A stretch of 64,000 bases of DNA, from the IMG/VR virus record IMGVR_UViG_3300009716_000001, one strand, 5' to 3'. Under the pieces are notes generated by a model that was not told the origin of the DNA, did no database searches, and saw nothing but the letters and a program-made list of their open reading frames with translations. Made by a program: the position numbers and the translations under genes. The stretch comes from a virus. This document shows, piece after piece, positions 1-64,000 of the stretch. How positions within the stretch are numbered: position 1 is the stretch's first letter; each line of letters starts with the position of its first letter.

Positions 1-60
1 CTACACACTCTAAGTTTTATCAGCACACTATTGAGTTGAAAGATACACTGAAGCACTTAG
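1..60 (+). promoter_or_regulatory. phased ACACT repeats upstream of the first + strand gene (candidate operator/promoter array, cut by the window edge)
   Basis: ACACT starts at 5, 25 and 45, an exact 20-nt spacing. CACACT lies at 4-9 and 24-29. This is the only non-coding stretch left of ORF 67..1191. Confidence 0.2.
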
Positions 61-66
61 ACCCGA

Positions 67-1191
67 ATGCTAAACCCGTTTTATTTAATAATCAAGATGG
101 AGATTAAGATAACCCTAACATTAGAGGCTGCATACTCACGTAGATATGGCCGTTATGAAACAACACCAAAGCTGGAGTATGTCGTAGAAGATATAAGTCC
201 AGATTATTTTGCAGCTAAGCATTCAATTACTGCAAAAGAATACATACCACAGAGAGGTGATAAGCTTTTCTTCTTGCCCGGCTGTACTGTTCCAAGATTC
301 AAGATGAAGAAATTTTGTGAAGAGTACAAGACAGCAATGGTTAAGTACAAGGAGTCAGCAACTGCTCTTTTTGTTGGTCCCGATACTATCTCAGCTTTAG
401 TAAAAAGTTGTGAGATGTATAGAATAAAAGCTGATTATTTTAAAGCTCAAGTACAGAGATACTGTGGTCCAGCTTTTATAGAAATGGTTGGCCAAGTTAC
501 TGCAGAATATGTTTATGTATCTGGCAGTAATATAAAAGACCAGATGTTAAATCTAACACAGGGGCATACCTTAAACTTGAGTCCTACACATTGTGGAGCT
601 CGTTCAACTATCTTCAGAAGTGAGGCTGACTTGAAAACTTTTCAACATATTCAGGAAGCTAGTAACATTTTTCACCAGAGAGATGTTACTCGAAGACTCA
701 ACTCTGGAGCGGAAATGGATGAAAATCAGTTCCAATTAATCAAAAGATTGTTCAAAAGTACAGATGACAAAGACGTAAAAGTAGCAATGGAGATTATGGC
801 TAATTGTGATTATGAAAAATCTGCCGTATATTTGTTGCTCCTGATTCACGAGTTCGGAAAGGATAAAATTGCTAACTGTCCACTTGTAGATCACGTCAAC
901 TTCAGAGCTCTACTCAAATTTTTCGGATTATCAAGTACAAGTGATGTATCACTAGACAAGGTAATTGAAACCCTAATCAACAATAAGTTACTCAGCAGAA
1001 ATAATCTTGATGTAATCATGCCGATTGCTCAAGAGATATTAGAGCGGAAAACGGGTCTAAGGTACTTTAAATGTGCCGAATTCAAGTTTTCTGAAGAAAT
1101 TGAAAGAGGACTGCAAGAGAACATATTGGATGCAACTCATAACACAATCATCTATGACGACTCAGAAGAACAACTCAACCCACATCTCTAG
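67..1191 (+). CDS. hypothetical early protein (374 aa)
   Basis: Long ATG ORF that opens a same-strand, tightly packed gene series. No motif recognised. An alternative start is at 97 (MEIKI...). Confidence 0.55.
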   Translation: MLNPFYLIIKMEIKITLTLEAAYSRRYGRYETTPKLEYVVEDISPDYFAAKHSITAKEYIPQRGDKLFFLPGCTVPRFKMKKFCEEYKTAMVKYKESATALFVGPDTISALVKSCEMYRIKADYFKAQVQRYCGPAFIEMVGQVTAEYVYVSGSNIKDQMLNLTQGHTLNLSPTHCGARSTIFRSEADLKTFQHIQEASNIFHQRDVTRRLNSGAEMDENQFQLIKRLFKSTDDKDVKVAMEIMANCDYEKSAVYLLLLIHEFGKDKIANCPLVDHVNFRALLKFFGLSSTSDVSLDKVIETLINNKLLSRNNLDVIMPIAQEILERKTGLRYFKCAEFKFSEEIERGLQENILDATHNTIIYDDSEEQLNPHL

Positions 1192-1214
1192 TTTAACAAA
1201 TTAAAACAAGTACA

Positions 1215-2249
1215 ATGATAAGTACAACAGAAACTAGACCAGTGGAAGAACTGGTAAAAGAATTTTACAGCAAACCTTTTTACCTGAGCTATTCAGGTTT
1301 AAATAAAATGCTGTATTCGCCTGCTCTTTTCTACAAGCATTACATCTTGCAGCAAAGAGAAGAAAAGCTGGAAAGCTATTTAATTGACGGAAAAGTAATC
1401 CACTGTCTGTTATTAGACAACGGTTCTTTTGAAGAGCAATTCATGTTGATGCCAAGCACTTTACCAACGGATAATACCCGTAAGCTTGTAGATGTAATCT
1501 ATGACAGAGTAAAGGAAGCACCGGGCATTTTAGAAAATTACACCGTAGAGATACTGGAGTATTTGAAAGAGGTCAAGCTACATCAGTCATTAACGGATGA
1601 CAAGAAAGCTCCTTGGAAAACAGGAGATGAGAAGAGGTTGGAGAAAATCCTGACTGAAGATGCTAAGTCTTATTTCGAGTTCCTGAAGATTAAAGGTAAC
1701 AAAGACCTATTAGATTCAGAAACCATGCAGCGTTGTAATGAAGCTGTGGACATTTTACGTGCAGACCCTAAGGTTTGTGAACTGTTAGGCTTGCTTATCA
1801 GTGAAATGGACAATGTGGAATTACACAATGAGAAGTTTTTCAACATTGATATTGACTATCCTTTTGGTCTGAAAGGAGTATTGGACAATGTCAAGGTGGA
1901 CCACGACAAGAAAACCATTTTTGTCAACGACTTAAAGACCACAAGTAAAACCATCGCTGACTTCAAAGAAACAATTGAGTTCTACAATTATTGGAGTCAA
2001 GCAGCAATTTACCACAGGTTGGCACATTTCAACTTCCACGAGCTTCTTGCTCAGGAAGGATGGAAGATTGTCTTCAACTTTATTGTTATTGATAAGTACC
2101 AGCAAGTATATTGCTTTGAGGTTAGTGAAGGAACTATGGCGGAATGGCAACTGCGTCTTGAGGAAAAACTCAAAGAAGCTGAATGGCATTATAACACCAG
2201 AAATTATTCACTTCCAAAAGCATTTGCGGAAGGTACTGTAATCCTATAA
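1215..2249 (+). CDS. PD-(D/E)XK nuclease, RecB/Cas4-like exonuclease family
   Basis: The N-terminal SYSGLNKMLYSPALFYKHY matches the family-typical start. The core reads GVLDNVKVD...IFVNDLKTTSK (D...D-x-K). It is followed by YWSQAAIYHRL (QxxxY motif). Confidence 0.65.
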   Translation: MISTTETRPVEELVKEFYSKPFYLSYSGLNKMLYSPALFYKHYILQQREEKLESYLIDGKVIHCLLLDNGSFEEQFMLMPSTLPTDNTRKLVDVIYDRVKEAPGILENYTVEILEYLKEVKLHQSLTDDKKAPWKTGDEKRLEKILTEDAKSYFEFLKIKGNKDLLDSETMQRCNEAVDILRADPKVCELLGLLISEMDNVELHNEKFFNIDIDYPFGLKGVLDNVKVDHDKKTIFVNDLKTTSKTIADFKETIEFYNYWSQAAIYHRLAHFNFHELLAQEGWKIVFNFIVIDKYQQVYCFEVSEGTMAEWQLRLEEKLKEAEWHYNTRNYSLPKAFAEGTVIL

Positions 2250-2259
2250 CTGTTAGCGT

Positions 2260-2826
2260 ATGAAGATAGTCTCAATGTATAAAGAGTATTTCCAGAAGAG
2301 CCAGGTATTTCTATACCCGGCCCTGGAAATCAAACGAGGAGTAAGTGTAACTCCCGTTAAGACACACATGTCGTGGGAAGGGCGTTACAAGCCTGAAGAC
2401 GGTATGTTGTGTTGTCTCTATCATCTCAGAGAAGATGAAGATTTTAAGATGTTTGAAAGAGTTAAACTCCGTGGAAACAAATACTTCCATGAGTTTATAC
2501 AAGTAGCAGAGAAGCAAGGGGTCTACGTGTTTAATCTACAGCCGATGATTAAGGACTGGAACAGCGTTCTCACAGGAAAGTATTCAAAGATTTCAAAAGA
2601 ACACAAGAAAGCAATAGGAGCGTATTTTGGACATAAAAGTGCCCACTTACCTTATATTGAATCATTCTTGTTTCCTGAAAAATACTTCAAGCTGTATTCG
2701 GATTTATCCGGTATAGAGGAAGAAGTCCTGAGAAGCGTGGGTGAACTTTGTGATTTACCAGACATGGAAAAGGAGACATTAACAATCTCTGTTTCCAATT
2801 TGGAAATTGTAAAAGAAAAGCCGTAA
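2260..2826 (+). CDS. hypothetical early protein (188 aa)
   Basis: ATG ORF 10 nt after the upstream stop, on the same strand. No recognisable motif. Confidence 0.55.
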   Translation: MKIVSMYKEYFQKSQVFLYPALEIKRGVSVTPVKTHMSWEGRYKPEDGMLCCLYHLREDEDFKMFERVKLRGNKYFHEFIQVAEKQGVYVFNLQPMIKDWNSVLTGKYSKISKEHKKAIGAYFGHKSAHLPYIESFLFPEKYFKLYSDLSGIEEEVLRSVGELCDLPDMEKETLTISVSNLEIVKEKP

Positions 2827-2855
2827 TTTGTAGTCCAACTTAAAAATCAAAAAAC

Positions 2856-3278
2856 ATGTCAGCAATCGTACAACCAACAATGATGCTTATCACGTCAGCC
2901 ATGCAAGGCGAAAAAACGTTTAAGCTAATGCCAATTCACAAAGACTGTCCATTCAATGAAGGTATCTTCATGCCTGAAGGACGCATCTTAGTGATGATGT
3001 CAAGAGAAAAGAAAGAATCCGTACACATGTTACCGCGCTTAGATGAGAACGGTGACCCTATGAAAGCAAAAGACAAGCGCTTGAACGGTAAAACGTACAA
3101 GGAAACGCGAGTTCACTTAGAGACATATACAGAGCACTATTTAGCAGAGAAAGAAGAAATTATTAGCTTGATTAAGATGATTGCAGTGAATGCAGACACT
3201 TATGATTTCCAAAAGTACATGGTTGATCCAGCGATTATCATGCCTGAGGAAAAGAAAATTGAGTTAATAAAACCGTAA
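2856..3278 (+). CDS. hypothetical early protein (140 aa), followed by a terminator
   Basis: ATG ORF in an A-rich context (aaaaaacATG). An intrinsic terminator lies 26 nt downstream. Confidence 0.55.
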   Translation: MSAIVQPTMMLITSAMQGEKTFKLMPIHKDCPFNEGIFMPEGRILVMMSREKKESVHMLPRLDENGDPMKAKDKRLNGKTYKETRVHLETYTEHYLAEKEEIISLIKMIAVNADTYDFQKYMVDPAIIMPEEKKIELIKP

Positions 3279-3303
3279 TAGATTACACACCGTAGTCACC
3301 GAA

Positions 3304-3325
3304 GGGAGCCATGTGCTCCCTTTTG
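3304..3325 (+). terminator. rho-independent terminator
   Basis: Stem GGGAGC (3304-3309), loop CATGT, stem GCTCCC (3315-3320), then TTTTG. Confidence 0.65.
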
Positions 3326-3368
3326 TGTCTATACTAGACGGGGAAACAGCTAAACTGAATACAATCGC

Positions 3369-5288
3369 ATGAGCCAACCGAGACTTCGAACCCATTGGGT
3401 GCATGACTACGAAACTCTCAGTAATTGTTTTGTGGCATGCTTTGAAAATTACAAGACGGACGATACCCGTGTCTTCGTTATCCATGAGCTCCTGGACCAG
3501 TTTCCAGAGTTCTTAACCTTTCTGGAAGAAAATAAAAAGCTAAAGGAATGGCATGTGTCATTCAATGGTCTTTCATTTGACTCTCAGATTACTGAATTTG
3601 TTCTTCGGGAGAAGAAGAAATTGTCCACTATGACCGCTGAACAGATTGCAACCGCCATCTATGAGAAGGCGCAGGAGGTAATCAGCCGGCAAGAGTTTGG
3701 AGAGTTTGCAGAATACAGTGAAAGAAATCTATCCATAGAACAGGTAGATGTGTTTAAGCTCAATCACTGGGATAACCCAGCAAAGAGGTCTTCCTTGAAA
3801 TGGATACAGTATTCCATGGACTGGGAGAATATACAAGAGATGCCAATTCACCACAGCACTCGTATTAAAACAATGGAGCAAATCAACTTGATTATCTCTT
3901 ATTGTAAGAATGATGTGAAGTCCACTAAGAAGATTATGCAATTGAGCAAGGAACAAATCACGCTGCGAGGCGCCTTGACCGATGAGTATAAGATAAGACT
4001 CTTCAGTGCTTCAGAACCAAGAATTTCCAAAGAACTTTTCATGCATTTCCTGAGTAAGGAAACTGGAATACAAAAGTATGACTTACGTCAGATGCGCACC
4101 AACCGGTCGCTCATTATGGTGAAGGATATCATTGTACCCTATGTGAAGTTCAAAACCCCTATTTTCCAAGACCTCTTGGACAATTTCAAAGCCGTAGTAG
4201 TTAACCCTAATGTAACCAAGGGAGGGTTTAAATATTCTCTCAAATACAAAGGGGTACAAACTGATTTTGGCTTAGGTGGTGTACATGGTTGCACTGAACC
4301 AGGAGTGTATGTTTCAGGTAACGGTATGATCATCATGACATCGGATGTGACTAGCTTCTATCCGAATCTAGCAATCAGGAATGGTTGGGCACCTGCTCAC
4401 CTTCCTAAAAAGGATTTCTGTCAACTGTATGAGTGGTTCTTCGAGGAGAGAAAGAAAATCCCTAAGAAAGACCCACGGAATTATGTGTACAAGATTATCC
4501 TTAACTCAACTTATGGTCTAAGCAACGACCGAAACTCTTTCCTGTATGACCCGCAGTTCACCATGCAGATTACCATCAATGGACAGCTAAGTCTGATGAT
4601 GCTGTATGAAATGTTAGCGGAAGGAATTCCAGGTTCCGTACCACTGATGCAAAACACAGATGGTCTGGAAATGATGATTCCTGAACAGTATAAGGAAAAG
4701 TATTTAGCAATCTGTGCCGAATGGGAGAAGATAACCAACCTGCAACTGGAACACGATGAGTACACCAAGATGATTATTGGAGATGTGAATAATTACATTG
4801 CCGTAAACAAAGCTGGTAAGTACAAGTGTAAAGGTAGATTTGAGTTTGAAGATTTAGCTCTTCATAAGAACAAGAGCTTCCTCATTATCCCTAAGGCAAT
4901 CTTCAATTACTTTGTCAACGACGTTCCACCAGAAAGATTTCTCCTGGAAAACCGGAACATCCTTGATTATTGCGCAGGCGTAAAAATCAAAGGTGACTGG
5001 GAATTTCAACAAACTTGTTTAAGAAATAAAGCAATAGAGAAAACAGTTTTGCAGAAAACGATTAGGTATTATATATCTGAAAGAGGCTGCAAAATAATGA
5101 AGGTGAATAAAAGTGACGGCAGGGAAATCCAACTGGAATCCGGTAAATGGATGCAGGAGGATTTGAGTTATTTCGTAAAGAAGCCTTGGGCAGAGTACAA
5201 TGTAGATGAGAGCTATTACTTAGAAAAAATCTACAAGGAAATACATAACATCTGTCCAAAGCCAAAACAACAATTAAGCTTGTTTTAA
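3369..5288 (+). CDS. family B DNA polymerase with 3'-5' exonuclease domain (639 aa)
   Basis: Exonuclease motifs: ExoI HDYET, ExoII FNGLSFDSQ, ExoIII YCKNDVKST. Polymerase motif A is DVTSFYPNL (D326 at 4344-4346) and motif B is KIILNSTYG. Motif C reads NTDG (4653-4664) instead of DTDS. A KxY-like GKYKCKG is also present. Confidence 0.85.
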   Translation: MSQPRLRTHWVHDYETLSNCFVACFENYKTDDTRVFVIHELLDQFPEFLTFLEENKKLKEWHVSFNGLSFDSQITEFVLREKKKLSTMTAEQIATAIYEKAQEVISRQEFGEFAEYSERNLSIEQVDVFKLNHWDNPAKRSSLKWIQYSMDWENIQEMPIHHSTRIKTMEQINLIISYCKNDVKSTKKIMQLSKEQITLRGALTDEYKIRLFSASEPRISKELFMHFLSKETGIQKYDLRQMRTNRSLIMVKDIIVPYVKFKTPIFQDLLDNFKAVVVNPNVTKGGFKYSLKYKGVQTDFGLGGVHGCTEPGVYVSGNGMIIMTSDVTSFYPNLAIRNGWAPAHLPKKDFCQLYEWFFEERKKIPKKDPRNYVYKIILNSTYGLSNDRNSFLYDPQFTMQITINGQLSLMMLYEMLAEGIPGSVPLMQNTDGLEMMIPEQYKEKYLAICAEWEKITNLQLEHDEYTKMIIGDVNNYIAVNKAGKYKCKGRFEFEDLALHKNKSFLIIPKAIFNYFVNDVPPERFLLENRNILDYCAGVKIKGDWEFQQTCLRNKAIEKTVLQKTIRYYISERGCKIMKVNKSDGREIQLESGKWMQEDLSYFVKKPWAEYNVDESYYLEKIYKEIHNICPKPKQQLSLF

Positions 5289-5513
5289 ATGATTTGGAAT
5301 ACACCTTTAAACACTCCGTTAAGGAGTTCACGCCTGGTAAGACGAGTGATAATTGATCATCAGTTAAAAGCAGGATGGCCCGTTAAATGGGGAGGCAAGT
5401 GGGATATAGCAATTGGAAAACAATTGGTACCCACTGGGCTCACCTCATTGGATTGGACAGGGCAACAATGGATAGATTTTATAAACAGTAATCAACCAAA
5501 AACAAATGAGTAA
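5289..5513 (+). CDS. hypothetical small protein (74 aa)
   Basis: ATG directly abuts the polymerase stop (TAAATG). Its 3' end overlaps the next gene by 8 nt. No motif recognised. Confidence 0.4.
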   Translation: MIWNTPLNTPLRSSRLVRRVIIDHQLKAGWPVKWGGKWDIAIGKQLVPTGLTSLDWTGQQWIDFINSNQPKTNE

Positions 5514-6621
5514 AAGAGCAAATACAACTACACACGAGTATTTAATCAAAGCTTCACTTCCAGAGGCAACTGATACGTACACTGTGATATCGCACGGAGC
5601 AATTATTGATAAAGTCCGTGAAGTCCTTGCTAGTAAAGGATTGGAGATTCAGCGTGAGCTGTATCGATGCAATGAGGGAGCTCAGGTAGCGCAGGGAATA
5701 TATCACCTGAACTACGGAGATGACCCAGATTTGGGAATGATGTTCGCGTGGAGTAATTCATACGACAAAAGCATGCGCTTTAAGTGTTCTATCGGAGGTT
5801 ATGTGCATGCATCATTGGCAACAGTGATTGGCGGAAACATGGCTACGTTCGGAAGAAAGCATACAGGAACAGCAGACCAGGAAGTGTTTGACCAGATAGA
5901 GGAGCAGATTAACAATGCTGAAGAGTATTTTAAGCAGCTAATCATGGACAAAGAGATAATGAAGAACATATTGGCACCTGAGCAGTTGCGTGCAGAATTT
6001 ATGGGCCGTGCATATTATATGAATGAGCTTGTTACTGGTGAGCAATTAGGGATTGTGAAGACGGAATTCAGAAAGCCAAGTTTCGAATACTCAGGTATCA
6101 CGGATAGCTTGTGGGAAATGTATAATGCAATCATCTTTGCTCTTCAGAAATCACATCCGCGTACCTGGATGGACCAGCAAAGAATGATTCACTATCTAAT
6201 CTGCAAAGACTTTAATGTAGGTAATCCTGTATTACATATTGAGGAGTCTAAGCCGGAAAACATTATCGCAGATAATCCTAACCAGCTAAACATTATCGAT
6301 GCTATCAAGGAAGCAGAGCAATCTGCAGAAATGAAAGAAGCCGTAGCACCATGTATTGGGCATGCGGTTGAGCAAAATAATGCTGAGGAAGTTCAGGAGA
6401 AGACGGATATCATCGAGGAAATCGGTAGAGAAGCAATTCAAAAGTATCCGGTGACAATGGCTGAAGTGGAACAGAACCACCAAGCTGAAGAACCGGTAGT
6501 AGAAACCCCAACAGAAGTTGTGGATGAGGATGGATGGCCATGTATGAAATGTGGTACCATGCAACCATCTACTGCAATTTTCTATGATGGACAATTATGT
6601 GGAAACTGTTATGAACACTAA
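5506..6621 (+). CDS. DUF932-like phage/plasmid protein with acidic linker and C-terminal zinc ribbon
   Basis: FAWSNSYDKSMRFKCSIGGYV resembles the DUF932 N-S-x-D-x-S...C core. The C-terminus reads WPCMKCG...LCGNCYEH (CxxC...CxxC). Confidence 0.5.
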   Translation: MSKRANTTTHEYLIKASLPEATDTYTVISHGAIIDKVREVLASKGLEIQRELYRCNEGAQVAQGIYHLNYGDDPDLGMMFAWSNSYDKSMRFKCSIGGYVHASLATVIGGNMATFGRKHTGTADQEVFDQIEEQINNAEEYFKQLIMDKEIMKNILAPEQLRAEFMGRAYYMNELVTGEQLGIVKTEFRKPSFEYSGITDSLWEMYNAIIFALQKSHPRTWMDQQRMIHYLICKDFNVGNPVLHIEESKPENIIADNPNQLNIIDAIKEAEQSAEMKEAVAPCIGHAVEQNNAEEVQEKTDIIEEIGREAIQKYPVTMAEVEQNHQAEEPVVETPTEVVDEDGWPCMKCGTMQPSTAIFYDGQLCGNCYEH

Positions 6622-6874
6622 TGAAAACAAATGCGGGCACTGCGGCTTCGAGATGAAGTCAGCATTGCCATTTGATGGTAACCAGGAAGTAGAAATGCGT
6701 CCTGGTGATATCATCCTTTGCGATAAATGTCTTGAGATAAATACTCTGGACGAAAACATGAACTTCATTAAACCAACTGAAGAATATATGAACAGCATCC
6801 CTGAAGAGATGAGGTTTGAAATTGAGAAGCTGGTGAAAGTTCTGAAAGAAAAGAGACAAGAATCACAAAACTAA
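6611..6874 (+). CDS. small zinc-ribbon protein (87 aa from the ATG at 6611)
   Basis: CGHCG...ILCDKC gives a four-Cys ribbon. The ORF-track start at 6551 would overlap the upstream gene by 71 nt. The ATG at 6611 overlaps it by only 11 nt. Confidence 0.5.
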   Translation: MNTNENKCGHCGFEMKSALPFDGNQEVEMRPGDIILCDKCLEINTLDENMNFIKPTEEYMNSIPEEMRFEIEKLVKVLKEKRQESQN

Positions 6875-6888
6875 CCATGGCGATGGGT

Positions 6889-6929
6889 AAGGAGTCCGGA
6901 GTTTCGACCGAGGGCTCCTTATAATTTTT
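6889..6929 (+). terminator. candidate intrinsic terminator / stem-loop
   Basis: AAGGAGTCC (6889-6897) pairs with GGGCTCCTT (6912-6920), 9 bp including one G-U. The loop is 14 nt. ATAATTTTT follows. Confidence 0.35.
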
Positions 6930-6936
6930 AAACAAC

Positions 6937-7155
6937 ATGGACAAAACTAAAGAACTTCCACCAGAAGAGGTAGAAATAAAAATTGGCTTTTGCAGAAAAT
7001 GTAACGGTAATGTATCGGCAGCTGTATGGCACTGCATGGACAAAAAACAAAGAGCTAATTTTATGAAAGAAGCTTCTGAAGATGACCTTGATATTAAAAC
7101 CATAACATTAAAAGAGCATCAAGAAAACCCTAACTGGGGATGCAAATGCAAATAA
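6937..7155 (+). CDS. small Cys-rich (zinc-binding-like) protein (72 aa)
   Basis: FCRKCNG...WHC...WGCKCK. Start context aaacaacATGGA. Confidence 0.5.
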   Translation: MDKTKELPPEEVEIKIGFCRKCNGNVSAAVWHCMDKKQRANFMKEASEDDLDIKTITLKEHQENPNWGCKCK

Positions 7156-7156
7156 C

Positions 7157-7375
7157 ATGGATACAATTACAATCACAGCAACGCGCAAAGAAGCCACAAT
7201 AGTTCTTAACTATAAGGGAAAAACTTATACTCAAAAATGCATACCAACCCGTTCAGGTGCAAGGTATGAAGGATGTAATTTTTCAGATGAACCTGAAATA
7301 CCCGATGAACTAGCGGACGAACTTGAAGGTTTTACATCTTATAATTTAATGAGAGTGTTAGAACGTGCACGATAA
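7157..7375 (+). CDS. hypothetical small protein (72 aa)
   Basis: ATG 1 nt after the upstream stop, in context aataacATGGA. Confidence 0.5.
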   Translation: MDTITITATRKEATIVLNYKGKTYTQKCIPTRSGARYEGCNFSDEPEIPDELADELEGFTSYNLMRVLERAR

Positions 7376-7380
7376 ACAAC

Positions 7381-8109
7381 ATGGATACATTAGACATTTT
7401 AAGCAACAGAAAAGCTCTTCTAGAAAAAGAGACCAATTTAATGCTCACTTGCTATGCTGGTGAGAATCTGGAGGGAATGATTGCTCTTGTAGACAAGATA
7501 CATCACATGTGCCTGAACATAGGCTGTCCTATCTCAGTTAAGCCTATGCTGAAGAGTATCATCAGCGGGAAGGTGAAGATGTGGACATATTACAACAGGA
7601 CATCCTTTGAGAAGATGTCTGAGCGTGGTCACCAGTTACATGGTTACAACACCGGGCGAATTCATCGTACTTGGAAAAAAGGAGAAGACTATGTGCAAGG
7701 TCACTTCAGGTGGAACAATACGGCATACATGATGACTCGTTCTGATAGAGATTTCCTTGAGAACTTTTTCTTCAAAGGTATCCGCGAGACCGGTAATAAT
7801 ACCGTCGCAGGTATCCAGATGAGAGGAATGCAGGGACACGTAGTCAGTGACAATTTATTCCGTCTCCTGATATACGATATCCGTGGTAACGAATACGCTG
7901 CCTACTATTACGTTGATGATGAGAAGATGGTACTGAACTGGAGGAAACAGCCGGTGGAGGGAGAGGAGAAAGAGAAAATCCTGAACCTGATGAAGTCCCA
8001 GATGCCGTCGTTGCAGTACAAGATTACGGACAGAAAAAGAAAACTTAAATACGAACAAGAAAGAAAAGAACAAAATGGCAAGAAGAGCAAGCAAAAACAA
8101 ACCAGTTAA
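7381..8109 (+). CDS. hypothetical protein with Lys/Glu-rich tail (242 aa)
   Basis: ATG in context aaacaacATGGA. No motif recognised. Confidence 0.55.
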   Translation: MDTLDILSNRKALLEKETNLMLTCYAGENLEGMIALVDKIHHMCLNIGCPISVKPMLKSIISGKVKMWTYYNRTSFEKMSERGHQLHGYNTGRIHRTWKKGEDYVQGHFRWNNTAYMMTRSDRDFLENFFFKGIRETGNNTVAGIQMRGMQGHVVSDNLFRLLIYDIRGNEYAAYYYVDDEKMVLNWRKQPVEGEEKEKILNLMKSQMPSLQYKITDRKRKLKYEQERKEQNGKKSKQKQTS

Positions 8110-8437
8110 AGCTCCTGTAATGGACACAGTAGAGCGCATTATCTCAGAAAGAATTGAGAAAACTAAACAGCTTATCCTTGTAAAAGGTAAAGAATATGTT
8201 CGTGGTAATGACCGCTTACATAATTTCCGTAGAGCTTCAGAGATGGAGCGTACAACAATGCCGCGTGCTTTGCACGGAATGTTACAGAAACACTTAGTAA
8301 GTTATCTGGACATGTTGGATGATATTGATGCAGGGAAGGAAGTGAAGGAAGAAGTGGTGAATGAGAAGTTGGGAGACATCATCGTGTATTTCCTATTACA
8401 GGAAGCAACTATTAAAGAAACAATCAAAAACAAATAA
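8075..8437 (+). CDS. DUF1599/MazG-related all-alpha NTP-pyrophosphohydrolase-like protein
   Basis: KGKEYVRGNDRLHNFRRA...LQKHLVSYLDML...EKLGDIIVYFLLQEA fits my memory of the DUF1599 pattern. An alternative non-overlapping start is at 8120 (MDTVER...). Confidence 0.4.
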   Translation: MARRASKNKPVKAPVMDTVERIISERIEKTKQLILVKGKEYVRGNDRLHNFRRASEMERTTMPRALHGMLQKHLVSYLDMLDDIDAGKEVKEEVVNEKLGDIIVYFLLQEATIKETIKNK

Positions 8438-8752
8438 ATGGAAGCACAATCAGCAAACTATGACCAAGTAGATTTTGGTGTAGCATTAAGAGCTCTTAAG
8501 AGCGGAAAAAGAGTAGCCCGTCAAGGATGGAATGGAAAGAACATGTTCTTATTCTTATTACCAGGAGGAATAGTTCCTACCAAAGCAATCCATGATCCAG
8601 CCTTGAGAGAGGTTGTAGAAAAAGAAGTAGGTGGTGAAAACTTTGAGGCTTTAGGTAGCATCAGAATGTTTACTGCAGATAAGAAAATCTTAACAGGTTG
8701 GTTAGCATCTCAAACAGACATGCTAGCAGAAGACTGGGTAATCTTAAACTAA
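8438..8752 (+). CDS. DUF2829-family protein (family that includes the Thoeris anti-defence protein Tad2)
   Basis: The N-terminal VDFGVALRALKSGKRVARQGWNGKNMFLFL matches the remembered DUF2829 signature (F-x-x-A-L-x-x-L-K-x-G-K-x-V-x-R-x-G-W-N-G-K). At 104 aa the size is typical for the family. Confidence 0.6.
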   Translation: MEAQSANYDQVDFGVALRALKSGKRVARQGWNGKNMFLFLLPGGIVPTKAIHDPALREVVEKEVGGENFEALGSIRMFTADKKILTGWLASQTDMLAEDWVILN

Positions 8753-8753
8753 A

Positions 8754-9005
8754 ATGAAGAAACTATTAGGAATAGTATTAATCAGCCTGACACTTACGGG
8801 ATGCCGTAGCTGTCAGGCTAATTATGAACAAAGACGTGCAGGAGTACAAAAAGTATGTCCTGGTTGTATTTACACAGTAAGTGAAAGAATGCATATTGCC
8901 CAAGACACAACAGTTCAACCTAACCGTATTTATGAAGTAACATTCTGTTCAGGTGGGTTCTACTACAATGCTTGGGATGTTGATCACTTAACACGCATAC
9001 AATAA
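8754..9005 (+). CDS. small lipoprotein (83 aa)
   Basis: MKKLLGIVLISLTLTGC shows a basic n-region, a hydrophobic core and the lipobox L-T-G-C. Confidence 0.6.
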   Translation: MKKLLGIVLISLTLTGCRSCQANYEQRRAGVQKVCPGCIYTVSERMHIAQDTTVQPNRIYEVTFCSGGFYYNAWDVDHLTRIQ

Positions 9006-9006
9006 T

Positions 9007-9336
9007 ATGGAAGAAGAATACGTATATAAACCAGAAGAAATAATCTTTGCAGTCATGTCTGGAGATGACCATGACTTCAATGACATAGTAGTCTTTACTA
9101 CTAAAAAGTGTTGGCAAGAAACGCATGCTTGTTCAGATGAACTAGGTGGACATAACATGCCCGGCAAAACCTTACTTGAGTGTGGTGTAGAAGAAGTTGA
9201 AATGGCTGAAGCTCATTTTGAATTAACAGGTGAATTTGATTTAGAAACTGTAACAGCAAGACTTATTGGTGCAGGCTTTACGTTTGACTCTGAATTCAAC
9301 AAGTTCATTAATAACCCAGGTAATGCAGAAGACTAA
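9007..9336 (+). CDS. strongly acidic small protein (109 aa)
   Basis: Hand count gives about 25 Asp+Glu against about 6 Lys+Arg. No other motif. Confidence 0.5.
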   Translation: MEEEYVYKPEEIIFAVMSGDDHDFNDIVVFTTKKCWQETHACSDELGGHNMPGKTLLECGVEEVEMAEAHFELTGEFDLETVTARLIGAGFTFDSEFNKFINNPGNAED

Positions 9337-9926
9337 TGGAAAGAGAAATAGAATTAGCTGACAATCATTTCTTGCAGATTAAGCAAGAAGAAAGCCCAGA
9401 TGACCCGCGTAGTTGGGACAATCTAGGAATCATGGCTTGTTTTCACAGACGTTATTCTTTAGGTGATGACAACATCCCTTTTCACTCAGATGATTTTAAT
9501 AACTGGAGTGAAATGGAAGAGCACTTAAGAACGAACTTGAAAGCCGTGGTAATCCTTCCCCTGTATTTATATGACCATAGCGGTATCACAATGAACACCA
9601 CAGGTTTCTCCTGCAGGTGGGATTCTGGCCAAGTAGGTCTGATATATGTTACAGAGGAGAAAATCAAAGAAGAATACGGTGAGATTAATGAAGAGAATCT
9701 TGCAAAAGCAAAACGTGTTCTGGAAGGAGAAGTGAAAACTTATGATAGTTACCTGACCGGTGATATCTACTCTTTCAAATTAGTGAAAAAATCTACTTGT
9801 GACCATGGACATGTTCATGAAGAATTAGTAGATTCGTGTGGTGGCTTTTACGGAAGTGACCCCGACAAGAACGGTATGTGGGATCATATAGGGGAGCAGT
9901 ATCGTCCGATGCTGAAGACTGCATGA
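9336..9926 (+). CDS. conserved-looking hypothetical protein (196 aa)
   Basis: TAATG overlap with the upstream gene. The segment SPDDPRSWDNLGIMACFHRRYSLGDD looks like a recurrent phage motif, but I cannot name a family. Confidence 0.5.
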   Translation: MEREIELADNHFLQIKQEESPDDPRSWDNLGIMACFHRRYSLGDDNIPFHSDDFNNWSEMEEHLRTNLKAVVILPLYLYDHSGITMNTTGFSCRWDSGQVGLIYVTEEKIKEEYGEINEENLAKAKRVLEGEVKTYDSYLTGDIYSFKLVKKSTCDHGHVHEELVDSCGGFYGSDPDKNGMWDHIGEQYRPMLKTA

Positions 9927-10078
9927 TTCTGGGATGTGGCTGGTTCTACGAACTTAGAGTTCTCAGAGAGCCCACCTACGACCACCATATCAACTGTTGG
10001 GTTTATGATGTAAAGCTACAGAAAGCAGGTTTTAAACTGTTAGGAATTACAATTTACACCACAAAAACTATACAATGA
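9923..10078 (+). CDS. small hypothetical protein (51 aa from the ATG at 9923)
   Basis: ATGA start/stop overlaps at both ends (9923-9926 and 10075-10078) suggest translational coupling. The ORF-track start at 9878 would overlap the upstream gene by 49 nt. Confidence 0.4.
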   Translation: MILGCGWFYELRVLREPTYDHHINCWVYDVKLQKAGFKLLGITIYTTKTIQ

Positions 10079-10470
10079 AAGAACAATTAAAAGCAGTGGA
10101 AGAATTCCACAATGCATTTCTGGTAGAGAATGGAGATTCTCCCAGATTGCTAAGGGACAAAGAGTCGGAGCTCCGTTACAACCTCATGGATGAGGAAAAT
10201 AAAGAGTATATTGAAGCATGTCGAGATGCGGACCTGGTAGGTATTGCTGACGCCTTAGGCGACCAGTTATACATATTATGCGGGACAATTCTTAAACATG
10301 GGATGCAGCACAAGATTGAAGAAGTCTTTGCTGAGATTCAACGCAGTAATATGTCTAAGTTAGGTGAAGATGGTAAACCTGTCTTCAGAGAAGATGGAAA
10401 GATCCTGAAGGGACCGGGATATTTTAAACCTAATATTAAACCAATATTGTTGCCTCATGAAAACGTGTAA
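10075..10470 (+). CDS. MazG-like nucleoside triphosphate pyrophosphohydrolase
   Basis: LRYNLMDEENKEYIEA...IADALGDQLYILCG...EIQRSNMSKLGEDGKPVFREDGKILKGPGYFKPNIKPIL fits the EExxE...DAxxD...SNMSK...GK pattern of small MazG-like NTP-PPases. Confidence 0.65.
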   Translation: MKEQLKAVEEFHNAFLVENGDSPRLLRDKESELRYNLMDEENKEYIEACRDADLVGIADALGDQLYILCGTILKHGMQHKIEEVFAEIQRSNMSKLGEDGKPVFREDGKILKGPGYFKPNIKPILLPHENV

Positions 10471-10669
10471 ATGGAATAACAAAGACGTATTTGTCCATCA
10501 CATCGCCTATAGCTTGGTTGATGAAATTGACACACCTCCTGTAAAGTTTGTGCTTGTTGGTTTCAGTGCAGAAAGAATTAAACTATTCAAAGTTGACGTT
10601 GAAGAACTAGACTTGGATGGAAAAAAGCTAGAGACGTATCTGCTCGGACAAGTTGAGCGGAATGGTTAA
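10457..10669 (+). CDS. hypothetical small protein (70 aa), last gene of the + block
   Basis: ATG ORF overlapping the upstream gene by 14 nt, followed by the convergent terminator. Confidence 0.45.
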   Translation: MKTCKWNNKDVFVHHIAYSLVDEIDTPPVKFVLVGFSAERIKLFKVDVEELDLDGKKLETYLLGQVERNG

Positions 10670-10676
10670 TAGTAAA

Positions 10677-10708
10677 GGGAATCCTTCGGGGTTCCCTTTT
10701 TTTTTTTT
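10677..10708. terminator. bidirectional rho-independent terminator at the convergence point of the two blocks
   Basis: GGGAATCC (10677-10684), TTCG tetraloop, GGGTTCCC (10689-10696), 8 bp including one G-U. A T12 run follows (10697-10708). The stop of the - strand gene is at 10708-10710. Confidence 0.8.
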
Positions 10709-11391
10709 CACCAGTTGTTGAGTATGCTGAGTACATGGTGAATGTGGCGCATGGACTTGATAGTTGAATCAAAATCATGTTCAGCTCCATCCTTTCTGCA
10801 GCGATAAACATGGTGAGATTTTATCACCTTGCCTTTGGCAATCCCGTATTGGTATATCAGGAGAGACTTATCCCACTCGGGCATGTCCATTAAACATCTT
10901 CCTATAAACATATCTTCGGCACCATAATAACAAGCCGGTACACGAGTCCCGTAAAATTCAACCAGGAATTCGACCAGGTCACGGGAAAGAGCAATACCCT
11001 CACCCCACATAAATGGCCAATTACAATCCGGTGAAGGAGGTCCTTCGTAAGGTTGTCCACCGAAGTAATGTTCTCTGGGTTTATTCTGGAGGATTTTCAC
11101 CAGTTCGTGCTTGCAAACATACGTTGAGTTATCTGTCTTGAATAGATAATCCCATTCATATTCTAAACAGCGTCTCATAGCCTCGATTGCATGATTAAAC
11201 ATCAGATAATAATGTGTATTGGATCTGACGTACAAATCTTGTCCAAACCAACCTTCCTTGTGAGGGTCTGGAAAATAGAAAACAGTTTTAACCTGGGAGT
11301 GCGGAATAGCATCCCAGGTTTCTTTTTGCGTTTGGATTAGCTCCCTGTATCCATCTTTGTCTATGGACTGGACCAATACAAGAACCTTCAT
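10708..11391 (-). CDS. GT31/Fringe-like glycosyltransferase (227 aa) with degenerate DxD (D-N-S)
   Basis: YRELIQTQKETW resembles the RxxAIRxTW motif. WDYLFKTDNSTYV occupies the position of the K-x-DDD-x-[FY]-V motif. WGEGIALSRDLV resembles GGxGxxxSR, and AEDMFIGRCL resembles EDVxxGxCL. Confidence 0.55.
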   Translation of the reverse strand: MKVLVLVQSIDKDGYRELIQTQKETWDAIPHSQVKTVFYFPDPHKEGWFGQDLYVRSNTHYYLMFNHAIEAMRRCLEYEWDYLFKTDNSTYVCKHELVKILQNKPREHYFGGQPYEGPPSPDCNWPFMWGEGIALSRDLVEFLVEFYGTRVPACYYGAEDMFIGRCLMDMPEWDKSLLIYQYGIAKGKVIKSHHVYRCRKDGAEHDFDSTIKSMRHIHHVLSILNNW

Positions 11392-14300
11392 TAGCGTTTA
11401 ATATCTTGAGCTTTTTGGAAGTTTGTTATCTGCTGTGCAGGGTCAATGTTAGATGCATTCAATCCGAACATCTTGCCCATATGAGCCCATAACTTCAATC
11501 CGCCTTGGTCTTGCCAAGAGTATGGACCTACGCGTCGCTTATAGTACTGTCCACCTTTATCATCCCAGATATCAATCAAGTCAGAACCCATAGCCTCGTA
11601 AGAGTTAATAGTTGGACCCATCACAAGGGACTTCAGGTCAAGCAGCTGGCTGGCATTCTTGATACCTGGACCAGGTAAGAACTGTTCGTTCTCAGCACGT
11701 ACTTGCATCATCATGTTCATCGCATGTAATGAAAGGAATCCACCTGCATCAAAGTGTTCTCCTGGTTGATAATCACGAGTTCCTGGAATCTGTAAGAATG
11801 AAGAGCGCTCTCTAAGTTTAGCAAAACGTTCTTCATCGTCATCATCCCATCCCCATAATAAGCCAAGAAGTAATCCCATCATATAGATAGAACCAACTTC
11901 CGTAACTAATTTCATCCAAGCTTTTTTATCAGCTTTAGTCATGTTGTTGACATTGCGGGTGCGGAGTAAAGTAAGGAAAGATTTAGCTGCAGATACATAG
12001 TAACCCTCATCAATCTCCCCGTATCCAGGATTCCAACGTTTCTGACCAAAACGGTTCATTGCCATTGTGGTAAAGAATCTACGTAAGAAAGATACAAATC
12101 GGAAAGCCAAATAACGTTGTGCTTCTGGCTGATCAAATTTAGCATAGGCACCATTCAGTTTATTCATTACAGCATGGATACGAGTCTTGAATTTTTTAAA
12201 CTCTTCACCCACTTTCATGTTACCTTCTTCATCGTAAGTGATACCCCAAGTAGGGTCAACTCCAGCTTTCAATTGAATCTTACCGTTCTTGCCAATCTCC
12301 CACACATCCATATAGTCAACCATCTTGCCGTTCATTTCCACCTGTTGCTTGTACATCATACCTGCAAAGGTTTGCATACCCGCTTGAATCTCTACCCACT
12401 TACGGAAGTTAGTAAACCAACCTGTGCTGACAATATCTTTAGCCATTGTACGAGATACGGATGTACCGAACTTCTCATGAAATCGTCCCTGGATTGGGTC
12501 AAATATTTCTCCCAGTTGGTGTTCGAAACTCTTTTGACCTTTCGTATAGGCGTCACCAAAGCTGAGTTTCATCATGTATTTAGATGACCAAGCTTCACCT
12601 TTAGCTAGACTCGTCATTGTTACGTCATCTCCACCGGCAGCGTGAATCATTGCCTGGAACTTAGCGCCTAATGCATTCTTCATAGCAGAAGGGATGTTGA
12701 AAGCAAAGAAGGAGAATGAAGCACGACCAAACAACCCGCGTTGAATGTTCTGAATCATCTTTGAATCTTTACCAAAACCTGTGGTAGTTTCTCCACGAAA
12801 CTCTCTGTTGTAAAGGTTAGAGAATGCATTTCTACGTACATACTTTCCTTTCTTGTTCAGGTAAGTTGTAATACCAAAGTTCACAAAGTTGGACCTGTTG
12901 ATTTTGTCCATCTCTTTTAACTGCTGCTTAGGGTCTTCAAGAATATTCTTGATACCACTTGCAACCGGATTCATTTTCACCAGCTGTTTATGTTGTTCTG
13001 CACCGTATAGGTAACGGAACATACTGTGAATAATATCAGTAGAAGTACGGTTCAAGTCCAAGTTGAATAGTCCCTGGATTGGGATGTTCTCAATCTGATC
13101 GTCGAACGCATCTGCACGCACCAGTTGACTCTCTTGTTCCCAGTTAAAGTTGGTACCTGAGTCAGCTTTAGCTCCTTTAAAGAAATCTCGTATGCTGGCC
13201 AGGAGAGTTCGAATTGTACTTACCTTTTCTTTGGCGCCTTTGATACCCTTCGCCTGTAGCTTTTCTAGACCTTCCATCTCGAAACGCGGGAAGTCAAGAT
13301 ACAACTTACCACGTTTTCCAAGACCCTCCTGCGTTTTAAGCTGATGCTTTGTAACCAGTTCAAGGATTTTGAAAAGCTTGTTCTCCTGAGAACCCTCTGG
13401 AGCATTTTTTAACTTGAAGTACTCTTCATTATAGTAAGGTGAGCCTTGGATTTGTTTTGGTAACCATCCATTGTCACTACCACTGTTGTCACGGTGAACA
13501 CCTACAATAGGTCTTACAGCACCAAAGGTACCGTCCGCATTTTCAATTGAAGGGTCATAACCGGTATAGTATTCTTTCTTTACTACACGGCTGAAGTATT
13601 TAGTTGTAGGAACACCTGGAATGAATTCAGATGTACCATCCTCACGTTTGATTTCAGTAGTCTCATACATGTTCTCGTCATTAGGTTTAATGACATTCCA
13701 CACGTATAAGCGTTCGTATTTAGGAACCTTTACACCAGTCTCTTTATCAAAGATCATTTTCACGGTGTGGTTCTGGTCAAACCATTCTTTAAACTGAGCA
13801 TTTTGATTCAGGAGAGAAAGCACCTTTTCGTCATAAATCTTACCGACAGTGTTCACATCCAGTTCGGTTGTAGCCAACAATTTATAAACTTCAGGGTCAT
13901 TAATCTCATTCAGGAATTGATTAATGGCGTCAACATAATACTCAGTAGGTTCTTTTCTTTGTAGTTCGTTTAACTCAGCAAAGGCTCTGTTAAGAGAAGC
14001 ACGGTCAAACTTACTCAAACCTACGTCGTTTTGTTTATCTAGTAATGCAGTATAGTCACTCCATTCTGCGCTGGTTAATTTTGTTCCACCTTTTTTGGTA
14101 ACGGAGTACGCAATCAGACGGTCCATCTCAGCTGTAGTTAATCCGGAGAAGCCCGCCCATTTAGCTTTAGCATCTTCCATCTTTTGCTGAGCATCCTTTA
14201 CAATTTGTAAACGAGCACCAGGTATTTCATTTCCTACAGGTTGACCATCATCATCACGGTATCCGGAAACAACATCCAAGATTTCAACCCAGCTGTTACT

Positions 14301-17300
14301 GAAGTCAAGTTCATTAGCCTGTGTTGAAGGAAGCTTTGCTAGAATCTCTTTTATACGGGCCAATATTTCAGCACGACGTTCGTAGAATTCTGGTTTAATT
14401 TGAACACGAGTATTCAAGTTAATCCATTCCTTACGGTACGTTTCAAACATTGCTTCGTATTGGTCTTCCCATTCAGACGCCTCAGTTGGGTCAGTAGGTT
14501 TAGAACCAAGCAACTGGGTGATCTTCGCCTCAATCTCTTTTTCAAAGTTAAGTAAGGCATTCTCAAAAGCTCCCTCACGAGGTTTAAACTCGTAGAACTT
14601 TTTCATTTTCTCTTTGTACTCAGTCAAGCGTTCTGCAATGGCTAAGTCATTATTGATGTTATTACGTCCAGGAGCTTTCTCGATGAAGCTGTTTGATGTG
14701 TGTACTACACCTGCATCATCCACATAAGAGTTAGTCTTTTTTGTTCCATCGGCATAATACGATGAATGCAAGAACTTATACTTTTTCCACAGTAAACCTA
14801 ACTGCTCAGTGTTTTTTAATACATCAAACTCATCCATTGCTTTAGATTGAAGCAATCCGATTTCATCCAGAATCTTCTGACGTTCAAAGGCAGCCTGTTC
14901 GCCAAGTTCACCCTCAAGTAATTCTGAAGCTTCATAGTATTCGTCCACATATTTTTGGTGGAACCATTGCTTCATGTGCTTGTTCTTTTCTGCAATCTTT
15001 TTACGTAATGCATCTTTATCCTCTTCCATCCCGCTACGGTTGTAGTTATCTTGAAGAGTTTTTATATCATAGTTGAATTGGTCAATTGTAGCACGGTAGT
15101 TCTTGTTGGCATTCAATAATGTCCATACCTCTTTGGTAACAAACTTCTTTTGTTCCGGGTCAAAGTAACCAATGGTGTCTACAAAACCAATCTTCTTACC
15201 AAGGTCACCAATATTTGTAAAGGTAATACCTGCAGAATCTAGTAAAGGTTTTAATTCAGAAACGATATCGTTGTAACGTGCCTGAACACGAGACTCCATT
15301 TCAATCATGTTATTCTTGAAGTACTTCGCAAAGCCTCCAATTACAGGGTCAGTATTGTAAAGGTATCCTTCCAGGTAAGAGTTAGCCCAGTTAGCATCTT
15401 TACCCTCCCCGCGTAAGGCCGCTTCAATCTTAGTCTTAGTAACGTTGAATCCGTTTAAGGAAAGCTTTTTAAGATTTTCATGCTCACCCATTTCAGCACC
15501 ATTCAGTCTTTGACCACTGTCCAGCTTAGCATTTAATTCTCTCAAGCGAGTAACACCTTCCTCAGGCATACCGTGGAAATCAATGAAAGCTTTATCAATG
15601 ATTGACTTGTTAGCGCCTTGTTTCTTCAGTGTAGCTATTTGCTCATTGAATAATTTTTCTGCTTGCTCAGACATGTCTTTCCATTGGTCCCATAATACAT
15701 CAGTGATACCTGTGGTATTCATAGCATTTATGTGACGAGCGGAGTTCTCCATTGTTCCTTGAATACTGTTCAGTAATGTAGTCATAGGAGAACGAGGATC
15801 TGCACCGGCTTTTTGCATCATGTCTTTTGCCTCAGCAATATATTTTTGCCAGTAGTTTAATACATGGGAATAGTAATATGCTTTGTGAACCATATCTCGG
15901 TGATTCTCTTCTTCCTCCTGAGTAGTAGGAGTCTTTTGAGCCTCAGCCTGTAGTTTATTAAGATGAGCTTCCATCTTCTTCATCATCACTTCCAGACGAA
16001 GAATACTGGTAACTAAAGCAGTTCCTTCATTACGAGTACGGTCTACATCTTCAGCAAGCTCTTCCATTTTAGCCTGAAGTTGTTTAGCGTATTTAGCTAC
16101 ATTAGAACGCATCTCCTGTAAGTCACCACGGTTATAGTCATCCACAAATAACTCAAGCATCTCACGGTAGTTACGGTTCTTCATCAACATTTCAATTTGT
16201 TGAGCAGCTCCTTCGTACATCTTACGAGATAGGTCAGTTAAATGTTGTGCACCGGCCGTTTCTGTTGCGGCATTTAAGTCATCCAGGTATGCACTGAAGT
16301 CATCACTGTAAGCGACAACATCCTTATCAGAAACAGCATTAGTATCAATCTCAAACTGGTTACCTTTTACAAGCATCTCAGCTAGTTCATCCAAAGTTGT
16401 GTTACCATCTAATTTGGCTACGTCAACCTTTTTACCGAATGTCCCTCTTAAGATTTGCTTAATCGCATACAGGAGCTCATCAATGAACTTCTGGAATGGA
16501 CCCATCAGTTGTACGTTGTTTGATTTGATCACAGCGGCTACCGTTAAAGAGCGTACTAATATCTCTTCACCCACAATATTTTGATACTTAGCAGCTAGTT
16601 CAGCTGCACGTCTTGGGTCAGACTCCTGCTCAAATGCTTTAAGTAAATCCGCATACTCAGCTTGTACCTCTTCCAAAATTTTTGGAGCGGAGGCAATAGC
16701 CTTGTTAACTAGTTTTTGAAATAATGGAGGGTTTTGCTGTTGAATACTACGAATAAGCGGATGAGAAAACTCATGGAATGCTAATTGTGTATTAAGCTTA
16801 CTACCTACAAAGTAAACAGTATCCCCATAGAAGAATGCAGAACCTTTAGTTGCATTGTAGGGGTTCTCCGACTCTGCAGTAATACGGGCTGCTTCTTCAG
16901 GAGAAACAACCTGAAACCCAACTCCTAATTGCTCAGAAAGTTTGGTAGCTAGTTCTATACCACGAGTGTTACTATTTGAGGTAACGTCCAACTCAATCAA
17001 GTTAACATCGCTAGTCAAAGCCGCATTCCCGTACAGGGAGTTAGGGTCAGTGAACAAGGTTGTGTCATTTGATTTGCTCAGGATAATCTTTTCCTGTCTA
17101 TCCATCTCAGCTTGAATTGCTTCAGCTGACTTAGGTGTTGACCTTTTAGATAGCTTTTCTATAACAAGTTCAGGAGTAAGTACAGGGCGACCATCGATTT
17201 CCGCCTCCATAAATTCTCTCATTGCCTCAAGTTTACCTAACTCGGGATGCTGTTCTAAGGCATCCCATTGAGCTTTGATTTGAGGGTCGCTAAGATTTGG

Positions 17301-17312
17301 ACATATTTTCAT
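11391..17312 (-). CDS. giant virion cargo/ejection-type protein (1973 aa): N-terminal HExxH zincin module, C-terminal hydrophobic region
   Basis: HEFSH lies at aa 180-184 (16761-16775) and GEEILVRSL about 65 aa later. The middle is long, charged and helical-looking. The C-terminal third has several hydrophobic segments, including VGSIYMMGLLLGLLWGW (11847-11897) followed by DDDDEE. There is a 1-nt stop/start overlap with the next gene. Confidence 0.55.
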   Translation of the reverse strand: MKICPNLSDPQIKAQWDALEQHPELGKLEAMREFMEAEIDGRPVLTPELVIEKLSKRSTPKSAEAIQAEMDRQEKIILSKSNDTTLFTDPNSLYGNAALTSDVNLIELDVTSNSNTRGIELATKLSEQLGVGFQVVSPEEAARITAESENPYNATKGSAFFYGDTVYFVGSKLNTQLAFHEFSHPLIRSIQQQNPPLFQKLVNKAIASAPKILEEVQAEYADLLKAFEQESDPRRAAELAAKYQNIVGEEILVRSLTVAAVIKSNNVQLMGPFQKFIDELLYAIKQILRGTFGKKVDVAKLDGNTTLDELAEMLVKGNQFEIDTNAVSDKDVVAYSDDFSAYLDDLNAATETAGAQHLTDLSRKMYEGAAQQIEMLMKNRNYREMLELFVDDYNRGDLQEMRSNVAKYAKQLQAKMEELAEDVDRTRNEGTALVTSILRLEVMMKKMEAHLNKLQAEAQKTPTTQEEEENHRDMVHKAYYYSHVLNYWQKYIAEAKDMMQKAGADPRSPMTTLLNSIQGTMENSARHINAMNTTGITDVLWDQWKDMSEQAEKLFNEQIATLKKQGANKSIIDKAFIDFHGMPEEGVTRLRELNAKLDSGQRLNGAEMGEHENLKKLSLNGFNVTKTKIEAALRGEGKDANWANSYLEGYLYNTDPVIGGFAKYFKNNMIEMESRVQARYNDIVSELKPLLDSAGITFTNIGDLGKKIGFVDTIGYFDPEQKKFVTKEVWTLLNANKNYRATIDQFNYDIKTLQDNYNRSGMEEDKDALRKKIAEKNKHMKQWFHQKYVDEYYEASELLEGELGEQAAFERQKILDEIGLLQSKAMDEFDVLKNTEQLGLLWKKYKFLHSSYYADGTKKTNSYVDDAGVVHTSNSFIEKAPGRNNINNDLAIAERLTEYKEKMKKFYEFKPREGAFENALLNFEKEIEAKITQLLGSKPTDPTEASEWEDQYEAMFETYRKEWINLNTRVQIKPEFYERRAEILARIKEILAKLPSTQANELDFSNSWVEILDVVSGYRDDDGQPVGNEIPGARLQIVKDAQQKMEDAKAKWAGFSGLTTAEMDRLIAYSVTKKGGTKLTSAEWSDYTALLDKQNDVGLSKFDRASLNRAFAELNELQRKEPTEYYVDAINQFLNEINDPEVYKLLATTELDVNTVGKIYDEKVLSLLNQNAQFKEWFDQNHTVKMIFDKETGVKVPKYERLYVWNVIKPNDENMYETTEIKREDGTSEFIPGVPTTKYFSRVVKKEYYTGYDPSIENADGTFGAVRPIVGVHRDNSGSDNGWLPKQIQGSPYYNEEYFKLKNAPEGSQENKLFKILELVTKHQLKTQEGLGKRGKLYLDFPRFEMEGLEKLQAKGIKGAKEKVSTIRTLLASIRDFFKGAKADSGTNFNWEQESQLVRADAFDDQIENIPIQGLFNLDLNRTSTDIIHSMFRYLYGAEQHKQLVKMNPVASGIKNILEDPKQQLKEMDKINRSNFVNFGITTYLNKKGKYVRRNAFSNLYNREFRGETTTGFGKDSKMIQNIQRGLFGRASFSFFAFNIPSAMKNALGAKFQAMIHAAGGDDVTMTSLAKGEAWSSKYMMKLSFGDAYTKGQKSFEHQLGEIFDPIQGRFHEKFGTSVSRTMAKDIVSTGWFTNFRKWVEIQAGMQTFAGMMYKQQVEMNGKMVDYMDVWEIGKNGKIQLKAGVDPTWGITYDEEGNMKVGEEFKKFKTRIHAVMNKLNGAYAKFDQPEAQRYLAFRFVSFLRRFFTTMAMNRFGQKRWNPGYGEIDEGYYVSAAKSFLTLLRTRNVNNMTKADKKAWMKLVTEVGSIYMMGLLLGLLWGWDDDDEERFAKLRERSSFLQIPGTRDYQPGEHFDAGGFLSLHAMNMMMQVRAENEQFLPGPGIKNASQLLDLKSLVMGPTINSYEAMGSDLIDIWDDKGGQYYKRRVGPYSWQDQGGLKLWAHMGKMFGLNASNIDPAQQITNFQKAQDIKR

Positions 17313-17323
17313 CTTTATACTAA

Positions 17324-20300
17324 TTACGCTTTAAAACAAAAACTAAGGGCGTCTAACACATCTAAGTCTGTAACCTCTGCATTAGCTTGCAGTACATTGG
17401 CTTGCTTAGTAAAACCAAGCGCCTTGTCAAAATTAGGGTTCACAAACTTAAAATTATCCCAAAGCTGTTGAGACAAATATACGAAAGCTGCGGGAGCTAT
17501 TGGCACAATTTTATCATCTTTTAGTTCACCCGTAACATCATCTGCTCCAATCATGTATTGACCGAAACCTGCTTTAGGAAAAGCAATCTTTTTACCTTGG
17601 GCTTGATAGTCTTTAAGCGTAGATATAGCAGAGTCAATTTGCTGTTTTAAAGCAGGATTGATTACTGTAGAATTGATAGGTGCCGGCTGGTTTCCAGTTT
17701 GAGTCTTTCCTGTAGAGGCAATTCCGTTTGCTCCTTCAACCGGTTGTTGACCATCTGGTAAAATATCAGCTTTATTCATCTGACCATCTTTACCTGCACG
17801 GAATGTATTTCTTGTAGGTAATCCTACAACGTTTCCTTGCTTGATACCATAAAGAGCAGCTTCGTTTTTATCTGCACCACCATCTAGCATTTTACCATCA
17901 GGAGACTGAGCAACACCATTGATGGCAAATATCACATCCGGATTTTTATTGGAAGCGATAGTAGCTCCAACACGACCGATACCGTGAGCATCGAATATCA
18001 TATTACCTTGTGCATCTTCAGTAAACTTAACTTCAGGTGCAGCTGTCGTAGTAGCCTTTTCTTTTAATGCCGCCTTAATCATGTCTTTAACATCTTTAAC
18101 TGAAGCTTGCCCGTAACCGCTACGTTCGTAGTCTGCATTCAGGTCATAGTTGTTAATAGTATAATCTCTCATACGGCTACGAGATCTACGGTCAGAATTT
18201 ACCTGGATGAACTTTTTCCAATAACGTTCAAGCGTGACATTATTAATCTTACTAGAGAATTCCGGAATGTATAAAGTCATTAGGTCAGTGAACTTCTCCT
18301 GAGGCACCAAGCGTATTAATGAATACATCCCTTTAGTGTTCATACCAGATTGTAAGAAAGCATATATAGTAAAGCGATTGAAGAAATCTGTTACACGTTG
18401 TCTTTCAACAGCGGATTCTGTATTAAGCTCAATCTTATGTGGGTCAGATAAGGCCAACAAGTTCTGGTGGAATATGTTTATCTTTTCAGGGTCATCAATC
18501 ATAGAGTCATTCAGCATTATGTTTGCTGTACGGCTGCTACCTCTTTCCATTACGTTAGCTGATAAAGCACCTACTAAGCTGTACTTATCTGCAAGTTCTG
18601 GATACATGATTTGTATCTGCGTAAGTTGATCGGCCATTGATTCTCTGCTTCTAAACATCTTAGCCGCATTGAATGTATTGTCCATAGCCATATCACGTAG
18701 CATTTCTTCAAATACTATTTGATTTACACGAGCTTCAAAATGAGCATCAGTTTCATCAGCTTCTTTTGCTAAGCTTGCATTGTACATTTCAAGTTTAGCT
18801 TGTACATCAGCTCTTTCTTTCATAACGTCCCACTTACCTTTCCATTGGTCACGTAATATTTCACGTTCAAACACAAACGAGTAGTAAGTATCAGCTGTTT
18901 CAAAATCAGTAGCTTTAACAGGAGCTACAGATATAACGGTACCATCTGCTAATGTAACATTGTATTTGTATTTCTTAAGAGCTAAAGCTTGATAGTCTTT
19001 TTCTAGTTGAGCCTTGTCCATATAGATGACACCATCCTTAACAAATACAGCATGACGTAAACTAGTTAAAGACTTCACTTCTTTACCCTCAGACTTGATG
19101 TCCATACCACGGTAAACCTTATCGTTGATATTGAACTTGCGTATTGAGTTTTGGAAAATAAAGCTAGTTAAGTCATTGCGTAATTCATTAACCATTTTTT
19201 CAGCATCACCGAATGTAGCGTCCTTAGCATCATTGAACTCGTTAAGGTCTTTCATTTTATCCATGATGAATGTATTCAACACAGGATTGTTTCTCAACTT
19301 GAATAGGTCTTGCCATAATTCAACTTGGAAATCTTGAACATTGAAACTACCGATAGGTGATTCAGTTAAGATAGCATCAATCATTGCTGAAGGGAACATA
19401 CGTTCTTCTCTTAAGTCAGCTAACAACTGAGACTTTCTTTGTGCATCAAACAACGTTGCAGAACGGCTAGTATCAAAGTTAGTGTTCATTTTAACTTTGG
19501 TCATAACCTTTGACATCTCTTCCAGTTCAAGGAAGTGTAAGAAGATTGCTCTATCTACATTGTCCCACATTCCGGATTTGTTTTCAATTCGGCCATACAA
19601 GTTATTGGCAACTTCTTTTGGATTGAAGAATGCTTTAACTTCAGGTGATTGATAGTAATCACGAGTCAACTGGTCAAACTTCTCATCTCTTTCTTTGGCT
19701 TTTCCTCCAAGCTTTTTAGTTGTGTCTTTATCAAACAATTCTTCAAACATCACACGACGTGCAGCGTTTCTGAAGAACATTGGATTCTTATCACCTTTAC
19801 CCAGAGTCTTAGCAAACATACTCTTTGCTAACTTTTGTTCCTCAACGTATTTACGGATTAGTGGATGTGATACCATGTAAACTGCTTGGTCTACTGGAAC
19901 ACCCGCCTGTACCATAAATAACAACGTTGGTGATACCTCTTTGTTACCTTGGATGTTGAATATCCAAGCATCCTTAGCAATATCCACCCAACCATTAATA
20001 AGCTGTGCAACTACTGAAGAAATGCTTGTTTGTCCAGTTGCATCATACAAGTTAGCTAATGAGATAACTTTGTTACCTGACTCATCGTTAACACGGTTGT
20101 GAGGCAACAATATATTTAAGTCTTTGTAGACACCACCTGTTGTAGTATAACCTTTGTTCATACGCATACCGATACGGTTGAATACCGTATTGTATGTGTT
20201 ATCCACGGCACCTAAACCTAAGGTTTGTTTACCAATATTGTTTGACCCATGCTTGTATAAGTTGTATTGAATTTCAAATACACGCGTACCTGCAATTACT

Positions 20301-23300
20301 TTCGAAGACTCTCCACGGAAACGTGCTTTCGGTTTATACGCCATTACTTTATCAGCCAGATCATCAGCCAAAGGTTTAATTAAGTCAGTATCATTTGGAC
20401 GTACTAAACTGGCATAGTTGTCTTTAAGAGCTAGCATATCTCTCATGTTTTTCAAGATACGATTCTCAAGACCTTCTTCAGTTGTAGTATCCATAGGAAG
20501 GGTTACTTCTTTAGGATAGTAGTTGTAGATATGGTCAAAGATGTTTTGCTCTTCCTCGGTTCTGTCCTTTTTCTTTTTCTCAAGGATTGCTTTAAGCTCA
20601 TCTTCCGTCTTGTTATGGAAGTCTCCAAACATCTTGAAGTCAATATCCTTAAGGTTAGTCTTAGCTTTAATGGTAGGGAACATGAATGTAATCTTATCGA
20701 TGTCAAAGTCACCACCCGACTTAGCAACTATCTCAGAAGGAAGAACAACGATGTTACCCGCTTGTTCAGGTAAGAACTCATAAACCTCAGCAAACTCCAT
20801 AGAGTTATTCTCCTGGGTTGGGATACGAGGACCAGTGATACTCACCATGTCTCTATGCTGTCCTTTATTAAGCCACTCTTCACTCTTAAGCATTTCATTT
20901 AAGCGCTCAAGTGAATCAATCTTTTGACCATCATTGTGTAGTAATTCATAAAGCTTACGGAAGTCTCCTTGCATTGCAATTTTAACTTTCATAGCTTTAG
21001 TCTTTCCATCTTCTCCACGAGTATAGAATGGTAATTCATTTGTACCATACTTGATTCTTTCTTCTTCAGAAAGCTCCCCGCGTAAGTTAGTTTCCCAACC
21101 TGCACCAGATACCTGGATTAAACCTTCACCTTTAAACTTTTGTTTTACAAGGCGCTTTACTACGATAGCATTTAAAATCTTCTCAAGCTTTTCAGAAGAA
21201 AGAGAGATTGAAAGGTCATGCGCTAATCCGGTACCACCTTTCTTAGTTTTAAGAAACGCAATTTCATGCTCGCCTAATTCTTGACGAGAAAGCTCACCTT
21301 GGATGAACTCAATCAGCTTTTTGTCTATCTGTACTACACGTTTTCCATCAACGGTTTTGTACTGGATATTAGCTTCTTTGATAAGAGCCTCTTTCTTGAT
21401 TTTGGTTAGCTTGGCAATGTTTGCTTCATAACGCTTGATCAAGTTGTAGTATGGAGACTTTTCAAACTTCTCGTCTTTAGTAAGTTTCTCCCACTCAGCT
21501 TGTCTTTCTGGTAATGGTAAGTCACTTCTGAAATCAGTAGGAACTCCGCCTTCCATCAGACCGTTTTCAATAAGCTTACGCATCTGAGTAGGGAATGTTA
21601 CTTTCTCCTTAAAGTGAGGAGCTATCTCCAACTGGTTCTTTAAGAATTGTAAGTAAACAGTGTTAGGAGTAAGAGTAGAAGTTTCATCAACCTCACGTCC
21701 TTTAGAGTATAACACATCTTGTATTTTGTTTCCCTCTTCATCAATCTTTGTTAGGGTAGAGATTTTTGAACCTGATTTGAATACAGCATAATCAATACCC
21801 TGCTTCATTAATTTATCATGAAGCTTTTCAAGGTTCGTACCCTTGATGACATTTGGAATAAGCGGGAATAATGAGAACTTGTGAAACGCCATCGTAGGTA
21901 AGAAACCTGATTGGTCTTTCACAAATTGCCCGTTTTCGTTTTTACGATTCTCAACTGGACCCCAGTATTGGTACTTCTTAGTTGGGAAGAACTCCATGGC
22001 ATCATCCATTGAGATACTTTCTCCAGCACAGATAGCTTGATACATTTTCTCTTGCTTACCTGTCCACTTACCTTCCATAATAGAAGCTGAACGATAAAAG
22101 TCAAATGTAATCCAACCTTGTGCATCACCCTCATTCATTTCAGTATAAGCTTTTACAGCTTTGTCAATCTTCTCTTCAAGTTCTTTTGCAGACAAACCTT
22201 TGTTCTTTGCAGTGATACGTTCAGCAATTGCCTGGCGTATCTCTTTGAAATATGCAGAAGGAATCTCATTGTCTTTTAAGATAGCTGTTTGGAATGAGCC
22301 ATCGGTAGCAAGTTGCTTCTCAGTAAACCCTTTTGAAGCAGCATATTTTCTACCTTGTTTATTCACATAGTTAACCATAGCGTTATCCACTGCAAATAGG
22401 TTACCAGTTGAACCGGCACCCGCGTTACGCTTATGGAACTCTTCTTTCTTCATGTTATATTGAGCAATGTCACCATAAACAATGTTCATTGACTCAATGT
22501 TGTGTATCCAACTGTTCACTACAAAAGAACGCACCATGGCATCTTCTGTAAGAGTTAAAGCTTTATTAGCAAAACTGTTTGCAACCGGACCAGTAACATA
22601 TCCTGCTTTAGCAGCTTCTGTTTTAATACGGGCCGATAATGTTTTATCAATGAAGTGGTTCTTTTGGAAAACCTCTTTCACATTGTTGAACTGATTGTCC
22701 AAATACTCAATAATTTCAGCTCTTACTTTTTCTAAGTTTTCTGGAACAACATTTACTAAGCTCTTATCCTTAAGTAAAGCTGCTTGAGTAGCTGGAGTTA
22801 AGATGTCTTCGAAGATTACAAACTTACGACCCTCTTTCAAGTAATGCTCATCATAAACAACATCACCTTTTTTAGTCAGCTCTTTAATCTCATTAAGTTT
22901 TTGGATACGCTTCATTTCTGCATCTAGATAATTCATCATCATGTCTGCAGCTTTATTGTATCCAATTACATCGCCTTGTTCTGTTTTGAAGAAGCTAATG
23001 GTATCAACATATCCGCCAGTCTTAGCACCTCCTACAATGTTTTGTAACCATAAAGAGAATGAAGTTCCTTTATCCGCATGACGCATCAATTCTGGCTTAC
23101 CATTAAGAGTCATATGGAAATCCATAATCATCTTAGTGAACTCATCAGCACTTGCAGAAGCAATACCATCAGTACCACTCTCGCTTGTCATTTGAACACC
23201 ACTTAAGTTGGACATATTCAACTTAACTAAGTTGCCGCTAGCATCACGACGCTTTCTTCCGAATGCCGGGTCATTAGTTGCAAGAGGTCTACCTAAAGCA

Positions 23301-26300
23301 TCTTTCATTTCAAAGATGGAATTTAACCACAGAGACGATGCCGCAAACGGATTGATATTTATATCAAGATATCTCATGTGAGGAATAGCCATTAAGTCTT
23401 GGTAAGACTCTGCACTATTAATCGTTGACACCATGATACTCATACTGTTGTGTAAGCTCAATTCATATTGAGTATTTCCCTCAGCATTGGTTTGAGCATA
23501 ATTAGATGTATGGTCACTATGCTTGTTCTCCAGATCAGCTAAAGCTGTTAAGTTAGCGTTGTCACTAGCTAATCCTAAATCTTCATACTCTTTAAACACA
23601 TCATCTAATGAATATACACGTTTTATGTTATTCTTAGAAAGTGTTTTCAGTCTTGTTAATATTACAGCAGGATTTCCAACATTGCTATTAACTGCAGTAT
23701 TTATAACCGGTTTATCACTTAGTAATACACCGATAGCTCTCAAGAAACCAGGAGCATCTTTAAGCTTACCTTTAGTATCTGTGAAATCAGCAATCACGGC
23801 ATCAACATCTAAGTAATTCATGTTGAATGTAGGGTTTTGTTTTCCCTCAGGTGTTGCCTCATTCATATCACGAAGAATGTAATCCGTATTCATTGTACGG
23901 AAAGCATTTCTCCATAGGTTACCTGTTCTACGAGAACTTGAATTAGCTTGACCAATAGTCATTTTATAGCTTGAAGAAACTACACCATTGTCTTCACGAG
24001 TTGTTTCTTCAACCGTCATTTGAATTAACGGAATACTAACCATGTTGAAGGTAGCCCAGAACTTTTGCCATAATGCAGTATCAGCTTCTGATTGTGTATC
24101 CACTGGTCCAAGTTTATCTAATAACTCAGATATAGTTGGGTCAATTATACGAGTCACTTCACCTGCAGCATTTCTCTCATGAGCGGCTTTATCTAAAGCT
24201 TTCCACATATCCGGTCTGCTCATGATACCATTTAAGGTACGAGCAATCTTATTCCATACCACATGGGTATCTGCTAACTCATGAATACCTATAACGTTTT
24301 TTACCGGTAAACCGTTTTTATCAAAGCGGTGAATACTGCGTAACAGATATTTTACTTCAGGAGAAGACAAGTCGTATTGACTGGTTTCATTTCCGGAGCG
24401 GTCAAAACCTTGACCACGCGCTTCCTCGTTTTGTTTTACCTCATCAATTTCGCTGTCATCAAACAATGATTCCTTATCCTGTTCTGATAAGTACTTAGAC
24501 TTAAGTACATGGTAAGCAATAAGACCTTTATTGTCTTTGTTGTTAGCAAGGTTCTCAATATCACCAAAGTTTGGACCAGTAGCCCATTCTAAAGTGTTAA
24601 TGCTTTGCTGAAGTATATTTCGCTTGTAAGCTGTTTTTGGATCTTCACCAGATAACTCATCACGTTCTTTAATGAGTTTGTCTTTAGTTTTGATAAGTTC
24701 TTGAAGAACGGTTCTGTAAACAGACTTTCTATTCTCAGGTGTACTCATTAATTGAGTTACATAAGACCTGTCACCTTTTGATTTTGAAACAAACGTTGCA
24801 AACTTAGAGATGATAGAGTCCATTGAGTTCACCAACATGTTGGCATTCTGCAAGTCAATTACCTGGCTACTGCTGTTTTTATCACGAGCTTGTAAGCTGT
24901 TTAATACACCTATTGATTTGTCACGGTTGTTAACGTCAAAGTTATACTTAGACAAATCACCAACACGTAGGTTTTCATACATCTCAAATATAGGTCCATA
25001 ACTCAGCGGGTTTTGAATTAAATCTGCTGCAGGTACTTGGTGTATTGTAAATAGGGCTTTTAAGAAATCAAGTATTTGTTTAAATATAGAACGTGTTCCT
25101 GGAGAACCTTTTATCATCTTTTTACCACCGGATATCATGAACTCTCTAAATTCTTCTGCTAAGAACTCTTCAAGTTGCCATACATCAGCACTTTTAAAAG
25201 AGACAGTATTTCCATTGTAGTCTACAAATGAGCCAGAACGATTGCGTGCTTCAGCATATAATGTTTTACGTTGGTCAGCCGTAAGGAAAGTTTGTGTAAA
25301 ACCGTGCCATGCTTCATGATATAAATCAGTGAAGTCACCACTTTTTGATGCATCAAACTTACCATCCTCAGAGTAATAATGGAATAAACGGATACCATGA
25401 ATTGACCATTGAGCAACTGGACCAATACCTTGGTTCACTGCTCTGAACACAGTTTCAAAAGGAAAGTGCTTCTTCAATGGACTATTGTTGTACCAAATCT
25501 CAGCTTGTTTTATTTGATGTGCTAAAACAGCAGAGTTCAATTCTTTTTGAGGAAGTCTTTTATCCATCGTAAAGCCTGCAGCCAATTCATCCAAATCAGC
25601 ATTAGATTGTGTAGCCGCTGTATTGGTTGGTTCTTTTTTCTCTACAGGTTCTTGTGATTTTTCAACTTGCTCTTGAACTTTTGCACCAGGTATGAACTTA
25701 GTAAACTCCTCTAGCGTAGGAGCAAAAGTCATTACAGGATTAAATGCTACAACTTTATTGTTAGCATCAACCTTTGCGATAGTTGCATAGTTATCTCTTA
25801 TGAAATTATTATAAGGCATTGGAGTAATTGTCAACACACCGTTGTTGATAGTTGGCATTTCCAATACACCATTGATCAAGTTTCCTACCACGTCTACGTG
25901 TGGGAAATTGATTTTGTAAAAGTCTCCTTTGTCGTCTTCTAAAACATTATTGGTGTTAACTTGACCCTCTAATGTTTTAACGGGTACTACACCTTCCTTA
26001 GCTAAGTTCTCTCGTTTAAGAGGAACCTTAGCACCTTTGCTTGGAGTGGTAAATGCTTTTTGTAAAGCCTCAGCTAATTTATTTCTGTTAGCTGTTCCGC
26101 TTTCAGTATAGTCAAAGCTGTAACGTACACCATTAATATCCACACGGAATTGACCATTCTCATGTGTAAAGCCTCCGTCTTTAGTGTTTGGTACAAAACG
26201 GATATTGCTATACTTAGCTAATAAGAACTGTTGAATAAGTGCATTCCTCCTTAGAATATCAACAGGCTTACCATTCTCTGTTAATGGTTGAGTGAATAAA

Positions 26301-27637
26301 GAGATAAGCTGATTCATAAGTTCAGGCATATCTTTCACAGAAGGTTTATCAATGTTGATAGGCTCACTAATTCCAGGAGCATAGAAATATGCACCACCCA
26401 TTGGTAAGTTCATACCTAACTCTTCTTTCTTAACAGAGATTGGAGAAAACGTATTCTCACCAAAGATTTGTTTAAGCGGAGTCGGGTTATATTGATTGTT
26501 GATAACAAACCCTTTTGAAGAACCTGTAATAACAGCTTGAACTGAATTACCTTTTTCTTCTACATATTGACGCATCCATTCGAATGCTTCAAAGTCTCTT
26601 GTTAAATTATCAAGTGCCTCCATTTCAGCTTCAACTTCAGTCATACCCGCATCTCTGTACTGACGTACTAAAGCATTGTATTTGGTCATAACTGTGTTAT
26701 AGAAAGAAGCTGCATTCTTTTTCTTTTGCCAGTCTTTCATTGTACTATACTCAGGACTGGCCATCACATGATCCATGAAAGCTTTCTGATTCAAATCAAG
26801 AATCATAGTTCCTCCTGCATTTACTTTGAAAGGAACAGGGCTGTATAGTTTAAACCATGAAGCACCTTTACCATTTGTAATAGCTTTACCGGTACCATCA
26901 AATGATACAGGTTCACCCCATGAGCTGGTAAGAACAGCTACCATACCTTTATCAGCATGGGTATAACTTGGACGACCTGCAAGTTTATTAGCTTCACCTG
27001 CTGGCATAATCTTTAAAAATACAGGACCTACACCAGGTACATTTACTTGTGAGCTATCAGAGACACCTTGCTTTTCCATCAGTTCTCTAATGGTTTTAAT
27101 AGCTGCAATGTTTAGTACATTCTCTTTTACAACCTCTCCTGTTTCAGTTATCTCTGGTCCATAGGTATAGAATGCACCAAATGGTAACGTTTTCCATGGT
27201 TCAGCTTTTTCTTGCTGTTTTTCTTCAGACTCAATTACGGGTTCAGGAGCAACCTCGGTTTTAATATCCTGTTCCACCGCATCAATAATCTCAGCTGGTG
27301 ATTCAGTTAAACCAAGAACTTCTCTTACTTTATCGATACTACGGAAAGCTTTTTTCTTTGCAAGAACTTCCATACGGATGTCTTCATTGAATTTTTCAAA
27401 GTGCTCTTCTAACTTTGGTCTATTAGCTAATGTCTGGTCAACAAAACCAGGTACCAGCATTGCGGCATCTAATGCTAAAGCTTCATTCCCTTGAGAAGAA
27501 ATTTTAGCAAAGTTATACACCTCCCTGATATACGCATCAAGGTCAAGAGGCTCGTCGCCTTTTGCTTTTGTAAATAAATCAGAGGCTACCATTACGAATA
27601 GCCCATCTCGCATTTCCTGGTTTAATAAACAGCTCAT
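17324..27637 (-). CDS. giant protein (3437 aa) with beta-prime-like DPBB catalytic loop: candidate virion RNA polymerase, plus HExxH module
   Basis: ITGPRIPTQ...NIVVLPSEIVAKSGGDFDIDKITFMFP places DFDID at aa 2310-2314 (20696-20710). FKSGSKIS lies at aa 1953-1960 (21758-21781). HEAWH lies at aa 774-778 (25304-25318) with LEEFLAEEF 45 aa later. The C-terminal DVIFAING...GGAD...KIAFPKAGFG is macro-like. Confidence 0.55.
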   Translation of the reverse strand: MSCLLNQEMRDGLFVMVASDLFTKAKGDEPLDLDAYIREVYNFAKISSQGNEALALDAAMLVPGFVDQTLANRPKLEEHFEKFNEDIRMEVLAKKKAFRSIDKVREVLGLTESPAEIIDAVEQDIKTEVAPEPVIESEEKQQEKAEPWKTLPFGAFYTYGPEITETGEVVKENVLNIAAIKTIRELMEKQGVSDSSQVNVPGVGPVFLKIMPAGEANKLAGRPSYTHADKGMVAVLTSSWGEPVSFDGTGKAITNGKGASWFKLYSPVPFKVNAGGTMILDLNQKAFMDHVMASPEYSTMKDWQKKKNAASFYNTVMTKYNALVRQYRDAGMTEVEAEMEALDNLTRDFEAFEWMRQYVEEKGNSVQAVITGSSKGFVINNQYNPTPLKQIFGENTFSPISVKKEELGMNLPMGGAYFYAPGISEPINIDKPSVKDMPELMNQLISLFTQPLTENGKPVDILRRNALIQQFLLAKYSNIRFVPNTKDGGFTHENGQFRVDINGVRYSFDYTESGTANRNKLAEALQKAFTTPSKGAKVPLKRENLAKEGVVPVKTLEGQVNTNNVLEDDKGDFYKINFPHVDVVGNLINGVLEMPTINNGVLTITPMPYNNFIRDNYATIAKVDANNKVVAFNPVMTFAPTLEEFTKFIPGAKVQEQVEKSQEPVEKKEPTNTAATQSNADLDELAAGFTMDKRLPQKELNSAVLAHQIKQAEIWYNNSPLKKHFPFETVFRAVNQGIGPVAQWSIHGIRLFHYYSEDGKFDASKSGDFTDLYHEAWHGFTQTFLTADQRKTLYAEARNRSGSFVDYNGNTVSFKSADVWQLEEFLAEEFREFMISGGKKMIKGSPGTRSIFKQILDFLKALFTIHQVPAADLIQNPLSYGPIFEMYENLRVGDLSKYNFDVNNRDKSIGVLNSLQARDKNSSSQVIDLQNANMLVNSMDSIISKFATFVSKSKGDRSYVTQLMSTPENRKSVYRTVLQELIKTKDKLIKERDELSGEDPKTAYKRNILQQSINTLEWATGPNFGDIENLANNKDNKGLIAYHVLKSKYLSEQDKESLFDDSEIDEVKQNEEARGQGFDRSGNETSQYDLSSPEVKYLLRSIHRFDKNGLPVKNVIGIHELADTHVVWNKIARTLNGIMSRPDMWKALDKAAHERNAAGEVTRIIDPTISELLDKLGPVDTQSEADTALWQKFWATFNMVSIPLIQMTVEETTREDNGVVSSSYKMTIGQANSSSRRTGNLWRNAFRTMNTDYILRDMNEATPEGKQNPTFNMNYLDVDAVIADFTDTKGKLKDAPGFLRAIGVLLSDKPVINTAVNSNVGNPAVILTRLKTLSKNNIKRVYSLDDVFKEYEDLGLASDNANLTALADLENKHSDHTSNYAQTNAEGNTQYELSLHNSMSIMVSTINSAESYQDLMAIPHMRYLDININPFAASSLWLNSIFEMKDALGRPLATNDPAFGRKRRDASGNLVKLNMSNLSGVQMTSESGTDGIASASADEFTKMIMDFHMTLNGKPELMRHADKGTSFSLWLQNIVGGAKTGGYVDTISFFKTEQGDVIGYNKAADMMMNYLDAEMKRIQKLNEIKELTKKGDVVYDEHYLKEGRKFVIFEDILTPATQAALLKDKSLVNVVPENLEKVRAEIIEYLDNQFNNVKEVFQKNHFIDKTLSARIKTEAAKAGYVTGPVANSFANKALTLTEDAMVRSFVVNSWIHNIESMNIVYGDIAQYNMKKEEFHKRNAGAGSTGNLFAVDNAMVNYVNKQGRKYAASKGFTEKQLATDGSFQTAILKDNEIPSAYFKEIRQAIAERITAKNKGLSAKELEEKIDKAVKAYTEMNEGDAQGWITFDFYRSASIMEGKWTGKQEKMYQAICAGESISMDDAMEFFPTKKYQYWGPVENRKNENGQFVKDQSGFLPTMAFHKFSLFPLIPNVIKGTNLEKLHDKLMKQGIDYAVFKSGSKISTLTKIDEEGNKIQDVLYSKGREVDETSTLTPNTVYLQFLKNQLEIAPHFKEKVTFPTQMRKLIENGLMEGGVPTDFRSDLPLPERQAEWEKLTKDEKFEKSPYYNLIKRYEANIAKLTKIKKEALIKEANIQYKTVDGKRVVQIDKKLIEFIQGELSRQELGEHEIAFLKTKKGGTGLAHDLSISLSSEKLEKILNAIVVKRLVKQKFKGEGLIQVSGAGWETNLRGELSEEERIKYGTNELPFYTRGEDGKTKAMKVKIAMQGDFRKLYELLHNDGQKIDSLERLNEMLKSEEWLNKGQHRDMVSITGPRIPTQENNSMEFAEVYEFLPEQAGNIVVLPSEIVAKSGGDFDIDKITFMFPTIKAKTNLKDIDFKMFGDFHNKTEDELKAILEKKKKDRTEEEQNIFDHIYNYYPKEVTLPMDTTTEEGLENRILKNMRDMLALKDNYASLVRPNDTDLIKPLADDLADKVMAYKPKARFRGESSKVIAGTRVFEIQYNLYKHGSNNIGKQTLGLGAVDNTYNTVFNRIGMRMNKGYTTTGGVYKDLNILLPHNRVNDESGNKVISLANLYDATGQTSISSVVAQLINGWVDIAKDAWIFNIQGNKEVSPTLLFMVQAGVPVDQAVYMVSHPLIRKYVEEQKLAKSMFAKTLGKGDKNPMFFRNAARRVMFEELFDKDTTKKLGGKAKERDEKFDQLTRDYYQSPEVKAFFNPKEVANNLYGRIENKSGMWDNVDRAIFLHFLELEEMSKVMTKVKMNTNFDTSRSATLFDAQRKSQLLADLREERMFPSAMIDAILTESPIGSFNVQDFQVELWQDLFKLRNNPVLNTFIMDKMKDLNEFNDAKDATFGDAEKMVNELRNDLTSFIFQNSIRKFNINDKVYRGMDIKSEGKEVKSLTSLRHAVFVKDGVIYMDKAQLEKDYQALALKKYKYNVTLADGTVISVAPVKATDFETADTYYSFVFEREILRDQWKGKWDVMKERADVQAKLEMYNASLAKEADETDAHFEARVNQIVFEEMLRDMAMDNTFNAAKMFRSRESMADQLTQIQIMYPELADKYSLVGALSANVMERGSSRTANIMLNDSMIDDPEKINIFHQNLLALSDPHKIELNTESAVERQRVTDFFNRFTIYAFLQSGMNTKGMYSLIRLVPQEKFTDLMTLYIPEFSSKINNVTLERYWKKFIQVNSDRRSRSRMRDYTINNYDLNADYERSGYGQASVKDVKDMIKAALKEKATTTAAPEVKFTEDAQGNMIFDAHGIGRVGATIASNKNPDVIFAINGVAQSPDGKMLDGGADKNEAALYGIKQGNVVGLPTRNTFRAGKDGQMNKADILPDGQQPVEGANGIASTGKTQTGNQPAPINSTVINPALKQQIDSAISTLKDYQAQGKKIAFPKAGFGQYMIGADDVTGELKDDKIVPIAPAAFVYLSQQLWDNFKFVNPNFDKALGFTKQANVLQANAEVTDLDVLDALSFCFKA

Positions 27638-27645
27638 GGTATTAA

Positions 27646-30600
27646 TTATCTTTTACAAGTACTAAATAAACTAGCCGCAGCATTTTTAGCTTCAGCGTTA
27701 TCAACGGTTTCAGCGTTGTTCAGAATCTCATTGGTTTCGTCAGCTGATCTTTCTTTTTCAGCTACAAGAGTTTCTGCTGATTCTTGTTTTTCCTCTGGAG
27801 TCGGTTCAGGTGTTTGTTCTACCATTTCTTTAAATTCACTGTTTTTAATCCATATGTAATTTTTAACTTCCTCTTTCGGCACTGGGATAACTCCCTCTTC
27901 ATTAATGCTTTCAGACCTTTTAACCCATTCCCCTTCAGGACTAAGTTTAAAGTTTTCCTTAAACATTTTGTATGGCATTAAAGATACAGTTTTACCATCA
28001 TTCTTCGACACAACAGCCACAGATTTTTTATCTGAAAGTATAACTACGGTACCCATCTGCAGAGTGTTGAAATCTAAATTCTCAGCAAGAGCTTTTACTT
28101 TATCTGTTAATTGGCGCATAGCAAATTCTGGAGTAAAGGGCTCTCCGAATTCTTTCTCGAAAGCATCTAGGTCACCCATCTGTAAGAAAGCTGCAGCATT
28201 ATTTTCCCATGCTTTTATCTCTTCAGCATTAGTGATTTCTGTATATTGTTCCATAAGAGCTTTTGGAGTAATAACTTCCTGACCCTCTTTTACTTCTTCA
28301 ACTGGTTTAGCTTTAGCTTTGTTGGCATCAATCTTAGCTTTTTCCTTGGCTGCGATTTCTTCGTCCTGAATCTTCTTTAGTAAACTTTCTATCTCAGGCG
28401 TTTTTGCTTGGAAGATTGCTTGTTCACGTTCGCTAAGTGCTTTTGAACCAGCAGCACGATATTTATCCACAATTAACTTTAAAGTTAAGTCTGATACGGT
28501 ACCCGTGTTTACGAAATCTTGCCATTCGTCATTGCTGATTACCTCACGTTTTCCTTTAGTGGTTGTTGTGGTTGCTTTTCCTCCTGGAATACCTTTGTTC
28601 TCTTTTTCCATCTGAGCGTTAAACTCATTGATAGGGTGAAGAGTACTGCCGGATTTTAACATGAAGTCTTGGAAGTCCTCCCTGTTTGTGATTTCGTCAT
28701 CACTTAAATCCTTAACAGCCTCTTTATCCTTAGTCCACTTACGGTATCCGTCAGCTAGTTTAGCAATTAATTCAGCGTGCGGCTTAGAAGTTAAAGCAAG
28801 AGTTTTTATTTGACCAATTGGAGTAGATTGAGAAACCTTATCTCCAGCCTTTAAAACACCTTGAACTTTTTCTTGAGCTTTAGCTGTTGGGCGATTGTCA
28901 ATCTTAGCGGTAATAATGTGCATAGCCTCATCCAATAATGATGAACCTTTTTGCACACCAAAAATTCTTTGGATATATTTAGCCACTGATTTTAGGAACT
29001 CATTCCATAAGTTACTTGGCTTACCGGTACTTGTGTATGGAATACGACTAAGCATTCTTTGGAAAGTATCGTTTGTCAATGCCTCTGAAATAAACTCCGC
29101 CTCATTCTTTAATCCATATAAAGGCTTATCACCAAACTTAGCTTTTCCTTCAGGAGAAAGCTGATACGCCATCGCTGTGGATAACATCTTAGTAATAGCT
29201 TCTTTGAACTCTGGGTCAGTCTCAAGCCCTTCTACAGTTAATGCATGAAGTAACTCGTGCAAGATAACATGTTCAACCGGATGACCGTTTTGTCCCTTCT
29301 GATAATCTTCTGAAGAGTAACGAGCATCAACTATTGTTTCTTTAGTATCTGACTTATAAACACCAGGGCCTGAATAGTCAGCTGCAAAAGTAATTACCTG
29401 ACCAGGTTTTACTACTGCAAGCAATCGTCTTGCTAAAGCTTTTTCTCGGTTAGTAGCAAACTCACTGTCCACAATAGACTTTAAAACTTTCTCTACAGCT
29501 ACGGTTGACCTAACACTTGATGGATCAAATCCGAACTGCTTGGCAAGGTCTCTATAAGTTCTCCTGTCATCTTTCCCAACACCGCCAGCAGTTGGTCTGA
29601 ACTTGGGTCTTGCCGTTGCGTTATAGTTCTCCATAGAGCGAGACTCTTCATCACTACCCGCTTCTGGAGTAGCTTTATCCTTAACCATCTGTCCAGCTTC
29701 CTGTGCGTATTTATCAATGATATCAACAGCCTGCCTGTATTTAGGGTCAGACGTTGATAATAAACTTTTATCTGCAACATTGTAAAAATCGGTTACACTG
29801 AAGTTCTTCAGACGTTCTACTTCTTCTGGTAATACAAATAAACCTAAGTCAAATATTTCATTCAACATTTGGTTCTGTAAAGCCATAGCCTTGAACTTTT
29901 CTAAAGCCTTATTAAGGCGTTCAAGCTTCTGCTCACGCTGAGACTTCTGTATGTCTTTTTGAATTTCCTTGTAACGGTCAAACATGTTAGGGTCGCTAAA
30001 TTTATTAATAGCGTGAACCATTCTTTGTTTATCCGCATTTAAAGCCATGAAGTCTTTTAACAGACTAAAGCCTTTATTCATTTGTTCTGTGAACACAAAT
30101 CCATTCTTAGTCTTAGCCACATGACGTACGTACTTATCAAAGGTTTTATACATCTGTGCTACTAAGAAATCTGCATTCTTTTGAGTAGCGGCAATCTCTT
30201 CCGGTGTAGCTCCTGGCTTTCCTAAGTTTTTTAATTCAGCTGCATAGGTATGAGCGAATACTCTCCACTCTTTTAAGTGACGCATTGAATCGATTGCTTC
30301 TTTAGCTTTCTTTCTTTCCTCAGCTGTTCCTTTTGAGAACACTTTTATTTGGTCACCCAAGCTTTGCATATGTTTACTTAGAAGAACAGGGTCAACCAAT
30401 AAACTTATATCGGTACCAATAACATCTGCCAGAGGAGAACCTGCAGAAGATGTATTGAAGAAATTAGATAAAGCTCCGTTACCGGATAACTCATTACCCA
30501 TCTTAGCCATACGGTCTGCAATATTTGAGTAACTTTCGTTAGCAAATATCATATCAGACAAGGCTTGTTCGTGGGCCATGTATTTATCTAATTCATCTTT

Positions 30601-32850
30601 GTAAGCTTCTGGGTGTTTCTCTTTGTCAAACATCCACGGGTTATGTGGATTAGGACGTGACCTGTGGGCTTTATCATAAGCTCTTTGGTAACCTTGAGCA
30701 TTGTTCTTCAGACCTTGTAGCTTATTACGAACATCTTCAGCTGTCATATTTGAACCATCCGATTTTGTTGGCTGGTTATATGCATTAAGAAGGTCTTCAT
30801 CAGAAAGCTTCATCATGTCATCAACATGTTCAGTTATCAGACCCATGTTACCGGTTCTAGCTAAAATGTCAAAGTGATTTAACTGCATTTCATTTTGCAT
30901 ATCGCGGGCAGTCTTCTCGTCCCCTTCTTTTGCTTTAGCACGTTTAGCTTCAGCTGCAGCTTTAATTCCAGCAGCAACATCCGCACGGTGACCACCGTAA
31001 ATTAAACCATTATCTAATACAAAGTTGGCTGCATTTAAGATGTCATTATCTGTTTCCTCAGCTTGCTTTTTAGCCTTAGCTGATTCAGATTCTGCACCCC
31101 ACTCTTGACCATACTTTCCTTTAGTAGCCATGTTAGCTAAAGCTGAAGCACCTCTACCTGCAGGACTTGCAATAGATTTCATACCTTTTCCACCAGCTTG
31201 GATTAAAGAACCCATCATGTAACCAGAAAGGAATGTTTCCAAACCTTGTCCAGAAAACTGAGCAGAAGTTCCTTTACCAATTGAAGCCAAGGTACCGTAG
31301 AAACCTAACTGAGATGGATCAGAGTGTACCTTATCATAGTAATCATGAGCGGCAATCTTTATCGTTTCCTGTGCATTCTCCTGAAGAGCCTCACCTAGGT
31401 TACCAACAAAATATTTACGACTCCATGGAACGTATGCAGAAGTTAATAAGAAGTCTGCAACTTTCTTACCGGCTGATTTTTCAGAAGCGGTAAGAGCCGC
31501 TGTTGCACCTTCAACTCCAGCAGTCATACCTGCTTTAAAGTCTTTAGCTGCAGTACGCTTTAAGAATCTACCTGAACCCTCTAAGAAGCTTTCAGCAATC
31601 TTAGAACCAGGACGAACTCCTTCAAACAAGTCTTCAAATACAAGTTTGTTTGTAGCGTAAATTGTTATATCGTTTGCAAGTGTAACACTTGACTTTACTG
31701 ATTGAGCACGGTCATAAATTTCTTTAGCCTCATTGTTATCAGGCATGCGTCCGTGTTCATTGTAGAATTCATCCACTAATTTGTTTTGGTACTCTACAGC
31801 AGCTCCTTCTCCTTCAAGACGAGCTTCTGAATGTGCCACATTTAATTCGCGTAAGTCACGGTAGAAATTACCAAAGGTCTTTGAAACCTTTGCCATATTC
31901 CCTAGATTACTTACACCGTTAGTACCTTTAGCTAAGTGTGTAGTCCACTCCATACTTCTTTGAAATGGATTAGCCCATTTAGCAAAATCAGTAAGTTTCT
32001 CACCTGCTTTAGCTGCATTAAATACATCCTTAGCTTGTTCAGCATTCTTTAAAGTTTTAAGGAACGCGGAAGTTCCTTCCCAAGCTTTAACAAGGCGTCC
32101 GAATGCCATAGCATTACGAGCACCTCCTACAGCTGCTACTTCTGGTGTAGCTGCACCCATTGTTCCGAATTCTAGAGCGGCAAGAGCGGCATCTTCTAAT
32201 GCAAGTTCTCCAATGATACCTACTGTATATGCTGAGTTTAAACCGAAGTTAATAACACTACTACCAAATCCACCACGAGTAGAAGAACCGATAGCCATTC
32301 CCTTTTCCATTTCTTCATTGGCTGTTTCTTCACTACCCCAAATAGATTTGAATCCACTGAAAGCAAGATTGTCCCATTCACCACGCATACGGTTAAAGTC
32401 ATCCCACCAAGAACCTTTCTCATTATAAAGAGCATCATTATCTCTGTATGGAGAAAAGCCTAACTCATCAAACTTACCATGCTTGTAGTAACGTTCAAAG
32501 TTTTGATTTTTATATCCGGCACCGTAACTGTAAGCACGACCATATTTGAATTGGTCTTTTACAGCTTCGTCATTTCCTAAAGCTTGTACGGAAGCTTTCA
32601 CGAAGTCAAGCGTACCATTCTTCTGATTTACAGGTTTAGCTCCTGGAGCTGGGCCAGTATGATAGTCTCCTTGTAATTGAGTATTAACCTCAACGGCTTG
32701 AGGAAATCCACTTGGGATAACCGGAGTAATAACCGGAGGAGGAGTTTTAAGCAATGCAGTAGCATCACCAGCAGCTTGTATCTCGGGAAGCGCTGGGATG
32801 ATTGGTGCTGATACTAAGCCGCTGCTGTTTGGGTTTGTTTCGTCTGCCAT
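27646..32850 (-). CDS. giant virion cargo-type protein (1734 aa) with HExxH zincin module
   Basis: HELLH lies at aa 1198-1202 (29245-29259) and NEAEFISEA 48 aa later. The N-terminal region is Gly/Ala-rich and hydrophobic. The C-terminus is acidic. Confidence 0.5.
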   Translation of the reverse strand: MADETNPNSSGLVSAPIIPALPEIQAAGDATALLKTPPPVITPVIPSGFPQAVEVNTQLQGDYHTGPAPGAKPVNQKNGTLDFVKASVQALGNDEAVKDQFKYGRAYSYGAGYKNQNFERYYKHGKFDELGFSPYRDNDALYNEKGSWWDDFNRMRGEWDNLAFSGFKSIWGSEETANEEMEKGMAIGSSTRGGFGSSVINFGLNSAYTVGIIGELALEDAALAALEFGTMGAATPEVAAVGGARNAMAFGRLVKAWEGTSAFLKTLKNAEQAKDVFNAAKAGEKLTDFAKWANPFQRSMEWTTHLAKGTNGVSNLGNMAKVSKTFGNFYRDLRELNVAHSEARLEGEGAAVEYQNKLVDEFYNEHGRMPDNNEAKEIYDRAQSVKSSVTLANDITIYATNKLVFEDLFEGVRPGSKIAESFLEGSGRFLKRTAAKDFKAGMTAGVEGATAALTASEKSAGKKVADFLLTSAYVPWSRKYFVGNLGEALQENAQETIKIAAHDYYDKVHSDPSQLGFYGTLASIGKGTSAQFSGQGLETFLSGYMMGSLIQAGGKGMKSIASPAGRGASALANMATKGKYGQEWGAESESAKAKKQAEETDNDILNAANFVLDNGLIYGGHRADVAAGIKAAAEAKRAKAKEGDEKTARDMQNEMQLNHFDILARTGNMGLITEHVDDMMKLSDEDLLNAYNQPTKSDGSNMTAEDVRNKLQGLKNNAQGYQRAYDKAHRSRPNPHNPWMFDKEKHPEAYKDELDKYMAHEQALSDMIFANESYSNIADRMAKMGNELSGNGALSNFFNTSSAGSPLADVIGTDISLLVDPVLLSKHMQSLGDQIKVFSKGTAEERKKAKEAIDSMRHLKEWRVFAHTYAAELKNLGKPGATPEEIAATQKNADFLVAQMYKTFDKYVRHVAKTKNGFVFTEQMNKGFSLLKDFMALNADKQRMVHAINKFSDPNMFDRYKEIQKDIQKSQREQKLERLNKALEKFKAMALQNQMLNEIFDLGLFVLPEEVERLKNFSVTDFYNVADKSLLSTSDPKYRQAVDIIDKYAQEAGQMVKDKATPEAGSDEESRSMENYNATARPKFRPTAGGVGKDDRRTYRDLAKQFGFDPSSVRSTVAVEKVLKSIVDSEFATNREKALARRLLAVVKPGQVITFAADYSGPGVYKSDTKETIVDARYSSEDYQKGQNGHPVEHVILHELLHALTVEGLETDPEFKEAITKMLSTAMAYQLSPEGKAKFGDKPLYGLKNEAEFISEALTNDTFQRMLSRIPYTSTGKPSNLWNEFLKSVAKYIQRIFGVQKGSSLLDEAMHIITAKIDNRPTAKAQEKVQGVLKAGDKVSQSTPIGQIKTLALTSKPHAELIAKLADGYRKWTKDKEAVKDLSDDEITNREDFQDFMLKSGSTLHPINEFNAQMEKENKGIPGGKATTTTTKGKREVISNDEWQDFVNTGTVSDLTLKLIVDKYRAAGSKALSEREQAIFQAKTPEIESLLKKIQDEEIAAKEKAKIDANKAKAKPVEEVKEGQEVITPKALMEQYTEITNAEEIKAWENNAAAFLQMGDLDAFEKEFGEPFTPEFAMRQLTDKVKALAENLDFNTLQMGTVVILSDKKSVAVVSKNDGKTVSLMPYKMFKENFKLSPEGEWVKRSESINEEGVIPVPKEEVKNYIWIKNSEFKEMVEQTPEPTPEEKQESAETLVAEKERSADETNEILNNAETVDNAEAKNAAASLFSTCKR

Positions 32851-32852
32851 AG

Positions 32853-35800
32853 TTATTTACCGAATAATGCTTGTTGAACGCTTTGTAGATACATTTCTGT
32901 AGGATCTGCTGAGTTTCCATTTGCAGAAGCCTGTAATTGATTTTGTATTTGTGGAAGTTCTCCAGGCTCGTGAATACGATTTGTTACTTTGCTTTCCTTG
33001 TAAGCTTTATTAGAAGCGGCAATCTCATTCATATACACGTTTAAATTGTTGTATAAGTTTTGACCACCTACATCACCATAATATGTTTTAGTAGCAGGAA
33101 CTAATTGCCATTTACCATTAGCGTCATAACCACCAACATTACCTATTACAGTGATACTACCGTCAGAGTTTCTCTTATTGATAGTAAGGTCTCCTGCATT
33201 TGGAATGCTGATTTTAACGTCATCATGATTAAGGATATAGTCATATGGTTGTTCTTTGAACGATTGCGTAAATGCATTCTTAGCAGTACGTTTATCTACA
33301 TACATAGATACACCTTCAGAAGCAAGACTCATATCATCCGCCCAGTTCACATTTTTATCACTCTTCTGATAACGTTGTAACCAACTTGTTGGCATTTTGA
33401 TTGTAGCACCGGCCATATTTTTATCACCTAAAGCTACATCCATGTACATGATTTGTCCTTGAATGTTTTCTTTTTCAGCCTTAGTAAGATTGCCCGTACG
33501 TAAGTCATGCATTAACTGGTCCATAGCTAATTTAGCATTTGTTCCAGTAGCCGTCATTGCCGCTTCACCTTCAGCTCTGTCACCATGATTACCAATAGTC
33601 CATATAGAACCTGGCTTTTGTGCATCTTGGTACATCGTGATTAAACCACGAGTTCCCAATGAAGCCGGACTTTCTGAGTTGAAGTTATAGATAACTCCAC
33701 CACCTGCAGAAGTACCTCCACCTAAGAAGTTGAAGTTTGATGAACCATGTGTAGAACGTACTACAGGAACAGGTTTTCCGTCGTTGTCTTTTCCAGCCAC
33801 GTTACCTTCATTGTAGAACTTGTTGTACTTATCGTTCATTTCTTCATAAGCATCCATTGCATCGCTTTCATCGTCTGAAGGATGAGCTCTTAAATAGTCT
33901 TTAGCAAACTGCTCAGGTGATTTAAGATTATTGTCAGATGTGAATAGGTTGTTCCAGTTCTCTAGTTCATCACCAGAAAGCTTAGTGTTACCCCAGCTCT
34001 TTACATTCTTGTTATTATCATACCATGCTTTGCTAGTTGCTGCTAACACTTTCATGTTAGTATCGTAATGTTCTTGAAGTTTCTTTCCTTCTCCATCAAG
34101 ATAACTTGCATGAGTTGGAATACTTCTATTTAATTTAGCTTGTTGTTGAGCCCGGTCATAAGCTGATTTCCAATCATAACTTCCTGAAATACCTTGGGCT
34201 GTTCCATGTGTATTTCCTTGTTGGTCAACAAACACTCCTTTTTCAGCATCAAATCCAGCACGTTTGTAAGTACCATCAGGGTTCTTTTCAGCTTTACCAA
34301 ACATAGTTTGTAGTGTACTAACCGCTACATTTTTATCATCTGCCCCCGCTTTAGAATCTTGAAGAATACCTAATAACGTGTTTGCATAACCATTGGTGAA
34401 TGCATTAGCACTAGCTTGTGCCGAAGATGCTTCTTGTATAACTTGACTACGTGCATCTTGTGCTTCATTATCACCTGCAATTGCAGTAGTTCCTTTAACA
34501 CCATCCACATATACACCTTGATTATCTGGCTCAACTGCTGAACCACGTTTCTTGTATTCAAGTAAAGCCTTTTGCTTATTAAGGTCGTATAAGTGATTTC
34601 TCATGGAGTTTCTATCCATAAGGTCATATTGTGTTTTCATCTTAGCCATGTCAAGAGAGAACTCATAATGTTTCATGGCATAAGGATCAGCTGTCATGCT
34701 TACTGAACCAGTCATAGCAGCTGCACGAACAGCAGCTTCTGAAAGTTCTTTATTCATCAAGCTTCTTCCAAATAATTGGTCAGCACGATTACGACGCATT
34801 GCACGATTCTCACCAGCTTCAAATACAGACTTTGCAATATTGTGAGTTTCCTCAGCATCTTTTAAAACACCTTTAGAAGCGGCTAAGTCTACAGCAGATG
34901 CTATATAATCTTTAGCTAAGTGGTCGTCACCGGTTGAACCGTTTTTCTTAATCTGGTTTGCTAAGACATTGTTACGAGCACGGATAGCATTCGATTGCTC
35001 CTGAGCACTTATTAAGTTAGATTGAGCTTTTTGAAACTCAACATCTAATTGTCTGAAGTATGCATCTTCAGCAGCATCAGCGTCTCCACCGAATGCAGCA
35101 AGATTCCCAGCTATAAAACCTTTACGGTTTACATAAGCCTGGGTGTTGTACATATCAATAATGTTTTGGTCTTTACTATATTGAGCTTGAATCAACTGTT
35201 GTAAAGGAATAGATAGGTTAGCACCATTCTTTGTCTTTACTTGATAACGACCATCAGGAGAGAAAGAGATACTCTCAACTCCGAATCCACCATCACCACC
35301 TTTTCCAAGTAAGTCTTTCAGATAGTTAATAGTCTTTTCTTGTACATTAATCTGAGGTACAAAACGTCCAGGTTGCATAGTCATTGACTCTTGCTTACTA
35401 GCATTCTTGAACTCATCAGCTCTGTAATGTAAGGCTTGCATACCGGTATCCCAATACTTACCACCACATTTTTCCTGGTCAATACAATTACGGAAAGACT
35501 CTCCAATCTGCATTTGTTTTTGATACTCTTTAGTAAAGGTCATATCCTTTACTAAGTCTTTGTTTTGAAAGAAAGAGTCAAACACTTTATTAGCAGAATC
35601 TACATTCTGTTGCAAAGACAAATCCATTCCTGAGATGCGCTTAATGTCATCATCAATCATTTTGAAGAACTCATTTCTTTTTTGAATGTTGTCTTCACGC
35701 AGCATGTCAGAATTAAGCAAGGTACCATAGGCCTGGCTTAATTGCTTGTAGTTTTGATCATACTGAGATTGCTTCGTTTGAAGCATATTCCCCAAGAAAT

Positions 35801-35867
35801 TATAGTCCGGTTGAAACGGCTGTGCTTGAGGAATGTAGTCTATTATGCCTGGAATATATGTTGCCAT
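32853..35867 (-). CDS. large virion-associated protein, function unknown (1004 aa)
   Basis: Uninterrupted ORF whose stop lies 2 nt before the start of the next gene. It is the first gene after the 60-nt AT-rich palindromic gap. Confidence 0.45.
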   Translation of the reverse strand: MATYIPGIIDYIPQAQPFQPDYNFLGNMLQTKQSQYDQNYKQLSQAYGTLLNSDMLREDNIQKRNEFFKMIDDDIKRISGMDLSLQQNVDSANKVFDSFFQNKDLVKDMTFTKEYQKQMQIGESFRNCIDQEKCGGKYWDTGMQALHYRADEFKNASKQESMTMQPGRFVPQINVQEKTINYLKDLLGKGGDGGFGVESISFSPDGRYQVKTKNGANLSIPLQQLIQAQYSKDQNIIDMYNTQAYVNRKGFIAGNLAAFGGDADAAEDAYFRQLDVEFQKAQSNLISAQEQSNAIRARNNVLANQIKKNGSTGDDHLAKDYIASAVDLAASKGVLKDAEETHNIAKSVFEAGENRAMRRNRADQLFGRSLMNKELSEAAVRAAAMTGSVSMTADPYAMKHYEFSLDMAKMKTQYDLMDRNSMRNHLYDLNKQKALLEYKKRGSAVEPDNQGVYVDGVKGTTAIAGDNEAQDARSQVIQEASSAQASANAFTNGYANTLLGILQDSKAGADDKNVAVSTLQTMFGKAEKNPDGTYKRAGFDAEKGVFVDQQGNTHGTAQGISGSYDWKSAYDRAQQQAKLNRSIPTHASYLDGEGKKLQEHYDTNMKVLAATSKAWYDNNKNVKSWGNTKLSGDELENWNNLFTSDNNLKSPEQFAKDYLRAHPSDDESDAMDAYEEMNDKYNKFYNEGNVAGKDNDGKPVPVVRSTHGSSNFNFLGGGTSAGGGVIYNFNSESPASLGTRGLITMYQDAQKPGSIWTIGNHGDRAEGEAAMTATGTNAKLAMDQLMHDLRTGNLTKAEKENIQGQIMYMDVALGDKNMAGATIKMPTSWLQRYQKSDKNVNWADDMSLASEGVSMYVDKRTAKNAFTQSFKEQPYDYILNHDDVKISIPNAGDLTINKRNSDGSITVIGNVGGYDANGKWQLVPATKTYYGDVGGQNLYNNLNVYMNEIAASNKAYKESKVTNRIHEPGELPQIQNQLQASANGNSADPTEMYLQSVQQALFGK

Positions 35868-35898
35868 CTTGTGCTGTAAATGTATTAAAAAAATCTGT

Positions 35899-35929
35899 AA
35901 AGTTTAATAAACTTTTAAAGTTTAAACTT
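35899..35929 (-). promoter_or_regulatory. AT-rich alternating inverted repeats AAAGTTT/AAACTTT (candidate internal promoter/operator or RNA processing site)
   Basis: AAAGTTT(35899-35905) AAT AAACTTT(35909-35915) T AAAGTTT(35917-35923) AAACTT(35924-35929). A related copy lies at 49344-49363. Confidence 0.3.
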
Positions 35930-37292
35930 ATCCGTTATAACCTGAAACGGGTACTTGCTGATTAGGGATGTATCTGTTTTTTGCATACTGAGCCATGTAA
36001 TCATCTTGGATACCTGCATCTAATTTAGTCATCTCCCACAACTGCTTTAATCCTTCAGGAGTATTTGCTAGAGTAGGATTGTCCTTAACCATTTGCTTAT
36101 AACGTTCTGAAACAGGTGTTGGAGCCTGACCTGGTTTAAGGTCACGACCGTCGTGGAAGAATAAAGTTCCACCATCTCCTGGATTGATTGCGTACTGAGG
36201 ATACATTTGATTCAGGTTATAAGTGTTAGCTCTATTAGTTACAGCTTGTACTGCTGTATTGAATAATGCATCACCTGCCATTCTCTTAGCATTATCAAAG
36301 TTCTGGCGAGTTGCCTGATACTTATCCCATAATGAGGTAGCATGTGCAAGATTTTCCTTGGTCTCCTGATTACGGATACCTGTATTGAATTGCTCAAACT
36401 GATTGGCAATGTTTATATTTTGGTTATGTACTCCTGCAATAGTATTTGCGGCATTAGCAAAACCTTTACCGGTTATTTCATTTGCACGAGCATTGAATGC
36501 TTGTGGTCCACTAAATTGAGCAAGTTGCCCTAACTGCATATTCATTTGAGATTGGTTCTCAGCTAATGCTCTTTCAGGAGAAAGGAACGCAGGACGAGCT
36601 TGGTCATAATGAGCCATTGGTTCCCACGGATAGTAAGGACGAATATTCAAATAATTAAGTCCGGCATTAAGTGCCTTCAATTTATCTTGTAACCACCATG
36701 CAGGTGCAACTGGTGGAAGCTTTCTTTCTTTTTCAGGTTCTCCATGACTCACAACAATTTCATCAGGACCAGCTGGACCTTCTGGTTTTTTATCGTCAGC
36801 TAATGGAGGTGTATCTGCCAACTTAGGTTCTACAGCCTTAGGTTTCATCTTTTCAAGTTCTTCCATATACTGTTTGGTTCTACGACCAAATAAGCCGTCT
36901 TCATTACCAGTCAAGTCTGCTTTTGATCTACCGGTTTTTTCAGCCCAAGTAGTTTTCTTAGTATCACTTGCTATAATTCTTCTTGCTTCTTCTGGAAGCA
37001 ATTCATGGTAGCGTCTTTGGAACTTCAAGGTTTCTTCATTAACCTTGCCTGGATTTTTAGCTTGAGCTGCCTCAGCTTTTTTATACAAATCCATAAGTTC
37101 GTTATAAGCGGTTTCATCTACTACCTTACTAGGTTTAGCTTCTGCAGCTTTACGAACCGCTTCTAATTCTTCTGGTGTAGCATTTACTACTACCTTGCTA
37201 GTTGTTTTGCCAGGCACTCCAACCGACTTTGTTTGAGAAGTTGACGCTTCTTTGGTTCCTCTATGCTTTTTTAATAAATCTCCTGCTCCCAT
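35928..37292 (-). CDS. virion-associated protein, function unknown (454 aa), Lys/Ala/Glu/Pro-rich N-terminal half
   Basis: ORF tightly packed in the operon. No catalytic motif recognised. Confidence 0.45.
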   Translation of the reverse strand: MGAGDLLKKHRGTKEASTSQTKSVGVPGKTTSKVVVNATPEELEAVRKAAEAKPSKVVDETAYNELMDLYKKAEAAQAKNPGKVNEETLKFQRRYHELLPEEARRIIASDTKKTTWAEKTGRSKADLTGNEDGLFGRRTKQYMEELEKMKPKAVEPKLADTPPLADDKKPEGPAGPDEIVVSHGEPEKERKLPPVAPAWWLQDKLKALNAGLNYLNIRPYYPWEPMAHYDQARPAFLSPERALAENQSQMNMQLGQLAQFSGPQAFNARANEITGKGFANAANTIAGVHNQNINIANQFEQFNTGIRNQETKENLAHATSLWDKYQATRQNFDNAKRMAGDALFNTAVQAVTNRANTYNLNQMYPQYAINPGDGGTLFFHDGRDLKPGQAPTPVSERYKQMVKDNPTLANTPEGLKQLWEMTKLDAGIQDDYMAQYAKNRYIPNQQVPVSGYNG

Positions 37293-37294
37293 GA

Positions 37295-39355
37295 TTAGTT
37301 ATATTTAACACCATTAATAATGAATTTCTCCCCTGATTTTTTAAGCATTTCAATTTCCTCTTTTGTAGGTTTCATGCTTGTTATATCTTCATAATCTGAA
37401 ACACCAGGTTGTGCTGCAGCTATTGTTGGAGTACTTTTTTTATATGCATCAAATTGAGATTTGATATAGGCATTTTCTTCATCACTATACATACGCATGC
37501 CGCTATTATCTAATTCAGATTCAGGTAAAGCCTCTTTATAGTGTCCTGCTTTTTTTCTTGGTGTATCCCATTGATTGTCTCTCCAAACTTGTCCAAAAAC
37601 TTTTGTTGGTAAGTTCTTGTATTCTGGTAAATACTCAAACAATTTATCCTTTTCTTGCATCAAAGCATAATACTCCGGAGAAGTTTTATCTTTAATTGTA
37701 TCAGCTTTTTTTAGCAAATTAGAATAAAGCTGGTAAGCCATCTTAGATGTTTGTTCGTCTTGCGGCTGATATTCGCTGTAATAACCTTTGTTAGGATTTA
37801 ATATCTTAGCACGTTCTTCTTCAAGTATGTTTGCTAAGTCTTCATGCTTATCTTGGTCTGTCCAAGGCAACCATCCCCAAGAATTTTTAACGTCCGTAGC
37901 ATTTAACCAATTTGCAGCTTGTTGCATACGTTCTGGATCTTTTGATTTTAATGCCGCCTCATACATGTTATAAGCATCTGGATACGCTTTTCTGAAAGCG
38001 TTTTCCTTTTCAAAACTATTTGATGTACCAAATGTTGGGCGCAATCCTGGTAAAGCTTGTTGTGATTTTAACCAAGCTATTTGGGCAGCTTTCTTTTCAG
38101 GAGAGTATGGGTCAAGTAAATGAGCTTTATATTCAGCTTCTGATTTGTAACCTCCTTTGTCAAAATAATCAACATCCCCACCCATTTCTAATTTAGGAAA
38201 ACCGTCCTTAGCCCATTTATCGTACCCACCAGGACCGTATTTTAAATACAGTTTTTGAAGGTCTGATTGAGACATGTTGATAACGCCATTTCTTTTTGCT
38301 GCCATTTCATTAGCTGCAGTATGTCCTAAAAGTTTTTCTGTTACATAGTCTAAGCTATTTGTAACAGCTTTTGTTGAAAAAGGTGCATCAAGACCAATAA
38401 TACCTCTATTAAGTTTTTCCTTGTCAGCTTCTCTTAACCCTTCGTAAATATCTTTTAAATCAAGATATGTTTCATAACCAGGTATAAACTGAGAAGCGGT
38501 TTCAAGGCCACTGCGCTTTTTATTCCAATTGATTTGAGCTTCTCTTTTTTCAGGAGAGTAGGGATCTAGCAGATGAGCTTTATATTCGGCTTCTGTTCTA
38601 TAATCTCCACCGTCTTGCATAAAGCCGCCAAAACGACCTTGTGCTTCTGCACCAACATCATCCATTTGAGTTTGTTGTGTACTAGCTTGTTCCGTTTGAG
38701 CTCCACCTGGATTCATTTGAACAAACTGTGCAGGGTCAATTCCCATTTCTTCAATATATGGCATAGCTACTGCAGGTATCCCTTGAGGAAAACCTTTCAT
38801 TGACTCCTGAAGAATAGCAAGTTTAGCAAGCTTCAGATTGTAGTTACCAATCATCATTTCTGCTGTTGCTTTTTGAAGCTTTTCAGAATCAGGGTCAGCT
38901 AATACTTTTTTGAACTGATTTACGTCATATTTTTTAGCAATCTCTGCAGGAGTATAACCAGCACCTTTTACACTCATTCCAAATTGAGCAAGTATAGTCG
39001 GGTCTTTAATACGCATTGCGGCTGTATCCGAAAAGATGAAAGAATCAGAAGGAAGATTAAGTGGAGTACCGCCTGAGTGGTGACGCTTGCCACCAATCTT
39101 GAATGTATCAGGAATACCACTCTTTGTAGGTAACGCAGCCACTTCACCTTTTTCCGCCTCAAGATTTGTATCTTCACGAGGAACCGGTTTAAGTGTAGAG
39201 TTAACTTCTATATCTGGAGCAGAAAGCTTTCCTGCCATTACTGGCCAAGGAAGCTTGTTTGCATTAAACCCGAGACCTGCTCTAAGGTCTCCCATTTTTA
39301 TCTCAAGACCTGATTGAGCCTGAGGTACGGGATTTATGATAACTCTTTTTTTCAT
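37295..39355 (-). CDS. repeat-containing virion cargo-type protein (686 aa from the ATG at 39355)
   Basis: Internal duplication: GGDYRTEAEYKAHLLDPYSPEKREAQINW (38525-38611) and GGYKSEAEYKAHLLDPYSPEKKAAQIAW (38072-38155). The ORF-track start at 39364 is a TTG. The ATG at 39353-39355 lies 1 nt after the upstream stop. Confidence 0.5.
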   Translation of the reverse strand: MKKRVIINPVPQAQSGLEIKMGDLRAGLGFNANKLPWPVMAGKLSAPDIEVNSTLKPVPREDTNLEAEKGEVAALPTKSGIPDTFKIGGKRHHSGGTPLNLPSDSFIFSDTAAMRIKDPTILAQFGMSVKGAGYTPAEIAKKYDVNQFKKVLADPDSEKLQKATAEMMIGNYNLKLAKLAILQESMKGFPQGIPAVAMPYIEEMGIDPAQFVQMNPGGAQTEQASTQQTQMDDVGAEAQGRFGGFMQDGGDYRTEAEYKAHLLDPYSPEKREAQINWNKKRSGLETASQFIPGYETYLDLKDIYEGLREADKEKLNRGIIGLDAPFSTKAVTNSLDYVTEKLLGHTAANEMAAKRNGVINMSQSDLQKLYLKYGPGGYDKWAKDGFPKLEMGGDVDYFDKGGYKSEAEYKAHLLDPYSPEKKAAQIAWLKSQQALPGLRPTFGTSNSFEKENAFRKAYPDAYNMYEAALKSKDPERMQQAANWLNATDVKNSWGWLPWTDQDKHEDLANILEEERAKILNPNKGYYSEYQPQDEQTSKMAYQLYSNLLKKADTIKDKTSPEYYALMQEKDKLFEYLPEYKNLPTKVFGQVWRDNQWDTPRKKAGHYKEALPESELDNSGMRMYSDEENAYIKSQFDAYKKSTPTIAAAQPGVSDYEDITSMKPTKEEIEMLKKSGEKFIINGVKYN

Positions 39356-39356
39356 C

Positions 39357-41795
39357 TTAAACAAAATCTATTTTGTGACCAGCTTTTCTTAATTCTTCAA
39401 TCTCCTCATCCGTTAATTCCACAGGAACTCCTGTTTGATATGCTCCACCTTTTGCATAAACATATCCACCGTTCTTAGTATAACCGCCTGGAGGAGTTTG
39501 ATTTTGATGACCAAACTGATCACCGTAACCTGCACCGGTTTGAGTAATATCACCTCTGTAAGAATTTGCAGCAGAGAACATATTGTTAGCTAAACTTTGC
39601 TTAGCCATGTACTCTTCCATTTTACGTTTCTCATCACCTAAGGCTAGGTTAGTACCCATACCTAAGATACCCATAGTAACACCAAAGATGTCTTGTCCTG
39701 ACCATGGATTCTTTCTCTTTCCAGTAAGGTCATATCCTCCTGAAGGTGTGCCTGCTTGTTGAGCTTGAGGAGCTTGTTGAGCAAGTTGCGCTTCATACTC
39801 AGGAGATAAAGGGCCCATTAAATTTGGGTCAGGTTGTCCATACATATTGTAACCAAATGCAGCTACCGGAATATAACCGCCATAAGCCATTCCTGTTCTT
39901 GGACCGGCCTGACTCTGATTTTGCATCACATCATCCATGAAGTTGTAATTGCTATTAGGATCAGGTTTTAATCGATTGTCCTTAACAGTTTGTATTGCTG
40001 TATTAGTTGGATTAGGTACCGGTGATGGGCTATAATTATTTGTTCCGTTTGGAGTGTGCATTGTGCTCATGAATTGCTCAATCTGTTTTTGTCTATCAGA
40101 CTTAACAACATCAGGTGTTTGTTCAGCACGTGGACCAGGTAACTGTTTATTTGTATCAGCCATAAAATTATAATCAGCTGGAGCCGGTTTATTTTGTGTT
40201 CCTTGAACTGGTCCTGCAGTAGGCCCTTGAGGAGTTGTTGCTACTTCTACCTTTCCTGTTTGAGGATTGATATAAGTATTGAAATGCATCTTCACTTTCT
40301 TAGGGTTGTTCATAGAACCAAACCAACCACGTTTTACTTCAAAGTCCGATAAGGCTGTGTGGAAATTAGGGTTTCCAAACATTTGATTGTAGAACGGATT
40401 TGGTGAATTCCATCCTTGAGTATTCCAGTTACCACCACCTTGAGGATGTTGATAAACATTATACCAAGAATCTGGGTTACCGTAGTCATAACGTGTTTGA
40501 CCGTTTTGGGAAGTCCAATATGTTTGGTCTGGATTTCTTTGAGAATACTGAGGCGAACGGTAAAGCATGTCTGTCACACCTGGTACACCACGGTACCAAC
40601 CACCTGCTGGTGTTGGACCAAATTGATAATTCCAAGGCATAGAGTCAATGGTTCTCTGATTTGTTTCATCCCACGATAATGGACCCATTTGATTATTAGC
40701 TGGACGACCATAAGAATCATACCCAAATGCGGCTTTAGGTAAATCTCCACCCATCTGTTTAGTAGGTGTCATCTTCCATTTGATGTATTGGTTTCCAGGA
40801 GCATAAGCGTTTTGCAAACCGGTATTAAATGCATTAAAGAAACCAGCGGTTGCTTGTTTACCTGCATTGTTCATTTGGTCAAGCATACCTTGAGCTTGAC
40901 CATAATTAGCAGCAGCTTGTTGCATTGCTGGGTCATAACCCATGTTATAGCCATAAGCTGCTGTAGGCATTCCCAAGATAGAAGCATCTTGCGCCATTGC
41001 GTTAAGCTTGTTCATTTGGTTTTCAGCTTCAGCCATTCCGTAGTTCATACGTACTAAGTTGTTAAACTGATTAGCTCTTTGAGCAATTACATCATCTTGG
41101 TCAGCACCATCAGAAGTTCCACCGTAAGCTTTCTTAGCCATAGCACGGAAAGTCTTAGCTAAGTTGTAACGTTTTGAACCTGGAGGACAATCTGGTCCAC
41201 CAAATTTTGACCCTGTACAAGGATGATCCTTACGCATATTCTTTGTAGCTTTTTGAATCCAATGACCACCTTCTTTAAAGTTATCCATGCTACCATCATT
41301 TACTCCACCGAACTGAGTCATTCCACCCATTTCCATATGAGCTCCACCACATTCAAAACATGGTGCACCACCATAAGCCATTGAACCTAGATGTGAAGCC
41401 CATGGTGCTCCTGAAAAGAACACATTAGCAGTCGGTTGTTGTGGAAATGCTTCTGGCAAATTAATACCACCGTGCATATAGAATCCTACTGGACCTTGCG
41501 GCACTGGTCCAAAGTTGAAGAATTGTGATGCTGTTGGTTGCCCGTTATGAGGAGCTCCGCTATCTCCTCCAAGCTGTTTTTTGTTTGCCATGGGATTATA
41601 AAAATTATGACCTGCTGGTCCGAACAACATTGTGTTACGTTCCATCAAGTGGTTGATACTTGTTTGTATATTTTTGTTTGTTTCGTTTGACTTGTTTCTG
41701 TGTACAGCAAGAGAACCCACCTTAGGTGATTTGCCTTGTTTCAAAGCCTTTGCGGCTTTCCAATCTTTACCAAATGTTGATGAATTATGACTCAT
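39357..41795 (-). CDS. low-complexity G/N/Q/P/M/Y-rich virion cargo-type protein (812 aa)
   Basis: Repeats AAFGYDSYGRPANNQMGPLS (40674-40733) and AAFGYNMYGQPDPNLMGPLS (39804-39863). MGGD motifs recur. The C-terminal TDEEIEELRKAGHKI is shared with the 686-aa neighbour. Confidence 0.5.
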   Translation of the reverse strand: MSHNSSTFGKDWKAAKALKQGKSPKVGSLAVHRNKSNETNKNIQTSINHLMERNTMLFGPAGHNFYNPMANKKQLGGDSGAPHNGQPTASQFFNFGPVPQGPVGFYMHGGINLPEAFPQQPTANVFFSGAPWASHLGSMAYGGAPCFECGGAHMEMGGMTQFGGVNDGSMDNFKEGGHWIQKATKNMRKDHPCTGSKFGGPDCPPGSKRYNLAKTFRAMAKKAYGGTSDGADQDDVIAQRANQFNNLVRMNYGMAEAENQMNKLNAMAQDASILGMPTAAYGYNMGYDPAMQQAAANYGQAQGMLDQMNNAGKQATAGFFNAFNTGLQNAYAPGNQYIKWKMTPTKQMGGDLPKAAFGYDSYGRPANNQMGPLSWDETNQRTIDSMPWNYQFGPTPAGGWYRGVPGVTDMLYRSPQYSQRNPDQTYWTSQNGQTRYDYGNPDSWYNVYQHPQGGGNWNTQGWNSPNPFYNQMFGNPNFHTALSDFEVKRGWFGSMNNPKKVKMHFNTYINPQTGKVEVATTPQGPTAGPVQGTQNKPAPADYNFMADTNKQLPGPRAEQTPDVVKSDRQKQIEQFMSTMHTPNGTNNYSPSPVPNPTNTAIQTVKDNRLKPDPNSNYNFMDDVMQNQSQAGPRTGMAYGGYIPVAAFGYNMYGQPDPNLMGPLSPEYEAQLAQQAPQAQQAGTPSGGYDLTGKRKNPWSGQDIFGVTMGILGMGTNLALGDEKRKMEEYMAKQSLANNMFSAANSYRGDITQTGAGYGDQFGHQNQTPPGGYTKNGGYVYAKGGAYQTGVPVELTDEEIEELRKAGHKIDFV

Positions 41796-44700
41796 TATCT
41801 AGGTGAATTTAACTCTTTGTTGTTAGTGAACAATATAAGCATTTTTCTATCTCCGCACACATTCCTACGCAAAAATACGTAATTTAAGTAATGCCTGAAC
41901 TTCTTACGTTGAAATTCATCTTTAGCATAGTTCATGTTATTTGGATTCAACTCGCGAGCATATCCGTTTGCACCGGTATTCCATATTACACGTTGTGCAT
42001 TTGGGTTGTATTCTCCACGGTCATCAGTGATATCCCAGAACTGGTTGAAGCGATAGTTGTTCTCCTGCTTAGATGAAATGATTTCAATATTGTCAAAGTT
42101 CACCTTTGGATACTGAATCATGTCAAACGGGTCTTTTCTCGGGTTCAAGATAAGCTTCAATAAACCGGATACCTGTTCTGTGTTATAAACAACAGCTTCA
42201 TCGAAGTTGAAGTCTAACACATGGAAACGGTCGTAGTTATTTTTAGCATACTTGTAACACTCTAACTGGTACTGAATACTACGTAAAGTATTTACTTGTT
42301 GAGCACTGTCAACCATGTATTCAACTTCAAATGGATAGTCTTTGTTGTAGTAATTACAGTAGCTATCAGTTCTTACATTATGCAACCAGATACCTGTATC
42401 CTTAACGCTTAAGAAAGTATTCTTTCCTGGCATTAACAATGTGGGGTGCCAATCATGGTAAGAAACCCAAGCTTTTGTTTTTGGGTCATAACTGATAGTC
42501 CATGATGCATCTTCAAAGTATTCCGGATTACCTAACTCAATGCTGAATCTTCTCTCACCATTCCAACGTACTTCGAACTCAATGCCACCTAGATACCCTA
42601 TTGTTATTTCAGGAGCAAGATCACCGCGTACCTTATAGTCACGCTTTGTGAAATACAACAGACCATTTTGGTTATCGTAAATTGACTGACTACCAATACC
42701 CACTACTGGATTCTCCGTAACTGAAAAGTCAGGGAACTGTTTCAATAAATGGTACGGTAGATAGTTGATTAACCACCATTTCATGTCCATCATTGATACC
42801 TCAGTCAATCCTCCACCAAACATGAATATCTTGTTTTGATTCTGGCTAATCCAGTAAATACCTGCCGGTGTATTCACCACAGATAATCTATCTTGACAAG
42901 ATGCATATTCGTAAGGACGATCTGCATTGACAATGTTCTGTAAAGGTTGGTCAAATAAACCACCATCTCCAATAGTAAGCTTGGTACCACCTGTTGTTTG
43001 TAACTGGTCTGTACCAAAGAATTGAGCAGGACTCTCTCCTTCAAAGAAGATAAGAGCACCGTTTTTATTTACCGGTTTAATACAAGTTACTCTTGTATTA
43101 AAATCGTAGTAGTTATTTGGCAAGAAATTAGTCCAACTATCGTGTAAGTTTTCAAACTGTGACGGTAGCGAGTATATAACTCTTGTTGGGTTGTAAATGT
43201 AACAAGTCTCAGCTATGTATGGGTCATACGTTCTTGGTTGTACTTGTCCCCAAGAAGCATAGTTCATAAACAGTTTAGCAATACTCAAAGATTGGTCATA
43301 CTTGTAGTAGTTCACATCTTTGATGTACTTTGTATCAAACAAAGCTTTAGTATCAGTAAATCTGTATGGGTCATAATGTTGCTCCGGAATACTATCACCC
43401 CAGTCACGTAAATCTATATTAGTCTCAGTCTCAACAAAGAAATCTTTCACACTTGAGTTGAATAAATAGAAATACTGATAACGCACAGCAAATCTCATTT
43501 GAGAGATTGATAACCATGTAGAGTAACAGTTTTGTCCATCCAGGTTGTAGTAATCAGAAGGAACAACCAAGTTATTGAACACGGAAGACGGGTTAGAAAA
43601 TACAGCTGTTGTAAAGAAGTTTGATAAAGATTGTACAAAATCTCCTGTTTCAAATTGCTCAAAGTTGGCAAAGAAACGCGGATACGGTACATTCACTTGC
43701 TTCTTGTAATTTAGTTGTGCTCCGTCCGGTTGTCCAAATAACCAGTTATAGAAATAGAAGAAAGTGTTCTTCTCAGTATAACGCCCTACGTAAGTATCTC
43801 CACCAAAAATTGTTTCTGTTTGATTGTTGAAGAAGATACAGTTTGATGCTGGTACCATTACAATACCGTTAATTTGTCCATACTGATTACGTATTCTTTG
43901 CTTTAAAGAAACGTAATGAGAAGATGCTACTTGAATACCTGCATTACCACCTGTAATGTTTTGGTAAGAAGAAGCTGGACCAAAGGCTTGCTTTTCCGGA
44001 TGTTTGATTACTAAGTTACCACCTAAGTTTGGATACTCGTATTCATACAAGTCACTTACATTGGAAGCCTTGATACGAGTCACATCGTTCACAGATGGAT
44101 CAACAACTGGTTTATTAGGGTTAAGCTGAACTGCAACTGTTTTAGCACGCAGTAAGTTATTCACCTTAATACCAGAACTGAAGTTTGCAAACTGTGGACC
44201 AATGTATTGAGCATCTTGAATTTCATAACGCTTGTTACCGTTTGAAGGAGGGCCTGCAAAACGGCTATAAAAACAATGTGAATGGTAACGTAAAGCAAAA
44301 TCTCTGTAACGAATTACAGCTTTAAAGAAACTTAGTAATTGGTCAGTAGCTCTAGTAAAGTTATTAATGAATAACGGAATACCCGCAATCCCTCTTAATA
44401 CACCAGGAATTTGCGCAAGTTCACCATCTTCATAATCAATGTCACGACTTCTTGAAGTAACACCTCGCGTTATAGAGTTAGACGATTGCCATAAACTTGA
44501 ATAGTATGTAGGTGTAGTATTCGGTAATGCACCCTCTGAATTAGTAACCCCGATTAAACTCTTTAACCAGATGGTACCTAAACCTTGTTGTAAAGCTTGA
44601 GTTGTCCATGCAGTATTTGTTAAGGTATTTGCGGCTGTTCCTAATAACGTTGAGTTATCTAAAAATGTTGGTGAAGTTCTAATACCTGTTGCAGCAGTAG

Positions 44701-46963
44701 CAATTGTAGCAGCACCTACACCATAAGGCGCAGACCAAGTTGTTACACCTGGTAAGTTAGCTTCTGAATAACCATTATGCTTAGGCGCAGCATACTTCAC
44801 ATTTCGTTTACCGTTTTGTGCTAATGCCGCTAAACCCATACCACCAATACAAGATATGATAAATGTCAAGTTTGTTATAAGCTTCTCTTTCGGGTGCTGC
44901 TCTGAATACTCAAACTTACCATTTACATCACCGTTCATTTCACCATGAATCTTCATCTCTTTAGCTGACAAATAAGGGTCAGTAAAAGTTGTATCAGGGC
45001 TATGGAAAGAAATAAGGTCTCTTGAAAACCGGTCTAAAGGTGCTTGTGTAGCAGCACTACCACCACCTCCAATAGAACAAGAGTTACCTTCAATCTGACC
45101 TACTGTCAAGAATGGATCTGGACGTAGTTCATTATAAGGATAATTTACATATGCCCCTCTTTGCCCTCCTGAATCAGGAATGTTATATAGACCCATGTTT
45201 GAAATCAATCCTTTTGCAATAATTGATTTGTTACCATTACGGGCACCACGAAGGATTTCGTAACCAACAATTCCTGGTACAGGCGTAACACCATCATTCA
45301 TTAATGGTGGGTCAATGTTTTCAAATTTAACACCTATGATACGGATTTTGTTATTAGCCGGATTGTAATACTGGGTATTAGCTGATGTTTCTAAGTCAGG
45401 CATTTTGTGATGTCTGATTGCTGTTCCGCATAAATCTAACTCAGTAACGTTTGTTCCAGGATATAAAGGGGTATTGATATTGAAACCTCCTCCTAGAGGA
45501 TTGGTTGCTCCATCCCATACTTGAGGCTTATCATCTGGATAAAACTCAGAAGATTCCCAGTAACCCATATAACCTTCAGCTACTACCACACCTCCATCAG
45601 GCAATGGCGTATTAGGTGTTGCTGTTTGAGTAGCTGTATTTTGAATGTACCATTTATAGTTAATACCTGCAGTTACTTCGTCTCCGATAGCATCTGTAGT
45701 GATAAGTGTTTTTTCACCGGCAAATGCAGGACGTCCTGGGATGTGATATGCAGAAGATCTCTCTCCTGTATCAAACACCCAACGGATAAAAAATGGATAC
45801 ACCTCATCACGCATGTATCCAGTGTTGCTACCACCTTTACGGTAGTAGTCGGTTGAATATTCAACTGCTTGCCACTTAGTAACAATTCTGTTTGCTATTG
45901 GCTGATAATTGAAATCCTCTTTTGATGTTGGTCCCACTCTGATTAAATAATCACCAACAGAGTACATAGCGTCTGTTTTATCAACTATCGGAGTGATGAT
46001 GGGAATATTCTGGATAGGAACAGTAGGCCATGTATTATCGATTGTGTCAAAGCTTATTCTTTGAGACTGTGTGCTATATGTGCCCGCTAAGCGAACAACA
46101 GTTTGATTGCTAATTACAGATATGATTGCCACCTGGATTTCATCAAATCCTTTATCTAAGTTCCAGAAGGTGACATCAAGAGAACACGCATTGTTTGCAT
46201 GATGAAAAAGAGGCTGAACATTTGATACGTACCAATCACTCACCTTTACATTGTTAATACTGTAAGCAATTGCAACAATGTATGAACCATTCAGTAAAGT
46301 TCCTGAGCTAACACCTTTTGTAATGTTTAAACAAGGTCTGTCAATGAATCTTGCTAAACGAATTTTCTCACAGTCTAATGCAGGTGTATTTGTACAAATG
46401 ATACAACCACCTGGTGTACCTGGTCCATTACTATCAACACAAGTTTGAATCCAAGGAATAGTACTATTAGGATTAGTGTAAGCATTTGCGGCAATGTTAT
46501 CCGCATCAAACTCTAAAGTTCTTGATACATTGTTACCATCATCCCAGTAAGCTTTATAAGTACAAGTACTTGTAGCACGTACCACACCCTTAATAAGGTG
46601 AAGTCTATTGAACTTCAAGCATGCATCATTAACAATACTTTGGTAAGCATCAACCATACCACACTTGTTCTCCTGAAATATACCAATCTCGGAGTTAGTG
46701 TCGTCAGTAGAGTAAATCAACCACTTATCTGCAGTAATGTGTAAGGTACCGATAATAGTGTAAGGTTTCTGTAAAGACAATTTTAAGCAGTCTAAGTTAG
46801 ACGGCTCATTGCCCAACTTCCCTAAGTCACCAGTTCTTGAGTTGTTAATCGCATTACGCGCATGTGTCCACTCGTTCTCTGGTAAATGGAAGTCATTCAC
46901 ATCTTCATTCAGACCTTTATCAAATCTGCGTGTGCCTATTTCGTTTGGGTTCTGTCCTGCCAT
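41795..46963 (-). CDS. very large tail/baseplate-type structural protein (1722 aa), possibly nozzle/tail-tubular-B-like
   Basis: The N-terminal FDKGLNEDVNDFHLPENEWTHARNAINNSRTGDLGKLGNEPSN resembles the N-terminal pattern of podovirus nozzle proteins, but the resemblance is weak and by eye. TAATG-type 1-nt overlaps occur at both ends. Confidence 0.3.
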   Translation of the reverse strand: MAGQNPNEIGTRRFDKGLNEDVNDFHLPENEWTHARNAINNSRTGDLGKLGNEPSNLDCLKLSLQKPYTIIGTLHITADKWLIYSTDDTNSEIGIFQENKCGMVDAYQSIVNDACLKFNRLHLIKGVVRATSTCTYKAYWDDGNNVSRTLEFDADNIAANAYTNPNSTIPWIQTCVDSNGPGTPGGCIICTNTPALDCEKIRLARFIDRPCLNITKGVSSGTLLNGSYIVAIAYSINNVKVSDWYVSNVQPLFHHANNACSLDVTFWNLDKGFDEIQVAIISVISNQTVVRLAGTYSTQSQRISFDTIDNTWPTVPIQNIPIITPIVDKTDAMYSVGDYLIRVGPTSKEDFNYQPIANRIVTKWQAVEYSTDYYRKGGSNTGYMRDEVYPFFIRWVFDTGERSSAYHIPGRPAFAGEKTLITTDAIGDEVTAGINYKWYIQNTATQTATPNTPLPDGGVVVAEGYMGYWESSEFYPDDKPQVWDGATNPLGGGFNINTPLYPGTNVTELDLCGTAIRHHKMPDLETSANTQYYNPANNKIRIIGVKFENIDPPLMNDGVTPVPGIVGYEILRGARNGNKSIIAKGLISNMGLYNIPDSGGQRGAYVNYPYNELRPDPFLTVGQIEGNSCSIGGGGSAATQAPLDRFSRDLISFHSPDTTFTDPYLSAKEMKIHGEMNGDVNGKFEYSEQHPKEKLITNLTFIISCIGGMGLAALAQNGKRNVKYAAPKHNGYSEANLPGVTTWSAPYGVGAATIATAATGIRTSPTFLDNSTLLGTAANTLTNTAWTTQALQQGLGTIWLKSLIGVTNSEGALPNTTPTYYSSLWQSSNSITRGVTSRSRDIDYEDGELAQIPGVLRGIAGIPLFINNFTRATDQLLSFFKAVIRYRDFALRYHSHCFYSRFAGPPSNGNKRYEIQDAQYIGPQFANFSSGIKVNNLLRAKTVAVQLNPNKPVVDPSVNDVTRIKASNVSDLYEYEYPNLGGNLVIKHPEKQAFGPASSYQNITGGNAGIQVASSHYVSLKQRIRNQYGQINGIVMVPASNCIFFNNQTETIFGGDTYVGRYTEKNTFFYFYNWLFGQPDGAQLNYKKQVNVPYPRFFANFEQFETGDFVQSLSNFFTTAVFSNPSSVFNNLVVPSDYYNLDGQNCYSTWLSISQMRFAVRYQYFYLFNSSVKDFFVETETNIDLRDWGDSIPEQHYDPYRFTDTKALFDTKYIKDVNYYKYDQSLSIAKLFMNYASWGQVQPRTYDPYIAETCYIYNPTRVIYSLPSQFENLHDSWTNFLPNNYYDFNTRVTCIKPVNKNGALIFFEGESPAQFFGTDQLQTTGGTKLTIGDGGLFDQPLQNIVNADRPYEYASCQDRLSVVNTPAGIYWISQNQNKIFMFGGGLTEVSMMDMKWWLINYLPYHLLKQFPDFSVTENPVVGIGSQSIYDNQNGLLYFTKRDYKVRGDLAPEITIGYLGGIEFEVRWNGERRFSIELGNPEYFEDASWTISYDPKTKAWVSYHDWHPTLLMPGKNTFLSVKDTGIWLHNVRTDSYCNYYNKDYPFEVEYMVDSAQQVNTLRSIQYQLECYKYAKNNYDRFHVLDFNFDEAVVYNTEQVSGLLKLILNPRKDPFDMIQYPKVNFDNIEIISSKQENNYRFNQFWDITDDRGEYNPNAQRVIWNTGANGYARELNPNNMNYAKDEFQRKKFRHYLNYVFLRRNVCGDRKMLILFTNNKELNSPR

Positions 46964-48039
46964 TATCTGATTATTTGGTCTCCCATAACACCGTTAGGGT
47001 TTCTGTCCCATTGGTACCAAGGATATGATTTAAACATGTCATAGTACTTTGCGTACATTGCTCTACGGTTGGCTACCCAAACACGTTTAAGCTCAGCAAA
47101 GTTTGGTGTATTTACAATTGAAAGAGCGTAGTTTCTTGAAGTTCTGTAACCGGTCTCGATTAACTGAATTTTAGCCTGGTTAACATTCTCATCATTCATG
47201 ATAAGGTTTTCAAGGATACGCTTCTTAACAGCATACTCATAATACTCATTAAGCATATCATGGTCAGGTACTAACAAGTTTCCTTGCTCGTCTTCCATTT
47301 GACCTTGGTAGTTAATGTAAACTTTCCCAGTCGTAAAGTTTGTGAAAAGAAAGCCGTTTTGAATCCAAGCCTTGTTACCAGTCTGTAAATACAAATTCGG
47401 GCAATCACACTCTACAGATTCTGGATTCTCCACAATACGTAAAGGAAGAAGGTTTCTGTATGTAAATGTAGAGTTGTTCACTTTCTGAACTAACTCGTAA
47501 CACTCATTCTTACAGTTCATGAACACTCTTGGTTTTACACAGTAGTCTCCATAAGGAACTAGTGGATTGTATTCCGGTGTAATGCAAGATTCACAACTGC
47601 AATTTGAACCACATTCAGATCCTGGGCATGATGCCGAAGCACAACCACAAGGTAGCTGATTACATTTTGTACAGTTTACTGTCTCAGGAGAACAAGTATT
47701 GATTACCGACGAAGTCTCCTTGTAAGGAGCTACCAACGGAATTTCTTCAATATGCGTTCCTTGAGGGAATGTTTGTTGAACAACAACGTCAGCACATATC
47801 AATCCAAAGTTCAATGTGTAAAAATCATCAGGTAATTTAACACGTCCTTTCTCTACCTCAAGGATAGTTTCCTTGGTCATGTTTATCCTTAAACCCAAGT
47901 CATAGTTAACACGCTTAGCAACCTTAATTAGTTGCTGAGGTTCAATCATGTTCTGCAGATTGTAGTTCTGAAAATCCACTTGACAGTCAGCCAATAGCTG
48001 CTCAAATGTTCTGTATTTTAGGGTATAATTGTAGCTCAT
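46963..48039 (-). CDS. structural protein with central Cys cluster (358 aa)
   Basis: CSPETVNCTKCNQLPCGCASASCPGSECGSNCSCESC. Coupled to the downstream gene. Confidence 0.45.
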   Translation of the reverse strand: MSYNYTLKYRTFEQLLADCQVDFQNYNLQNMIEPQQLIKVAKRVNYDLGLRINMTKETILEVEKGRVKLPDDFYTLNFGLICADVVVQQTFPQGTHIEEIPLVAPYKETSSVINTCSPETVNCTKCNQLPCGCASASCPGSECGSNCSCESCITPEYNPLVPYGDYCVKPRVFMNCKNECYELVQKVNNSTFTYRNLLPLRIVENPESVECDCPNLYLQTGNKAWIQNGFLFTNFTTGKVYINYQGQMEDEQGNLLVPDHDMLNEYYEYAVKKRILENLIMNDENVNQAKIQLIETGYRTSRNYALSIVNTPNFAELKRVWVANRRAMYAKYYDMFKSYPWYQWDRNPNGVMGDQIIR

Positions 48040-48044
48040 GATTA

Positions 48045-48719
48045 TTAACTTCTAAGTGGTGATTGCTTATCATCATTGCCCTCTGCTGGCGCTTGAATCA
48101 TAAAGGTTAAATCTTTGACAACCATTTGTTCAATTTCAGCAAACAAGTATTCAGGGAAATGTGTAAGTTCATCTTGACGAGAAATACACACATCACTATC
48201 ACATGTGTACATAGCAACGCTATCTTCCCACAATCCTTCAATACGTACAGCTTCCCAACTAATATTCGGGAAATACAGATACCCGTTCAGATACCAGTAA
48301 TACTTGTTTTTGTTGTACTTGAAATTTGACGACTTGGTCATATTTGCATAAGTACCTGGATAAGTTTTGTAACATTCCTGAGAACCATCCATTGAAGTCA
48401 CACTTCTAAATAACGGTCCATACGCCCCTTCTAGTACAGTAGGTAACTTATCCTTGGTACGCATAATTGTGCAATTAGTTTTGATATCGTTACAACATGC
48501 TTCTACCTTGTCAACTTCAATAAGTTCTACACAAGGTAATGGCTCAAATAAGCTTTGAAAACGCATAATTTTGTTTTCATTATCTTGACGTCTAATCAAG
48601 AGCTTTGCATACTTTAGAGTCAAGCTATATAAAAAACGGTCAGTTAAGAAGGCATCTTCCTTAACAGCTTTTACTACGTTGCGTATCCTAGATACTGTTT
48701 CTCCAATTGTTGTTGCCAT
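48045..48719 (-). CDS. structural protein, function unknown (224 aa from the ATG at 48719)
   Basis: The ORF-track start at 48749 is a TTG that overlaps the upstream gene by 29 nt. The ATG at 48717-48719 lies 1 nt after the upstream stop, in an aacATGG context. Confidence 0.45.
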   Translation of the reverse strand: MATTIGETVSRIRNVVKAVKEDAFLTDRFLYSLTLKYAKLLIRRQDNENKIMRFQSLFEPLPCVELIEVDKVEACCNDIKTNCTIMRTKDKLPTVLEGAYGPLFRSVTSMDGSQECYKTYPGTYANMTKSSNFKYNKNKYYWYLNGYLYFPNISWEAVRIEGLWEDSVAMYTCDSDVCISRQDELTHFPEYLFAEIEQMVVKDLTFMIQAPAEGNDDKQSPLRS

Positions 48720-48720
48720 G

Positions 48721-49305
48721 TTAGTCCATATCAAATTCGTTATAATCAATCAAGTCTGTCTCAAGCTTTTTAGCATAGTACTCTCTACCTTTGCTATTTT
48801 GGTACAGTTTGTTGATCAGTTGAAAATTTTCAACTTGTATGTAACGCTTCCAGTTAACCGGATAAGTTTCGGCAACGGTACGCGTAAAATCTCTTTCTCC
48901 TTTGAATTGCCATAACTCACGGTTACGGAACTGATACTTAGATGCATAATTAGTGTAGAACACTTTAGCAATGTAATTATCAGACTCAAAGTTTCTATGC
49001 TTCAAACGCTTATTATACTTTAGGGAAGTAGCATAATCAGTGTTGTGTTTTTTGGGAGGACGACATGTACCAATGAATAAGAAGCCAATACCCTCTGGTA
49101 GTTCCACGCCATCACGGTTTTCAATTACCTCACTCCAAGTAGTAGAGCAGAAGTCGTTGATAATAGCTCTAAGACTACTATCACTATATGAAGCATATTG
49201 GGGATGCTTTTTCCGAAACCTTCTAAAGAAGGCTGGACCAAGTAGACTCGTACGATTCGGTCTGAATCTTGGTGCTTGTAAATCTGGTTGTGTGATATGC
49301 TCCAT
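48721..49305 (-). CDS. first gene of the long operon; weak HU/IHF-like resemblance (194 aa)
   Basis: SSLRAIINDFCSTTWSEVIENRDGVELPEGIGFLFIG...KK resembles the HU helix-helix-strand pattern (..i..v...l..g..V.L.GfG.F). The gene follows the terminator plus AT-rich palindrome. Confidence 0.3.
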   Translation of the reverse strand: MEHITQPDLQAPRFRPNRTSLLGPAFFRRFRKKHPQYASYSDSSLRAIINDFCSTTWSEVIENRDGVELPEGIGFLFIGTCRPPKKHNTDYATSLKYNKRLKHRNFESDNYIAKVFYTNYASKYQFRNRELWQFKGERDFTRTVAETYPVNWKRYIQVENFQLINKLYQNSKGREYYAKKLETDLIDYNEFDMD

Positions 49306-49343
49306 GATAATTGTTTCCCTACTTTAATATACGGATTTTTTTT

Positions 49344-49363
49344 AAAGTTTAAAAATAAACTTT
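49344..49363 (-). promoter_or_regulatory. AAAGTTT-N6-AAACTTT inverted repeat between terminator and operon start (candidate promoter/operator)
   Basis: AAAGTTT (49344-49350), AAAAAT, AAACTTT (49357-49363). Same half-sites as at 35899-35929. Confidence 0.3.
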
Positions 49364-49372
49364 TAAAATGTA

Positions 49373-49442
49373 AAAAGCAAAAGGCCCCAGATTTCTCTGA
49401 GGCCGATTACCTGTCAGTCACGTTATACCAACAAACCGTGAC
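49373..49442 (-). terminator. tandem hairpins ending in a rho-independent terminator after the fibre-gene cluster
   Basis: First hairpin: GTCACG (49417-49422) pairs with CGTGAC (49437-49442). Second hairpin: GGCCCCAGA (49383-49391), loop TTTC, TCTGAGGCC (49396-49404), 8 of 9 bp. On the - strand TTTTGCTTTTT follows. Confidence 0.65.
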
Positions 49443-49449
49443 ATTATTT

Positions 49450-50634
49450 TTAGCAAGGTGTTCCTGTTAACGGTGAGCCAGATGGTGTACCATCTTCTAA
49501 CCAAGCAGAACCTTGTACAATTTGAACAGTTAATGTATCTCCATCAGGTACGTTTACCAACGTCCATGCTCTTGTTGCATAGTCGATATAGAATACATTA
49601 AGCGCGCCTCCTGAAGAGTTTGTATATGCAAGTTGTTCACAAGCATAACAACAGTTAGCAGGTAAGGTACCTAAAGTTGCTGTCCATCCATCGATAGTTG
49701 AAGGGTTACCCGGACCAATGGCTTGACAGATGAAATATTTCCATCCAATAGATCTTTGAAGCTGTAAGCCTACATTAAAACCTGAACAGTCTGTTCCAAG
49801 GTCATATGCTGGACATTGCATTAAAGTTGCTACTAAAACAGCTGTACCACCTATTGAAACTCCTGGTGCTACAGTATAACCTGAACCTGGATTTGTCAGG
49901 TCAATCCATAATACATCTCCTGAGTGTACGCCACCAGCAACTAACTCAATATCACCATTACCAGGGTTACCTGGGATGTTTAAAGTGAACGTATCACCAT
50001 TTACATAACCTGCTCCTGCATCTGCAGAATTTTGTGCAAAGGAGAATGAGTTAACAGTTCCTCCTAATATTTCAACTTGAGCAAGCACTAATCCGGTACC
50101 AACAGCTGGTTGAGGACCCGCTGGTACAGTAGGTACATTGTAGAATGTTCCATCTGTATAACCTGTTCCTGGATTATTGATTCCGATTGAACCAACGGCA
50201 GCATCAGCAATGTACGCATCTGCTGTAGCACCAAAACCGCCACCACCTCCTGTAAAGATTACAGGGATAATTGCTCCAGGTGTATAACCGCTTCCTACGG
50301 AAGTTGCACCAACAGTCTCAACAGGAGCGTCTGTACACTCAACTGTCCATAAACGACAGTATGGTGTATAACTAACGAGAAAGTCTGTTCTCAAGTAAGG
50401 ACAGCTTTCTGGAACACATACCGGTTGCACATAACCTGTGATAACATCACTGTTACAAGTTAAATCAATTACGGTATAGTCAAAAGGAATATCCACTGTT
50501 TGTGGAACGCCTACTACGCCTGCTACAATTGTTGAGCAGTCGAACGGACCTGCAATACCCAAACGGTAACACACACGGTGGTTACCTGTATAGTTTGGAG
50601 TAAACTGCAATCTTAATGTATTTGGATGTGCCAT
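49450..50634 (-). CDS. fibre/adhesin-like protein with G-x-G-Y-[TV] repeats (394 aa)
   Basis: GSGYT (aa 114), GTGYT (156), GAGYV (207) and GSGYT (250) are each embedded in Gly-rich beta-type segments (49825-50322). Both termini are Cys-rich. Confidence 0.45.
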   Translation of the reverse strand: MAHPNTLRLQFTPNYTGNHRVCYRLGIAGPFDCSTIVAGVVGVPQTVDIPFDYTVIDLTCNSDVITGYVQPVCVPESCPYLRTDFLVSYTPYCRLWTVECTDAPVETVGATSVGSGYTPGAIIPVIFTGGGGGFGATADAYIADAAVGSIGINNPGTGYTDGTFYNVPTVPAGPQPAVGTGLVLAQVEILGGTVNSFSFAQNSADAGAGYVNGDTFTLNIPGNPGNGDIELVAGGVHSGDVLWIDLTNPGSGYTVAPGVSIGGTAVLVATLMQCPAYDLGTDCSGFNVGLQLQRSIGWKYFICQAIGPGNPSTIDGWTATLGTLPANCCYACEQLAYTNSSGGALNVFYIDYATRAWTLVNVPDGDTLTVQIVQGSAWLEDGTPSGSPLTGTPC

Positions 50635-50637
50635 TTA

Positions 50638-51159
50638 TTATGCTTTTGTCGTTATTAATAATGTTACTGAGTAGCATGTTGAAATACCACCACACTTAGT
50701 GTTTACACGTACATAGTACTGTGTATTTGGCTCTAAGCCAGATAATGTATCTTTTGCATCAGATACAATTGGATTACTTGTCCATACACCTGCAGAAGGT
50801 TTTCTGTACTGAAGTATGTATTGAGTTGTACCTGTTGATGAAACAGGGTCCCAAACAAACTTAGCAGACGTGCTACCGATTGAAGTGGACTTGAAGTTTA
50901 TTGCAGAAGCACAAGCAGTACCCGGTACGCAAAGTGGCTGAGTCATCTTAATTACCATCTTTTGTAAGATAGAAGTAAGAGCATCTCCTTGCAAGATGTT
51001 CATGTCCACAATAGTGTCTCCTGTATGAATCACACAGTTATCACTGAATGTTTCTGGACATACGTCAGGGTTTTGGCATTCTACTGTTTCGCATGGGCAC
51101 GGAGCTGGGGTTGTTAACCCAGCATCCGTACATCCACATTTTTTAGTTTTACAACTCAT
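50638..51159 (-). CDS. Cys-rich protein with C-terminal fibronectin type III domain (173 aa)
   Basis: FKSTSIGSTSAKFVWDPV...YILQYRK...WTS...LSGLEPNTQYYVRVNT shows the classic FN3 W...Y...L-x-P-x-T-x-Y-x-V-R-V pattern (50641-50907). Confidence 0.6.
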   Translation of the reverse strand: MSCKTKKCGCTDAGLTTPAPCPCETVECQNPDVCPETFSDNCVIHTGDTIVDMNILQGDALTSILQKMVIKMTQPLCVPGTACASAINFKSTSIGSTSAKFVWDPVSSTGTTQYILQYRKPSAGVWTSNPIVSDAKDTLSGLEPNTQYYVRVNTKCGGISTCYSVTLLITTKA

Positions 51160-51175
51160 CTCTTTAATGTTTTAA

Positions 51176-52729
51176 TTATGGCACAAAAACGTTACTTGCA
51201 GTTACGCTATCAGGTGGTGTACACGTTGTAGGTAAACCTGTTGAACCATCCACAAATGTACAAATAGTTGGAGTACAAGTACCACATCCAGTTGGAATAA
51301 TTGATATTCTCACTTTGTAATTTGTACATGCTGTCAATCCTGTAAAGGTTCCCGCAATTGGAGAAATTACAGCAGTTGATTGAGTTTGGCTAGCAATCAT
51401 TGTTAATCCAGCCTCGTCATACAATTGTATTGTGTATGTGTAGCTACCGTTCAGAGAAATAAATGAGTAATCTAATTTAGTCTCATCTGCATTTGCATCA
51501 ACTGATAACGGTGGACAAGTGATTGTGTTATTGATTACAGTACTTAAATATCCTGAACAGCTTGTGCTGTTTAAAGCATCATTTAAGCAGTATGGGATAG
51601 CCACTGTAATATTTGCAGCTGGGTTAATTGTACCCGGTAAAGGCATACTGAAACCACCTGGTTGATTTAAGATTGTCAACAAGTCAATTGTTACAGTAGC
51701 TGCACCACCAAAGCTATCTGTAATAGCTAATGGAGTTGAACCAGTACATTGTGCAAAACCAGCAGGAACGGTTCCTGTTACGAACAACACTAAGTTACCT
51801 CCTGATATATTTGCTGCTAAATTCAATACAATTGAGCTACAACCGCTTGGTTGATTAGCTTGTAAATTTAAGATAGAAGCACGAATATCGCAAATAGTCA
51901 ACCACAAGTTTCCAAGTGAATCAGCCATGTTACTTACTGTAGTTGTCCAGCCTGGTATAGAACTCATAGTTCCTGAACCAGCTAAACGAGGAGCATCATT
52001 CAATCCTGCACATTGCTTAGCAATATCCGCTTGGATTGTAGATACATCTCCTGTAGCGGCTCTTAACTGGCAGAACTGACTTTCTAATTGTAACACGATT
52101 ACGTCCAAAGGATAACCATTTGGAGTAACAGGTAAAATACAAGACACGTTCATATTCTGGAATTGAACCGGAGGGTTCTCCTGAATTTGAGTTACTTGTG
52201 TTTCTACATTAGAAATTCTTGCACTTTGGTTACCAATTGCTGTAGAGTTCAGACCAGTTGCTTGGATAATTGCACAAATCTTGTTACCTAATGCGGTAAC
52301 ATAATCTTGCATTTGAAGAGAGTGAACCTCGTCTCCTAAGCCGTTTGTGAAATAGAAGCATTCTGCTATGTTCATCATACAGTCTGGGCATCCGCCAGGT
52401 GTAGGAGTAGGAGTTGGGGTTGGATTCGTTCCACATCCAGGAGCACATCCACTACATTGCTCTACGTGGCAAAGACGTTCAATGATGAACTGAAATAGTT
52501 CTTGAAAGTCTGCCGGCTTACATGACGTAAGGTTAAAGCAAGAAAGATCATATGCATCCACTTTTAGAACGTCCATAATTTTGCATAGCTCAGTAGCTAG
52601 CTTATATGTAACATCGCTGACAGTGTCTCCTTTGCACAAACTCATGCAAGGAATATCTGGACCTTGCCAGATGACACAATTTGACGAAATTGGATTACAT
52701 CCTGTTTCTTTTGCGTTGAGTGGTTTCAT
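51176..52729 (-). CDS. Cys-rich fibre-like protein (517 aa from the ATG at 52729) with TPTPTPTP linker and FN3-like C-terminus
   Basis: The ORF-track 5' extension to 52882 overlaps the upstream gene by 109 nt. The ATG at 52727-52729 (MKPLNAKETGC...) lies 44 nt after the upstream stop. The N-terminal module is shared with the 173-aa protein. Confidence 0.5.
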   Translation of the reverse strand: MKPLNAKETGCNPISSNCVIWQGPDIPCMSLCKGDTVSDVTYKLATELCKIMDVLKVDAYDLSCFNLTSCKPADFQELFQFIIERLCHVEQCSGCAPGCGTNPTPTPTPTPGGCPDCMMNIAECFYFTNGLGDEVHSLQMQDYVTALGNKICAIIQATGLNSTAIGNQSARISNVETQVTQIQENPPVQFQNMNVSCILPVTPNGYPLDVIVLQLESQFCQLRAATGDVSTIQADIAKQCAGLNDAPRLAGSGTMSSIPGWTTTVSNMADSLGNLWLTICDIRASILNLQANQPSGCSSIVLNLAANISGGNLVLFVTGTVPAGFAQCTGSTPLAITDSFGGAATVTIDLLTILNQPGGFSMPLPGTINPAANITVAIPYCLNDALNSTSCSGYLSTVINNTITCPPLSVDANADETKLDYSFISLNGSYTYTIQLYDEAGLTMIASQTQSTAVISPIAGTFTGLTACTNYKVRISIIPTGCGTCTPTICTFVDGSTGLPTTCTPPDSVTASNVFVP

Positions 52730-52773
52730 GATATAATATATTAATTTTTTTGCTGAATTCCAAACACAACAGC

Positions 52774-53403
52774 TTATTTTGTGTTTAGGTAATCTAAAAA
52801 GGCATCTACACCTCCTGTAAAAATTTGACCATTTGGTAAACATTGTACAACTATTCCGTATGTTAATATTGATGTTAAACAACTACAAATTTGGTCTGGC
52901 GTTAAAGCTGGTTGAATACTCTTCAAATAACTCAACAATGTGCATAATTGAGATTGACTAGGATCAGGATTTAGTCCTCCAATTTCCACTACACCAATAG
53001 TTTCAAGTGTATCACAACAAGCTTTACCTAGGGAACTCTTTACACCATTAACACATTCTAAAAGATTAGTGCTACAAGTAGTCATTTGAAGTACTGTAAA
53101 CAATTCTTCAGTGTCTTTTTTAAATTCTGCGTAGGCTTCTGCAGATGAGTGTATGCTGTAACAACAACCTGTTAATAACTCAGAGTCTATATTTCGTAAG
53201 AAATTAGCCATTATAGCTGCATTTGCAATTGCATAAATACCACACTCTGGACAGCATTGTGCACCATTTACATTTGTTGTAACTGTTCCTGTTGTTAACA
53301 GGTTTGTAAACTCTTGACAAAAACTGCCAGGTGTTTCATTTGAAATTGAGGGATACCAAGGTTGCTCAATTGGATATACTACTTCATTTTTTACTCGTGC
53401 CAT
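52774..53403 (-). CDS. Cys-rich protein, paralogue of the 264-aa neighbour (209 aa)
   Basis: The shared C-terminal module reads GVVEIGGL...SQLC...LTYGIVVQCLPNGQIFTGGVDAFLDYL. The neighbour reads GIFETVGGL...SEIC...LTNGLVTSCVNGQIYIGGVEGYNDFI. Confidence 0.5.
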   Translation of the reverse strand: MARVKNEVVYPIEQPWYPSISNETPGSFCQEFTNLLTTGTVTTNVNGAQCCPECGIYAIANAAIMANFLRNIDSELLTGCCYSIHSSAEAYAEFKKDTEELFTVLQMTTCSTNLLECVNGVKSSLGKACCDTLETIGVVEIGGLNPDPSQSQLCTLLSYLKSIQPALTPDQICSCLTSILTYGIVVQCLPNGQIFTGGVDAFLDYLNTK

Positions 53404-53424
53404 GTTACATTAATTAAAAGGTTA

Positions 53425-54219
53425 TTATACTTTTCCGCCTCCTTCAACAAGTCGGCCATAAATTTTTATGAAATCATTATAGCCTTCAACACCACCTATG
53501 TAGATTTGACCATTAACACATGATGTTACTAATCCGTTTGTTAGTAAACGTTCAAATGTATCATGAATCATGGTTGGTGTAAACCCAGCTGAAAGCATAA
53601 CATCTACGATATTACAGATTTCAGATTGACCTAAGCCACCTACTGTTTCAAAAATACCCATAGCTATTAAGCTATTCATGTTATCCGTATTTGCAGCCAA
53701 ATGAGCTACACATACTTCAAAGTTGTTATCACATTTGTTAGGATAAGGACGGATGTTGTAAAGGTCATAAAAGTCAATCAAATCTGATTGTATTTGCATT
53801 GGTCCAATGAAATTAGCACAACAGTTTACAGTACCACCACCATCAAAGTAGGTATCAATAGTCTTACCATCCACTCCTGCTAAAATGTAAGCTTTGTCTT
53901 CACAACATTGTGAACAACACAATCCTTGATTCGACATGACAATACCTCCTTGTAAAACACCTGCAAAATACTCTTGGAATATTTCCGGATTTTGAACAGG
54001 ATTCTGTGGAGAATTTGTTATTACAGATGTAAGCCATACTTTTACAGGACTCTCACAATTCTGATTTTGACAAGGCTGATCTTTGAAACAATCATTAGCC
54101 TCATCTAATAACACTACAATCGGATTAAGACATGTAGGTTCTGGCACCGGTACAGGTACAGGTGCGGGTTTTGGACAGCAACATACAGTTACTGGTTTAT
54201 TGCACGTATTACAGCTCAT
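53425..54219 (-). CDS. Cys-rich protein with PAPVPVPVPEP linker (264 aa), paralogue of the 209-aa neighbour
   Basis: About 19 Cys by hand count. CCSQCCEDKAY aligns with QCCPECGIYA of the neighbour. It overlaps the upstream gene by 11 nt. Confidence 0.5.
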   Translation of the reverse strand: MSCNTCNKPVTVCCCPKPAPVPVPVPEPTCLNPIVVLLDEANDCFKDQPCQNQNCESPVKVWLTSVITNSPQNPVQNPEIFQEYFAGVLQGGIVMSNQGLCCSQCCEDKAYILAGVDGKTIDTYFDGGGTVNCCANFIGPMQIQSDLIDFYDLYNIRPYPNKCDNNFEVCVAHLAANTDNMNSLIAMGIFETVGGLGQSEICNIVDVMLSAGFTPTMIHDTFERLLTNGLVTSCVNGQIYIGGVEGYNDFIKIYGRLVEGGGKV

Positions 54220-57200
54220 TATTACAAGGTGTTAAATTAGTATCTTTAATGGCTTCAAAGTCAAGAAGCTCTTTTTTAATTTCCCAATCTGTGTCAGGAT
54301 CTTCGCAACAAGTGGTTAGACCATAACGAGCAGAAAGCATTTTCTTATTCATCACATCTCCAAAAGCACAGTTTACTTTTTCTGTGTATTCAGGAGAACA
54401 ACCCGGTGTTGTATAGCCTGGGTCAACAGGTCTTGGATTCAAAAGGGGTTTTACAACTACTTCTGGTTTAGGTAAACAACATGCACAGTCTGGACCGCCT
54501 TCTACAGGTACAACAAGGCAAGTAGGCGTAATCACCTCATTTGGAGGTCTTACTTCACACATTGGTGAATCCATTCTCATGGTGATAACACTGTATTGGT
54601 AAGGACCTATAAGTGTAAGACTATTACCAGATACAGTAGCTGAACCAAAACCTAAAGCAGTTATAGCATCCGCAATTTCTTGCACAGTCGTAGGTAGTGG
54701 TGTAAGGGGAATAGTAGTCCCATCTACTATCCAAGTCATTTTCCAATAACATGGTTGATCAAAGCGAGCATCTGTAAAATCATAAGTACAGTTTGAAGCG
54801 CTTTCAACAGTGTTACAAACCGGTTCTGAACAAGTTGTGTTTAGTCCTTCTCCTGATTTAATAGTAGCACATAAACTTGTATAATTATGGTCACCAATAA
54901 CGGTTACGTAATTTGTACCAGAAATTGTAGCAGGACTCCATGTACCTAAGTTTAAAGCATTCAAGTCATTTAACACTTGCAGTAAACCGTCTATGTTTTC
55001 TATTGCATAATCAACTCCATCAATTGTAACAGTCAAAGTTATTAACTCGTTGTCTTCATTGATGATAGGAATAGTAAAAAGACACTTTTCTTGTACAGTT
55101 CCTGTTGGAGGACATGCCTTTAAAATTATTACAGGACCTGAACAATCTTCACAATTATCAGTTTCTGTAACAATCCAGCATTTGTCTTTGCAACCTTTTA
55201 TTGCAATTACATAATTAAGGTACTGAGATAAGTCAGTATCCGTAACCATAGTCTCTTCTGAGTCAAGACAGTTGGTTAGTATATAGCATTTTTTATAACA
55301 AGTTGGACAATCTGGATATTGTGTAAAGCTGATTACATTCTCATAAGGAATTGCTGTTACGCAACTGCTCTCTGTTTCCTCTACATAGAAGCAGCCTTCA
55401 ACACAACCCGTATTAAGACAAAGCTTACCAATAGTACCATTACCAACTAAAGTTTTGATATCAGGTAAACCATGAGAATTATCACCTGGCGTAACCAAGT
55501 AAACTTCTTCATTAGTAGTACAATCTTTAATCGCAACACAGCAATCAATTGCAGGTACCGTAACAATACGGCTACAAACAATACCATCACAGGTATTTAA
55601 TGAATACCCATCAGGACAAGAGTAACCTGAGTTTTCTCCAGTTTGCCAAGCCTGTCCAATGTAGTCAGCTGTACTGAATACAATGTATGGGTCAAGATCA
55701 CCTGGTGCAGCTACAGCTAATAACTGAGCAAGGGTTGCATCATAGATTTCAAAACCAAAGGTTGCAGAACTTCCTGAGTTTAGAACACGTCCATCAATGA
55801 TGTGTGTACCTGCTGTAAGAGTAACTGGAATAATCTTCCAAGTTCTGAACGACCAACCAACGGCTGAGTGGTCAATCATTAAAACACCGTCTAGGTAAAT
55901 TTTAGCAATGTCATCTACGGCAAAAGCAATAAAGTAAGTTTTGCTTTGGGTAAGAGTTACACAATATGCAAAACCAATCCATTCATTTATAGGTAACGGA
56001 GCAACCGTTGTCCATAAACCTGACACTTTTAAACGATAATTAGTGACTGCACCACCATCTCCTCCCCAAATAGGATTAGCTACTTGATTGGTTACTATTA
56101 AAGGTAAGCTTGTGTTATCTTGTAAAATACTACAAGTACCTGCAGGAAGTGTTGAACATGGTCCATTTACTGCTTTTATTGGCCATGGTTTTAATGTGAT
56201 GTCTTCATAAAATTGACCGGCATTTGAGCCATAGAAACCTTGTGCCCAAGAACCTAAACCTGCAATATACGTAGTTGGGTTTTGTGTTGCAGGTACAGAT
56301 TCTAAGCCCTCACAAGTTCCATCAGGTCTCATTGCATAACCTGGAGGACAGCTTTTACAACTATCATCACAAGGTTTACATTCTGCTAAACATTTGAAGC
56401 AATCTGCAAATGTACCTAAAACTGTGAATGAACCTGCATAGGTTACAGCTTCACAAGTTTCTTCAGTTAACCAGCACCCAATGGTTGGGTCAATGTCTTC
56501 AATACAAGCTGTCCAACCTGGAAGGATAGGACTTACCAAAAACAGATCATGAGGTACAATATGAACTTTTGAAGTATCACCACAGCACGGAGTCAATTTT
56601 ACATTGAAAGGTGCAGGGTCAGCTGTTGTAATTTTTACACAACTTGGTGTTCCGTTACATGCAGAATATACATATCCTGGAGGACATGTATAACCTTGTT
56701 CAGCATAACTACTTACATCAAACGTTCCACCTACACGGTCTTTAGCCGAGAATACAGTATAAGTTGACAACTCAGCTAAGCTACCAACTCCTTGAAGTTG
56801 TGCTAACGAGCAGTCATATATTTCGAAGCCCATACCACCATCTCCTGAGTAATTCAACATGTCCACTTGGAACACATGCGTACCCGCTGGTAAAGTGATA
56901 GGGAAAATACTAAGCGTATCTAAGGTTGGCTCCATACCGTCTGCCAGGTTAAATTCCATAACCAGAATACCGTTCATTTTAAATCTGAAGGCATTGTTTG
57001 CAGCGGCAGCCACATAATAAGTTTTAGTAGTATTGATGGTTATACAATGTGTAAAACCATACCATTTACTACATTTATAGCAGTCATCTGCTAATGAGTT
57101 TGAGCATCTATTTTCTCCTGAACAATCTTCGGGACGAATACCTCTTTGGTCTAACCAATTGGTACCACCGCCTACCCATGGAGGACTTACAATTTGTTGC

Positions 57201-57739
57201 TGAGGAAATACACCAGCACCAATACCATAGTTAAGCACACCTCCTGTAATAGTACTTTCACGTAATGCTACAAGAGGTGAGCCGTTGTATGGTGTACCAG
57301 TAACAGGAATTCCTGGCCAACCAGCAGGAGCAGGTAAAATCACCTTTGCGTGCTCTCCGTTGGTTCCAATACCACCTGTATAATTAACACCATCTGTTCC
57401 CGGATTCAGAGACGTATAAGGTGCTCCTCCTGGAAGATAAGGGTTAGAAACACCTGATGATGGAATGATAGTATTGGCGGCTAATGTCCAATTAAGCCCT
57501 CCTTGAGGAGAGCCTAATATTGGCCATTGTTTTAATGTTATGTCTTCGTAGATGATTGCACCATACAGAATATACGCTGGATTTGGTGTAATCGGTACGA
57601 TTGAGATTGGTTGACTAGGTGGCGTAGGATTTACGGATTCTGTCTTCTGACAGATTCCATTACCTACATCGATATATTCAGGAGGACATCCACAATTCTG
57701 TTGGATTGGTACTGATACGGATTTAATCACCTTAGCCAT
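54209..57739 (-). CDS. large Cys-rich adhesin/receptor-binding-type protein with two PA14-like modules (1176 aa)
   Basis: Internal duplication: unit 1 spans aa 17-369 (56633-57691) and unit 2 spans aa 463-726 (55562-56353). Each unit has CPxGY...C, then YEDITLK[QP]WPI, then a PA14-like core. One core reads TYFIAFAVDDIAKIYLDGVLMIDHS...VTLTAGTHII...FGFEIYD. About 62 Cys by hand count. Confidence 0.55.
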   Translation of the reverse strand: MAKVIKSVSVPIQQNCGCPPEYIDVGNGICQKTESVNPTPPSQPISIVPITPNPAYILYGAIIYEDITLKQWPILGSPQGGLNWTLAANTIIPSSGVSNPYLPGGAPYTSLNPGTDGVNYTGGIGTNGEHAKVILPAPAGWPGIPVTGTPYNGSPLVALRESTITGGVLNYGIGAGVFPQQQIVSPPWVGGGTNWLDQRGIRPEDCSGENRCSNSLADDCYKCSKWYGFTHCITINTTKTYYVAAAANNAFRFKMNGILVMEFNLADGMEPTLDTLSIFPITLPAGTHVFQVDMLNYSGDGGMGFEIYDCSLAQLQGVGSLAELSTYTVFSAKDRVGGTFDVSSYAEQGYTCPPGYVYSACNGTPSCVKITTADPAPFNVKLTPCCGDTSKVHIVPHDLFLVSPILPGWTACIEDIDPTIGCWLTEETCEAVTYAGSFTVLGTFADCFKCLAECKPCDDSCKSCPPGYAMRPDGTCEGLESVPATQNPTTYIAGLGSWAQGFYGSNAGQFYEDITLKPWPIKAVNGPCSTLPAGTCSILQDNTSLPLIVTNQVANPIWGGDGGAVTNYRLKVSGLWTTVAPLPINEWIGFAYCVTLTQSKTYFIAFAVDDIAKIYLDGVLMIDHSAVGWSFRTWKIIPVTLTAGTHIIDGRVLNSGSSATFGFEIYDATLAQLLAVAAPGDLDPYIVFSTADYIGQAWQTGENSGYSCPDGYSLNTCDGIVCSRIVTVPAIDCCVAIKDCTTNEEVYLVTPGDNSHGLPDIKTLVGNGTIGKLCLNTGCVEGCFYVEETESSCVTAIPYENVISFTQYPDCPTCYKKCYILTNCLDSEETMVTDTDLSQYLNYVIAIKGCKDKCWIVTETDNCEDCSGPVIILKACPPTGTVQEKCLFTIPIINEDNELITLTVTIDGVDYAIENIDGLLQVLNDLNALNLGTWSPATISGTNYVTVIGDHNYTSLCATIKSGEGLNTTCSEPVCNTVESASNCTYDFTDARFDQPCYWKMTWIVDGTTIPLTPLPTTVQEIADAITALGFGSATVSGNSLTLIGPYQYSVITMRMDSPMCEVRPPNEVITPTCLVVPVEGGPDCACCLPKPEVVVKPLLNPRPVDPGYTTPGCSPEYTEKVNCAFGDVMNKKMLSARYGLTTCCEDPDTDWEIKKELLDFEAIKDTNLTPCNNEL

Positions 57740-57747
57740 TTTAATCT

Positions 57748-57924
57748 CTATTTTTTAGGTGGAGTGTACAACACGCTGGTTGCTTGACCTCCGTTAGTTT
57801 TCTTTTTTAATTCGGCTTCATAGCCAGCTAAGCATAACGTGCAACATTGTGCGCCATTACTTGCAGTACGCTTTTGGCATACGCAGCTTAGATTCGAGTG
57901 ACAGTTTGGACATTTTGCATGCAT
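57748..57924 (-). CDS. unannotated 58-aa Cys-rich miniprotein (below the ORF-track cutoff)
   Basis: Hand translation: MHAKCPNCHSNLSCVCQKRTASNGAQCCTLCLAGYEAELKKKTNGGQATSVLYTPPKK. It fills the otherwise empty 212-nt gap. A TATAAACC motif sits 18 nt upstream of the ATG. Confidence 0.45.
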   Translation of the reverse strand: MHAKCPNCHSNLSCVCQKRTASNGAQCCTLCLAGYEAELKKKTNGGQATSVLYTPPKK

Positions 57925-57951
57925 GATATTGTTGGTTTTATTGGTTTATAA

Positions 57952-58503
57952 CTAACAGGTTGAACATGTTAATTTACTCAATAGCTTCATCGCATAGTTG
58001 TACTGGTCCATTCCTTTGCTTGGCTGGTGACAATATTCAACCAAAGCTTTGGCAGACTTGATGTACTGCTGAATTAGACGAATCTTCTCAAGCGTTTCTT
58101 TCTTCTTTGCCGGTGGATCACATGTTCCTAAATCCAGCCCACAATATACGGATTGTATTTTATTTAACGCAGCAGTAACTCTTAAATGATTGTACTCAAC
58201 GTAAACAATTTCATTAGGTGCTACACTGTACTTAATAATATAAATACCGTCCGGAAGGTCAGTATAAGTTGTACCACAGCCTGCGTTCTGAATCTGAAGG
58301 TCACACGCAGTAAGGTTTAAAGAAAAACCCGGTTGGATTTGTTGGTCTGTAAACTGTACTGGAGTGTTGAATCCAGGTAAAGTCACCTGCAATAATTGAC
58401 AGGTAGCCGCTATTTGCGGATTATAAATTGAAGTATCCTGAACTCTCAGGATCTTGGTATTTAATGTATCTGGGACTTCAAGACTTAATACGTGCTGTGC
58501 CAT
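57952..58503 (-). CDS. structural-module protein, function unknown (183 aa)
   Basis: ATG ORF directly downstream of the 58534-58561 terminator. No motif recognised. Confidence 0.45.
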   Translation of the reverse strand: MAQHVLSLEVPDTLNTKILRVQDTSIYNPQIAATCQLLQVTLPGFNTPVQFTDQQIQPGFSLNLTACDLQIQNAGCGTTYTDLPDGIYIIKYSVAPNEIVYVEYNHLRVTAALNKIQSVYCGLDLGTCDPPAKKKETLEKIRLIQQYIKSAKALVEYCHQPSKGMDQYNYAMKLLSKLTCSTC

Positions 58504-58526
58504 CTTTTTTACTGTTTGATATTAAT

Positions 58527-58565
58527 AAAAAAAGGAGAGGAGAGATTAACTCTCACTCTCCTTTT
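58527..58565. terminator. strong rho-independent terminator after the 459-aa gene (A-run and T-run flanks, usable in both directions)
   Basis: GGAGAGGAGAG (58534-58544), loop ATTAA, CTCTCACTCTCC (58550-58561), 11 bp with one bulged A. Flanked by A7 (58527-58533) and TTTT (58562-58565). Confidence 0.75.
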
Positions 58566-58588
58566 AGTGTTTATTCTCTGTTTCCTGA

Positions 58589-59968
58589 TTAAGGAATTGG
58601 AGGTGCATCTGGAACGATGTCGCAGTTTGTACACTCCTCTGTTTCTAAAGAAACACAGTTTGGACAAGCATCTAACCAAGTAGATAAGAATGTCTCAAGT
58701 GCAGCGTTTGTACCTGCAGAGATAATCTCTAACATGTAACGGTCGTTATCGAACACACCTGTTGGGTTGTTGAAACGAGGTACACTATGTAAGATGAAAT
58801 ATCTTGTGTATAACGCGTTACGGTTTACAGCATTCAAGATGTCGTAACCTTGAGTAATCTCACGGATACGGAAATCGTTACTTGCAAAGAAGTTTTGTAA
58901 GTAAGATTCTGACATGATTAAATCACGCACAACTTGCTCACCGAAGCCCATACCTTGGATACCACGGCAGTCATTGTAAACACAAAGACCTTCGAAAGTA
59001 CAAGGGTCACCGTTGTAGTCAACAAGTGAAGCGTAGATTAACACTGGTTGCTTCTCGAAGAAGTCAGTGATTTGGAACGTACAGTTTCCGAACTTAGTCT
59101 CAACGTACGCACCGAATAAACGCATACCTGCAGTTTGTCCTGGAGCTGGAGCTACCGGAACATAAGCATCCCACCATTGAGCAGAAGTAACAGGAGTGTT
59201 AGTTCCGTCTAATGTTACAGTTGTTCCTGGTGCATACCAAGCTGTACCTGTTGTATCGTAAACTACAGGAGCAACTAAGTCCTTTAAGTAGTTGTTGATA
59301 ACTAATGCTTTTGCCCACTCAATGTAAACAGTTGTAGGGTCAACAGTTGTTGGAGTAGGACCTGAACAACATCCAGTGTAAGCTGAAAGTGTTTGGTAAG
59401 CGTTGTGGTTTAAGAAACGTAACGCTGGAGAACCTTTTACATCAATACGTAAATAGTATGTCTCACCACATAAAAAGTCAAACGCACAGTTTGCTTTTAC
59501 AGTACCACCTTGGTAGTTAGCAGGGTCGTCACCTTGGGAATTCAACGATGGAGTTGTTCCTACGGAAGTAACTGATTGTTGAGGCGTACAAGGGTCAACA
59601 CGGTACACTTTTTGGATGTACTTAGGGTTGATCAATTTTGATTTGTTGGACTCTTTGTAACCACCAACATATTGGTTTAATTTGTCTTTAGCAAGTAAAG
59701 AACCTGCAGCAAGAACTAATGGACAACATTTGTTAGCTCCTCCGCTGAAGAACGTAACGTCTACTGAGTTCCAAGTGTTTGGGTCAAAGAACCCGTACGA
59801 ACCTGGTCCGTAGTTATTGTTTGCAACAGCTAAGTCAACTTGACTAAGTGCTACAGTTGGGATACCTGCTGTATTAACGAAACCGTCCGTTAAGTTCGCA
59901 TTGGTGTTCACAGACGAAAGCTGTGTTCCCAAAAACACCTTGTTAAACGCATGATTAAAGTAAGCCAT
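58589..59968 (-). CDS. candidate abundant virion structural protein (459 aa; capsid or other major component)
   Basis: Followed by a strong terminator and preceded by an 83-nt gap containing TATAAACC. The function is inferred from context only. Confidence 0.35.
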   Translation of the reverse strand: MAYFNHAFNKVFLGTQLSSVNTNANLTDGFVNTAGIPTVALSQVDLAVANNNYGPGSYGFFDPNTWNSVDVTFFSGGANKCCPLVLAAGSLLAKDKLNQYVGGYKESNKSKLINPKYIQKVYRVDPCTPQQSVTSVGTTPSLNSQGDDPANYQGGTVKANCAFDFLCGETYYLRIDVKGSPALRFLNHNAYQTLSAYTGCCSGPTPTTVDPTTVYIEWAKALVINNYLKDLVAPVVYDTTGTAWYAPGTTVTLDGTNTPVTSAQWWDAYVPVAPAPGQTAGMRLFGAYVETKFGNCTFQITDFFEKQPVLIYASLVDYNGDPCTFEGLCVYNDCRGIQGMGFGEQVVRDLIMSESYLQNFFASNDFRIREITQGYDILNAVNRNALYTRYFILHSVPRFNNPTGVFDNDRYMLEIISAGTNAALETFLSTWLDACPNCVSLETEECTNCDIVPDAPPIP

Positions 59969-59985
59969 GATTTTTCTTTTTTAGG

Positions 59986-59993
59986 GGTTTATA
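59986..59993 (-). promoter_or_regulatory. TATAAACC motif 17 nt upstream of the 459-aa gene ATG (one of three)
   Basis: The same - strand octamer occurs at 62507-62514 (19 nt before the 339-aa ATG) and at 57943-57950 (18 nt before the 58-aa ATG). Confidence 0.3.
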
Positions 59994-60051
59994 AACATAT
60001 GATTTAATATACACATTTCTTGTCAAACTACAAAATTTTTTTCAGAATAAT

Positions 60052-60579
60052 TTAGCCAGCCATTTCTTGGTCTAACATTCTTAGAGCAATTTTGTCTTCA
60101 CCAAACGCTTCAAGCTTATCTACCCAAGTCTGCATTTTATCGTGCTCTTCTACTTGTTCTTTCAGGTATCTTAGGCAAAGTTCATAAAGCATGTGGTCTC
60201 CTAATTTTAGGGCTGCGCCAGCCATTTCTTTGATCTGCTTGGTTACCGTGATTTCGTGGTCAAACGACAATCGGATAATCTCAGGCAATCCAGTATAACG
60301 GCTCGGCTGCGCGTCTAAACTTTGTACCTGTGGGGTGACACCCATGGCCAGTAAGTATTCTCTAGCCCAACCAGCGTGAAGCATTTCTTCTTCTGAGTAC
60401 TTCTTCCAAAGAGAAGCTGCACCCATATACCCTTCATTGTTTAACCAAACAGACATTGACAGGTAAATTCTAGAAGAAAGTTCTTCCTGTTGGATTCTAT
60501 ATTGTAACTGACTGATGCAATGTTCATCAATCATTGGATTGTGTCCTTTTTTAACGGGTCTTTTTAAAAATTCAGCCAT
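60052..60579 (-). CDS. ferritin-like protein (175 aa) with conserved ferroxidase-centre ligands
   Basis: Aligned by eye to E. coli FtnA. QEELSS matches LELYSS (E17). SEEEMLHA matches AQEEMTHM (E49/E50/H53). FDHEITV matches YKHEQLI (E94). KEQVEEHD matches SEQHEEEK (E126/E129/E130). Confidence 0.75.
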   Translation of the reverse strand: MAEFLKRPVKKGHNPMIDEHCISQLQYRIQQEELSSRIYLSMSVWLNNEGYMGAASLWKKYSEEEMLHAGWAREYLLAMGVTPQVQSLDAQPSRYTGLPEIIRLSFDHEITVTKQIKEMAGAALKLGDHMLYELCLRYLKEQVEEHDKMQTWVDKLEAFGEDKIALRMLDQEMAG

Positions 60580-60584
60580 TGTCT

Positions 60585-61286
60585 TTAGTTATTGTTTTCT
60601 ACAGTTTGAGCCTGTCTTTGCATTTGAATCTGAGACTCAATATCACCGGCAATAATCTTAGCACATTCATCAATCAAGACCTCAACTAAATCATCCTTGA
60701 ACATACAAGGTACATCTACTGTTGGAATAATTCCTGTGTAAGGGTCTTTTACTCCAGCTATTTGAATCTTGGTTGGTTGTCTGTAGTAAGTTAATTCAGG
60801 AGAGACAACCGCAAACAGACCATTGGTAAAAATCTGAATCTTGTTATCTTCAAACATAGCAAACGTTTCACCCCATTCAAGGTTAGGCTGTTTGTTTTTG
60901 TCACGAAGTAACTCGTCTCTGTTACCTTGTTCTGCTAAGTAAACTACCATCTTCTTAGCTGGACAGCATTCTGACTTTGCTTGGATAGAGATTCTCTTCC
61001 AACGCATATAGTCATCAGGCATTCCATTGCTTTCAAAGTAAGTTCCGCGGTCGTTCATAGTTAACGTTACCGTATCCAGAAGGGGCTGAAGGTCATCAAT
61101 TCTACTTGTTGACTGTTCATCCCCTTCTTGCTTAACGTTTAACCCATGTAAGTTTCTACGGCACCAATCAGATTGACCCTTGTTAAAAGCCTCAATGATC
61201 TGCCAAGGCATGATATTGTCATAGTCATTACTCGCCAATTTGTTTAGGCGCTGACGAACTTTTATGAGGATAGTCTGATTAAGCAT
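60585..61286 (-). CDS. head/neck-module protein, function unknown (233 aa)
   Basis: ATG ORF whose stop lies 5 nt before the ferritin-like gene start. No motif recognised. Confidence 0.45.
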   Translation of the reverse strand: MLNQTILIKVRQRLNKLASNDYDNIMPWQIIEAFNKGQSDWCRRNLHGLNVKQEGDEQSTSRIDDLQPLLDTVTLTMNDRGTYFESNGMPDDYMRWKRISIQAKSECCPAKKMVVYLAEQGNRDELLRDKNKQPNLEWGETFAMFEDNKIQIFTNGLFAVVSPELTYYRQPTKIQIAGVKDPYTGIIPTVDVPCMFKDDLVEVLIDECAKIIAGDIESQIQMQRQAQTVENNN

Positions 61287-61290
61287 TTAA

Positions 61291-61455
61291 TTACTTCTTT
61301 TTTGACGGTACATCACAAGCAGCTTTGTTTAAGCCACCGTTGTACTTAGTCGGGTTAGTTACTACAGTTGGACATGCATTCATTCCTCCTTTGTAAGGAG
61401 TTGGATTTGTCACCACTGTTGGGAACTTGTTTGCTGTTTTCTTTACTCCGGCCAT
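61291..61455 (-). CDS. unannotated 54-aa miniprotein with an internal tandem repeat
   Basis: Hand translation: MAGVKKTANKFPTVVTNPTPYKGGMNACPTVVTNPTKYNGGLNKAACDVPSKKK. The unit PTVVTNPT[PK]Y[KN]GG[ML]N occurs twice. The ORF fills the 181-nt gap between annotated ORFs. Confidence 0.45.
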   Translation of the reverse strand: MAGVKKTANKFPTVVTNPTPYKGGMNACPTVVTNPTKYNGGLNKAACDVPSKKK

Positions 61456-61467
61456 GATATTTGTTTT

Positions 61468-62487
61468 TTATTGATTCCAGAACTTTTCAATCTTTCTTGT
61501 CAAATCCTCAAGAGTTTTCTCATGCAAAGGATTCTTCAAGAACTCTAAACACTCAGCGGCTGAACGTCCCATTTGAACTTGTGTGTCCACATGGTAAATG
61601 AAACCATCCGGTTTAGCGGCCATGATTTTGTAGAATGTAGCATCCTTAATCATAGCACGGATTTTCAAGGTTTCCATATCCAACTTAGAGTTGTCAAGGA
61701 ACGCTTGAGCCGCACGTTTCACATTACGTTCAATACCTTCACCTGAGATGTATTTATCCATGTTAGCATAGATAACATCTTGCGGTGTAGATTTCTTGTA
61801 CTGAACACTGTTTGCATCCGTAACTTTAGCCACATAGAACAGCTTGTTTTGGTTCTTCTCGAACATCTTCTCAAGCTCAGCAACTGCCTTGTTCTTAATT
61901 TTAGTAACCTCAGTTTTAGTTGAAACAGTTTCAATGTACTTATCTAAAAAGAACTTTGGTGGTACAGATTTACTACGAGCTGCTTCAAAACTTGGAGCAA
62001 TCATAGAAAATCCACCTGCCTCAATGGCGCGTAACTTAATCAAGTCATATGGGTCCTTTGCAGGGTCCAATGGAATTGGGTCGTTACCGCAACGCATTGT
62101 TATTTTACTCCAGAACTCGTGGTTATCATGCTTAAGCAATTTAACCTTATTCCAAAAATCTTCATCCTTAGGGTCAACTACATTAGCAGCTAACTCTCTT
62201 TCTAATTGGGCAACCGTTTCACGGATGTCCTTGATTTTGGCATTACGAGTTTCTTCATCCTGGATTAATTTAATTTCAGGAGCAAACTCGTTCAAACCGG
62301 TTACGTACCTCAAGATACCATTACGCTCGATACAAGCTAAAGGCTCTTCATGGAATACTCCATCATAAAGGGCCATGTTATACTTCTGCAATCCTAAGTT
62401 TTCTACTTCAGGATCTACGTAAGGCTTAACGGAAATTGTTCCGCTTTTCTTGTCACTGTACGGTGTTGATACAATTGTTACACTCAT
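61468..62487 (-). CDS. head-module protein (339 aa), possibly scaffold/decoration-like
   Basis: It has a charged helical stretch (ETRNAKIKDIRETVAQLERELA...). The gene is preceded by a perfect hairpin and a TATAAACC motif. The functional guess is weak. Confidence 0.35.
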   Translation of the reverse strand: MSVTIVSTPYSDKKSGTISVKPYVDPEVENLGLQKYNMALYDGVFHEEPLACIERNGILRYVTGLNEFAPEIKLIQDEETRNAKIKDIRETVAQLERELAANVVDPKDEDFWNKVKLLKHDNHEFWSKITMRCGNDPIPLDPAKDPYDLIKLRAIEAGGFSMIAPSFEAARSKSVPPKFFLDKYIETVSTKTEVTKIKNKAVAELEKMFEKNQNKLFYVAKVTDANSVQYKKSTPQDVIYANMDKYISGEGIERNVKRAAQAFLDNSKLDMETLKIRAMIKDATFYKIMAAKPDGFIYHVDTQVQMGRSAAECLEFLKNPLHEKTLEDLTRKIEKFWNQ

Positions 62488-62518
62488 TTTTTTGTTGGTT
62501 TATGTTGGTTTATATAGA

Positions 62519-62541
62519 GCAAAGATAACACTTATCTTTGC
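62519..62541 (-). promoter_or_regulatory. perfect 10-bp stem / 3-nt loop hairpin without a U-tract
   Basis: GCAAAGATAA (62519-62528), CAC, TTATCTTTGC (62532-62541). It lies 5 nt after the 192-aa gene stop and just upstream of the tandem ATAAACC repeats. Confidence 0.4.
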
Positions 62542-62546
62542 ATTTC

Positions 62547-63125
62547 TTAAATCTGATTTACAGGGGTAAGAAACTTTGCGTAATAAGTTGTAGTCATTAA
62601 TGCATTGATTAATGGTAAGTCATCTAACTCACCTTTTTCATCATAGCATTTAATCTCGTATCCTGTGATTAAATTAGGATTTAATTCACTGTAGATAGGT
62701 GTTTGTTTAACAGAACCTACTCTAGATAATGATGAAATTTCTACACTCACATGAGCGTAGTCACCAAACCCATCAGCTAACAAGTCTACACGGTACACAC
62801 CTGCAGCATTTCTAACAAGACTCGCCCCTTTTGCTGGTTTATAGTTTCTTGCTTTTTCTGTACCAGCTTGGCATTCAGAGTTAGTTTCTACTAAACATCC
62901 TCCACCAGTTGATAACAAACGTGCATACACACCAGGAGGTGGTTCAATACCTGTAAAACGTTTTAATACACTTACCGCTACTTTTCTACCTGCATTGTAA
63001 TTTAATTGGTCAATCAAATGGTTGTAGTCATTTACAGTTAGTAAAGCATTGTCACCTTTATAGGCACCTAAAAATGTGAAGATTCTTCTGCGGTTAGCAA
63101 CTAGTTTTTGAAAAAGTGTTATCAT
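62547..63125 (-). CDS. head-module protein, function unknown (192 aa)
   Basis: ATG ORF downstream of the 63210-63228 terminator. No motif recognised. Confidence 0.45.
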   Translation of the reverse strand: MITLFQKLVANRRRIFTFLGAYKGDNALLTVNDYNHLIDQLNYNAGRKVAVSVLKRFTGIEPPPGVYARLLSTGGGCLVETNSECQAGTEKARNYKPAKGASLVRNAAGVYRVDLLADGFGDYAHVSVEISSLSRVGSVKQTPIYSELNPNLITGYEIKCYDEKGELDDLPLINALMTTTYYAKFLTPVNQI

Positions 63126-63200
63126 GATTTTGTTATTTTGTATGTTAATATTGGCTCTTTACCGGGACGCTGAATCCCTCGTCTGTTTCACCTTGTAAAG

Positions 63201-63234
63201 AAAAAAAAAGGGGGAGGATTAGTCCCCCTTTTTT
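63201..63234. terminator. strong rho-independent terminator after the edge-truncated gene
   Basis: GGGGGA (63210-63215), loop GGATTAG, TCCCCC (63223-63228). Flanked by A9 (63201-63209) and T6 (63229-63234). Confidence 0.75.
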
Positions 63235-63237
63235 GGG

Positions 63238-64000
63238 TTAGAATGATCCACCTGTGATTGGGTTTCTCATCACAATTTTTAATACCTTGGTTGGGTCTTT
63301 TACCCAGATAGCCGGCATTGTTTGTGTCATGTACACACGGTAACCGTTGAACTGACCTGAAGAGTTGAACCCTTGAGTTCTTCCCATGTAGTCCATCGTA
63401 CCGTTTTGGTACCACCACTTCAATTGGTTATCCCAAGATAACTTCAACATATAAATGTTGTCATTTCCTGTATCAGTGATATCGAAAATGATGAAGCTGT
63501 AAGAAGACAACGGATTTCCATCAATGATTGGGTTCTCGATGTCGTTTGTGTGTAAGTTGTCAAACGCTGGGTTTAACACGAACTTCACATTCGCTAAGAA
63601 CGGAATCACGTAAGATGTGAACGCAAAACCGAAGTTTAAGTCCATACCTTGACCAGAGATAGCTCCGATACCGTTATTAGCAGCAGCTTGGATTACTAAA
63701 CCTGAGTTAACAGCTTCACGCTTGATAGCCTCGTTTACTAATCTCATACCACCCATACCGGTTTGTACGATTAATTGACGTTTAGGGTCTGGACCTTGGA
63801 ACTCCACACGACCAGCGTAGAAGTTGTAGATCTCACCACGGAACAACTCTAACGAGAAGTTAGATTTGTTGTACACGCGTTTGAAAGAGTTATCTAACTG
63901 CTTCCATAAACCAACAGATAAACGGATATCATCCGGTCCATCTTGTTTAACGCGACCTCCATGACCCCACATTAAGTAAGTCTCGATGTCAGTTGCGATT
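63238..64000 (-). CDS. 3' part of a candidate abundant structural (major-capsid-like) gene; 5' end lies outside the window
   Basis: The frame stays open from the listed ATG (63972) to the window edge (...IATDIETYL-MWGHGG...). A strong terminator follows directly. The capsid assignment is contextual only. Confidence 0.35.
   Translation of the reverse strand, partial: IATDIETYLMWGHGGRVKQDGPDDIRLSVGLWKQLDNSFKRVYNKSNFSLELFRGEIYNFYAGRVEFQGPDPKRQLIVQTGMGGMRLVNEAIKREAVNSGLVIQAAANNGIGAISGQGMDLNFGFAFTSYVIPFLANVKFVLNPAFDNLHTNDIENPIIDGNPLSSYSFIIFDITDTGNDNIYMLKLSWDNQLKWWYQNGTMDYMGRTQGFNSSGQFNGYRVYMTQTMPAIWVKDPTKVLKIVMRNPITGGSF

Follow-up and report, generated by a model that had tools for sequence, protein, structure and literature searches.

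Three consecutive giant ORFs in a 64,000-nucleotide viral sequence (the whole stretch analysed, hereafter the window) probably encode virion-packaged, injected RNA polymerase (RNAP) cargo in which each protein bears one putative metallohydrolase module of the Iyer-type MPTase kind, with cleavage of the cargo as its likely job. Two conserved types of HExxH module go with the polymerase, and this lineage has three such modules. Few viruses of the human gut or of marine Bacteroidota are as abundant as crAss-like phages, which begin infection with an RNA polymerase carried in the virion in a self-inhibited state. The modules described here point to specific residues for mutation and to specific proteins whose processing can be assayed.

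Results

By homology and gene order, the three ORFs belong to a divergent crAss-like phage and form its virion RNA polymerase block, with the following features in and near it:

27646..32850, minus strand: ORF C, 1734 aa, first giant cargo gene of the three (ORF list), at the position of phi14:2 gp67 and crAss001 gp47
17324..27637, minus strand: ORF B, 3437 aa, an N-terminal region with module B and a crAss-type two-barrel virion RNA polymerase
20696..20710, minus strand: DFDID, RNA polymerase catalytic motif, ORF B aa 2310-2314
11391..17312, minus strand: ORF A, 1973 aa, orthologue of crAss001 gp49, with phi14:2 gp65 as positional counterpart by synteny
41795..46963, minus strand: crassvirus muzzle protein (Pfam PF25731 crAss_MUZ, E 5.8e-38)

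This identity follows from the muzzle protein, the homology of ORF B to PDB 6VR4 (phi14:2 gp66; E 3.5e-18), its DFDID motif and the synteny with both reference phages, in which the order C, B, A corresponds to gp67/gp66/gp65 of phi14:2 and gp47/gp50/gp49 of crAss001. The block sits downstream of the muzzle and cargo genes, with gp67/gp47-like and gp65/gp49-like giant genes flanking the polymerase, and the muzzle protein places it in a crAss-like tail and cargo operon. ORF B, which joins an HExxH module and the RNAP in one polypeptide, also matches phi14:2 gp66 and crAss001 gp50 by BLAST (gp50 at 1.5e-28). Crass001 gp49 matches ORF A at E 7e-6 and phi14:2 gp65 at E 1.8e-31, and ORF A itself gave no BLAST match to gp65 at E<=1e-3. 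ORF C shows no BLAST similarity to gp67, the correspondence being by position only, and has orthologues in the relatives L003, L004, L002 and L014. No Pfam, PHROG or NCBIfam model reached threshold on any of the three giant proteins, and no recognised domain was found in them beyond the HExxH modules and the RNAP.

Each ORF contains one HExxH motif followed by an acidic helix:

16323..16970, minus strand: module A, divergent paralogue of the gp65-type module by hhalign to C, ORF A aa about 115-330
16761..16775, minus strand: HEFSH, ORF A aa 180-184; HExxH kept in 17/17 homologue clusters
16545..16571, minus strand: GEEILVRSL, ORF A aa 248-256; second Glu and the Val invariant
24758..25540, minus strand: module B, conserved HExxH and EE, fold class uncertain (homologues, AF2), ORF B aa about 700-960
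25304..25318, minus strand: HEAWH, ORF B aa 774-778; HExxH kept in 97/98 homologue clusters
25148..25174, minus strand: LEEFLAEEF, ORF B aa 822-830; invariant E, A, E, F and R; predicted helix 120-136
28816..29553, minus strand: module C, gp65-type zincin-like domain by AF2, HMM, PDB sequence and BFVD matches, ORF C aa about 1100-1345
29245..29259, minus strand: HELLH, ORF C aa 1198-1202; model helix 92-112; intact in 32/39 clusters
29080..29106, minus strand: NEAEFISEA, candidate third-ligand helix, ORF C aa 1249-1257; E1252/E1256 are the invariant E153/E157

The three motifs lie on the minus-strand ORFs exactly where a preliminary description of this DNA had put them. The downstream acidic helices that it listed are likewise present, starting 68, 48 and 51 residues from the first His, whereas its distances of 65, 45 and 48 were counted approximately from the motif end. 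Amino acid composition predicts 0.105 HExxH motifs in the 7144 aa of the three ORFs (0.03-0.04 per ORF) against three observed, and none other occurs among the 32 ORFs of the window that reach 150 aa (19,801 aa). The great length of the ORFs offers some room for a chance origin of all three, which these counts nevertheless render vanishingly improbable and which is refuted by conservation of the motif across dozens to about a hundred clusters. Counting homologues as 50%-identity clusters (n=17 for A, 98 for B and 39 for C), the invariant residues are H76/E77/H80/E146 in A, H75/E76/E125/E129 in B and H99/H103/E153/E157 in C. The motif Glu, putatively catalytic, is kept in 17/17 A and 98/98 B motif columns and in most C clusters, and in A and B the positions flanking the motif show strong conservation too. 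In the models, HExxH lies on a helix in C (92-112, pLDDT >90) and in B (70-85, pLDDT ~70-78), as it does in A by in-register hhalign to C; the invariant Glu falls on a downstream helix in the B and C models and, for E146 of A, by alignment. The gluzincin-like arrangement proposed earlier is upheld in part: the HExxH sites are genuine, conserved and placed on a helix, and a further helix with a conserved Glu, the candidate third ligand, comes after each.

The AF2 model of module C (pLDDT 87, pTM 0.81) runs from a helix (H35-47) through three strands (E53-57, E64-67 and E72-75) to the HExxH helix and a helix with invariant E153/E157. This predicted topology fits the MPTase core of Iyer 2017 (PMC5512222), which consists of a helix, three strands, the HExxH helix and the Glu helix. 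HMM matches range from 1e-12 to 1e-16 and include phi14:2 gp65 (1.5e-12), cr1_1 gp077 (1e-15), a gp16-like protein of Xanthomonas phage f20 (4.6e-12) and cr116_1, while profile matches to PDB sequences range from 2.3e-9 to 6.4e-4 (9sfn_G, 2.3e-9; 8vb2_A, 2.8e-6; also 23sg_S). Against BFVD the fold gives 21 matches at E<=1e-3, and 28 of the top 29 have a probability of at least 0.99; among these matches are gp65 (S0A048), T7-like core proteins and an N4-like vRNAP. Foldseek against the PDB returned nothing significant (best E 0.12), and both its list and the sub-threshold Pfam matches are enriched in gluzincins. Further sub-threshold signals comprise projannalysin (0.051) and lethal factor (0.1) for module C, and SprT-like in 7/25 members and ATLF (1.8e-5) in one member of the C-type family. 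PF18818 MPTase-PolyVal did not match any of the three full-length proteins at E<=1, and one C-type family member reached E 0.049. The HMM match to gp65 assigns module C to the gp65-type zincin-like domain of crAss-like phages, of which it is a lineage-specific extra copy. It appears dispensable in relatives, because the motif is degenerate in 7/39 clusters (examples of non-canonical or dead forms in C-type homologues are HQLIH, REEVN, NQTLM, RNYVS and RQEIH) and the C orthologues of two relatives, L004 and L002, lack the whole module.

Module A aligns to C at 86-93% in hhalign; its score of 52 compares with at most 19 across 80 column shuffles, and the score is still 35, and significant, after the motif columns are deleted. 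Profile comparison thus identifies A and C as paralogues of the gp65-type domain. By HMM, module A matches an 809-aa ORF of MT835470 and, weakly, crAss001 gp49 aa 234-357; it has no HMM match to gp65, the divergence being too great. DUF4932 is a sub-threshold match in 12/18 members of the A-type family.

Module B represents, on alignment and gene context, a second and more divergent type that lies upstream of the polymerase throughout crAss-like phages and is here polymerase-fused. B-type modules make up 96 of the best 150 library matches to it, and occur in crAss001 gp47 (HMM E 2.5e-8) and cr1_1 gp076 (1.3e-11) as HEAFH followed by EE-x-(L/M)AE-x-FR. A tblastn search with the cr1_1 B-type module found 63 GenBank phage records, of which the name-identifiable ones are all crAss-like, and in 77/87 long B-type proteins DFDxD follows the module by ~1600 aa. 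Although crAss001 is a cultured model phage, we found no discussion of the B type there, nor any published description of it in the literature examined.

Whether B shares the fold of A and C is less clear, and its link to zincins is marginal. The earlier suggestion of three paralogous or convergent MPTase modules therefore holds for the A-C pair and only marginally for B. That B is instead an unrelated HExxH domain, such as another metal-dependent enzyme or a polymerase accessory whose motif and helical layout are merely alike, is a real if doubtful possibility. It draws on an empty Foldseek search against the PDB, the lack of any Pfam zincin signal among 29 B-type members, a HEAFE variant in some B-type proteins that lacks the second His, and an AF2 model of moderate confidence (pLDDT 66 overall, core 82-95). 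Ahead of its HExxH helix the model shows two short strands, where local confidence is low, and module B gave no significant HMM match to gp65 and its relatives. By hhalign, B scores 16-40% against A, a similarity that is not significant once motif columns are removed, and 49-59% against C. Against an unrelated origin, the B-C score is 38, whereas neither the 80 shuffles nor the reversed control went above 19.8, and it stays at 25.5, in register, with the motif deleted. The alignment is in register through strand, HExxH helix, Glu helix and terminal amphipathic helix, and the secondary-structure elements of the B model follow each other in the order seen in C.

Relatives have these proteins in other arrangements. 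C and B are fused in L015, cr1_1 has a 4551-aa polyprotein, and L016 carries two A modules; variant motifs include EEFAH in crAss001 gp49 and EEAMH in L015. The module is also combined with ART-PolyVal, NADAR and AAA_19/AAA_30 (helicase) domains, and the earlier idea of polyvalent proteins, packaged in the virion and injected, fits. Two of the three module types are standard components of crAss-like phages that have drawn little comment. The claim that three adjacent copies are unusual went too far: crAss-like phages normally have a B-type module ahead of the RNAP and an A/C-type module in the downstream protein (crAss001, cr1_1), and 1-5 MPTase domains per polyvalent protein are on record (PMC5512222). 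It is well established that injected polyvalent proteins can hold several metallopeptidase modules, and only the extra C copy is lineage-specific.

Discussion

We propose that the two His of HExxH and the Glu on the downstream helix would hold a metal, most likely zinc, and that the motif Glu would activate water. Since passage through the tail channel needs at least partly unfolded proteins, the sites would become active inside the host, once the proteins have been ejected and have refolded. Their most likely job would be to cleave the co-injected giant proteins, so that the self-inhibited polymerase is released or activated, and the next most likely would be attack on host proteins. The phi14:2 polymerase gp66 is packaged self-inhibited, and its proteolytic activation has been proposed (bioRxiv 10.1101/2020.03.07.982082). 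Fusion and fission among relatives are compatible with a need for processing. Against cargo processing, the N4 vRNAP, which has such a domain, is packaged unprocessed (Iyer et al., PMC5512222). A more specific version, in which module B is an undescribed crAss-wide metalloenzyme domain and forms with the gp65-type modules a proteolytic switch that frees the self-inhibited RNAP after ejection, seems to us rather improbable; if true, it would answer how crAss-like virion polymerases become activated.

Active metallopeptidases could alternatively be directed at host targets, either the envelope and peptidoglycan along an ejectosome path or cytoplasmic defence and regulatory proteins, a reading we consider possible but unlikely. 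The C-type domain does occur in T7-like gp16-type ejection proteins beside lytic transglycosylase domains (BFVD 'LT_GEWL'; Xanthomonas phage annotation), and the effector-type domains beside the module in relatives point the same way. Peptidoglycan digestion is one option of Drobysheva et al., the authors of the PhiM1 gp48 structure read its Asp268-Asp528 region as endolysin-like (PMC11440229), and host targets are listed as a possibility by Iyer 2017 (PMC5512222). Module B, however, is covalently tied to a polymerase that needs the cytoplasm, and sequence gives no signal of substrate specificity. Nor are HExxH zincins known as a usual class of peptidoglycan peptidase. A reading in which the sites bind metal mainly for structural reasons, or are relics, and assist refolding after tail passage, or packaging, without proteolysis is decidedly improbable. 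Decay and loss of the C-type module would suit such a role, as would EExxH and HExxE variants that might still bind metal and the finding that the MPTase region of the unprocessed N4 vRNAP is needed for encapsidation (PMC5512222). A purely structural site has no use for the general-base Glu, yet this residue is retained in every A and B motif column and most C clusters, within strongly conserved surroundings. Injected cargo with metallohydrolase modules that cleave the cargo itself is the explanation we prefer.

Comparison with known systems

The closest known counterpart is the gp65 zincin-like domain of crAss-like phages, noted by Yutin 2018 as cited in Drobysheva et al. ORF A belongs to the same orthologous line as crAss001 gp49 and gp65, with its module at the same N-terminal position, and module C shares with the gp65 module an HExxH, about 50 aa, E-F-x-x-E and then an amphipathic helix. 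Here, by contrast, there are two copies in two proteins; the second (C), near aa 1200 of the upstream protein, is absent or inactivated in close relatives. The B-type module resides at the C-terminus of a separate protein (gp47) in crAss001, whereas in the window it is polymerase-fused; in cr1_1 gp076 ('putative RNA-polymerase subunit') DFDxD follows it at a distance of about 1450 aa.

Among proteins of solved structure, small gluzincins (jannalysin, abylysin, selecase, anthrax lethal factor, IrrE and the BlaR1 protease domain) recur in the Foldseek PDB list of model C and resemble it in the layout of sheet, HExxH helix and Glu helix, but the matches are non-significant (E >= 0.12, TM 0.2-0.25) and have long inserts between the catalytic helices. 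The gp16-type tetrameric ejection or internal core proteins of T7-like podoviruses (PhiM1 gp48, PDB 8vb2; 9sfn_G; 23sg_S; f20-Xaj) have the C-type module in common with the window, and they too are capsid-packaged and ejected through the tail. In contrast to the window proteins, they form a trans-envelope ejectosome, often with a transglycosylase. The text of the PhiM1 paper (PMC11440229) contains neither 'HExxH' nor 'metallo'.

The MPTase domains of polyvalent proteins include the C1 domain of the N4 virion RNA polymerase, aa about 2130-2448 (Iyer et al. 2017, PMC5512222). Resemblance to the window modules extends to HExxH with a downstream Glu, giant proteins that travel with the DNA, coupling to a virion RNAP, often several copies and, in relatives, combination with ART and helicase domains. 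By hhalign, N4 C1 is matched weakly (24%) and in the motif region alone, none of the three proteins reaches the PF18818 threshold, and the polymerase here is of the two-barrel crAss type whereas that of N4 is T7-like. That model C matches an N4-like vRNAP by fold supports the likeness to N4, and one shared domain would connect the cargo proteins of crAss-like phages with T7-like ejectosome proteins and N4-like virion polymerases.

Genomic context of the giant cargo proteins

The plus strand of the window encodes replication genes, among them an exonuclease and a DNA polymerase of PolA type, and the minus strand a structural operon. The clearest marker of the window as a crAss-like phage is the 1722-aa ORF at 41795-46963 (-), which encodes the Crassvirus muzzle protein (E 5.8e-38 to Pfam PF25731) and has PHROG matches to virion structural proteins. 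The window has no close relative in GenBank: megablast of the cargo block against its phages gave no match. Translation places an HExxH motif in each of three large consecutive ORFs, listed here in transcription order, at the positions reported in the preliminary description:

ORF C, minus strand, 1734 aa, first of the three: HELLH at aa 1198 (29245-29259)
ORF B, minus strand, 3437 aa, second of the three: HEAWH at aa 774 (25304-25318)
ORF A, minus strand, 1973 aa, third of the three: HEFSH at aa 180 (16761-16775)

An acidic stretch begins 68 (A), 48 (B) and 51 (C) residues after the first His of each motif.

ORF B matches the crystal-structure sequence of the phi14:2 gp66 virion RNA polymerase (6VR4, E 3.5e-18) and carries the RNA polymerase catalytic motif DFDID at aa 2310. 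The order C, B, A parallels g067, g066 and g065 of phi14:2 and gp47, gp50 and gp49 of crAss001, and BLAST connects crAss001 gp50 to ORF B (1.5e-28) and crAss001 gp49 to both ORF A (7e-6) and phi14:2 gp65 (1.8e-31). The crAss001 counterparts were detected in virions and are regarded as cargo that is ejected through the tail partly unfolded (PMC10172136). Synteny, BLAST, the polymerase match and these virion data together identify A, B and C as RNA-polymerase-associated proteins that a divergent crAss-like phage injects. As whole proteins, they gave no usable match and no curated model at threshold in Pfam, PHROGs or NCBIfam, so we do not place any of the three in PF18818 (MPTase-PolyVal).

Several neighbouring features accompany the block. 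A strong GC-rich hairpin at 10674-10699 (11 pairs, with an A-run before and a T-run after) sits at the meeting point of the convergent replication genes (plus strand) and cargo operon (minus strand), and resembles a bidirectional terminator; scanning 1.7 kb turned up 4 terminator-like sites, where 1.1 would be expected. Coding strand and GC skew both switch at ~10-11 kb. ARAGORN found no tRNA genes in the 64-kb window. No Pfam, PHROGs or (where scanned) NCBIfam match was found for the 227-aa ORF at 10708-11391 (-), whose start overlaps the stop of A, or for the four ORFs of 812, 689, 454 and 1004 aa in 32853-41795 (-), between the muzzle gene and C.

A zincin-like fold predicted for module C

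The HMM of module C, the HExxH-bearing region of ORF C, matches phi14:2 gp65 (1.5e-12), cr116_1 (2.8e-16), cr1_1 gp077 (1e-15) and a gp16-like internal virion protein of Xanthomonas phage f20-Xaj (4.6e-12). The gp65 domain was named zincin-like by Yutin 2018, as cited in Drobysheva et al. (bioRxiv 10.1101/2020.03.07.982082). A broadened C profile matches solved podovirus ejection proteins by sequence (9sfn_G, 2.3e-9; PhiM1 gp48, 8vb2_A, 2.8e-6; 23sg_S, 6.4e-4) and, weakly, projannalysin and lethal factor. Sub-threshold Pfam matches among members of the family comprise SprT-like (7/25), ATLF, M76, M91 and MPTase-PolyVal.

The AlphaFold model of module C is confident (pLDDT 87, pTM 0.81) and runs from a helix through three strands and a long HELLH helix to a later helix with the invariant E153/E157. 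As modelled, this is the metallopeptidase (MPTase) core of Iyer et al. 2017 (PMC5512222), including the variable insert between the catalytic helices. Foldseek against the PDB gave no significant match for the model (best E 0.12). The same list consists mostly of gluzincins (IrrE, BlaR1, lethal factor, jannalysin, abylysin, selecase and PPEP-3); its top matches, 6cz6 and relatives, are labelled only as M. tuberculosis transcriptional regulator, and it did not return 8vb2, 9sfn or 23sg despite their sequence match. Against BFVD, 21 matches reached E<=1e-3 (TMq up to 0.58), and 28 of the top 29 had a probability of at least 0.99. They include crAss-like proteins such as gp65, T7-like core proteins, N4-like virion polymerases (Vibrio phage phi 1, 1.8e-3) and 'large polyvalent protein associated domain' proteins.

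Kinship among the three modules

BLASTP detected no similarity among the three proteins. We therefore compared profiles of the modules with hhalign, using deeper alignments for A (A7), B (A4) and C (A5, with gp65, cr116_1, cr1_1 and f20 added); shallow profiles of 3-5 sequences gave weaker results. Controls were 80 shuffles of the template columns and a reversed template. Because the modules had been selected on their motif, each comparison was also scored with the HExxH and two columns on each side removed.

Pairwise hhalign comparison of the modules (pair; probability; E; observed score; shuffle maximum; reversed template; score with motif columns deleted)
A-C; 86-93%; about 5e-6; 52.2; 19.0; 19.2; 34.9
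B-C; 49-59%; 1.7e-4; 38.1; 19.8; 19.2; 25.5
A-B; 16-40%; about 3e-4 (A7-A4 run); 29.4; 24.3; 21.6; 22.4

All three pairs are in register across the pre-motif strand, the helices bearing HExxH and the Glu, and a terminal amphipathic helix. Removal of the motif lowers the B-C score with its register kept, and brings the A-B score within the shuffle range. Judged from these profiles, A and C are homologues, with B as their probable, though not established, distant relative. Of the three "paralogous or convergent" modules originally proposed, common descent is thus upheld for A and C, which align even without the motif; B keeps a reduced score with C, and its alignment with A is indistinguishable from the shuffles once the motif is removed.

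Sub-threshold DUF4932 matches cover the motif region of module A in 12/18 members, and our putative zincin-like assignment of this module rests on its homology to C and on the orthology of its host protein. The model of module B is of moderate confidence (pLDDT 66, core 82-95) and places both HEAWH and EEFLAEEF on helices; Foldseek found nothing for it in the PDB, and Pfam revealed no pattern among its members. We take the MPTase-type interpretation to be right for A and C and plausible, if unproven, for B.

Conservation of the motif in relatives

An exhaustive HMMER search, with the three module sequences joined as the query against 1.84 billion cluster representatives, recovered 1441 proteins at E<=1e-3, of which 127 reached E<=1e-30. 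Both C and B modules occur in one fused protein among the best 150 of these 1441 matches.

Module types among the best 150 of 1441 matches
B type: 97; median protein 3493 aa; median module start aa 712
C type: 38; typical protein median 1744 aa; median module start aa 1041
A type: 16; typical protein median 1986 aa; median module start aa 116

In alignments anchored on, and counting, the window sequence, the motif column reads HExxH in 17/17 A modules, in 97/98 B modules (the single exception being HEAFE) and in 32/39 C modules, the remaining seven being HQLIH, REEVN (twice), REEIN, NQTLM, RNYVS and RQEIH. A DFDxD motif lies ~1600 aa downstream of the module in 77/87 long B-type proteins. From amino-acid composition, 0.105 HExxH would be expected in the 7144 aa of ORFs A, B and C; the 32 window ORFs that are 150 aa or longer (19,801 aa) contain three, all within A, B and C. 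Conservation in homologues rules out a chance origin.

Narrower searches were less productive: a simpler homologue search with module C gave 0 matches, likely because a TTTTT low-complexity stretch in the query saturated the word index, the module B alignment gave only 3 matches, and a related-locus search with the module C alignment gave only 3 loci. Relatives of module C at 65-72% identity do exist in the exhaustive search. Related loci differ in their complement of modules:

L014: three modules, all intact
L003: module C present, its Glu changed to Gln
L004 and L002: C orthologue without the module
L002 17266-19545 (IMG/VR 3300042691): extra 760-aa ORF between the B and A orthologues, HELGH at aa 545
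L015 10001-22162 (Logan SRR27563688): C (HEIGH) and B (HEAFE variant) modules fused in a 4053-aa protein
L016 10001-17950 (JGI 3300041085): 2649-aa A orthologue with two A-type modules, HEFGH (~aa 130-260) and HEFAH (~aa 860-1056)

The HELGH of the 760-aa ORF has a module-like context, yet none of the three HMMs matches it at E<=1e-3. In L015, the A orthologue has EEAMH where HExxH is expected, and the second gene upstream of the C+B fusion (1022 aa, separated from it by a 906-aa gene) encodes an SLT lytic transglycosylase domain. The B-type polymerase protein of another relative (P0020, 4984 aa, JGI 3300059473) also carries NADAR, AAA_19 and AAA_30 domains and thus fully qualifies as polyvalent. 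Protein P0153 (179 aa, from a 63.9-kb ENA contig) contains hardly anything beyond a B-type module, whose motif reads HEAFE without a nearby replacement His, and is possibly a stand-alone or truncated form.

Distribution in crAss-like phages

The cr1_1 protein gp076 has HEAFH followed by EVEEFLAERFRED, ~1450 aa upstream of DFDVD (B-type HMM 1.3e-11), and tblastn with this segment matched 63 GenBank phage records, of which all that can be identified by name belong to crAss-like phages, crAss001 included. An intact B-type module lies at the C-terminus of crAss001 gp47 (aa 2135-2208, HEAFH at aa 2157; HMM 2.5e-8), and the module B HMM found no match in phi14:2. Three relatives have an A/C-type module in the protein downstream of the polymerase: phi14:2 (gp65, HEIMH), cr1_1 (gp077, HELVH, with an ART-PolyVal domain ahead) and crAss001 (gp49 aa 234-357, an A-type module reading EEFAH). 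From these phages and the tblastn matches, the common crAss-like plan has a B-type module ahead of the polymerase and one of gp65 type behind it. The module in protein C is an addition to this plan and is the copy that relatives lose or inactivate. That three copies in adjacent genes are unusual was therefore an overstatement, two of the three modules being standard in crAss-like phages.

In the gut crAss-like phages cr1_1 and cr116_1, ART-PolyVal (PF18760) occupies aa 291-399 of gp077 (E 5.8e-10) and aa 248-376 of a 2507-aa protein (E 9.2e-13), respectively, ~120-260 aa before the HExxH module of gp65 type; the 2507-aa protein has two more HExxH strings, HELSH at 877 and HEQVH at 2199. The phi14:2 tail protein gp70 (g070, 593 aa, L001 locus 1093-2874) contains HEFTH at aa 234 and HEFIH at aa 461, neither with a significant match to the three module HMMs.

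Putative function of the modules

The conserved HExxH lies on a predicted helix, the downstream Glu helix is conserved, module C has a predicted zincin-type topology and the proteins that carry the modules are packaged and injected. Such a site would hold a metal, most likely zinc, with the motif Glu serving as general base. A structural role would fit the decayed C-type motifs and the EExxH variants; the Glu, however, is retained strictly in A (17/17) and B (98/98, HEAFE counted), which argues for catalysis over a purely structural site. Since the cargo is at least partly unfolded for passage through the tail (PMC10172136), the enzymes would act only after ejection and refolding.

We favour the co-injected giant proteins themselves as the substrate that the modules would cleave; the chief alternative is that the modules would attack envelope or defence proteins of the host. 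Cleavage of co-injected proteins is suggested by three lines of evidence: genes fuse and split freely among relatives, so that the parts appear functional joined or separate; gp66 is packaged self-inhibited, and its proteolytic activation has been proposed (bioRxiv 10.1101/2020.03.07.982082); and autoprocessing is the leading idea for the MPTase domains of polyvalent proteins (PMC5512222). The modules offer a direct handle on the activation of crAss-like virion polymerases.

Comparison with known polyvalent and N4-like proteins

The words protease, peptidase and zinc are absent from the crAss001 structural atlas paper, and we found no description in the accessible literature of the B-type clade, which is widespread in crAss-like phages and is fused to the polymerase here. 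A 2026 N4 structure paper pointed out that HExxH is conserved in C1, a domain of the C-terminal region of the vRNAP, and assigned the motif no function. An hhalign comparison with this domain reached 24%, with the alignment confined to the motif region, and we therefore claim no sequence-level homology to N4; the suggested link rests on the BFVD fold match and on Iyer 2017 (PMC5512222). In that survey, 36% of polyvalent proteins carry 1-5 MPTase domains, and every N4-like polymerase is fused to one or more of them. The window adds a case with three modules, drawn from two or three clades.

Follow-up and report, generated by a model that had tools for sequence, protein, structure and literature searches.

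A 3437-residue crassvirus protein related to injected virion RNA polymerases, with additional modules at both ends

The giant gene and its neighbours

The window analysed here, a 64,000-nucleotide stretch of viral DNA (IMG/VR record IMGVR_UViG_3300009716_000001), carries on its minus strand a giant gene (17324..27637) that starts with ATG and encodes a product of 3437 residues and ~390 kDa, an extent that agrees with an earlier sequence-only reading of the same DNA. All segments of the protein described below are given in coordinates of this strand. A relative with 98% identity to the protein exists, and megablast against phage genomes returned zero matches. The protein matches no Pfam, PHROGs or NCBIfam model, and scans of the same three collections with the protein and both of its giant neighbours gave nothing useful.

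The gene belongs to the cargo ("transcription") block of crassviruses, with the tail/muzzle genes on one side and the divergent early genes on the other. Genes for the muzzle, ring protein 1, ring protein 2 and the crass capsid were recognized nearby with Pfam models, while the divergent replication module occupies the plus strand (67..10470). The order of the cargo genes is the same as that of g067-g066-g065 in Cellulophaga phage phi14:2, in which gp66 takes the same place in the block beside divergent early genes. The upstream partner (27646..32850, minus strand) has 1734 residues and a HELLH motif at residue 1198, in a region that resembles the zincin-like region of phi14:2 gp65. The downstream partner (11391..17312, minus strand) has 1973 residues, a HEFSH motif at residue 180 and a C-terminal part similar to crAss001 gp49. 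In phmmer comparisons of these two ORFs with the first 45 homologues of the giant protein, zero matches were obtained, and the N-terminal extensions of fused relatives were not linked to the upstream ORF.

The three giant cargo proteins contain hardly any cysteine outside the termini that flank each boundary between successive proteins. The sole cysteine of the upstream partner, C1732, is the third residue from its end, and that of the downstream partner is C4. Between them, the 3437-residue protein has only three cysteines, including Cys3 (27629..27631) at the N-terminal junction and Cys3434 (17336..17338), the fourth residue from the C-terminus, at the C-terminal junction, where it forms an invariant column of alignment A3.

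Homology to the virion RNA polymerase gp66

Used as a single phmmer query against the PDB, the protein has one significant match, 6VR4, the solved structure of the phi14:2 virion RNA polymerase gp66 (E=3.5e-18). The alignment consists of three co-linear stretches and pairs the catalytic motif residue for residue, with GGDFDIDK of the ORF opposite GSDFDIDK of gp66. None of the two-barrel enzymes QDE-1, YonO and P23-45 RNAP was matched at the sequence level by phmmer. With a family profile of 25 members in ORF coordinates, gp66 is retrieved at E=8.4e-110 (ORF residues 999-2731 against gp66 152-1756) and crAss001 gp50 at E=1.2e-164 (ORF residues 946-2742). With tblastn, the ORF matches 58 crassvirus records and no other taxa, at 22-26% identity to the characterized enzymes.

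The profile delimits an RNA polymerase body at residues ~950-2740 (19418..24790), which aligns with gp66 152-1756 and gp50 189-1932. This alignment takes in the lysine loop, connector, bridge helix and trigger loop, and the functional elements of gp66, as defined in the gp66 paper, map onto conserved segments of the ORF. The first-barrel lysine loop, DYAVFKSGSKISTLTK, spans residues 1949-1964 (21746..21793). Its K1958, within F-K-S-G-S-K, lies opposite the lysine of gp66 (DGVK) and of gp50 (STTK), just before the connector, and is shared by 80% or more of the family, which bears out an earlier guess from the letters that a beta-subunit-like lysine loop marks the first barrel. The span proposed at that time, 21758-21781, falls inside the loop; the loop motif lies 361 residues upstream of DFDID, rather than ~355. 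The connector joining both barrels (residues 1997-2173; 21119..21649) maps to gp66 1095-1238. It is followed by the second-barrel, beta-prime-type segment with its G-x-R-I-P-x-Q motif, in which the string noted beforehand (MVSITGPRIPT...FMFP) is present, with a span of residues 2264-2321 (20675..20848) instead of 2255-2325.

The DFDID motif itself (residues 2310-2314; 20696..20710), predicted to bind the catalytic Mg2+, sits exactly where it had been placed and aligns with gp66 1361-1365. It is the sole D-x-D-x-D in the 3437 residues. The form D[FY]D[IV]D is kept in all 115 giant homologues, so that position 4 is invariably Ile or Val, a feature that the gp66 paper describes as a crass-specific signature. 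Further downstream, the bridge-helix equivalent (residues 2455-2485; 20183..20275) maps to gp66 1529-1559, and the trigger-loop equivalent, containing a VDIAKD motif (residues 2538-2576; 19910..20026), maps to gp66 1598-1636. A segment at residues 1047-1091 (24365..24499) is placed by hmmalign opposite the cleft-blocking domain of gp66 (196-233), a mapping that is positional only, as conservation there is weak. Since the DFDID and lysine-loop segments each lie inside significant alignments to gp66 and are both conserved across the 115 homologues, these motifs are not chance resemblances.

Homology, conserved motifs, synteny and mapped domains all point to the 3437-residue protein being a distant relative of the crAss-like phages' injected virion RNA polymerase, with its central ~1,800 residues orthologous to phi14:2 gp66 and crAss001 gp50; we put the probability of this reading at roughly 0.9. 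The core proposal of the sequence-only reading, that the protein is homologous to the two-barrel virion enzyme of crAss-like phages, is upheld by the gp66 and gp50 matches together with the position in the crassvirus cargo/tail gene block. The whole reading frame can be described as encoding a two-barrel RNA polymerase of virion type, giant in size and extended by modules at its N- and C-termini. Its double-psi beta-barrel fold is predicted from the homology to 6VR4. Within such a fold, the three aspartates of DFDID would hold the catalytic Mg2+, and the first-barrel lysine loop, bridge helix and trigger loop would complete the active centre. QDE-1 of Neurospora, YonO and the TMP-fused RNA polymerase of P23-45 are likewise single-chain enzymes with two double-psi beta-barrels and a DxDxD site; their link to the ORF runs through the published structure of gp66, to which QDE-1 is the closest structure according to the gp66 paper.

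For gp66, RNA polymerase activity, the effect of D-to-A mutants, virion packaging and early-gene transcription were all demonstrated experimentally in the gp66 paper; the enzyme is injected, and its RNA synthesis requires Mg2+ and resists rifampicin. It could be argued that the ORF protein has kept the polymerase-like fold as a structural or ejection protein and has lost RNA polymerization, and more than 1,600 residues of the protein are indeed without an assignable function. Against this stands the conservation of the catalytic triad, the lysine loop and the bridge-helix and trigger-loop motifs, in the ORF as well as in its clade, and we regard such a loss as exceedingly improbable. The polymerase reading widens the range of the injected two-barrel crassvirus enzyme to an environmental clade that is large and unannotated; at the level of 50% identity, this clade numbers no fewer than 115 proteins, with lengths of 2,400-6,000 residues.

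Modules on either side of the polymerase body

The ORF shares with gp66 the alignable DFDID, first-barrel lysine loop, connector, bridge helix and trigger loop, at an identity of ~24%, but differs in overall architecture. As had been remarked from the sequence, it is much longer (3437 versus 2180 residues), and gp66 has neither an HExxH domain nor a detectable DUF7831-type C-terminal module. The polymerase is of a known type, to which this version adds end modules and, at both ends, unusual lone cysteines.

The N-terminal region (residues 1-627; 25757..27637) is weakly conserved, with a mean identity of 11-20% in the clade, and a search for its counterpart in gp66 and gp50 found none. It is followed by a domain with a zincin-like HExxH motif (residues 628-904; 24926..25756); crAss001 gp47 has the homologous domain at its C-terminus (residues 2034-2299, with HEAFH at 2157; E=1.5e-19). 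The module that had been spotted at residue 774 is confirmed: the motif reads HEAWH (residues 774-778; 25304..25318), with H778 replaced by Glu in some relatives. H774, E775 and E824 are invariant across 24 diverse sequences, the last (25166..25168) being located 50 residues past the first His and representing a candidate third metal ligand. HExxH occurs in 97 of the 115 homologues, HExxE in nine, and the motif is absent from another nine. The motif hints at a protease function, and the domain may have a catalytic role, for instance in processing or activation of the cargo or in attack on the cell wall.

For the AlphaFold model of this domain (pLDDT 76, pTM 0.69), the best match of a Foldseek search of the PDB has E=0.27, with zero peptidases or zincins among the matches, and the domain's profile finds only chance matches among PDB sequences. 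In BFVD, the model matches other crassvirus giants alone (E=0.004-0.04). The comparison with the zincin-like domain of phi14:2 gp65 yields an hhalign E of 0.0038 at a probability of only 8.7%, with the co-linear motifs HExxH, EF-x-x-E and I-x-x-F-I-K-x-L-x-G in common; the upstream ORF is matched less well (E=0.22).

In crAss001, the counterparts of the polymerase and the HExxH domain are gp50 and the C-terminal domain of gp47, all of which are virion cargo as detected by mass spectrometry. There, the two are separate proteins encoded on opposite strands, whereas in the ORF a single chain holds both, with ~630 further residues ahead of them. A shifted gene boundary adds ~950 N-terminal residues here, including the HExxH domain that ends gp47 in crAss001. 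Boundaries among the three cargo proteins thus shift between phages, with the HExxH domain either ending the first protein or residing inside the polymerase.

The sequence-only reading knew of no description of the combination of HExxH domain and polymerase, but precedents exist. Two RefSeq proteins of gut Suoliviridae annotated as "hypothetical protein", cr1_1 gp_19430 (4551 residues, NC_055873.1) and cr4_1 gp_75527 (4491 residues), have HExxH (~residue 2001) and DFD[VI]D (~residue 3440) in one polypeptide, with the same spacing of ~1,440 residues as in the ORF, and fusions of the three cargo proteins as well as a zincin-like domain are already mentioned in the gp66 paper. Like the ORF, these giants have a cysteine four residues before the end and are followed by a protein beginning MSIIC or MIC. 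Unlike the ORF, to which they are ~22% identical, they carry ~1,900 residues ahead of HExxH, corresponding to fusion of the full gp47-like part, and have no N-terminal cysteine.

Such fusions raise the question of maturation. The ORF could represent a precursor polyprotein that is cut after assembly or after injection, by the HExxH domain or by a paralogue in a neighbouring protein, yielding a polymerase of gp66 size and, from the N-terminus, a module for ejection or for the cell wall. In the gp66 paper, fused cargo polyproteins are proposed to be cleaved, with the zincin-like domain playing a part in activation; invariance of H774, E775 and E824 and the crAss001 gene boundary directly after the HExxH domain agree with this proposal. 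However, a protease fold was not recovered for the domain, and nine of the 115 homologues have HExxE and nine lack the motif. Moreover, the site that corresponds to the crAss001 gp47|gp50 boundary shows no conserved cleavage motif, and fused relatives carry neither cysteines nor any other obvious junction signature there. On balance we consider cleavage unlikely, though with a real chance of being correct. It concerns maturation only and is compatible with the ORF being an injected polymerase.

Downstream of the polymerase body, residues 2741-3059 (18461..19417) are conserved within the clade and do not significantly match gp66 in its C-terminal part. The protein ends with a module at residues 3060-3437 (17327..18460), consisting of a helical part and an alpha/beta domain probably of DUF7831 type. 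Pfam DUF7831 (PF25176) is matched by 20 of 32 aligned relatives, at best with 2.7e-14; the ORF itself fails E<=0.1 against this model and is joined to the matching relatives by phmmer and jackhmmer. The module, which was undetected in both gp66 and gp50, spans ~380 residues and sets this version apart from the characterized enzymes.

The C-terminus had initially been read as possibly macro-like, an assignment that we abandon. By eye, AINGVA..GGAD and IAFPKAGFG look like macro motifs, and the relative P0003 carries an inserted NADAR domain within this module, both of which could suggest an ADP-ribose-binding or -hydrolysing domain of macro type. Nevertheless, a Macro Pfam match is absent at E<=1, relatives match DUF7831 instead, and the GGAD residues are unconserved in alignment A3. 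The AlphaFold model of the module (pLDDT 73.5) finds nothing below E=0.8 in the PDB by Foldseek, neither a macro domain nor another significant fold, and its weak top matches are dual-specificity phosphatases. A macro domain is accordingly very unlikely. Within the module, a low-confidence variable loop (residues 3281-3322; 17672..17797) marks the site where relatives have inserts of up to ~800 residues, among them an SF1 helicase and NADAR; helicase inserts are present in P0050 and P0055, for example. The polymerase C-terminus is a platform that received such domains, and a built-in SF1 helicase is of note given that in vitro transcription by gp66 is confined to single-stranded DNA.

Delivery into the host and the junction cysteines

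By analogy with gp66, the ORF protein and its two giant neighbours may be packed in the capsid. The partly unfolded polymerase would then be pushed through the tail into the host, before or together with the DNA, and refold; the injected enzyme would transcribe the divergent early (replication) module. A comparable strategy is known from coliphage N4 (Schitoviridae), whose virion RNA polymerase is also giant (~3,500 residues), injected and encoded with two other ejection proteins, and whose C-terminal domain contains an HExxH motif as well. The N4 enzyme has a T7-like single-subunit fold with an unrelated catalytic core, making this an analogy and not homology.

Some phages, such as P23-45, encode both virion and non-virion two-barrel RNA polymerases, and the ORF could likewise be made only after infection and serve middle or late genes. 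This is highly improbable, as the tail/cargo operon order is that of the virion proteins of phi14:2 and crAss001 verified by mass spectrometry, and the ORF and its neighbours have a cargo-specific cysteine pattern in common.

At each split of the block, across 10 lineages, a cysteine lies 1-9 residues from the upstream C-terminus and another at residue 3-5 of the downstream protein; gp66 has its own at residue 3 and adjoining the C-terminus. The cysteines that face each other across the junctions are gp67 C1797 and gp66 C3, and gp66 C2179 and gp65 C3, in phi14:2, and gp47 C2339 and gp50 C5, and gp50 C2404 and gp49 C5, in crAss001. Fused versions have no cysteine at the junction position, and a triple fusion of 5,990 residues has none at all. 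Outside the junctions, cargo proteins average 0.06% cysteine, compared with 3-6% in tail proteins of the same phage. A role as nucleotide-level signal or protease site was considered for the junction cysteines and rejected: crAss001 gp47 retains its C-terminal cysteine even with its gene on the opposite strand, away from that of gp50, and fused proteins are without the junction cysteine.

Inter-subunit disulfides are known in crassvirus virions. We tentatively suggest, at somewhat less than even odds, that the polymerase and its two giant neighbours are joined head-to-tail in the virion via their terminal cysteines, by a disulfide or a shared metal. The resulting chain of ~7,100 residues would be threaded through the tail in fixed order and separate in the reducing cytoplasm. 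If true, it would be the equivalent of the single polyprotein found in other crassviruses, and the cysteine pattern provides a cheaply testable idea of how an order is imposed on three such large proteins for ejection.

RNA polymerase homology and genomic setting

As judged from its sequence, the ORF at 17324..27637 on the minus strand (3437 codons) belongs to the crAss-like virion RNA polymerase (RNAP) family, and every family test that we ran placed it there. A phmmer search of all PDB sequences returned a single significant match, 6VR4, the virion RNAP gp66 of Cellulophaga phage phi14:2 (E = 3.5e-18). The match consists of three co-linear stretches, with ORF residues 1774-1972 opposite gp66 922-1096, 2267-2395 opposite 1332-1449, in which KSGGDFDIDKITFMFP aligns opposite KTGSDFDIDKMYVMLP, and 2520-2601 opposite 1593-1675. 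With tblastn, 58 of 50,697 phage records were matched at 22-26% identity, crAss-like throughout and including the crAss001 'putative RNA polymerase' and phi14:2 g066 'Catalytic RNA polymerase subunit'; near-identical DNA was absent from this collection. The closest metagenomic protein is 98% identical to the ORF, the others ranging from 64% down to 22%.

We collected 45 giant homologues and built a family profile in ORF coordinates. This profile matches gp66 with E = 8.4e-110 (ORF 999-2400 corresponding to gp66 152-1440, and ORF 2382-2731 to gp66 1468-1756) and the crAss001 cargo protein gp50 with E = 1.2e-164 (ORF 946-1420 and 1684-2742). Mapping of the elements defined in the gp66 paper places the connector (gp66 1095-1238) at ORF 1997-2173, the bridge helix (gp66 1529-1559) at 2455-2485 and the trigger loop (gp66 1598-1636) at 2538-2576, with VD-x-AKD common to both proteins. 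The string DYAVFKSGSKISTLTK, which a sequence-only reading had likened to the beta-subunit lysine loop, indeed lies at the end of the first barrel, directly before the connector, with K1958 opposite the lysine of gp66 (DGVK) and gp50 (STTK).

The central RNAP assignment of that reading was thus right, given the 6VR4 match, the family profile, the element mapping and the synteny, and its description of the ORF is correct apart from small offsets. DFDID occupies aa 2310-2314 (codons 20696-20710) and is the sole DxDxD of the ORF, and HEAWH is located at aa 774-778, both as proposed. The barrel string is present but spans aa 2264-2321 rather than 2255-2325, and the lysine-loop string covers aa 1949-1964 (21746-21793), the coordinates first assigned to it falling within this range, slightly off. 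Among the 115 homologues of at least 2,400 aa, the catalytic motif reads DFDID in 88, DFDVD in 20 and DYDID in 7, in agreement with the published statement that crass RNAPs carry Ile or Val at motif position 4, where other RNAPs have Gly (gp66 paper).

Among the adjoining minus-strand genes are those for a crassvirus muzzle protein (PF25731, E = 6e-38), for ring proteins 1 and 2 and for the crass major capsid protein. The divergent plus-strand genes (67..10470) form a module of replication type, in which a PD-(D/E)XK nuclease and a MazG-like pyrophosphatase are found together with a weak match to family-B DNA polymerases. The ORF is flanked on its own strand by an upstream giant of 1734 aa (27646-32850), part of which is similar to the HExxH-bearing region of phi14:2 gp65 (E = 1.5e-7), and a downstream giant of 1973 aa (11391-17312), similar to crAss001 gp49 (E = 1.5e-8). 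The order of the 1734-, 3437- and 1973-aa proteins and the divergent genes is that of phi14:2 g067-g066-g065. Together, these features indicate that the window is part of a crAss-like phage genome, in which the ORF occupies the position expected of the virion RNAP. The small MazG-like gene (PRA-PH, PF01503; 10075-10470, plus strand) stands at or close to the head of the divergent genes beside the cargo block, a synteny kept in two distant relatives (L006:27680-28060 and L007:29470-29847).

According to the gp66 paper, gp66 is found experimentally in the virion, uses single-stranded or denatured DNA as template for an RNA synthesis that depends on Mg2+ and resists rifampicin, loses activity upon change of any DFDID aspartate and transcribes the phi14:2 early genes in vivo. 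The crAss001 orthologues were identified as virion cargo by mass spectrometry, and their passage through the tail requires partial unfolding. The ORF shares homology, motifs and synteny with these virion RNAPs; from its homology with gp66 and the crAss001 orthologues we infer that it is likewise packaged and active. The protein would then be packaged in the virion, ejected, refolded and engaged in transcription of the divergent early module.

The HExxH domain and the C-terminal module

The ORF consists of an N-terminal region with a gp47-type HExxH domain, the RNAP body and a DUF7831-type end, a variant of the family architecture common to dozens of unannotated metagenomic proteins. The HExxH motif is no chance feature: it occurs in 106 of the 115 homologues (HExxH in 97, HExxE in 9), 1,335-1,689 residues (median 1,520) ahead of the catalytic motif, and an alignment of 24 diverse sequences shows no variation at H774, E775, E824 and F830. 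The moderately confident AlphaFold model of aa 702-913 (pLDDT 76, pTM 0.69) shows a hairpin leading into the HExxH helix and a later helix bearing E824. A Foldseek comparison with solved structures recovered neither a metallopeptidase nor any other fold (best E = 0.27), and the sequence profile of the domain had no match in the PDB; in BFVD, the model matches best to stretches of other crassvirus giants (E = 0.004-0.04). The motif invites the guess that the domain is a protease or acts on the cell wall.

The C-terminal end of crAss001 gp47 (2034-2299, with HEAFH at 2157) matches the family profile with E = 1.5e-19, and its N-terminus identifies gp47 as the orthologue of phi14:2 gp67. In crAss001 the domain thus closes the first cargo protein, whereas in the ORF it lies within the polymerase chain, after ~630 residues without assigned function, indicating that the gene boundary has moved. 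In the RefSeq gut crassviruses cr1_1 and cr4_1, the entire first protein and the RNAP form one chain of 4,551 and 4,491 aa, with HExxH near aa 2001 and DFD[VI]D near aa 3440, and the same fusion is found in 30 metagenomic homologues. The gp66 paper also describes fusion of the three cargo proteins in some phages and a zincin-like domain on one of these proteins. The combination of HExxH domain and RNAP is hence not new in kind, and its earlier description as unreported was overstated. The giant genes of cr4_1 (L010, NC_055893.1) contain 18-38 in-frame stops under the standard bacterial code, which fits reports of stop-codon reassignment in some gut crassviruses.

A weak hhalign match (E = 0.0038) with three co-linear motifs hints that the HExxH domain may be paralogous to the gp65-type zincin-like region. 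Each giant of the window has one HExxH module: HELLH at aa 1198 of the upstream protein, HEAWH at aa 774 of the ORF and HEFSH at aa 180 of the downstream protein. A similar acidic motif and a helix resembling I-x-x-F-I-K-x-L-x-G come after all three modules, which suggests paralogous copies, with weak statistical support (hhalign E = 0.004 to 0.27); crAss001 gp49 carries a degenerate version, PEEFAHFAIE.

An exhaustive HMMER search with aa 3060-3437 found 438 representatives, nearly all at the extreme C-termini of 3,000-5,000-aa proteins; the module was not detected in gp66 or gp50. Pfam DUF7831 is matched by 20 of 32 aligned relatives (best E = 2.7e-14), the ORF itself scoring below threshold, and modules of this type may occur on more than one cargo protein. 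In the AlphaFold model (pLDDT 73.5), a helical part leads into a small parallel alpha/beta domain, which is broken by a disordered loop at aa 3281-3322 (17672-17797). Foldseek gave no significant match, the weak top matches being dual-specificity phosphatases, with no macro domain among them; the macro-like C-terminus proposed from sequence is not borne out, the relatives matching DUF7831 instead.

The loop is an insertion hot spot, accommodating up to ~800 extra residues in relatives. Among seven inserts scanned, three contain RecD/Pif1-type SF1 helicases and one a NADAR domain, and a Pif1-like helicase is found at the C-terminus of the metagenomic homologue P0005. A helicase inside an injected RNAP that prefers single-stranded DNA would have functional meaning. 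The insert-bearing relatives include P0003, P0050, P0055 and P0133. P0042 also has a 2OG-Fe(II) oxygenase match and P0040 a PF12694 match, each at some point along the protein. In one relative (L006:4346-10000), a precomputed DUF7831 match lies on the protein upstream of the RNAP, not on the RNAP.

Cysteines at the cargo protein junctions

The enzyme type is already known; useful leads are the moving gene boundaries, the helicase/NADAR insertion platform and, above all, a rule concerning junction cysteines. The cargo giants are nearly devoid of cysteine save for one at each terminus where two proteins abut, a pattern seen in 10 crassvirus lineages. The 3,437 residues of the ORF include three cysteines, C3 (27629-27631), C1870 and C3434 (17336-17338); the upstream protein has only C1732, third from its end, and the downstream protein only C4. 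Other proteins of the window, tail proteins among them, contain 1-6% cysteine. The tail- and ring-region ORFs (46963-59968), at 3-6%, stand in sharp contrast to the cargo proteins and fit the disulfide-stabilized tail described for crAss001.

In phi14:2, gp67 has only C1797, its last residue, gp66 only C3 and C2179, and gp65 only C3; in crAss001, gp47 has only C2339, gp50 has C5, C1334 and C2404, and gp49 only C5. The first protein of Dulem virus 41 has only C2471, its RNAP C4, C2247 (the last residue) and three internal cysteines, and its third protein only C5. Two metagenomic loci with split blocks (L006, L007) have a sole cysteine at or near the C-terminus of the upstream protein, only C3 and one cysteine three residues from the end in the RNAP, and only C3 or C4 in the downstream protein. 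In the metagenomic loci L004 and L005, which have the first protein fused to the RNAP, the sole cysteine of the fused protein adjoins its C-terminus and the next protein has only C3; the fused proteins of Suoliviridae cr1_1 and cr4_1 have a cysteine four residues from the end, and the next protein begins MSIIC or MIC.

Across 116 giants (the 115 homologues and the ORF), 114 have a cysteine within the last eight residues, where ~0.5% per protein would be expected by chance given a mean cysteine frequency of 0.06%. A cysteine within the first eight residues, most commonly at position 3, is present in 79 of 86 non-extended giants. Fusions of the first protein with the RNAP lack both the N-terminal cysteine and one at the former junction; many retain a single cysteine, near the C-terminus, and the downstream protein still begins M-x-C. 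The 5,990-aa triple fusion P0019 has no cysteine at all. A nucleotide-level junction signal is ruled out, because crAss001 gp47 is encoded on the opposite strand. Read most simply, the cysteines at the termini would join the cargo proteins head-to-tail, in place of the peptide bond of the fused forms. Many inter-subunit disulfides are known in crassvirus virions; we found no mention of terminal cargo cysteines in the literature searched.

Two genes upstream of the RNAP, a 1004-aa ORF (32853-35867) has residues 128 and 134 as its only cysteines. Its positional counterparts at L006:1647-4340 and L007:1830-5225 have cysteines at 128/133 and 128/134, respectively, a conserved C-x5-C pair in an otherwise cysteine-free protein.
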